A DNA stretch of 24,705 nt from the NCBI GenBank assembly GCA_043728625.1, contig JAYTMI010000429.1, positions 1 through 24,705 of the forward strand, given 5' to 3'. Positions 1-24,705 of the stretch are shown here, piece after piece (positions within the stretch are counted from its first letter, which is position 1; every line of letters begins with the position of its first letter). This DNA comes from Saprospiraceae bacterium (lineage in GTDB: Bacteria; Bacteroidota; Bacteroidia; Chitinophagales; Saprospiraceae). The position numbers and the translations under genes were made by a program. The notes under the pieces are model-generated. The model searched no databases. It had not been told where the DNA came from and saw only the letters and a list, made by a program, of their open reading frames with translations.

Positions 1-1262
1 GAAGGTCATTCTTCAAAAAAGCAGCGATAGCAACCGCCTTAACGAATCTTGCGCCTTTAACCACTTTTGGAAAAGGTTATGAAACAGCCATAGACAAAAC
101 GCCTAAAAATTCTGCACCCGCAGATTTAAAAATTACAGAAATCAAATGTGGGTATGTAAAAGGCAGTCTTTTTGTAAAAGTTCATACCAATCAAGGGATT
201 TGGGGCTGTGGCGAAGGTGTGGATGCGATTCCCGGCACCTATCACCTTGTCAAAAATTTTGAACAAAGAATAAAAGGAAAAAATCCGTTAAATGTACATC
301 GGCTTTTTGAAGACATTCGCCGGTCAGGTTTTTTTCAAGGGGCACAATCGGGTATGTATGTTGCGGTTTTGTCTGCCATCGAAACGGCATTATGGGATTT
401 GGCGGGCAAAGCCTTGAATTTACCAGTGTATCAATTATTGGGCGGCAAATTTCGAGATAAAGTTCGGGTGTATTGCGATACGGCTTTATACCAAAGAACC
501 CTTCCGACGCCTAAAGACTTCGCTGATGCGGCATTAAATGCAACGAAAATGGGTTTCAATGCCCTCAAATTCGACTTAGATCAAGCCAATGATCCCAATA
601 AATATGATGCCTACAATTGGACAGCAAGCCCGATGGAATTGCAACGCATGTATGACCAAATTGCTGCAGCCCGTCAAGCCGTCGGACCCAATATTGACAT
701 CTGCGTGGATATGCACGGACGTTACGATGCGCCCACAGGACAAGCCGTTGCCAAGTTATTAGAACCACTAAAACTGATGTGGTTGGAAGAGCCTATTCCT
801 GCTGAAAACGTTGAAGCCTATAAACTGATTACAGAATCTACAAGTACGCCCATTTGTGCGGGTGAAAATCATTATCTCGCCCATGGTTTCAGAAGACTTT
901 TGGAGATAGGTGCCGTGGATATTATCATGCCCGACTTACAAAAAGCAGGTGGATTGGGCGAAGGACAGCGCATTGCCAATCTCGCCAATCTTTATTACGT
1001 GCCTTTTGCGCCACACATGGTTGCCTCTTTTTTGGGGGCGATGGCTTCGGCTCATGTGTGCGCTTCTGTCCCTAATTTTTTGATTTTAGAATGGCAATCT
1101 TATTTTCATACCGACCCAATGTTCAAGGATATTGTCACGTATGAAGGCGAATGGGTCAATAAAAGCTTTATCACTGTTTCAGAAAAACCGGGCATTGGCG
1201 TAGAAATCAATGAAGAAGGCATGAAGAAATATGCAATTAAGGGTGTGCCGTTTTTTGAGTAA
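1..1262 (+). CDS. Mandelate racemase/muconate lactonizing enzyme family protein (galactonate/gluconate dehydratase-like), 5'-partial, with probable twin-arginine signal
   Basis: The frame of ORF 219..1262 is open back to the window start (RSFFKKAAIATALTNLAP...LKITEIKCGYVKGSLFVKVHTNQGIWGCGEG). Enolase-superfamily motifs: SAIETALWDLAGKA, LKFD, VDMHG, WLEEP, AGEN, APH. Confidence 0.9.
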   Translation, partial: RSFFKKAAIATALTNLAPLTTFGKGYETAIDKTPKNSAPADLKITEIKCGYVKGSLFVKVHTNQGIWGCGEGVDAIPGTYHLVKNFEQRIKGKNPLNVHRLFEDIRRSGFFQGAQSGMYVAVLSAIETALWDLAGKALNLPVYQLLGGKFRDKVRVYCDTALYQRTLPTPKDFADAALNATKMGFNALKFDLDQANDPNKYDAYNWTASPMELQRMYDQIAAARQAVGPNIDICVDMHGRYDAPTGQAVAKLLEPLKLMWLEEPIPAENVEAYKLITESTSTPICAGENHYLAHGFRRLLEIGAVDIIMPDLQKAGGLGEGQRIANLANLYYVPFAPHMVASFLGAMASAHVCASVPNFLILEWQSYFHTDPMFKDIVTYEGEWVNKSFITVSEKPGIGVEINEEGMKKYAIKGVPFFE

Positions 1263-1279
1263 AAACGCACCCCTCAGTA

Positions 1280-2299
1280 TCAACGCGTTAAGTTCATGAA
1301 AAGAGTCACATCATACGTCCATTCAGGGCGATATTGTTTCAAAAAGGTCTCGTGTCCAGCTTCGGGATATACGCTCATTGTCTTTTTAGTGCTTTGCAGA
1401 TTCGTGAAAATTTCACTTATTTCCGCTTCGCTGACCGTTTCATCTTTTCGACCGTACATCAAAAGAACTGGACACTGAACGGCTTTCGCATATTTTATCG
1501 GATTATGCCCGAATGCCCAAAAGCCATTCTGCACACCACCCCAAAAGACTAAAAGTCCTGCCATTGGGAAAGCAGGCACATTCATTCTATGAAATCTGGC
1601 TGCAGTCGTGGCATACATAGACCCAAAAGGATATTCTAAAATGATACCTTTTGGATGCATCTGAAAGTCGTGTTCGGCTTTCAGAATCGCCGCTGCACCC
1701 ATGGATGTTCCGAACAAATAAATAGCCGATTCGCCTTTTTGTTTCATAAAATCAAAACAGGACTTGACCTCTTCTGCTTCCTTAAACCCCACAGTCGTCT
1801 GAACGCCTTCGGAATCGCCCGCACCCATAAAGTCAACAATCAACGCATCATAACCCATTTGCAGAAAAACCTCTACTCTATTCAACATGGTTGATTTTTC
1901 ACCACTTAAACCATGAAAGAAAATGACCGTTCCTTTTTTGTCAGCCTCCTTTTGAAGTACACTTGCTGACCGAATCCACCACCCTTCAAGGCGTTTATTG
2001 CTCTGAATCGTCACTGTTTCATAAAGCCAAGGGGGAAATAATTTAGTGCGCGGCTTTGGATTGTCTATCCCCATAAACACCGTTTTTAGTATGCCACCTA
2101 TTGAAAGTTGCCTAACATCCTTTGTTTTTTCAATATTACTATCCGTAAAATGCGTAAATTTATAAGCATGAAAAAAGGCAATGATATTCATGAATATGAA
2201 TACCACTGCCAATGCTTTGAGAGCTTTTCGAATTTTTCTTTTGATTATAATTTTTTTTGTCATTGCCTCTTTCTTATCATGTTTTACTGAGGGGGTCAC
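1280..2299 (-). CDS. Alpha/beta hydrolase with N-terminal membrane anchor
   Basis: FHG oxyanion loop, GTSMG nucleophile elbow, Asp in GRKDE, His in AGHE. The GTG start overlaps the upstream stop (GTGA); an alternative ATG start is at 2263. Confidence 0.88.
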   Translation of the reverse strand: MTPSVKHDKKEAMTKKIIIKRKIRKALKALAVVFIFMNIIAFFHAYKFTHFTDSNIEKTKDVRQLSIGGILKTVFMGIDNPKPRTKLFPPWLYETVTIQSNKRLEGWWIRSASVLQKEADKKGTVIFFHGLSGEKSTMLNRVEVFLQMGYDALIVDFMGAGDSEGVQTTVGFKEAEEVKSCFDFMKQKGESAIYLFGTSMGAAAILKAEHDFQMHPKGIILEYPFGSMYATTAARFHRMNVPAFPMAGLLVFWGGVQNGFWAFGHNPIKYAKAVQCPVLLMYGRKDETVSEAEISEIFTNLQSTKKTMSVYPEAGHETFLKQYRPEWTYDVTLFMNLTR

Positions 2300-5200
2300 A
2301 ACTTCATAAAATCCTCCCCCAAAATCTTCTTTAAATAACGTATCAAATCCACGGCATTGTATTTATTAAAACACATCGGCGGTTTTATTTTTATCACATT
2401 GTTTTGAGGACCATCCACGCTGATGAGAATGCCATGCGTTTTCATACGATTTGCGAGATAAGCGGTTTTGTCTGTGGCGGGTATTTTATCTTTTTCGACC
2501 AATTCAAAACCTAAAAATAAACCTTCGCCACGTACATCACCGATGATGGGAAATTCTGTTTGCAATTTTCGTAGTTCAGATTTCAAAAACTCACCTATTT
2601 CAAAGGCATTTTCTTGCAAATGCTCTTCTTTTATCACTTTTAAGACAAATAAACCTATTGCAGAAGAAACAGGATTGCCCCCAAAAGTGTTGAAATATTC
2701 CATACCATTTGCAAAAGAAAGTGCAACAGCTTCTGTACAAGCGACCGCCGCCAAAGGATGCCCGTTGCCAATCGGCTTGCCCATCGTCACGATGTCGGGT
2801 ACAACGTCGTGGAGTTCAAAACCCCAAAACTTCTTCCCGACTCGACCAAAACCGACCTGCACTTCGTCAGCAATACATACGCCGCCTGCTTTACGAACAG
2901 ATGCGTAGGCGAGTTTCAAATAATTGTCGGGCAAGTCAATTTGTCCACCACAACTCACGATGCTTTCAGCAATAAAGGCAGATACACCGCGACCTTTTGC
3001 TTTGATATTTTCAATGGCTTCGTCCACATGAGCCGCATAACGTGCGCCTGTTTCGCTTTTATCACCTTGATAGAGACCTCTGAAACTATCGGGTAAGGGG
3101 ACAATATGTGTGTGTTCGGGCTTTCCCTTGCCGCCTTTACCATCAAATTTGTAAGAACTGATGTTGATACAGCCGTTTGTATTGCCATGATAACCGATTT
3201 CAAGGGCAATGATGTCCTTTTGACCTGTAATGGCTTGTGCCATACGCATCGCCAATTCGTTGGCTTCGCTGCCTGAGTTGACGAAATGCAATACAGACAA
3301 TTCTTTAGGCAATTTAGTTGCCAATTCCTTAGCAAAATCGAGAATATTGTCGTGCAAATAACGTGTATTGGTGTTCAAAACCGCCATTTGTTGCTGTCCC
3401 GCCTTTACGACTGAGGGGTGTTCATGCCCAACGTGCGCCACATTATTAACGGTGTCCAAATAACGCCTGCCTGTATCGTCAATCAAATATTGACGCTCGC
3501 CACGTTCTATTTTTAGCGGTTTTTCATAAGAAATGCTTAGACTTTTGCCCAAATGTTTTTTTCTGAAAGCCAATAATGTTTCATGTGACGCTTTTTCCAA
3601 AGGTTTAAGTTGTTCATTTTTAAAAAAAACATTAGGGTCAGGCGAAATAGACGACCACACGTTTATCGTATTCGGCGAAGCCACACCGTTGAAGTTGTTT
3701 TCATAGCCCATCAAATCCAAAATAATTTGAAAATGAAGGTGCGGTGTCCAATTGCCATTTTCGGAAGGGTTGCCCAATTCACCAATCTTTTTGCCTTTTT
3801 TAAACTTTTTACTGAGGGGGGCATTTTCTATACTGCGTTTGCTCAAATGACCATAAAGCGTATAAAAAACGCCTTTTTTATCGAATTTATGCTTCAAAAT
3901 AATGAGACCGCCATAATCTTTATCAGCAATATTATAGACTGAAGCGACGACTTCACCATCAAAAAGCGCATGAACAGGTGTTTTTTCTTGTTGCCAAAAA
4001 TCAATACCTAAGTGCATCGTTCTATATTCATATCCATTATTGCCCTCCTTTTCAAATGCTTTTGTGGCATACAACGGACGCGGTTCTAAATAGCCGCCAG
4101 CAAGTAGCGCGTTGGGGTATTCGGCTTCCAGTTGATTGATTTTATTTGTAAAAATAGTTGTATTTTTATATTCGGCATAATTGCCTAAAAACAAACTACT
4201 GATACTTAAATTCAATTTATAAACACTTGAAAATGAAATAGTTGGCAATAAATTATGTACGCTTAGTTGTTGTGTTGCCGCCCAATCTTCAAACGCTTTT
4301 TGATGCGGTACGGGCGTAAAACCACATGCAGAACGAAATGAAAAGTGTGCGTACTGAGGGGGTATATTTTTCCATTTAAACAACAAATCCCAAGCGGTTT
4401 TTTCGCTAATCAATAGATATTCATTGTCGGGTTCTTCAATTTTATTGATCGCTGATTTTGTTACGCTAATCGTCAAACGCATAGCGGTTAAGGTGTAAAG
4501 CATAGACAATTCACGCTCTTCTAAAGGAAATTTGCTGTGATAACCCGCCACCAAAGGTAAAGCAGCCGCCAAAGGATCGGGCTGTCCCATGATAGCATAC
4601 GCCAATGCGACCGCTAAATCGTTGATGGTTTGCGTATAAACCGCGTCGCCATAATCTATGACCGCCAATACTGAGGGGTCTATCAAATCATCAGTGACGA
4701 TGATATTATTGTCATTGGCATCGTTGTGGATGACGGACTTTCTTAACGTTTTATACTCTTTTTTAAAATCAACAAATTGGTTTAAATAAAAAGTCAAACA
4801 GGTTCTTTGTTTATAATTAAAAAGGTTTAAATGTTCAGAAACCCAAGACGCTTGTGCGATGTCCCATTGGAAAGGACGAGATGCGTGTGGGTGCGTAAAA
4901 TCGTTTAAAATCTGTGTTATTTCACCACATTTTTCACCCAAGCTATACCTCAAATCATCTAATTGAGGGTTGACTGTTGACATTAATCGTCCAGAAACCC
5001 ATTTTAACAAACGTATTTTTCGTGTTTTATCATAATTATCAAGCAAAACGATGTCATTTTCACCTGTTTTCGTTTTAACTATTTTAGGATATAAAAAATC
5101 AGGACTTTTGCTATTGATATGTAGTAACAGTTTTTGTTGAAAATCAAAATTCGTCTCTGACACATCGGGGCGGCTTATTTTTAAGATAAAATTGTCTCCA

Positions 5201-5343
5201 TTTTCTGTTTTAACTTTATAGTTAAAATCTATTTCGCCGACTTGTTTTTGGGCTTTTCCGATGATGCCATAATGCTGTTCGCACAAGGCTTCTACTTGTT
5301 CGTTTGTGAAAAGGAGGTCTTGATAGTTGATTTGTTCTTGCAT
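2296..5343 (-). CDS. Fusion: aminoglycoside-phosphotransferase-like (hydroxylysine kinase-like) kinase + M23 peptidase-like domain + class III PLP aminotransferase/phospho-lyase
   Basis: Kinase motifs IHNDANDNN and VIDYGD; M23 motifs HLGIDF, YGHLS, PHLHFQI; class III motifs FVNSGSEANE, ADEVQVGFGRVG, TMGKPIGNG. Confidence 0.9.
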   Translation of the reverse strand: MQEQINYQDLLFTNEQVEALCEQHYGIIGKAQKQVGEIDFNYKVKTENGDNFILKISRPDVSETNFDFQQKLLLHINSKSPDFLYPKIVKTKTGENDIVLLDNYDKTRKIRLLKWVSGRLMSTVNPQLDDLRYSLGEKCGEITQILNDFTHPHASRPFQWDIAQASWVSEHLNLFNYKQRTCLTFYLNQFVDFKKEYKTLRKSVIHNDANDNNIIVTDDLIDPSVLAVIDYGDAVYTQTINDLAVALAYAIMGQPDPLAAALPLVAGYHSKFPLEERELSMLYTLTAMRLTISVTKSAINKIEEPDNEYLLISEKTAWDLLFKWKNIPPQYAHFSFRSACGFTPVPHQKAFEDWAATQQLSVHNLLPTISFSSVYKLNLSISSLFLGNYAEYKNTTIFTNKINQLEAEYPNALLAGGYLEPRPLYATKAFEKEGNNGYEYRTMHLGIDFWQQEKTPVHALFDGEVVASVYNIADKDYGGLIILKHKFDKKGVFYTLYGHLSKRSIENAPLSKKFKKGKKIGELGNPSENGNWTPHLHFQIILDLMGYENNFNGVASPNTINVWSSISPDPNVFFKNEQLKPLEKASHETLLAFRKKHLGKSLSISYEKPLKIERGERQYLIDDTGRRYLDTVNNVAHVGHEHPSVVKAGQQQMAVLNTNTRYLHDNILDFAKELATKLPKELSVLHFVNSGSEANELAMRMAQAITGQKDIIALEIGYHGNTNGCINISSYKFDGKGGKGKPEHTHIVPLPDSFRGLYQGDKSETGARYAAHVDEAIENIKAKGRGVSAFIAESIVSCGGQIDLPDNYLKLAYASVRKAGGVCIADEVQVGFGRVGKKFWGFELHDVVPDIVTMGKPIGNGHPLAAVACTEAVALSFANGMEYFNTFGGNPVSSAIGLFVLKVIKEEHLQENAFEIGEFLKSELRKLQTEFPIIGDVRGEGLFLGFELVEKDKIPATDKTAYLANRMKTHGILISVDGPQNNVIKIKPPMCFNKYNAVDLIRYLKKILGEDFMKL

Positions 5344-5363
5344 AAAAAATTTTATTAGATTAC

Positions 5364-5436
5364 ATGGTAAAACGAGTTAAAACCCGTTAAATTATAAATT
5401 ATCAGATACATCACGGGTTAAAACCCGTTTTACCAT
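5364..5436. repeat. REP-like palindrome doublet forming a 24-bp imperfect inverted repeat
   Basis: ACGAGTTAAAACCCGT (5372-5387) and ACGGGTTAAAACCCGT (5413-5428). Outer arms 5364-5387 and 5413-5436 are reverse complements with 3 mismatches. Confidence 0.7.
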
Positions 5437-5461
5437 AACCGCTAAGTAATTACATATAGAT

Positions 5462-5578
5462 TTACAAAATCCGACATTTCATAACCAAACGGGTATCTTG
5501 CCAAACATTGTCTGGACTGATATACGTGTCATTATTGGGTAGTTCTGTTAAACCCTTTTTTGTGATGCTGTTAGCCAT
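5462..5578 (-). CDS. Possible 38-aa small ORF or gene remnant (MANSITKKGLTELPNNDTYISPDNVWQDTRLVMKCRIL)
   Basis: ATG at 5578 with an A-rich leader, TAA at 5462. No family recognised. Confidence 0.25.
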   Translation of the reverse strand: MANSITKKGLTELPNNDTYISPDNVWQDTRLVMKCRIL

Positions 5579-5734
5579 ACTCTTTTCAATTAATATTTTG
5601 CCCTTTAACGGTGCAAATAAACTACAATTAGCTATTTTCATTGCGACTTTTGAAAAAAAATGGTAAAAAAACTGTATTTTGTATCCTTGTAACAGGATTC
5701 AAATTCATACTTTTACCAATTAAAATCAATAGTC

Positions 5735-5920
5735 ATGTCAAAAAGAAAAACACGGAGTTATCACTCCCCCACGACAAGCTCGAATCGTACTTCTAAAGAA
5801 CCGAGTAAAGCACAACGTGCCAAAGACACGAAAGATGCTAAAAAGTTTTTTATTGTTTTAATCATTGGAACAATACTTTTGGTGTCGTTTCTTTACTTTA
5901 TTCTTATTGGAAGGGGGTGA
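5735..5920 (+). CDS. Small hypothetical membrane protein (basic N-terminus, one C-terminal TM helix)
   Basis: 61 aa, A-rich leader, hydrophobic FFIVLIIGTILLVSFLYFILIG, followed by a hairpin terminator. Confidence 0.65.
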   Translation: MSKRKTRSYHSPTTSSNRTSKEPSKAQRAKDTKDAKKFFIVLIIGTILLVSFLYFILIGRG

Positions 5921-5954
5921 TTTATTCAATAGCTCTCCATCAGTATAAATGTTC

Positions 5955-5988
5955 AAATGCCTTACAAGATCTAATTTGTAAGGCATTT
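5955..5988. terminator. Intrinsic terminator hairpin
   Basis: AAATGCCTTACAA-gatctaat-TTGTAAGGCATTT, 13-bp perfect stem. Confidence 0.7.
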
Positions 5989-6022
5989 CAATCATTTAAT
6001 AGCGTGTTTTTGAAAAAATGGA

Positions 6023-6030
6023 TACTTTTG
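6023..6030 (+). promoter_or_regulatory. Bacteroidota housekeeping -7 box (TACTTTTG)
   Basis: Matches TAnnTTTG, 35 nt upstream of ATG 6066. Confidence 0.5.
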
Positions 6031-6065
6031 TAAAAAACTATTTTTAATTTAAAAAAATCTCAAAT

Positions 6066-6308
6066 ATGAATGTTGCAGAAATGAAAATAGAGATGATAAG
6101 CATCCTAGCCCAAACTCAAAGCGAAGATAAAATCGTCCAGTTTTATGAAAAAATTCATGAAGTTGTGGATAAACCAGAAGCTGATTGGTGGGACGATTTA
6201 TCGCCTTTGCAACAACAGCAATTGGTTCATTCGTTAGAGGAAAGTAAAAATCCAGAGAATTGGATTGATTATTCTGATATTAAGAAAAAATATGCCCATT
6301 ACTTTTAG
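6066..6308 (+). CDS. Small hypothetical protein, addiction-module antitoxin-like
   Basis: 80 aa with DWWDDLSPLQQQQLVHSLEE...IDYSDIKKKY. This resembles, from memory, small Bacteroidota proteins usually encoded next to RelE/ParE toxins. Confidence 0.6.
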   Translation: MNVAEMKIEMISILAQTQSEDKIVQFYEKIHEVVDKPEADWWDDLSPLQQQQLVHSLEESKNPENWIDYSDIKKKYAHYF

Positions 6309-6372
6309 AATAAAGAGAATTGAATTATCGTTTAACCTCCCTTAAAGTCGTCTATTAATTTTCAGAAGATCA

Positions 6373-8097
6373 ATGTTCAAAAAATTCAAATCGAACCGTT
6401 CTCAATCGCTCATTACGCTCCTTTTAGTAGCGATTATTCTCATCGTTGTCAACATCATTGCCAATAGTTTCAACAGCCATATTGACTTGACGGAAGAAGG
6501 TCGTTTTACGGTGACAGAACCGACAAAACGGCTTTTGAAGTCGGTCAAAGACCCTATTTTAGTCCGTATTTTGCTCGATGGTAAATTTCCCGCAGGATTC
6601 AAACGTCTTCAATCTTCGACGCGGGAAATGCTTGAAGATTTTCATAAAATCAACAGCACTGTCGAATACAAATTTGAAGACCCCTCAGTAATTGGCAATC
6701 CTGACGAAAAGAAAAAACGGTATGAGGAAATGGCTAAAGAAGGTCTTGTTCCTATGCGTTTGCGGGTTGTTGACGACAAGGAAAAGACCGAACAATACAT
6801 TTTCCCTTATGCAATTCTCAATTATCACGGCAATGATGTGGTGGTTAAACTCTTAGAAAATGATGTGCCGGGCATGAATCCAGAAATGTCATTGAACAAT
6901 TCTATTGCCCTTTTGGAGTATAAATTGTCCAATGCCATTCAAAAATTGATGGAAAATCATAAGCCTTTTATCCTTTTTACGGAGGGGCATGATGAATTGA
7001 AAAAAGAGGAAACGGCGGATTTAGAACAAACTTTGAATGCGTTTTACAGAACAGGACGCTTGAATTTGGATAGTATTACGATGATTCCATTCAAAGATTC
7101 CTTCAATCGAGTTGATGTTTTAGTGATTGCTAAACCCAAAACAGCGTTTTCAGAAAAGCAAAAATTTCAAATTGATCAATACATCATGGAAGGCGGTAAG
7201 GTTATTTGGCTTATTGACCGCTTAAACGCTGACTTGGTAGGTATGCAAAAAACAGGTGAAATGATACCTGTTGATTATCCATTAAATATTGAAGACCAAT
7301 TGTTTAAGTATGGTGCGCGCATCAATCCGAATATGGTTTTAGATATGCGCTGCGCTAAAATACCTTTGAAAGTCGGTGCCAGTGGCAATGCACCACAAAT
7401 GGATATGTTCGATTGGTACTACTACCCTCTGGCTTCGCCCAATGACAAACATCCAGTGACAAAAAGCCTCGATTTGGTTTGGTTGCAATTTCCTGCTTCG
7501 ATTGATACGATTCGGACAAAATCAGATATTTTAAAAACATCGCTTTTGGTTTCTTCAAAAGCCAGTCGGACGCAATTTGCACCGACAAAACTGAATTTTG
7601 AAATTCTGCGATACCGTGCGGAACCCGACAAATTCAATAAAGGTTTTCAACCGATGGCAGTTATGCTCGAAGGCACATTTACAAGCCTTTACGAAAATCG
7701 AGTTACGACAGAACAAACTGCTGTTTTGCAACAATTGGGTTTAGAATATGCCCCCCTCAGTAAAAATACCAAAATGCTGGTCGTCGCAGACGGTGATATT
7801 GCAAAGAATGAATACGATTTCAAGCAAAACGCCATGCTGCCCTTAGGCTACAATCGTTATGTGAATTATAAATTTGCGAATAAAGATTTTTTGCAAAATA
7901 GCATCGAATATATGCTCGACGACAAAGGCATCATCGCCGCCAGAAGTAAAGAAGTCAAACTCCGTTTGATGGATAAGGAAATGGCTGATGAGAATGCGAC
8001 GGGCATTAGATTGGTCAATATTCTTATACCATTGCTTTTGATTGGTCTATTTGGCATGCTGTTTATGTGGCGCAGGAAGAAACGTTATGCGGTTTAG
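6373..8097 (+). CDS. gldG: Gliding motility-associated ABC transporter auxiliary protein GldG
   Basis: N-terminal TM then IDLTEEGRFT; LEYKLSNAI; FTEGHDEL; IDQYIMEGGKVIWLID; C-terminal IEYMLDDKGIIAARSKEVKLRLMD plus TM and WRRKKRY. Confidence 0.93.
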   Translation: MFKKFKSNRSQSLITLLLVAIILIVVNIIANSFNSHIDLTEEGRFTVTEPTKRLLKSVKDPILVRILLDGKFPAGFKRLQSSTREMLEDFHKINSTVEYKFEDPSVIGNPDEKKKRYEEMAKEGLVPMRLRVVDDKEKTEQYIFPYAILNYHGNDVVVKLLENDVPGMNPEMSLNNSIALLEYKLSNAIQKLMENHKPFILFTEGHDELKKEETADLEQTLNAFYRTGRLNLDSITMIPFKDSFNRVDVLVIAKPKTAFSEKQKFQIDQYIMEGGKVIWLIDRLNADLVGMQKTGEMIPVDYPLNIEDQLFKYGARINPNMVLDMRCAKIPLKVGASGNAPQMDMFDWYYYPLASPNDKHPVTKSLDLVWLQFPASIDTIRTKSDILKTSLLVSSKASRTQFAPTKLNFEILRYRAEPDKFNKGFQPMAVMLEGTFTSLYENRVTTEQTAVLQQLGLEYAPLSKNTKMLVVADGDIAKNEYDFKQNAMLPLGYNRYVNYKFANKDFLQNSIEYMLDDKGIIAARSKEVKLRLMDKEMADENATGIRLVNILIPLLLIGLFGMLFMWRRKKRYAV

Positions 8098-8098
8098 G

Positions 8099-8159
8099 GA
8101 TTGGTTATTGGGGATTGGTTATTAGTCCAAAACGAATAACCAATCCCCAATAACCAATC
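8099..8159. repeat. Heptad-period perfect 25-bp inverted repeat between convergent gldG and ribA (probable bidirectional terminator)
   Basis: GATTGGTTATTGGGGATTGGTTATT (8099-8123), 11-nt loop, AATAACCAATCCCCAATAACCAATC (8135-8159). Confidence 0.85.
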
Positions 8160-8760
8160 ACAAGTTAAGCAAATGCCCCATGGCGTTTTGCTTGGTTTTC
8201 AGATAAAAAGCGTTTTCTTCTCTGGGCGCAATGAGGATAGGTAAACGTTCGACGACCTTGATGCCGCCTTTTTCTAAATAATTGACTTTCAAGGGATTAT
8301 TGGTTAGCAAAGCAACTTTCTTTATATCTAAACTTTGAAGAATGGCAATCGCATCGTCATATTGACGCTCATCACCTTCAAAACCCAAATGTAAATTGGC
8401 TTCAAGTGTATTAAATCCTTTGTCTTGCAAATTGTAGGCTTTTAGCTTATTGATGAGACCTATACCACGCCCTTCTTGTCGTAAATAAATGACCAAACCA
8501 CCTCGTTCAGCTGCTAAGCGCATTGCATAATCCAATTGTTCTCCACAATCACAACGGTTAGAATGAAAAACATCGCCCGTCATACATTCAGAATGAATAC
8601 GAACGATGGTTGGCTCATTTAATGGGTTGAAACTTTCGTGAACTATAGCTAAATGTGGTGCATTGTCATTGGAGCTACGTGAATATGCAATCATTCGAAA
8701 ATTACCCCAATCCGTAGGTAACAGAACGTCAACTTGTCTTTTCAAAGGTGTCTTACTCAT
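8158..8760 (-). CDS. ribA: GTP cyclohydrolase II (stand-alone)
   Basis: VRIHSECMTGDVFHSNRCDCGEQL, YLRQEGRGIGL, LLTNNPLK, YLKTKQNAMGH. Confidence 0.97.
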   Translation of the reverse strand: MSKTPLKRQVDVLLPTDWGNFRMIAYSRSSNDNAPHLAIVHESFNPLNEPTIVRIHSECMTGDVFHSNRCDCGEQLDYAMRLAAERGGLVIYLRQEGRGIGLINKLKAYNLQDKGFNTLEANLHLGFEGDERQYDDAIAILQSLDIKKVALLTNNPLKVNYLEKGGIKVVERLPILIAPREENAFYLKTKQNAMGHLLNL

Positions 8761-8778
8761 TTATTCATATTTCTTGCG

Positions 8779-8786
8779 CAAAGATA
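8779..8786 (-). promoter_or_regulatory. -7 box TATCTTTG for ribA
   Basis: + strand CAAAGATA is TAnnTTTG on the minus strand, 18 nt before the start codon. Confidence 0.65.
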
Positions 8787-8853
8787 GAAAAATCATTGCA
8801 TTGGTTGAACAGCCTAAAGGGGATAAGGTTCAGATTAAGATTAGAAAAAAGGA

Positions 8854-8891
8854 ACAGCCCTAAAAATGTCTAATGACATTTTTAGGGCTGT
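8854..8891 (-). terminator. Intrinsic terminator
   Basis: ACAGCCCTAAAAATGTC-taat-GACATTTTTAGGGCTGT, 17-bp stem with a U-run on the minus strand. Confidence 0.8.
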
Positions 8892-8920
8892 GTTAATCGT
8901 ATTCAAAAAAAAACTTTCTG

Positions 8921-9013
8921 TTAATAATAACGACGATTTTTTGAAGACGAATTGACCAAATTAAAAAGTGTACCAATAGTGAATGCGATAGCGATGACGT
9001 ACAGAATAATCAT
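8921..9013 (-). CDS. Unannotated 30-aa single-TM small protein (MIILYVIAIAFTIGTLFNLVNSSSKNRRYY)
   Basis: ATG at 9013 with A-rich leader (AAAAAAAACTAAATT-ATG), TAA at 8921, hydrophobic helix plus basic tail, terminator directly downstream. Confidence 0.55.
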   Translation of the reverse strand: MIILYVIAIAFTIGTLFNLVNSSSKNRRYY

Positions 9014-9168
9014 AATTTAGTTTTTTTATTTTTGTGAAGATTCTAAAGTATTTGTTAGTATATTGCTGTAAAGTTAAATTAAATACCCGCTTTAAAAAAT
9101 AATTTTGACCTGTTTTTTATTTTATTTGACTTAAATCAAGCACCTACTGATTCAATTATGACGCTCAA

Positions 9169-12057
9169 TTAATTCAATCTCTGAATCAACAAAATAAATG
9201 ACAACAAGGCAGTCGCTTGTGCAATAGAGTCTGCTAATACTTTTCCCCAATCCACTTCTTTTTTATCACTTTTGATAGCCTCTTTTTTCTTTTCAGCATA
9301 TCCCACAGAAATTATACTCCCTTTTTGAACTTTAGGGTAAATTTTAAAGAGCAAGAAATCCTTTGTTCTTTTGATTTGACCATTTGGATGTTCAACAGAA
9401 ATCAAACGCTTGCGTCCTTCTTTACCGATGCCTGCTGCATAATTGTCCACATAATACCACGCTGATTTATTACCCTCATAAGCTACGTTGATTTTGCCTG
9501 CTGCGAGAATTTTATCGGGATACAAATCAACCATTTGCGTCGCACCACGAATTGTTACAATATCTTTGTTTTTAGGAACATCAATGTTATCCCCCTCTTT
9601 TAAGATGATATTATGATATGAAGTTTGGTTTTTTATGGCATCCTCCAGCTTGACTATGACGTAACCAATATTATCTTGATTCCGATATAAAGTTGCACCC
9701 GAAGGAAAAGCTTCTGGTGATAAACCACCTGCTCGTTGAATAACATTCATCAAACGTTCGTTTTTATCAATCAAAGCATACTGCCCGGGGTATTTGACTT
9801 CGCCTGTGATACTCACCATTTTTTGAAAACCAAATTCAGGAATACTTCTAATAACAATTTGGTCATAAGGTTGTAGTGGAAAATTAACCGCCGCTTGATT
9901 ATCGAAATCGAGGTTCTTGTCAACCTCTACGGTTGCAACAACTGTTCTAACTTCTTCATTGCCATTGAGTTGTACACGCGAAACGTCCACCCGATTGGCT
10001 GCTGCATCAAGTTTTAAACCACCTGAAAGCGTTAAAACATCGCGTAAAGTGAGGGTTTCGTCCCATTTGTACTCACCTGGAATACGTACAGCACCTGAAA
10101 TACGCACATAGGCTTCATCAACATAAGTCACTCGTGACTGTATCCGTAGTTCGTCATTGGCTTGTAAAAAGATATTTTCATCAGAATTGACGCTTTCTAA
10201 TGCTTTTTTTAGTTCTATACGCTTGTATTCAACCAGTTTTACATTATTAGGGTCTCGCCGAACGATATAAGCAAAGTCCGTTGCCTCTGGTTTTAAACCA
10301 CCTGCCAAGTTGACGATGTCGCTGATACGTATCGTTTTTGATGGGTCAAAAGGAAAACGCAAAGGTGTTTTGACTGCTCCAGTGACAAAAACGGAGTCTT
10401 TGGTCATAAACTTTTCAGTCGTATATATGAGTAAACGGTCTTTGGGTTGCAGTTTTAAATTGGTTGGGGCATTCGGGTTTTTCAATATGTCGTCAATATT
10501 GAGGATCTTCAATTGCAATGTTTGGTCAGAGTTTATGCGTTGCAAATAAGCGATGTCTGTACGAGCTTCTTTTCTTAATACCGCTTTTGTCAATACATCT
10601 TTGACAGTCATTCCTTCCGAAATTTCATATTTACCAGGCAAATCAACGGCACCAACCACGTTCGCAAAATTTTCAAAAATAGTCGGAATCGCTTTAACTA
10701 CCACTGAATCACCGTTTAATAGCTCAAAATCACCACCTCTTCCTTTGAGGTCTTTGTAGTTGACATCAATAAGTTTCTCGCGGTCATTGACAAAACGGCG
10801 GACTTGCAAAGTCGTTTGGTAAGCATTTTCTGCTAATCCACCCGCATAAGTTAAGGCTTTCATTAAGTGCTCGCCACCGATTAATTCATATTTCATTGGA
10901 CGGCGTACAGCACCTGCGATAGTCACGATTCGTTCGGCAACAGGGACGCTGATATAATCATTGTCAAACAGTGAAAAATCGCGCGCTACTGAGGGGTCTA
11001 TCAGAAACTCATAGACATCAAGGCGTTTCTTCTCATTTGACCCTGCTCGAATGAGCTTGATATTACGCACACTACCAATATCGGTTGGACCACCTGCTGC
11101 GATGAGGGCGTTAAAAGCCGAGTTGCCCGCTGAAATCGTAAAGCTCCCTGGACTGAACACTTCTCCGACAATATTAACGACTACAATACGCGTCGCATTG
11201 ACCGAAACCAAGAAGTCACTCGGCGCAAATGGATAAAAACGTTGGAAACTCGCTTGCAAATTGCGTCTGGCAACGCTCAAAGGCAAACCTTTTAGAAAAA
11301 CACGCGGCATTCTGTCGGGCTGAATATACCCCTCAGTATTTATCGTAAAAGTTTGGTTGAAATAAGCCACACCAGAGATACTTATGGTCACTTTATCGCC
11401 ACTCGACAAAACATAAGAATCGGGCGCTTTAAAGTCTTTATCTTTAATAAAACCTAATTTTCCATCTTGAAAAACTTGATGACCATACACCGACATCGGT
11501 TCAATACTATCTTTCTTAGTAATTTTTGAAGGGACTTTCAAACCAAAAGCCTCTTCAATAGTAATACCTTTCGCCCTTCTGACACTGTCTCTTATCGCTT
11601 CTTTTGCCAATTCAATGGCTTTTTTTCGGGAAATTTTAGGGTCATAAATATCATCTTCTTCAACTTTTCTCTTTTGTTCAAACAGCTTCGTCCGTTTAGC
11701 AGGAATCGAATCATCATCAATATCTAATACTTTCCTTTCATTTTTTGTCACCTTGTCTGACTCATCCAGTCTATCATTTTTTTCTGTTTCTGTATCTAAC
11801 TTTTGCTGTTTCTCTTTCTCTAATTCAGCCACAATCTCTTCGATTTGTTTCTGAACACGTGGTAGGTCTTGCGGACGAATATTGTCAATATCAATACCCT
11901 TTTCTTCAAGACGTTGACGCACTTCTTCTTCGCTCAATCCACGTTTTCTTAGTTCTGAATTAATAATGGAGGTATCCACACTGGTAGGTACTTGCTGCGC
12001 AAAAGTCGTTTTGGTCAAAAAGAAAGCACAAAACAGAAGGAAAATATATTTTTTCAT
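9169..12057 (-). CDS. SLBB-domain polysaccharide export protein (Wza/KpsD-like)
   Basis: Signal peptide; APDSYVLSSGDKVTI poly_export motif; repeated SLBB units (VNIVGEVFSPG, IAGAVRRP, VVGAVDLPG, ISGAVRIPG, ITGEVKYPG). Confidence 0.9.
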   Translation of the reverse strand: MKKYIFLLFCAFFLTKTTFAQQVPTSVDTSIINSELRKRGLSEEEVRQRLEEKGIDIDNIRPQDLPRVQKQIEEIVAELEKEKQQKLDTETEKNDRLDESDKVTKNERKVLDIDDDSIPAKRTKLFEQKRKVEEDDIYDPKISRKKAIELAKEAIRDSVRRAKGITIEEAFGLKVPSKITKKDSIEPMSVYGHQVFQDGKLGFIKDKDFKAPDSYVLSSGDKVTISISGVAYFNQTFTINTEGYIQPDRMPRVFLKGLPLSVARRNLQASFQRFYPFAPSDFLVSVNATRIVVVNIVGEVFSPGSFTISAGNSAFNALIAAGGPTDIGSVRNIKLIRAGSNEKKRLDVYEFLIDPSVARDFSLFDNDYISVPVAERIVTIAGAVRRPMKYELIGGEHLMKALTYAGGLAENAYQTTLQVRRFVNDREKLIDVNYKDLKGRGGDFELLNGDSVVVKAIPTIFENFANVVGAVDLPGKYEISEGMTVKDVLTKAVLRKEARTDIAYLQRINSDQTLQLKILNIDDILKNPNAPTNLKLQPKDRLLIYTTEKFMTKDSVFVTGAVKTPLRFPFDPSKTIRISDIVNLAGGLKPEATDFAYIVRRDPNNVKLVEYKRIELKKALESVNSDENIFLQANDELRIQSRVTYVDEAYVRISGAVRIPGEYKWDETLTLRDVLTLSGGLKLDAAANRVDVSRVQLNGNEEVRTVVATVEVDKNLDFDNQAAVNFPLQPYDQIVIRSIPEFGFQKMVSITGEVKYPGQYALIDKNERLMNVIQRAGGLSPEAFPSGATLYRNQDNIGYVIVKLEDAIKNQTSYHNIILKEGDNIDVPKNKDIVTIRGATQMVDLYPDKILAAGKINVAYEGNKSAWYYVDNYAAGIGKEGRKRLISVEHPNGQIKRTKDFLLFKIYPKVQKGSIISVGYAEKKKEAIKSDKKEVDWGKVLADSIAQATALLSFILLIQRLN

Positions 12058-12068
12058 TGTAAGATTTA

Positions 12069-12174
12069 ATAGTGGATAGTTTATAGTGGATAACTAATAG
12101 TTGATAATGGATAATGGATAATTTTTAAACACTCCATTATCCATTAACAACTATCCATTATCCATTATCAACTA
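12069..12174. repeat. Heptad-period inverted repeat element (ATGGATA/TATCCAT) between rfbB and the export gene
   Basis: Perfect 23-bp arms TAGTTGATAATGGATAATGGATA (12098-12120) and TATCCATTATCCATTATCAACTA (12152-12174), with degenerate heptads around them. Confidence 0.85.
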
Positions 12175-12178
12175 AATT

Positions 12179-13249
12179 TTAAGCATACTGTTTGTCATAA
12201 TACTGCTGATAATTGCCCGAAGTCACATTATCAACCCATTCTTTATTGTTCAAATACCAATCAATCGTTTCGCGGAAGCCTTCCTCAAATTTTACTGAGG
12301 GTGTCCAGCCGAGTTCATTCAATAGTTTCGAAGCATCAATCGCATAACGGCGGTCATGTCCTGGGCGGTCTTTCACAAATGTAATCAGTTCCCTTGCCAT
12401 GCCTTGTGGACGACCCAATTTCTCATCCATGATGTCGCACAACTTATGCACGAGGTCAATGTTTTTCCATTCATTATTGCCACCGATATTGTAGGACTCT
12501 CCTACCCGACCGTTGTGAAAAATCGTATCAATCGCCGTTGCATGGTCTTTGACCCATAACCAATCACGGGTGTATTTGCCATCGCCATAAATTGGCAAAG
12601 GTTTGCCTGTCAAAATATTATTGATGATGAGTGGAATCAATTTTTCAGGAAAATGATTCGGTCCATAGTTATTCGAGCAATTCGACAATACTATCGGCAA
12701 ATCGTAGGTATGGTAATAAGCATTCACCAAATGGTCGCTACTTGCTTTTGATGCTGAATACGGTGAACGCGGGTCATAAGGCGTTGTTTCTGTAAAAAAG
12801 CCTTCATCGCCCAACGAGCCAAATACTTCATCGGTTGAAACATGATGAAATCGCTTTGCATTGCCCCCCTCAGTACCCAAGACGTTTTTCCATATTTGGC
12901 GCGCGGCATTCAACAAATTAACCGTTCCAACAATATTCGTTTTGATAAACGACATAGGATCAGAAATCGAACGGTCAACATGACTTTCAGCCGCCAAGTG
13001 AATAACACCATCAAATTGATATTGCTCAAAAATGTCATTGATGAACGCTTCGTCCGTAATATCGCCTTTTTCGAAGGTGTAATTCGGCGAATCTTCGACA
13101 TCGCGTAGGTTTTCGAGATTGCCTGCATACGTCAAAGCATCGAGATTAACGATGCGATATTGCGGATATTTATTGACAAACAAACGAATGACGTGCGAGC
13201 CAATAAACCCTGCACCACCTGTTATGAGAATTGTTCTTTCAAATTTCAT
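12179..13249 (-). CDS. rfbB: dTDP-glucose 4,6-dehydratase
   Basis: TGGAGFIGS, HLAAESHVDRSI, HVSTDEVFG, YSASKA, SNCSNNYGP, RDWLWVKDH, DRPGHDRRYAID. Confidence 0.97.
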   Translation of the reverse strand: MKFERTILITGGAGFIGSHVIRLFVNKYPQYRIVNLDALTYAGNLENLRDVEDSPNYTFEKGDITDEAFINDIFEQYQFDGVIHLAAESHVDRSISDPMSFIKTNIVGTVNLLNAARQIWKNVLGTEGGNAKRFHHVSTDEVFGSLGDEGFFTETTPYDPRSPYSASKASSDHLVNAYYHTYDLPIVLSNCSNNYGPNHFPEKLIPLIINNILTGKPLPIYGDGKYTRDWLWVKDHATAIDTIFHNGRVGESYNIGGNNEWKNIDLVHKLCDIMDEKLGRPQGMARELITFVKDRPGHDRRYAIDASKLLNELGWTPSVKFEEGFRETIDWYLNNKEWVDNVTSGNYQQYYDKQYA

Positions 13250-13290
13250 GTATTTCTAATTTTTTAAATGATTTAATCGTTTTTGGCACG

Positions 13291-13298
13291 CAAAGGTA
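13291..13298 (-). promoter_or_regulatory. -7 box TACCTTTG for rfbB
   Basis: + strand CAAAGGTA, 41 nt upstream of the start. Confidence 0.65.
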
Positions 13299-13395
13299 AA
13301 AAGGATTTTGGATTTACAGATGTTTGAGCGAAAATACTGAATGGTTTAATGTTGGTTTTACCATTCACTATTAAAATATTAACCATTAAAATGAA

Positions 13396-13430
13396 GAAGC
13401 GCCATTCACAAACAAGGTGAAAGGCGCTTC
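13396..13430 (-). terminator. Intrinsic terminator hairpin
   Basis: GAAGCGCC-a-TTCAC/GTGAA-a-GGCGCTTC with a U-rich tail on the minus strand. Confidence 0.6.
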
Positions 13431-13474
13431 ATTTTCCCGTGTACGTTGTCATAAAAATCAATATATTGTCTATT

Positions 13475-13738
13475 TCAAGAAAAGAATATGTCAACATCAT
13501 TCCTATTGTATGAAGAAAATTTGTTTGCGTTATAAGTATGCTGAATTATATCACCCGCAAACCCACAGGCAATGATGTTAGGATTATCCAATAAGCGATG
13601 ACCTAAAAACAGGTGAACATCAGAACCACAGACACCTATCATTTTAAGCTTCACACGCACTTCACCTTCCTTTGGTTCTGGTAAATCTATTTGTTTTTGC
13701 TCTTTTTGCTTGGGTTTTGTTAAAAAAGCAGCTTTCAT
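13475..13738 (-). pseudogene. Truncated Zn-dependent (MDR/GroES-like) alcohol or polyol dehydrogenase
   Basis: MKAAFLTKP...PEPKEGEVRVKLKMIGVCGSDVH is a typical MDR N-terminus. The expected GHE motif and Rossmann domain are missing; the sequence diverges after about residue 56 and stops at 87 aa. Confidence 0.8.
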
Positions 13739-13784
13739 CCATCAATTGTTTATACTGTTTTTAAGACATTTAAAATTTCGGAAT

Positions 13785-13861
13785 CAAAGCTACTATATCA
13801 TAGAGGGTTTCAAAAGGAATGGTTTAAAAGTACCAAAAGTTAATTTGAAAGTACCGAAGTT
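13785..13861 (-). promoter_or_regulatory. Promoter (-7 TAGCTTTG, -33 TTTG) with an upstream 21-bp-period direct repeat (candidate activator site)
   Basis: + strand CAAAGCTA at 13785-13792, CAAA at 13811-13814, AAAGTACC at 13827 and 13848. Confidence 0.55.
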
Positions 13862-13916
13862 TTAAACATAGTCAAAGCAAAAACAGAATCAGTACCCCTC
13901 AGTAATTCAAGAAAAA

Positions 13917-16271
13917 TCAGTCAATAATCAGTTCATCTGCAAAAAGCCAAGCCGCTTTACCTTCTCCTGCATGACCTTTTGGGCAAACGCCTATGTTTTT
14001 AGCATAAATTTTTAAATACCGTTTGGGTTTGGTGTATTCCGAAAAGCGCAATTTTGCTTGCTTAATATACGTTTTTTCAAGGCTTCGGCTGTGTACGAAG
14101 TCTGCACGGTCAATGTCTAACCATTCTTTGCCGTCATTTGAAACAGATGCTATAACGTAATCGGGTAGAAAAATCCAAGAGGCAGGTTTGTTCAAAAACT
14201 CTAAATCAATAGACCTAAACTTTCGTGGTTCTTCGAAATCGAATATAACTTCCATATCATTGCCTTCAAAGCCTGTCCATTGTGAGTAAGTTTTTTCGCT
14301 GCCGCGAATGCCGTTTGTTAAACCACGTGTACCTGATTCGTAGGTGTTTTTAGCAGGTTTGGTCAAATTGTATTTCATACCCAAAGCGGCATGTGGATAA
14401 ACCGTTTGGGTAACCGTTTTACTAATAGGTCTTCCATTCTGAAAACTAGTCGCTCTAATGGCATTAAAATCTTTAATACCAAACGGTTGCGTATATAAAA
14501 ATGATTTAATGGTAGGTTGAGAACCATCCGTAGTATAACGAATTTCTGTGTTTTTGACAGAAGAACTCAAATATACTGAGGGGGTCGAATTTTCGGATTT
14601 GAAGGCGATGTCCACGTCATAAAGCCGCTTGGCATAGTTGACATCCATGCGGTCGAGCCGGTTAAAATGAGTCTGCAAACGGGATACAAAATCGTCATAA
14701 TTCTGCCGATTTTTTGGAGACCACAGCACCTCGGCTAAAGCAATGGCGCGCGGAAAAACCATATATTCTACTTGCTCAGTCGTTCCCATATACTCTGTCC
14801 ATACATTGCCTTGTGCGCCTAAAATATGTTTGGCTTGTTGTGTATTGAGCACTTCAGGCGTTGGTTCAAAAGAATAAGTGTTTTCCAAAGTTACCAAGCC
14901 GCCAATAGCTAAAGGCTCGGTTTCGGGGTCTGCTTGATAATAATCTAAATAACAATAACTACCCGGTGTCATAATAACATCATGGTCTTGTTGCGCTGCC
15001 GAAATGCCCCCCTCAGTACCACGCCACGACATAACTGTTGCATTGGGTGCCAAGCCGCCTTCAAGGATTTCGTCCCACCCAATGATGCTGCGTCCTTTGG
15101 CGTTTAGGAATTTTTCAATACGTTGTATGAAATACGATTGTAGCTCATGCTCATCTTTAAGACCTTCTTTTTTCATCAGGTCTTGGCAGAATGGGCTTTT
15201 TTTCCATGCTTCTTTTGGACATTCATCACCACCGATGTGAATATATTTTGAAGGAAATAAATCCATCACCTCGGTCAAAACATCCTGTAAAAACGAAAAT
15301 GTTTTGTCAGAGGGGCAAAAAACATCTTCGAAAACACCCCAACTGGTTGCCACTTCATACTTTTTTGTAGAGTCGCAAGAAAACTCTGGATAGGCGGCTA
15401 ATGCGGCGAGTGCATGACCTGGCATTTCAATTTCAGGGATAATATTGACAAAACGTTCCTTGGCATAGGCTACAATATCACGTATCTGGTCTTGAGTATA
15501 AAAACCGCCATAAAGCTGCCCGTCAAATTTTTGGGGGCGGTCAGAACCATGCCCTATAAGGGTTTCCTTTCGCCACGCCCCTATTTCAGTCAATCTAGGG
15601 TATTTTTTTATTTCGATACGCCAGCCTTGGTCTTCTGTTAAATGCCAATGAAAATTATTCATTTTGTGCAATGCCATGAGGTCAATGTATTTTTTGACAA
15701 AACTAACAGGCTGAAAATGCCGCCCCGCATCGAGATGCAAACCTCTGTATGCATAGCGGGGTTTATCCTCAATTTCAACACAAGGCGCGCGCCAAGTCAC
15801 TTTTGTCCTTAAAGTTGATGTTGAAAACACCTCCGTTGGCAATAATTGCAACAATGTCTGCACGGCATAAAAAAATCCTTGTTCTGTTGCAGCTTTGATA
15901 TTGATTTGTGTAGGCATTACACTCAATTTATACCCCTCAGTACCTAAGCCTTCTTTGTCTGTTTTCAAGAAAAAAATGACGTTAGTATTTGATTTTGACT
16001 CATTTAAATCAATGACAGATACATTAGTACCATCTTTTTTGATACGGTTCGCAAACTGTTGTGCAATACGCCGAATACCTGCAATAGCATTAGGTACGAT
16101 GATTTGTGTTCGATTCGTAATCGTAAAAGAGCCTGTCACAGGTGTCAACTTTGTCGGTTGTGGCACGATGCTGATGAGAGTAATTTCGTTTTTTGTATTG
16201 CTAAGGCTTTGTGCCGTCATCTTTATTATACCAATATACAGAAATACACATAGTAGTAATTGAATTTTCAT
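13917..16271 (-). CDS. GH20 beta-N-acetylhexosaminidase with C-terminal accessory domains
   Basis: Signal peptide; YRGLHLDAGRHF, FHWHLTEDQGWRIEI, IPEIEMPGH, catalytic HIGGDE, IGWDEI; C-terminal IRYTTDGSQP domain. Confidence 0.95.
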   Translation of the reverse strand: MKIQLLLCVFLYIGIIKMTAQSLSNTKNEITLISIVPQPTKLTPVTGSFTITNRTQIIVPNAIAGIRRIAQQFANRIKKDGTNVSVIDLNESKSNTNVIFFLKTDKEGLGTEGYKLSVMPTQINIKAATEQGFFYAVQTLLQLLPTEVFSTSTLRTKVTWRAPCVEIEDKPRYAYRGLHLDAGRHFQPVSFVKKYIDLMALHKMNNFHWHLTEDQGWRIEIKKYPRLTEIGAWRKETLIGHGSDRPQKFDGQLYGGFYTQDQIRDIVAYAKERFVNIIPEIEMPGHALAALAAYPEFSCDSTKKYEVATSWGVFEDVFCPSDKTFSFLQDVLTEVMDLFPSKYIHIGGDECPKEAWKKSPFCQDLMKKEGLKDEHELQSYFIQRIEKFLNAKGRSIIGWDEILEGGLAPNATVMSWRGTEGGISAAQQDHDVIMTPGSYCYLDYYQADPETEPLAIGGLVTLENTYSFEPTPEVLNTQQAKHILGAQGNVWTEYMGTTEQVEYMVFPRAIALAEVLWSPKNRQNYDDFVSRLQTHFNRLDRMDVNYAKRLYDVDIAFKSENSTPSVYLSSSVKNTEIRYTTDGSQPTIKSFLYTQPFGIKDFNAIRATSFQNGRPISKTVTQTVYPHAALGMKYNLTKPAKNTYESGTRGLTNGIRGSEKTYSQWTGFEGNDMEVIFDFEEPRKFRSIDLEFLNKPASWIFLPDYVIASVSNDGKEWLDIDRADFVHSRSLEKTYIKQAKLRFSEYTKPKRYLKIYAKNIGVCPKGHAGEGKAAWLFADELIID

Positions 16272-16395
16272 GAATTTTTTTTGTTTATGAAAAATTGCTA
16301 TTGTTAAAATTTAATTATTTATAAAACAATGTAATTGATTTAATTAAAAATGTAACTTTTTATAAATTATGCCATATACTAATTATTATAATAAT

Positions 16396-16403
16396 TATAT
16401 TTG
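16396..16403 (+). promoter_or_regulatory. -7 box TATATTTG
   Basis: TAnnTTTG in a very AT-rich divergent intergenic region, 51 nt before ATG 16455. Confidence 0.45.
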
Positions 16404-16454
16404 TATTTACATTATTTAAATAATCTACTTTACTCATTTTCAAACTTAAATATC

Positions 16455-17243
16455 ATGACTTTACTTCAGAAAACCTTTAGGGATAAAGGAAAAATGATCA
16501 GATTTTTTTTTGTTGGTCTATCTTTTATGGCTGTAACAGCCACACAGGCTCAGTCTTCAGAGCAAGTTGCAAATGAAGCGACAACACAACCGATGATGAA
16601 AAAAGAAATAGCTTTAGGGCTTAACGTCGGTGTTACAAATGGACTTGGTTTAGATGTAGCCTATCGTTTTGCAAAACATTGGGCGGGTCGTTTGGCATTC
16701 AATTATGCCAAATACACTAAAGAAAACTACACTTACGAAATCGCTTCAACGAATCCCGACGGTACAAAAAACCTTCAAAAACTTTCTTTTGATGCTGGGG
16801 TTAAACTAAGCAATTTCGCCTTAAATGCAGAGTTTACTCCCGGTTCTAAGGGCAGATTCAAACTCATTGGCGGTCTTTCCTATTTTCCAACCAATACTAT
16901 CACTGTAGGTGGGGAATTGGCTTCGACTATTAAGTTCAACGATGTTGTCTTAAATCCAGAAGACTTAGGCAATGGTTTTGTCACTATTGGTTCAAAGCAA
17001 AAAATTGCCCCTTTCCTCGGTATGGGCTTTGGACGCACTTTTCCACGCAAACGTATCAACGTTAGCTTCGACATGGGTGCGTATTATAAAGGTGACTACA
17101 CTGTAGATATAAAGGTAAATCCAGGTGCGATTTTGAAATCAAATGAAGAAAACGGTGTCATCTTAGCCCGCAACTTCAATCAAAATTGGTATCAAAAAGT
17201 TTGGCCTGTTATGAATCTTCGTTTGGCTTATCGCATTCTATAA
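16455..17243 (+). CDS. Hypothetical outer-membrane beta-barrel protein
   Basis: Signal peptide ending ATQA-Q; amphipathic strands (GLGLDVAYRF, PFLGMGFG, SFDMGAYY, MNLRLAYRIL). ATG 16455 (or the next ATG) is preferred over TTG 16401. Confidence 0.75.
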   Translation: MTLLQKTFRDKGKMIRFFFVGLSFMAVTATQAQSSEQVANEATTQPMMKKEIALGLNVGVTNGLGLDVAYRFAKHWAGRLAFNYAKYTKENYTYEIASTNPDGTKNLQKLSFDAGVKLSNFALNAEFTPGSKGRFKLIGGLSYFPTNTITVGGELASTIKFNDVVLNPEDLGNGFVTIGSKQKIAPFLGMGFGRTFPRKRINVSFDMGAYYKGDYTVDIKVNPGAILKSNEENGVILARNFNQNWYQKVWPVMNLRLAYRIL

Positions 17244-17328
17244 CAACAATCATCAATCATATTTTACACCCCATCAGTAATTTTCTAAATAAATCCATTT
17301 CTTAAAATTGCAAAAAAAGTATTTACAA

Positions 17329-19128
17329 ATGAAAAATATTTTCACAAAAATTGCAACAGGTATTGTTGCTATTTGCTTATCGGTAGTCTTCGTCGTTTCA
17401 TGCTCAGTTGAAGATTTGACGAAAGATTTGACACTTTACACGGGTAATTCCTTTTTAGTTAATCCAATTTCCATTCAGGTCGCTGACGCTGCTAAAAATG
17501 AATCAGCTCCTGACCAATTAACTGTCACCATCGAGGGACGTGATAAAGACAAAATATTCACCATGTTTGGTGAGAAAAAAATTCGTGCCATCAGTGGTAT
17601 CGTATCATTAGCTGTAAAGACAGCGGATGCACCGACGGCTGCAAAACCGCTTGAATTTACGCTCGTTCTCAGCGCACCTAATTTTACAACAGTTAGAAAA
17701 AGCTATTCATTGACTGAAAGTGCAGAATTAAAAACGGATAAAGTCTCAATGGTTAACCCTTCTGCACCACCTCCGGGTGTATCTGCTCAATCGAGTTCTT
17801 TTACAAGCTCTGCAACGGCAGGAACAGCACAAGATGTGGCTTTAGTCTCTCCTTTGTCAAATGGCAAAACAGAACAGGTCAATGCCATGCTTAAGGCAGG
17901 AACAAAACCTTTAGCTGCTGACGGTAGTATATTGTCAGGTGCGATTCAAACCCAGCTTATTCACTTTGATACGCGTTCAGAGGCTTCTTTAAGTAGTTTA
18001 ACAGAAGGCTTTTCTGGTTTGACATTAAAAGAAGGCACAAATACCGGCCAAGTCAATATTGTTCCAGCTGGATTTTATTCAATGACAATGACTGCAGGTA
18101 CGTCAAAGGTTTCAAAGTTCTCTGAACCTATGGACGTAACAATGGATATTGACCCAGAATATTTCGATGTCACACTCAACCGTAAAATCCAAGCAGGCGA
18201 CGTTTTAGATGTTATTAGCCGCGATGACGATGAAACAGTTTGGACAGGTGAAACCCAAGCAACGATAGTTAGTGTTAACGGAAAATTGAAGGCAACCTTT
18301 AAACAACCACATTTATCGACTTGGGTAGTAGGCAGAACCAGAAAAAACCTTTGCCAAGTATCACTCAAGGTGAGTTCAGATTTGCCAGCTGCATCTACCA
18401 GCTCCAGAGAAACAAATTGCTCGATAGCTCGTGAAACTTTCATCTACTTTTTAGTGAATGCACAAAATCCGAGTATTATTTACAAACAAGGAACAGCAAC
18501 ATTAGGCAATGGTGAAGTATTAGACGCAAAAGTCCATGCAGATAGTAAAATAGCAACTAAACTCATCATTTTGGATCAGCAATACAATAGAATCTATACA
18601 TCTCCTAGCCAATATCTTTGTGAAAATTCGTCTGTTGATTTGAAATCAAGATTGCCCGTAAATAAAAGTGTCGTCGTCAAGCTAAATATCAGTGCTTCTT
18701 GCAAAAGTGGCAGTATCAGCACTATATTTACGCCTTCAAACGTAACATTATTTTACAGAGATATGGCAAGCCCTGCAAATGCACCTTTTGGTGGATGGTC
18801 ACCTCTTATTACTATTGTAGATGGTAAAGGCTGTGCTAAAGGTCTAATTGTTGGCAATACTTATGACTTTGGTTTGGCAGTTCCTGTTTCAGGAACACAA
18901 TTTGAAATGCAAACATTTTCAAAAGACTTGAAGCAACCAAAAGGTTTGACAATACCAGAAAAAGATTTAAAGATTGATGTCGTCAGTAGTGTCTATAACG
19001 TAAATACAACTTTTGAAATCAAAAAAGAAGTTGATGGTTCTTATAACCTAAGTTATGAAAGATACCCTTTACCTGACAATATCTGTTCAGAATTGGACAA
19101 AAAATTTAGCGTATTTTTGAAAAAGTAA
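17329..19128 (+). CDS. Hypothetical lipoprotein (beta-rich, Cys-containing C-terminal half)
   Basis: MKNIFTKIATGIVAICLSVVFVVS-C lipoprotein signal. ATG 17329 is preferred over TTG 17308. No family recognised. Confidence 0.8.
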   Translation: MKNIFTKIATGIVAICLSVVFVVSCSVEDLTKDLTLYTGNSFLVNPISIQVADAAKNESAPDQLTVTIEGRDKDKIFTMFGEKKIRAISGIVSLAVKTADAPTAAKPLEFTLVLSAPNFTTVRKSYSLTESAELKTDKVSMVNPSAPPPGVSAQSSSFTSSATAGTAQDVALVSPLSNGKTEQVNAMLKAGTKPLAADGSILSGAIQTQLIHFDTRSEASLSSLTEGFSGLTLKEGTNTGQVNIVPAGFYSMTMTAGTSKVSKFSEPMDVTMDIDPEYFDVTLNRKIQAGDVLDVISRDDDETVWTGETQATIVSVNGKLKATFKQPHLSTWVVGRTRKNLCQVSLKVSSDLPAASTSSRETNCSIARETFIYFLVNAQNPSIIYKQGTATLGNGEVLDAKVHADSKIATKLIILDQQYNRIYTSPSQYLCENSSVDLKSRLPVNKSVVVKLNISASCKSGSISTIFTPSNVTLFYRDMASPANAPFGGWSPLITIVDGKGCAKGLIVGNTYDFGLAVPVSGTQFEMQTFSKDLKQPKGLTIPEKDLKIDVVSSVYNVNTTFEIKKEVDGSYNLSYERYPLPDNICSELDKKFSVFLKK

Positions 19129-19167
19129 CATGAGGCATATATCTGATTCCGATATTAGGGAAGACAA

Positions 19168-19197
19168 AAGGCTATCACACATTGGTGTGGTAGCCTT
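19168..19197 (+). terminator. Intrinsic terminator
   Basis: AAGGCTATCACAC-attg-GTGTGGTAGCCTT followed by ATTTTTT. Confidence 0.75.
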
Positions 19198-19363
19198 ATT
19201 TTTTATAATCATACCCTTCAGTAATTTTCCTTGTCTGACACCTACTCTATTTGGGTTATTTCATAAAAATAAGTTCAAACCCTTATAAAAATGCCATCAA
19301 GTGCTTCAAAATTTATTTTAATTTCATGAAAATGTAAAATCTAAAAATTTTTATGCACAAAAA

Positions 19364-19395
19364 TTTGGAAAATACAAAACTAAAAGCTAACTTTA
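19364..19395 (+). promoter_or_regulatory. Promoter: -33 TTTG and -7-like TAACTTTA
   Basis: TTTG at 19364-19367, 20-nt spacer, TAACTTTA at 19388-19395 (one mismatch to TAnnTTTG). Confidence 0.5.
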
Positions 19396-19458
19396 CATTA
19401 AATATTTTTAGAATATTAGGAGTTCAAACAAAATTTTTCTAACCAAAATTCACCGCCA

Positions 19459-19707
19459 ATGAATATTACATTTGAAGAGTTGCGCAGGCTGAAGCATAGT
19501 CTTCCAACAGGCAGCGTCAGCCGCATTGCACAGGAACTTAACAAAGACGAACATGATGTTCGCAATTTTTTCGGGGCTACAAAATTTAAAGGAAGCACCG
19601 CTGATTGGCATTATGAATCAGGACCCGATGGAGGTATCATCAATGTTCACGATTCAACTATTATTGATGCAGCTAAACGCATTTTACAAGAATCGCACAG
19701 TAGTTAA
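19459..19707 (+). CDS. Small conserved Bacteroidota putative DNA-binding (HTH-like) protein
   Basis: ITFEELRRLKHSLPTGSVSRIAQEL...VRNFFG...GPDGGI matches a family I recall as annotated 'DNA-binding protein' across Bacteroidota. Confidence 0.75.
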   Translation: MNITFEELRRLKHSLPTGSVSRIAQELNKDEHDVRNFFGATKFKGSTADWHYESGPDGGIINVHDSTIIDAAKRILQESHSS

Positions 19708-19731
19708 TCAGTTTAAATTTGTTGCGATACA

Positions 19732-19779
19732 AACAAAGAAACGGGAATCTATCATTTGATAGATTCCCGTTTCTTTGTT
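19732..19779. terminator. Bidirectional terminator between convergent genes
   Basis: AACAAAGAAACGGGAATCTATCA / TGATAGATTCCCGTTTCTTTGTT, 23-bp perfect inverted repeat. Confidence 0.85.
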
Positions 19780-19793
19780 CTATAAACACCCAA

Positions 19794-21569
19794 TCACTCA
19801 TTTATTTCAAACTCAACACGACGATTAAGTTGTCGTGCTTCTTCTGTATCATTATCCGCAGAAGGTCTTGTATGCCCAAATCCCTTGTAGCTCATTTGTT
19901 TTGAAGGCACACCTTTCTTTTGCAAATACAAATAACACATTTTGGCTCTACTAACAGATAATATTTGATTGTTTGCTGCCTTACCTGTTATGTCCGTATG
20001 CCCCATTATGAGAAGCTCGTACTTAGGATTGTCCAACAAAATATAAGCAATTTCATTTAAAATAACATAACTTTCTGGTTTGTAGATGGCTTTACTGGTT
20101 TCAAAATAAATAGGTGATATCGTATAATGGTTGCGTACAATATTGAAAGTGTTTTCCTGTGTATCCACAACCATTGCATTTTCAAGATAATTTTTGATTG
20201 GTTTTTGTGGTTTCTGAACTGAATTAGGTTTCTCTTGCGTCAAAACCGTTGCTTCTGATTCTGGTTTTGTCATTTCTGTAGGCTTTTTTAGTGGTTTTTC
20301 TGAAATATACTGAGGGGGGGTATTTTCTATAAAAACTGGTTTTTCAAGTTTGTTACTCAAAGTCAAACTATCCTTTTTTCCTGATGTTTGGCTGACATCA
20401 ACAGGTTTTAAAGGAGTCGTATTCGGTACAACAATAACCTTAACCGTATCTAAAGACGTTATTGGCTTGTTTTTACTCGAATCCATAGCAGAACTTATCA
20501 ACTTTTCTTCAGTCGGACACCCTCTATATCGTCCACTGCCTACTTCGTTAGGGCAAATATCGTATTTGTCGATTATGCCATCTCCATCTGTATCAGGGCA
20601 ACCTTCATATAAAGTTAAACCAGCTGTATTAGGGCAAGCATCTTTATCATCAGTAATGCCATCGCTATCTCTATCGGGGCAACCCTGTAATTTGGCATCG
20701 CCTTTTAAGAAAGGACAAAGGTCGTATTTGTCTGGAATCCCATCTTTATCAGAATCTTTGATATAGCCCAAAGTCTTTGAAAGCCCTACACTGCCGACAA
20801 AATACCAATCATTGACGTTCGGGTTCCCTGCAACGCTGATGCCATCAATTTCATCTGAAAAAGCAGGGCGAAAACCGCCTTCAATTGTCAGGTTTGACTG
20901 TTGATTGACTAAAGGAATTCGCAAGCCACCGCCAAAAGGAATGATAGCATGTGCTTTAGCATGTAAGGCTGACTTGTCGGCATTTATTCGGAACCCTGCT
21001 GTCGTTGGATTAGGCAAAAGTTTATCATTAAAGTTGGTTTTAGGACTTACAATCGCTAAACCACCGCCCACATAAATAAAAGGTGATATGCGACGTGCCC
21101 GCATTCTAAAATTTTGTTGACTCACCTCGTCCAAAACAGATACACCAGACGATAGAGAAGAAATTTTCCTTGCAATCCCTAAAAAATGATATTCACCCCT
21201 CACAGCTAATTCTGTCAAAGGCGATTTAAACTGAAAATTTCGAGCCACACGCCAAGGTGTTTCAGTAGAATGGCTATCACTACCGCCCAAAACACCTTGT
21301 GCCAAACTGATATTCATACCAAAATAATTGCCAAATGAACGCCGAACAAACAACCCTCCTATAAGTTTACTTTCTGAAAAAGCAAATTCAAGGTCTCCAG
21401 AATAAGCTGTTAGACCCAACAACAAACCTCCTTCCCACTTTTGCGTGTGCGTAATTGTATGTGCAGCGCTTGTACCATCTTTCTCTTTTTTGTCCTGAGA
21501 TTCTTGTGCTGAAATATAAGAAGAAAACAATACGAGGAAAAGTATCAAATATTTAGATTCGGTTATCAT
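19794..21569 (-). CDS. OmpA-family protein: N-terminal beta-barrel, thrombospondin type 3-like repeats, Pro/Lys-rich linker, C-terminal OmpA peptidoglycan-binding domain
   Basis: DSDKDGIPDKYDLCP, DRDSDGITDDKDACP and DTDGDGIIDKYDICP repeats; IYFETSK...GHTD...LSVSRA...GFGHTRP...NRRVEF. Confidence 0.92.
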   Translation of the reverse strand: MITESKYLILFLVLFSSYISAQESQDKKEKDGTSAAHTITHTQKWEGGLLLGLTAYSGDLEFAFSESKLIGGLFVRRSFGNYFGMNISLAQGVLGGSDSHSTETPWRVARNFQFKSPLTELAVRGEYHFLGIARKISSLSSGVSVLDEVSQQNFRMRARRISPFIYVGGGLAIVSPKTNFNDKLLPNPTTAGFRINADKSALHAKAHAIIPFGGGLRIPLVNQQSNLTIEGGFRPAFSDEIDGISVAGNPNVNDWYFVGSVGLSKTLGYIKDSDKDGIPDKYDLCPFLKGDAKLQGCPDRDSDGITDDKDACPNTAGLTLYEGCPDTDGDGIIDKYDICPNEVGSGRYRGCPTEEKLISSAMDSSKNKPITSLDTVKVIVVPNTTPLKPVDVSQTSGKKDSLTLSNKLEKPVFIENTPPQYISEKPLKKPTEMTKPESEATVLTQEKPNSVQKPQKPIKNYLENAMVVDTQENTFNIVRNHYTISPIYFETSKAIYKPESYVILNEIAYILLDNPKYELLIMGHTDITGKAANNQILSVSRAKMCYLYLQKKGVPSKQMSYKGFGHTRPSADNDTEEARQLNRRVEFEINE

Positions 21570-21670
21570 AGTTCGTTCATTTTTTGTAAAAAATTAGCTC
21601 TGCTAATCATCACATTGAAATTATTCTTAAAACTAAAATACAAATAGGATATAAAATGATTTAATGTAAA

Positions 21671-21678
21671 CAAAGGTA
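21671..21678 (-). promoter_or_regulatory. -7 box TACCTTTG for the OmpA-family gene
   Basis: + strand CAAAGGTA, divergent from the box at 21772. Confidence 0.55.
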
Positions 21679-21771
21679 AAACTTTATCAATTTTATTAGC
21701 TTATTAGTCAAATAATTTATGGGATTTTATTTCATTAAAGATTTTATATTATGGAAAGCACTTTTCATTTT

Positions 21772-21779
21772 TAACTTTG
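21772..21779 (+). promoter_or_regulatory. -7 box TAACTTTG for the M1 peptidase gene
   Basis: Exact TAnnTTTG, 86 nt upstream of the ATG. Confidence 0.55.
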
Positions 21780-21865
21780 TCTCTAATAATCAATCATCAT
21801 GGAGTAGTTAGCTCGTAGAGGCTTACTACTCCTTATTTTAAACTTAACATTCATCAATAATTTTT

Positions 21866-23779
21866 ATGAAAAAACAGTCTTTAAAATTCTGTTTGCTGGC
21901 TTTCACTTTCTTCATCTTTGGAAACTGCAAAACACCACAACAGACAACGAATACAAATACGACGACGTTTTCTACTCCTAAACAGTATCAACGTTGGCAA
22001 CAACGTGCTGAATACACGATGGATGTGGATTTTGACGACTATAAACATCAATATTCAGGCAAACAAACGCTGGTTTATCACAATAATTCGACCGATGAGT
22101 TGTCAAAAGCCTTCTATCACCTCTATATGAATGCTTTTCAGCCTGGTAGTGCTATGGATATTCGCAGCCGTACCATTGCCGACCCCGACCCGCGTGTTTC
22201 TGACCGCATTTCTAAATTGAAACCAGACGACATGGGTTATCTCAAAATCAAGTCGTTGACGATGAACGGCAAAAAATGTTCTTTCACAACCGAAGGAACA
22301 ATCCTTGAAGTCAATTTGCCTGAAAAAATAGCCCCCCTCAGTACCGTTACGTTTGATATGGAATTTGACGGACAAGTTCCGCTTCAAATTCGTCGCAACG
22401 GACGCATGAATAGCGAAGGTGTTGACTACTCAATGGCTCAATGGTATCCAAAAATGTGTGAATACGATGAGCAAGGTTGGCACGCCAACCCTTACGTTGG
22501 ACGCGAATTTTATGGCATTTGGGGCGATTTTGATGTTACTCTTCATATCAATCAAAAATTTATGATTGGCGGAACGGGCATCTTGCAAAATGTTGCTGAC
22601 ATTGGCAAAGGTTACGGTACTGGCACACCTATACCCGATGCAAAAGGCAAATTGGCTTGGCATTTTGTCGCCAAAAACGTGCATGATTTTATGTGGGCAG
22701 CTGACCCTGATTACAAGCATGTAAAGAAAGTCGCTGACGATGGCACTATGATGCACTTTTTCTATATTCCTTCTGACAAAACAGCCGCTTGGGAAGAACT
22801 CCCAGACATCATGGCAAAGGTTTTTGCTTTCAACAGAGACCATTTTGGCAAATATCCTTGGTCTGATTATGCTTTTGTACAGGGTGGCGATGGTGGCATG
22901 GAATACCCGATGGCAACTCTGATAACAGGAGAACGTCCTTTGTCCTCATTGGTTGGCGTATCAGTTCATGAGTTGTTTCACTCTTGGTATCAAGGTGCAT
23001 TGGCAACAAATGAAAGCCTTTATGCGTGGATGGACGAAGGTTTTACGTCTTATGCTTCAAATTATACCATGAATTATTTAAGAAAATTAAAACTGTTAAA
23101 AGGTGAAGTTGAAGATGAACCCATGCTCGGCGACGTTGCCAGTTTTTGCAAATGGCAATTGCGCGGACGTGAAGAACCCCTCAGTATTCATGCTGATCAC
23201 TGTATTTCCAATACAGCTTATAGCATTGGCGCATACACCAAAGGGGCTGTTTTTTTAGAAGAAATAAAATACATCATTGGAGAAGAAAATTTTCAAAAAG
23301 GGATTTTACAATATTTCAATGAGTGGAAAATGCGGCATCCAAATCCAAACGATTGCATTCGTGTTTTTGAAAAAATAAGTGACTTAGAACTCGATTGGTT
23401 TAAAGAGTACTTCGTTTACACGACAAAACAAATTGATTACGCTATTAATAATGTGAGTGATTCAGGTTCTAAAACCAAAGTAACTATCAAAAGAGAAGGC
23501 TTGATGATTATGCCTCTTGACATCATGGTGATTTATACGGATGGGTCAAAGGAGCAGTTTTATATTCCGCTTGACTTGATGCGTGGGGAAAAGCCTAATG
23601 AGTTTCCAAAACTAAAACGCACCACCCTACCCGATTGGACTTGGACTTATCCAAGATATGATTTTGAGATTCAATCTGCAAAAAACAAAATTGCAAAGAT
23701 TATTATTGACGACAGCCACCGTTTAGCTGATGTGAATAGAGATAATAATGTTTGGGATAAGGATAAAAATAAGGAATGA
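21866..23779 (+). CDS. M1 family Zn metallo-aminopeptidase, probable lipoprotein
   Basis: GGMEYP, HELFHSWY and WMDEGF (HExxH...E), YTKGAVFL; signal peptide ending FGN-C. Confidence 0.93.
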   Translation: MKKQSLKFCLLAFTFFIFGNCKTPQQTTNTNTTTFSTPKQYQRWQQRAEYTMDVDFDDYKHQYSGKQTLVYHNNSTDELSKAFYHLYMNAFQPGSAMDIRSRTIADPDPRVSDRISKLKPDDMGYLKIKSLTMNGKKCSFTTEGTILEVNLPEKIAPLSTVTFDMEFDGQVPLQIRRNGRMNSEGVDYSMAQWYPKMCEYDEQGWHANPYVGREFYGIWGDFDVTLHINQKFMIGGTGILQNVADIGKGYGTGTPIPDAKGKLAWHFVAKNVHDFMWAADPDYKHVKKVADDGTMMHFFYIPSDKTAAWEELPDIMAKVFAFNRDHFGKYPWSDYAFVQGGDGGMEYPMATLITGERPLSSLVGVSVHELFHSWYQGALATNESLYAWMDEGFTSYASNYTMNYLRKLKLLKGEVEDEPMLGDVASFCKWQLRGREEPLSIHADHCISNTAYSIGAYTKGAVFLEEIKYIIGEENFQKGILQYFNEWKMRHPNPNDCIRVFEKISDLELDWFKEYFVYTTKQIDYAINNVSDSGSKTKVTIKREGLMIMPLDIMVIYTDGSKEQFYIPLDLMRGEKPNEFPKLKRTTLPDWTWTYPRYDFEIQSAKNKIAKIIIDDSHRLADVNRDNNVWDKDKNKE

Positions 23780-23871
23780 TGAAATATGAATGAAAAAAGC
23801 GACCCCCTCAGTAAATCGAGAGAAGTCGCTTTTTTCATTCATCATTCATATTTTTCATCATTCATCATTCC
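23773..23871. terminator. Bidirectional terminator with heptad (ATGAATG/CATTCAT) arms and the 10-mer in its loop
   Basis: 18-bp perfect stem ATGAATGAAAAAAGCGAC (23786-23803) / GTCGCTTTTTTCATTCAT (23825-23842). The loop starts with CCCCTCAGTA (23804-23813). Confidence 0.85.
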
Positions 23872-23874
23872 TAA

Positions 23875-24705
23875 TTAATTGTCTTCTGTGTCCTTAAAAG
23901 AAGCGGCATCAAATAACAATGAGAAACGAAGCGTATTGTCCAATGGACCCCGTTGACTTGAAGTTGGTACGAGATAAGACAAATTGATACCCATTACATT
24001 GTATTTCAAGCCCAAACCAACAGTGAAATAACGACGACCACCTTTTTCAGCATGTTCGTAAAAATAACCTGCACGTACGGCAAATTGTTTGTCATACCAA
24101 TATTCAACGCCTGCCGAAATATTAATTTCTTTCAACTCCTCTTGTCCACCACCTGGCGCATCGTTGAAAGAACCAAACATTGCAGAAACAGGACTTTTGT
24201 CTTTCCAAGCTGGTAAGCCGTTTGCACCTCTTACTGTATCCAATGGATTAGGTGTCGGAACTAACAACTTATTGAGGTCGAGAGCGACGACGATGCTGTT
24301 GTATTGGTCAAGTGGTATATCCCAAGATGCACCAATACCTAAGTTTTGCGGCAAAAAGTCCGAAGAACGGAGGTAAGTTATTTTATTACCAATATTTTTA
24401 ATAGCACCACCAATCATCAAAGTTGAAGGGCCCGCAGCCATTTTTATAGGTCTCTTGTAGGTCATTGAGAAATCAACTGCACCTGCACGACCTGATGAAA
24501 TACGTTCAGAACCACCATCCGGGCTTTGACCCGTTGCTAAATTCGAGTAAATAAACTTAGCAGTTGCACCAACCGCTAAAAACTTGCTCAATTGACGTGA
24601 ATAACTGACGGCTGTTTCAAATTCACGTGGCGAGCCTTCGCCCAAGACAGACGCATTAAAGTCTGTCCACTGAATAGAACCCAAAGAGAAATAGCGCAAA
24701 CTTAC
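23875..24705 (-). CDS. porV: Type IX secretion system outer-membrane protein PorV (5'-partial)
   Basis: Frame open to the window end (VSLRYFSLG...); LDLNKLLVPTP, SFNDAPGG, AGVEYWYDKQFAVRAGYFYE, KGGRRYFTVGLG, PLDNTLRFSLLF. Confidence 0.93.
   Translation of the reverse strand, partial: VSLRYFSLGSIQWTDFNASVLGEGSPREFETAVSYSRQLSKFLAVGATAKFIYSNLATGQSPDGGSERISSGRAGAVDFSMTYKRPIKMAAGPSTLMIGGAIKNIGNKITYLRSSDFLPQNLGIGASWDIPLDQYNSIVVALDLNKLLVPTPNPLDTVRGANGLPAWKDKSPVSAMFGSFNDAPGGGQEELKEINISAGVEYWYDKQFAVRAGYFYEHAEKGGRRYFTVGLGLKYNVMGINLSYLVPTSSQRGPLDNTLRFSLLFDAASFKDTEDN

Follow-up and report, generated by a model that had tools for sequence, protein, structure and literature searches.

The window examined here, by which we mean the whole stretch of 24.7 kb, carries 18 exact copies of the 10-mer CCCCTCAGTA, 11 on the forward and 7 on the reverse strand, a count given by the initial annotation and reproduced at the same positions when the copies were recounted. 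The word is non-palindromic (reverse complement TACTGAGGGG) and, as had been described, is scattered across both genes and intergenic gaps: 15 copies lie in open reading frames (ORFs), where between them they occupy all three phases (0, 1, and 2) and either orientation, and 3 lie in spacers, each at the 3′ end of a gene. The first copy (1270..1279, +) occupies the 17-bp spacer between convergent genes and is followed by one in an a/b-hydrolase ORF (2285..2294, −; coding strand, phase 2) and by three in an APH+M23+aminotransferase ORF (3810..3819, −, coding strand, phase 0; 4352..4361, −, phase 1; and 4669..4678, −, phase 2). Two copies fall in a GldG-like ORF, of which the one at 6681..6690 (+) is identical in 8 of 9 related MAG loci, two of these at 69% nucleotide identity, with L001 one base off, and the one at 7753..7762 (+) is identical in all 9 orthologous loci. 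The Wza-like exporter ORF holds a copy on its coding strand (10987..10996, −) and another on its template strand (11329..11338, +), and the GDP-mannose dehydratase ORF a single template-strand copy (12866..12875, +). Around the GH20 gene, one copy lies in the spacer 3′ of the gene (13895..13904, +) and three inside it, on the coding strand at 14574..14583 (−) and on the template strand at 15009..15018 (+) and 15933..15942 (+). The remaining copies are on the coding strands of a 591-aa ORF (20308..20317, −) and a 637-aa ORF (22334..22343, + and 23177..23186, +), and in a spacer between convergent genes (23804..23813, +).

One-mismatch copies were few in the window, as previously noted, with five counted in place of the earlier estimate of about four. 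These are CCCCTCAGTC (3409..3418, −); CCCCTCCGTA (6978..6987, −), whose orthologous site has the exact word in L001, L002, and L003; ACCCTCAGTA (12293..12302, −), which is exact in L007; and CCCATCAGTA (17270..17279, +) and CCCTTCAGTA (19214..19223, +), both within a 4.4-kb motif-free, low-GC stretch of the window. All 18 exact copies are directly preceded by A or C, confirming the initial annotation on this point, and the extended motif takes the form M-CCCCTCAGTA-T with approximately five helically phased A+T tracts per side.

No copies were expected in the window under 100 dinucleotide shuffles (mean of 0.00), and the abundance extends far past this contig. In the 4.88-Mb metagenome-assembled genome (MAG), CCCCTCAGTA is the top-ranked 10-mer, with 3,978 exact copies (0.82/kb) split 2,068 / 1,910 between the strands, approximately 1,100 times the 3.6 copies expected under an order-3 Markov model. 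A codon-aware null that preserves the encoded proteins and the codon usage of the genome likewise failed to explain the counts, predicting 14.4 copies within ORFs where 3,241 were observed (225-fold). The enrichment of several hundred-fold that had been estimated by hand, from a GC content of 38% close to the measured 39.1%, was conservative. Perfect copies dominate, as all 30 one-mismatch variants sum to 692 in the MAG versus the 3,978 exact copies. Since this density and sharpness are on a par with those of known uptake sequences, they lend themselves to a reading akin to the DUS of Neisseriaceae and the USS of Pasteurellaceae.

The word is also present in independently generated sequence. 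Logan contigs assembled independently from four metagenome runs of sediment carry sites 6681 and 7753 with zero differences, and the word recurs in independently assembled MAGs of other studies, one long-read assembly among them. Habitats of the motif-bearing MAGs include sediments of glacier-fed streams and saline lakes. Confinement to one contig, absence from independent assemblies or raw data, and explanation by codon usage, which the initial annotation had listed as outcomes that would count against it at the level of sequence, were each checked, and the word persisted throughout. High copy number alone could suggest that a very small mobile element of the MITE or REP type had left the copies behind, or that they arose as artefacts of assembly or adapters; we regard these explanations as refuted, given that the word appears in many independent assemblies and raw-run contigs, sits in frame within conserved genes, has variable flanks, and is gained and lost through substitutions only. 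The hallmarks of REP and MITE elements, namely conserved flanks or palindromes, a mostly intergenic location, and gain by insertion, are absent.

Genome-wide, CCCCTCAGTA occurs in every open phase and is balanced in orientation relative to transcription (1,471 / 1,455), with 26% of copies outside ORFs. Within genes it imposes rare codons, such that 10-12% of all AGG, GGG, and CCC codons sit in the word. Its presence in all phases, in both orientations, in spacers, and at the cost of rare codons establishes that the word acts at the level of DNA. Among spacers, density is highest between convergent genes (1.78/kb), followed by tandem (1.51) and divergent (1.10) arrangements, gene 3′ ends thus being favoured, and about 30 close inverted pairs were found among the 3,978 copies, a few of which form terminator-like hairpins. 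The G-rich form lies on the G-rich strand in 54-57% of cases, the level that base skew alone predicts, and orientation is mixed along the stretches inspected in G013 (100 kb) and G041 (400 kb); no meaningful replication polarity of the Chi or KOPS type was detected from strand skew or in these two regions. Approximately 50 same-strand copies that had seemed to stand in G013:C6 were a match-listing artefact, the fetched sequence showing mixed orientation. Chi and the KOPS/AIMS motifs are 5-8 nt long, few-fold enriched, and strongly skewed toward the leading strand. The word resembles them in being an over-represented oligomer of the kind that DNA-processing machines read, and differs from them in its near-even strand distribution. 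By the reasoning of the initial annotation, in which a lack of polarity would favour a DUS-like element, the absence of both leading-strand bias and clustering points in that direction.

The spacing of the copies is more even than random. Gaps of ≤100 bp make up 1.6% of the total versus 9.3% under random placement on the same contigs, the coefficient of variation of the gaps is 0.72 versus 0.94 (0.72 again in G041), and word-free gaps reach at most 6.4 kb across the 4.9 Mb of the MAG and 6.2 kb across the 400 kb inspected in G041.

A survey of related genomes found the word throughout a clade of uncultured freshwater Saprospiraceae, made up of 21 of the 33 species of one GTDB genus; the remaining 12 congeners, like 149 further genera of the family, show background counts. 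Its presence maps onto the ComEC tree with one change, a pattern consistent with a single origin within the genus. Individual sites are strongly conserved: 77 of 84 sites in G000 (92%) recur unchanged in G013 or G018 amid flanks of 72% identity, as compared with an expected 10%, and alignments of orthologous loci show sites being gained and lost by point substitutions with no indels. In motif-free congeners, by comparison, the positions of the word are 46% identical versus 62% for the flanks. Decayed copies were not found in motif-free genomes, in which one-mismatch counts are at the control level, nor were dialect words found in 70-120 kb each of the motif-free G019, G007, and G003, which contained only local tandem arrays. 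Two genomes that could have passed for intermediates, G015 (39 copies) and G042, were rejected as such because their copies lie in clustered patches; as the G015 contig C73 also holds a second comEC, of the motif-bearing type, the copies in these genomes are attributed to bin contamination or import. Within the genus, 21 species accordingly have the word and 12 lack it, with no intermediates other than bin contamination. A division of this kind within one genus is unusually tractable for comparative studies, and a presence/absence comparison should point to the determinant.

Although the flanks of CCCCTCAGTA have no conserved sequence, their composition is structured, and this is a new result of the present analysis. 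A+T content oscillates around the word with a period of 10.5 bp, phase-locked over approximately 50 bp, or about five turns, on either side; across the core the phase is offset by half a turn. The oscillation has an amplitude of 0.048 3′ of the word and of 0.025 5′ of it, versus 0.002 in controls, and the phasing was reproduced in G041. A coding periodicity arising from amphipathic helices was rejected as the source, since phase and amplitude do not differ between spacers and any of the five coding classes. Helical A+T phasing with such an offset is what DNA curved around a protein classically displays, and its extent over some 100 bp gives a strong structural hint as to the handling of this DNA.

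The word is also carried by temperate phages of the clade. Five IMG/VR records contain 0.33-0.94 copies/kb, a density like that of the host, among them G198 with portal, tape-measure, integrase, and terminase genes; one 37-kb phage contains 28 copies, and phage copies are found even inside terminase and tape-measure genes. A bias in transfer other than uptake could be imagined on this basis, in which the word would serve as a pac-like signal at which a transducing phage or gene transfer agent starts packaging, or as a nick site for mobilising the chromosome, and marked segments would be exported preferentially and then recombined into relatives. Such a process would follow the same population-genetic logic as a drive through uptake, and the phased flanks would suit wrapping by a terminase, as small terminases wrap bent pac DNA. 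We nevertheless judge it quite improbable: known pac and oriT sites number one or a few in each genome and usually come with inverted repeats, which are absent here, and it would be unusual to find a pac site 28 times in a single 37-kb phage.

Phage carriage and a sharp consensus would equally be explained if the word were a by-product of a methyltransferase acting together with a mismatch endonuclease of the very-short-patch type, which would convert near-cognate sequences to the word in any DNA that replicates in these hosts. A biased-repair origin of this sort has been suggested for the cyanobacterial HIP1, the CTCAG within the core, which the initial annotation had likened to restriction-modification target sites, is similar to Type IIS/IIG recognition sequences, and an Eco57I/MmeI-type enzyme does exist in G000. 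The gene for this sole enzyme, however, sits in a motif-free island with a GC content of 0.34 and is therefore probably a recent acquisition, and Vsr does not track the motif, being found in 1/21 motif-bearing and 3/12 motif-free genomes, which rules out Vsr-driven repair. C-to-T variants are the most frequent one-mismatch decay products of the word and are not depleted, and neither the even spacing nor the 10.5-bp phasing would be accounted for. We consider this origin very improbable, and the proposed link to methylation and restriction-modification was not upheld. The likeness to HIP1 (GCGATCGC) itself extends to hyperabundance, retention at orthologous positions, and restriction to a lineage; HIP1 is an 8-bp palindrome, whereas the present word is asymmetric, longer, and furnished with phased flanks.

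The search for competence genes that the initial annotation had recommended recovered comEC, comF, a ComEA-like gene with four HhH repeats (4xHhH), and dprA. A cluster of the order comF-comEC-4xHhH ComEA-like-mltA-TonB-like OMP was found with its genes intact, and DprA is present in 31 of 33 genomes of the genus. None of the components checked across the genus (ComEC, the 4xHhH protein, DprA, and the cluster OMP) tracks the motif: the first three are equally present in motif-free congeners, and the orthologue of the cluster OMP, although specific to motif-bearing genomes, is patchy among them (14/21, versus 0/12 in motif-free genomes) and was rejected as a motif-tracking gene. Machinery of the type IV pilus was searched for by way of two components, the secretin and the PilB/T-type ATPase; the Secretin family had no match in 33/33 genus genomes, and no T2SSE/PilB/T-type ATPase scored above the cut-off in G000. 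Receptors of uptake sequences, whether characterised (ComP) or predicted (ComN), are type IV minor pilins. Given these two negative results, neither a ComP-like minor pilin nor the pilin-type receptor predicted for the USS can apply to this genus. A precedent for a different route is offered by Riemerella, which transforms without pili by means of ComEC, ComF, DprA, an HhH protein, and a CarboxypepD_reg OMP (PMC8459023), and of which R. columbina favours its own DNA (PMC7965970). The same gene classes are present here and partly clustered, a likeness that holds at the level of gene class; no uptake word has been reported from Riemerella.

The lack of a motif-specific competence component, together with the phased flanks and their half-turn offset, the even spacing with its bounded gaps, the very strong conservation of sites, and the copies in phages, terminase and tape-measure genes included, could also be read as the trace of an intracellular site of binding or nucleation, at which a clade-specific protein would wrap about 100 bp, either in an architectural or nucleoid role or as a mark of 'self'. 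In the latter version, marked DNA would be spared by a host nuclease or translocase, in the manner of Chi for RecBCD though without polarity. Copies would then be kept by selection at each site in place of a bias in transfer, and a phage that copied the mark would benefit. This alternative is possible but on balance doubtful. The word is limited to a clade with healthy, motif-free sister species, which speaks against a core role in the chromosome; histone-fold proteins are absent and no candidate for the wrapping protein was identified; and each of the features listed is found in USS and DUS systems as well. We also know of no nucleoid or self-marking site that unites a sharp 10-12-mer, a density near 1/kb, and an enrichment of 1,000-fold. 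Only tentatively, then, would we propose a previously unknown, genome-wide intracellular system of 'self' recognition in which a clade-specific protein recognises the 12-mer and wraps some 100 bp of phased DNA at 4,000-7,000 evenly spaced sites.

The reading that we favour, with a probability of roughly 0.5, is that M-CCCCTCAGTA-T is a DNA-uptake-enhancing sequence of the DUS/USS kind that serves a pilus-independent competence machine of Bacteroidota in 21 or more species of Saprospiraceae. Competent cells would bind and import fragments bearing the word better than other DNA, and recombination of the imported fragments would spread and restore copies across the chromosome by molecular drive, possibly aided by selection, which would lead to a density of about 1/kb, irrespective of strand, in all places that tolerate the sequence. 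As the genus has no secretin, import would follow the pilus-independent route of Bacteroidota, with a TonB-dependent-receptor-like outer-membrane barrel, a periplasmic ComEA-like protein with four HhH repeats, MltA, ComEC, ComF, and DprA as its putative parts, and the phased flanks may ease the bending or wrapping of DNA at the entry step. The uptake bias, its receptor, and the drive are what we infer here, beside the observed signature, site conservation, clade limits, phage carriage, and competence genes.

Judged by comparative sequence features, the word shares most genomic hallmarks of the DUS and USS. USS density is about 0.8/kb. Like the word, the Pasteurellaceae USS is non-palindromic, similarly dense, and evenly spaced, occurs on both strands and in genes and spacers, has more perfect than one-off copies, is conserved at orthologous positions, is defined by a core together with helically phased T-tracts (PMC3458573), and is carried by temperate phages (PMC6776037). 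It differs in belonging to another phylum, in its unrelated sequence, and in being phased for two turns on one side as opposed to about five turns on both, and the present word additionally has sister species that lack it entirely. The Neisseriaceae DUS (GCCGTCTGAA and AT-DUS, with ComP as receptor) is likewise a clade-specific, strand-independent 10-12-mer at approximately 1/kb, with spacer copies at gene 3′ ends and hairpin-forming inverted pairs, although such close pairs are scarce here and the sampled motif-free congeners yielded no dialects. The initial proposal, which had drawn the analogy to these systems in its self-recognition part, is partly supported, the analogy being extended by the even spacing, phased flanks, site conservation, temperate phages, and intact competence genes; of the intracellular and methylation alternatives that it named alongside, the latter gained no support. 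Against an uptake function stand the lack of a motif-tracking gene, of a secretin, and of dialects in three sampled congeners, as well as a phasing that exceeds the extent known from the USS and that a DNA-wrapping intracellular protein would fit equally well; phage carriage, too, is compatible with an intracellular benefit.

To our knowledge, sequence-specific uptake of DNA is documented in only two proteobacterial families, those of Neisseria and of the relatives of Haemophilus. The initial annotation knew of no such motif in Bacteroidota, and a literature search for an uptake-like word in Bacteroidota or Saprospiraceae found no report, while one for CCCCTCAGTA returned only matches to mammalian primers. 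If the uptake reading is true, self-preference in transformation would have evolved independently in Bacteroidota on a machine of the TonB-receptor/ComEA type, and a concrete uptake sequence would be available to test. Whatever its function, CCCCTCAGTA is a clean marker by which contigs, prophages, and phages can be assigned to the clade, and it exposes mis-binned contigs such as those in G015 and G042.

The asymmetric 10-mer CCCCTCAGTA occurs in 18 exact copies in the 24.7-kb window, 11 on the plus strand and seven on the minus strand, which reproduces the number, strands, and every position reported in the initial annotation, as well as its observation that the base 5′ of the word is A or C at 18 of 18 sites. 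Five one-mismatch sites were found, and dinucleotide-shuffled windows contained no copies of the word. Of the 18 sites, 15 fall within ORFs whose functions are unrelated, in either orientation and covering three phases; the other three lie in short spacers at the 3′ ends of genes. Relatives identified through one window protein are Saprospiraceae MAGs of stream, lake, and sediment metagenomes. The source MAG (4.88 Mb in 1,092 contigs, 39.1% GC, 78% complete) carries 3,978 copies (2,068 and 1,910 by strand; 0.82 per kb) vs 3.6 expected under an order-3 Markov model, so the enrichment first noticed in the contig holds genome-wide; the word is the commonest 10-mer, the top three 8-mers are fragments of it, and all 75 contigs longer than 10 kb contain it at 0.48-1.38 copies per kb. 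The sole long motif-free stretch of the window (15943-20307; 4.4 kb, GC 0.359) contains two one-mismatch copies and two ORFs without a Pfam match (16401-17243 and 17308-19128), and may be more recently acquired DNA. A 1,015-aa ORF at 2296-5343 (minus strand) has an unusual architecture of APH-type phosphotransferase, M23 peptidase, and class-III aminotransferase domains.

The signal operates at the DNA level. In the information profile of the copies, the word is preceded by M at −1 (C 0.63, A 0.33) and followed by T at +10 (0.67), with no sequence conservation in the flanks past these positions, which shows that they are not pieces of a longer repeat. Perfect copies outnumber the 30 one-mismatch variants, which sum to 692, by 5.7 to 1, the commonest deviations being those at outer positions and C-to-T changes. 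With genes approximated by long ORFs, 74% of the copies lie within ORFs, which make up 84.5% of bases; there the C-rich form is found 1,471 times on the coding strand and 1,455 times on the template strand, and all reading phases are occupied but the one giving TAC-TGA. The word is built on disfavoured codons, holding 11.7% of the genome's AGG, 10.3% of its GGG, and 11.1% of its CCC, and a codon-aware null in which the actual proteins were kept and synonymous codons were sampled by genome usage predicts 14.4 ORF copies vs 3,241 observed; codon usage, raised in the initial annotation as a possible source of the counts, thus falls far short of them. In spacers, density is lowest where genes diverge (1.10 per kb), intermediate in tandem arrangements (1.51), and highest in convergent ones (1.78), so the word is least favoured in promoter regions. 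Close inverted pairs are a small minority (approximately 30), some of them flanking terminator-like hairpins.

No polarity was found past base skew: the G-rich strand carries the G-rich form at 54-57% of sites, a bias for which the word's net excess of four C over G accounts by skew alone, and both orientations are intermixed over 100 kb of G013 and within each 20-kb bin of 400 kb of G041, two motif-bearing MAGs of the same GTDB genus. Copies are spaced more evenly than chance, with gaps of 100 bp or less making up 1.6% vs 9.3% under random placement of the same site numbers on the same contigs, a gap CV of 0.72 vs 0.94, and a widest gap of 6.4 kb; G041 repeats this pattern (CV 0.72, widest gap 6.2 kb). 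The widest motif-free stretches carry SusC/D and TonB-receptor genes, a Type III res-family (ResIII) helicase, adhesins, and BamA, and one of them, a 5-kb island of GC 0.34, encodes a 972-aa Eco57I/MmeI-type (Type IIG-like) restriction-modification enzyme (locus L086, 1346-4261, on contig C504 of the source MAG). Anecdotally, these contents partly fit a lower density in recently acquired DNA.

At nine orthologous loci the window sites are mostly identical, even in two loci at only 69% nucleotide identity, and the differences are substitutions, never insertions. Over 96 kb aligned to G013 or G018 (also motif-bearing), 77 of 84 source-MAG sites are letter-perfect vs 10% expected from the flanks, which are 72% identical. 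In 57 kb aligned to motif-free congeners, which covers 25 sites, identity is 46% over the ten positions of the word and 62% over the flanks; each site was therefore created through multiple substitutions along the lineage that bears the motif, and the sites have been maintained there since. An assembly artefact was excluded, since sites 6681 and 7753 recur unchanged in independent Logan contigs from four metagenome runs and assemblies from several studies also contain the word. Some Logan contigs of one run match the window only over the 16 bases at 7751-7766 and diverge on both sides, indicating that the extended word is long enough to form short shared assembly-graph nodes.

The word is also carried by phages. 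A scan of IMG/VR with its commonest 14-mer extension returned mostly single, chance matches, together with several records at host-like density over their full length (28 copies in 36.8 kb, 35 in 76.2 kb, 25 in 26.5 kb, 17 in 22.8 kb, and 14 in 42.0 kb). The 36.8-kb record (G198) encodes a portal, tape-measure, integrase, primase, virion proteins, a ParB-methyltransferase, and the large terminase, with copies within the terminase, tape-measure, and integrase genes, and genes for a head protease and an integrase are present in the 42-kb record; by gene content both are temperate phages, and the host of G198 is probably within the motif-bearing Saprospiraceae clade. G198 (L212-L213) is a near-complete tailed phage in which the ParB-like-DNA methyltransferase fusion adjoins the large terminase gene. 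In Pasteurellaceae, the host's uptake sequence (USS) likewise builds up in temperate phages, reaching host-like frequencies, but not in large, probably lytic phages (PMC6776037).

A periodic A+T signal surrounds the word: its best period is 10.5 bp, it extends at least 50 bp in either direction, and its amplitude is 0.048 to the 3′ and 0.025 to the 5′ of the word vs 0.002 at random genome positions. Peaks fall near −37, −27, −17, and −6.5 and near +10, +20.5, +31, +41.5, and +52, the two series being displaced by approximately half a turn across the core. This helical phasing is a new result. Because spacers and each of the five coding classes show equal phase and amplitude, amphipathic helices or any other protein-coding origin can be excluded. 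The identical phase, with the same base preferences at −1 and +10, is found in G041, which shares only 51% ComEC identity with G013. A 12-mer set in approximately 100 bp of anisotropically bendable DNA therefore appears to form the functional unit. The phasing is on both sides and more extended than in USS, which, together with carriage by phages, could point to a DNA-wrapping reader inside the cell; histone-fold proteins were not found, and we consider this reading possible though rather unlikely. We favour, at roughly even odds, the word being an uptake signal, by analogy with USS and the Neisseriaceae uptake sequence (DUS), which it resembles in density and sharpness, independence of strand and reading frame, even spacing, A+T tracts phased beside it, sites conserved in orthologues and turned over by point mutation, clade limits, presence in temperate phages, and preference for spacers at gene 3′ ends. 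To our knowledge, the ten-feature combination is not found in any other class of element. We found no publications on this word or on any uptake-like word in Bacteroidota, and a 2025 preprint still regards uptake sequences as confined to Neisseriaceae and Pasteurellaceae.

The initial annotation proposed a search for competence genes, and ComEC, DprA, and a ComEA-like protein were found; none of the genes tracks the word so far, which sets this system apart from USS and DUS. The source MAG has ComEC and DprA; neither a secretin nor a PilB/T-type ATPase above cut-off was found in it, and a secretin is absent from all 33 genus genomes searched, 22 of them of high quality; a genus without pilus and secretin is a further difference from USS and DUS. 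G013 carries a single-strand cluster (L047, 3774-11790, contig C7) of comF, comEC, a 402-aa protein with four ComEA-type HhH repeats, an MltA-like transglycosylase, and an 848-aa outer membrane protein (OMP) with a TonB-dependent-receptor-like barrel and CarboxypepD_reg and Plug domains; its gene order is kept on contigs C490 and C314 of the source MAG (L054, L091). The conserved cluster is a candidate pilus-independent DNA uptake operon. The gene set resembles the genetically defined pilus-independent machinery of Riemerella anatipestifer, which comprises ComEC, ComF, DprA, RecA, an HhH protein, and a CarboxypepD_reg outer-membrane protein (PMC8459023), and R. columbina imports self DNA preferentially over foreign DNA (PMC7965970). 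ComEC, the four-HhH protein, and DprA are universal in the genus, and no gene among ComEC, ComF, four-HhH, MltA, OMP, and DprA separates motif-bearing from motif-free species. Of the 21 motif-bearing genomes, 14 have an OMP orthologue (at least 72% identity), vs none of the 12 motif-free ones; G022, which is motif-bearing and 99% complete, lacks it. The OMP is a lead and not a determinant.

Among 33 species genomes of the GTDB genus, 21 are motif-bearing, with about 2,800-6,950 copies each (eight later-added genomes were counted by the 12-mer), and 12 are at background; 149 other genera of the family, at one genome each, have 0-14 copies, similar to a reversed-word control, and 16 other families of the order have 0-3, so the survey extends the enrichment across a clade and no further. 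On the ComEC tree, of which the backbone is poorly resolved and the rooting midpoint only, a single change explains the trait. That other transfer biases drive the word seems improbable, and a drive by repair or methylation slightly more so, the very-short-patch-type mismatch endonuclease Vsr occurring in 1 of 21 motif-bearing vs 3 of 12 motif-free genomes. In G015 (39 copies) and G042, both counted as motif-free, copies are gathered in few patches or short contigs at approximately 1 per kb (C73, C268, C282, and others in G015), where the word marks DNA that comes, by mis-binning or import, from co-occurring motif-bearing species; C73 of G015, a 2.2-kb contig, holds a second comEC of motif-bearing type, which indicates mis-binning. 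One-mismatch copies in motif-free congeners are at background, without excess, and no alternative dispersed word was seen in 70-120 kb samples; dialects, another point of difference from USS and DUS, were thus not found in the sampled sister species. These congeners contain local tandem arrays with units of approximately 14 bp (TTCGGCAAATCGCG-like), 26 bp (GTCGGCGAGGTTGCAAC-containing), and 11 bp (ATAAGCCGTAC), located in L036 at ~3185-5310 (G007, contig C1), in L025 at ~6447-6613 (G019, C1), and in L043-L044 (G003, C1, at ~54.7 kb and ~70.1 kb).
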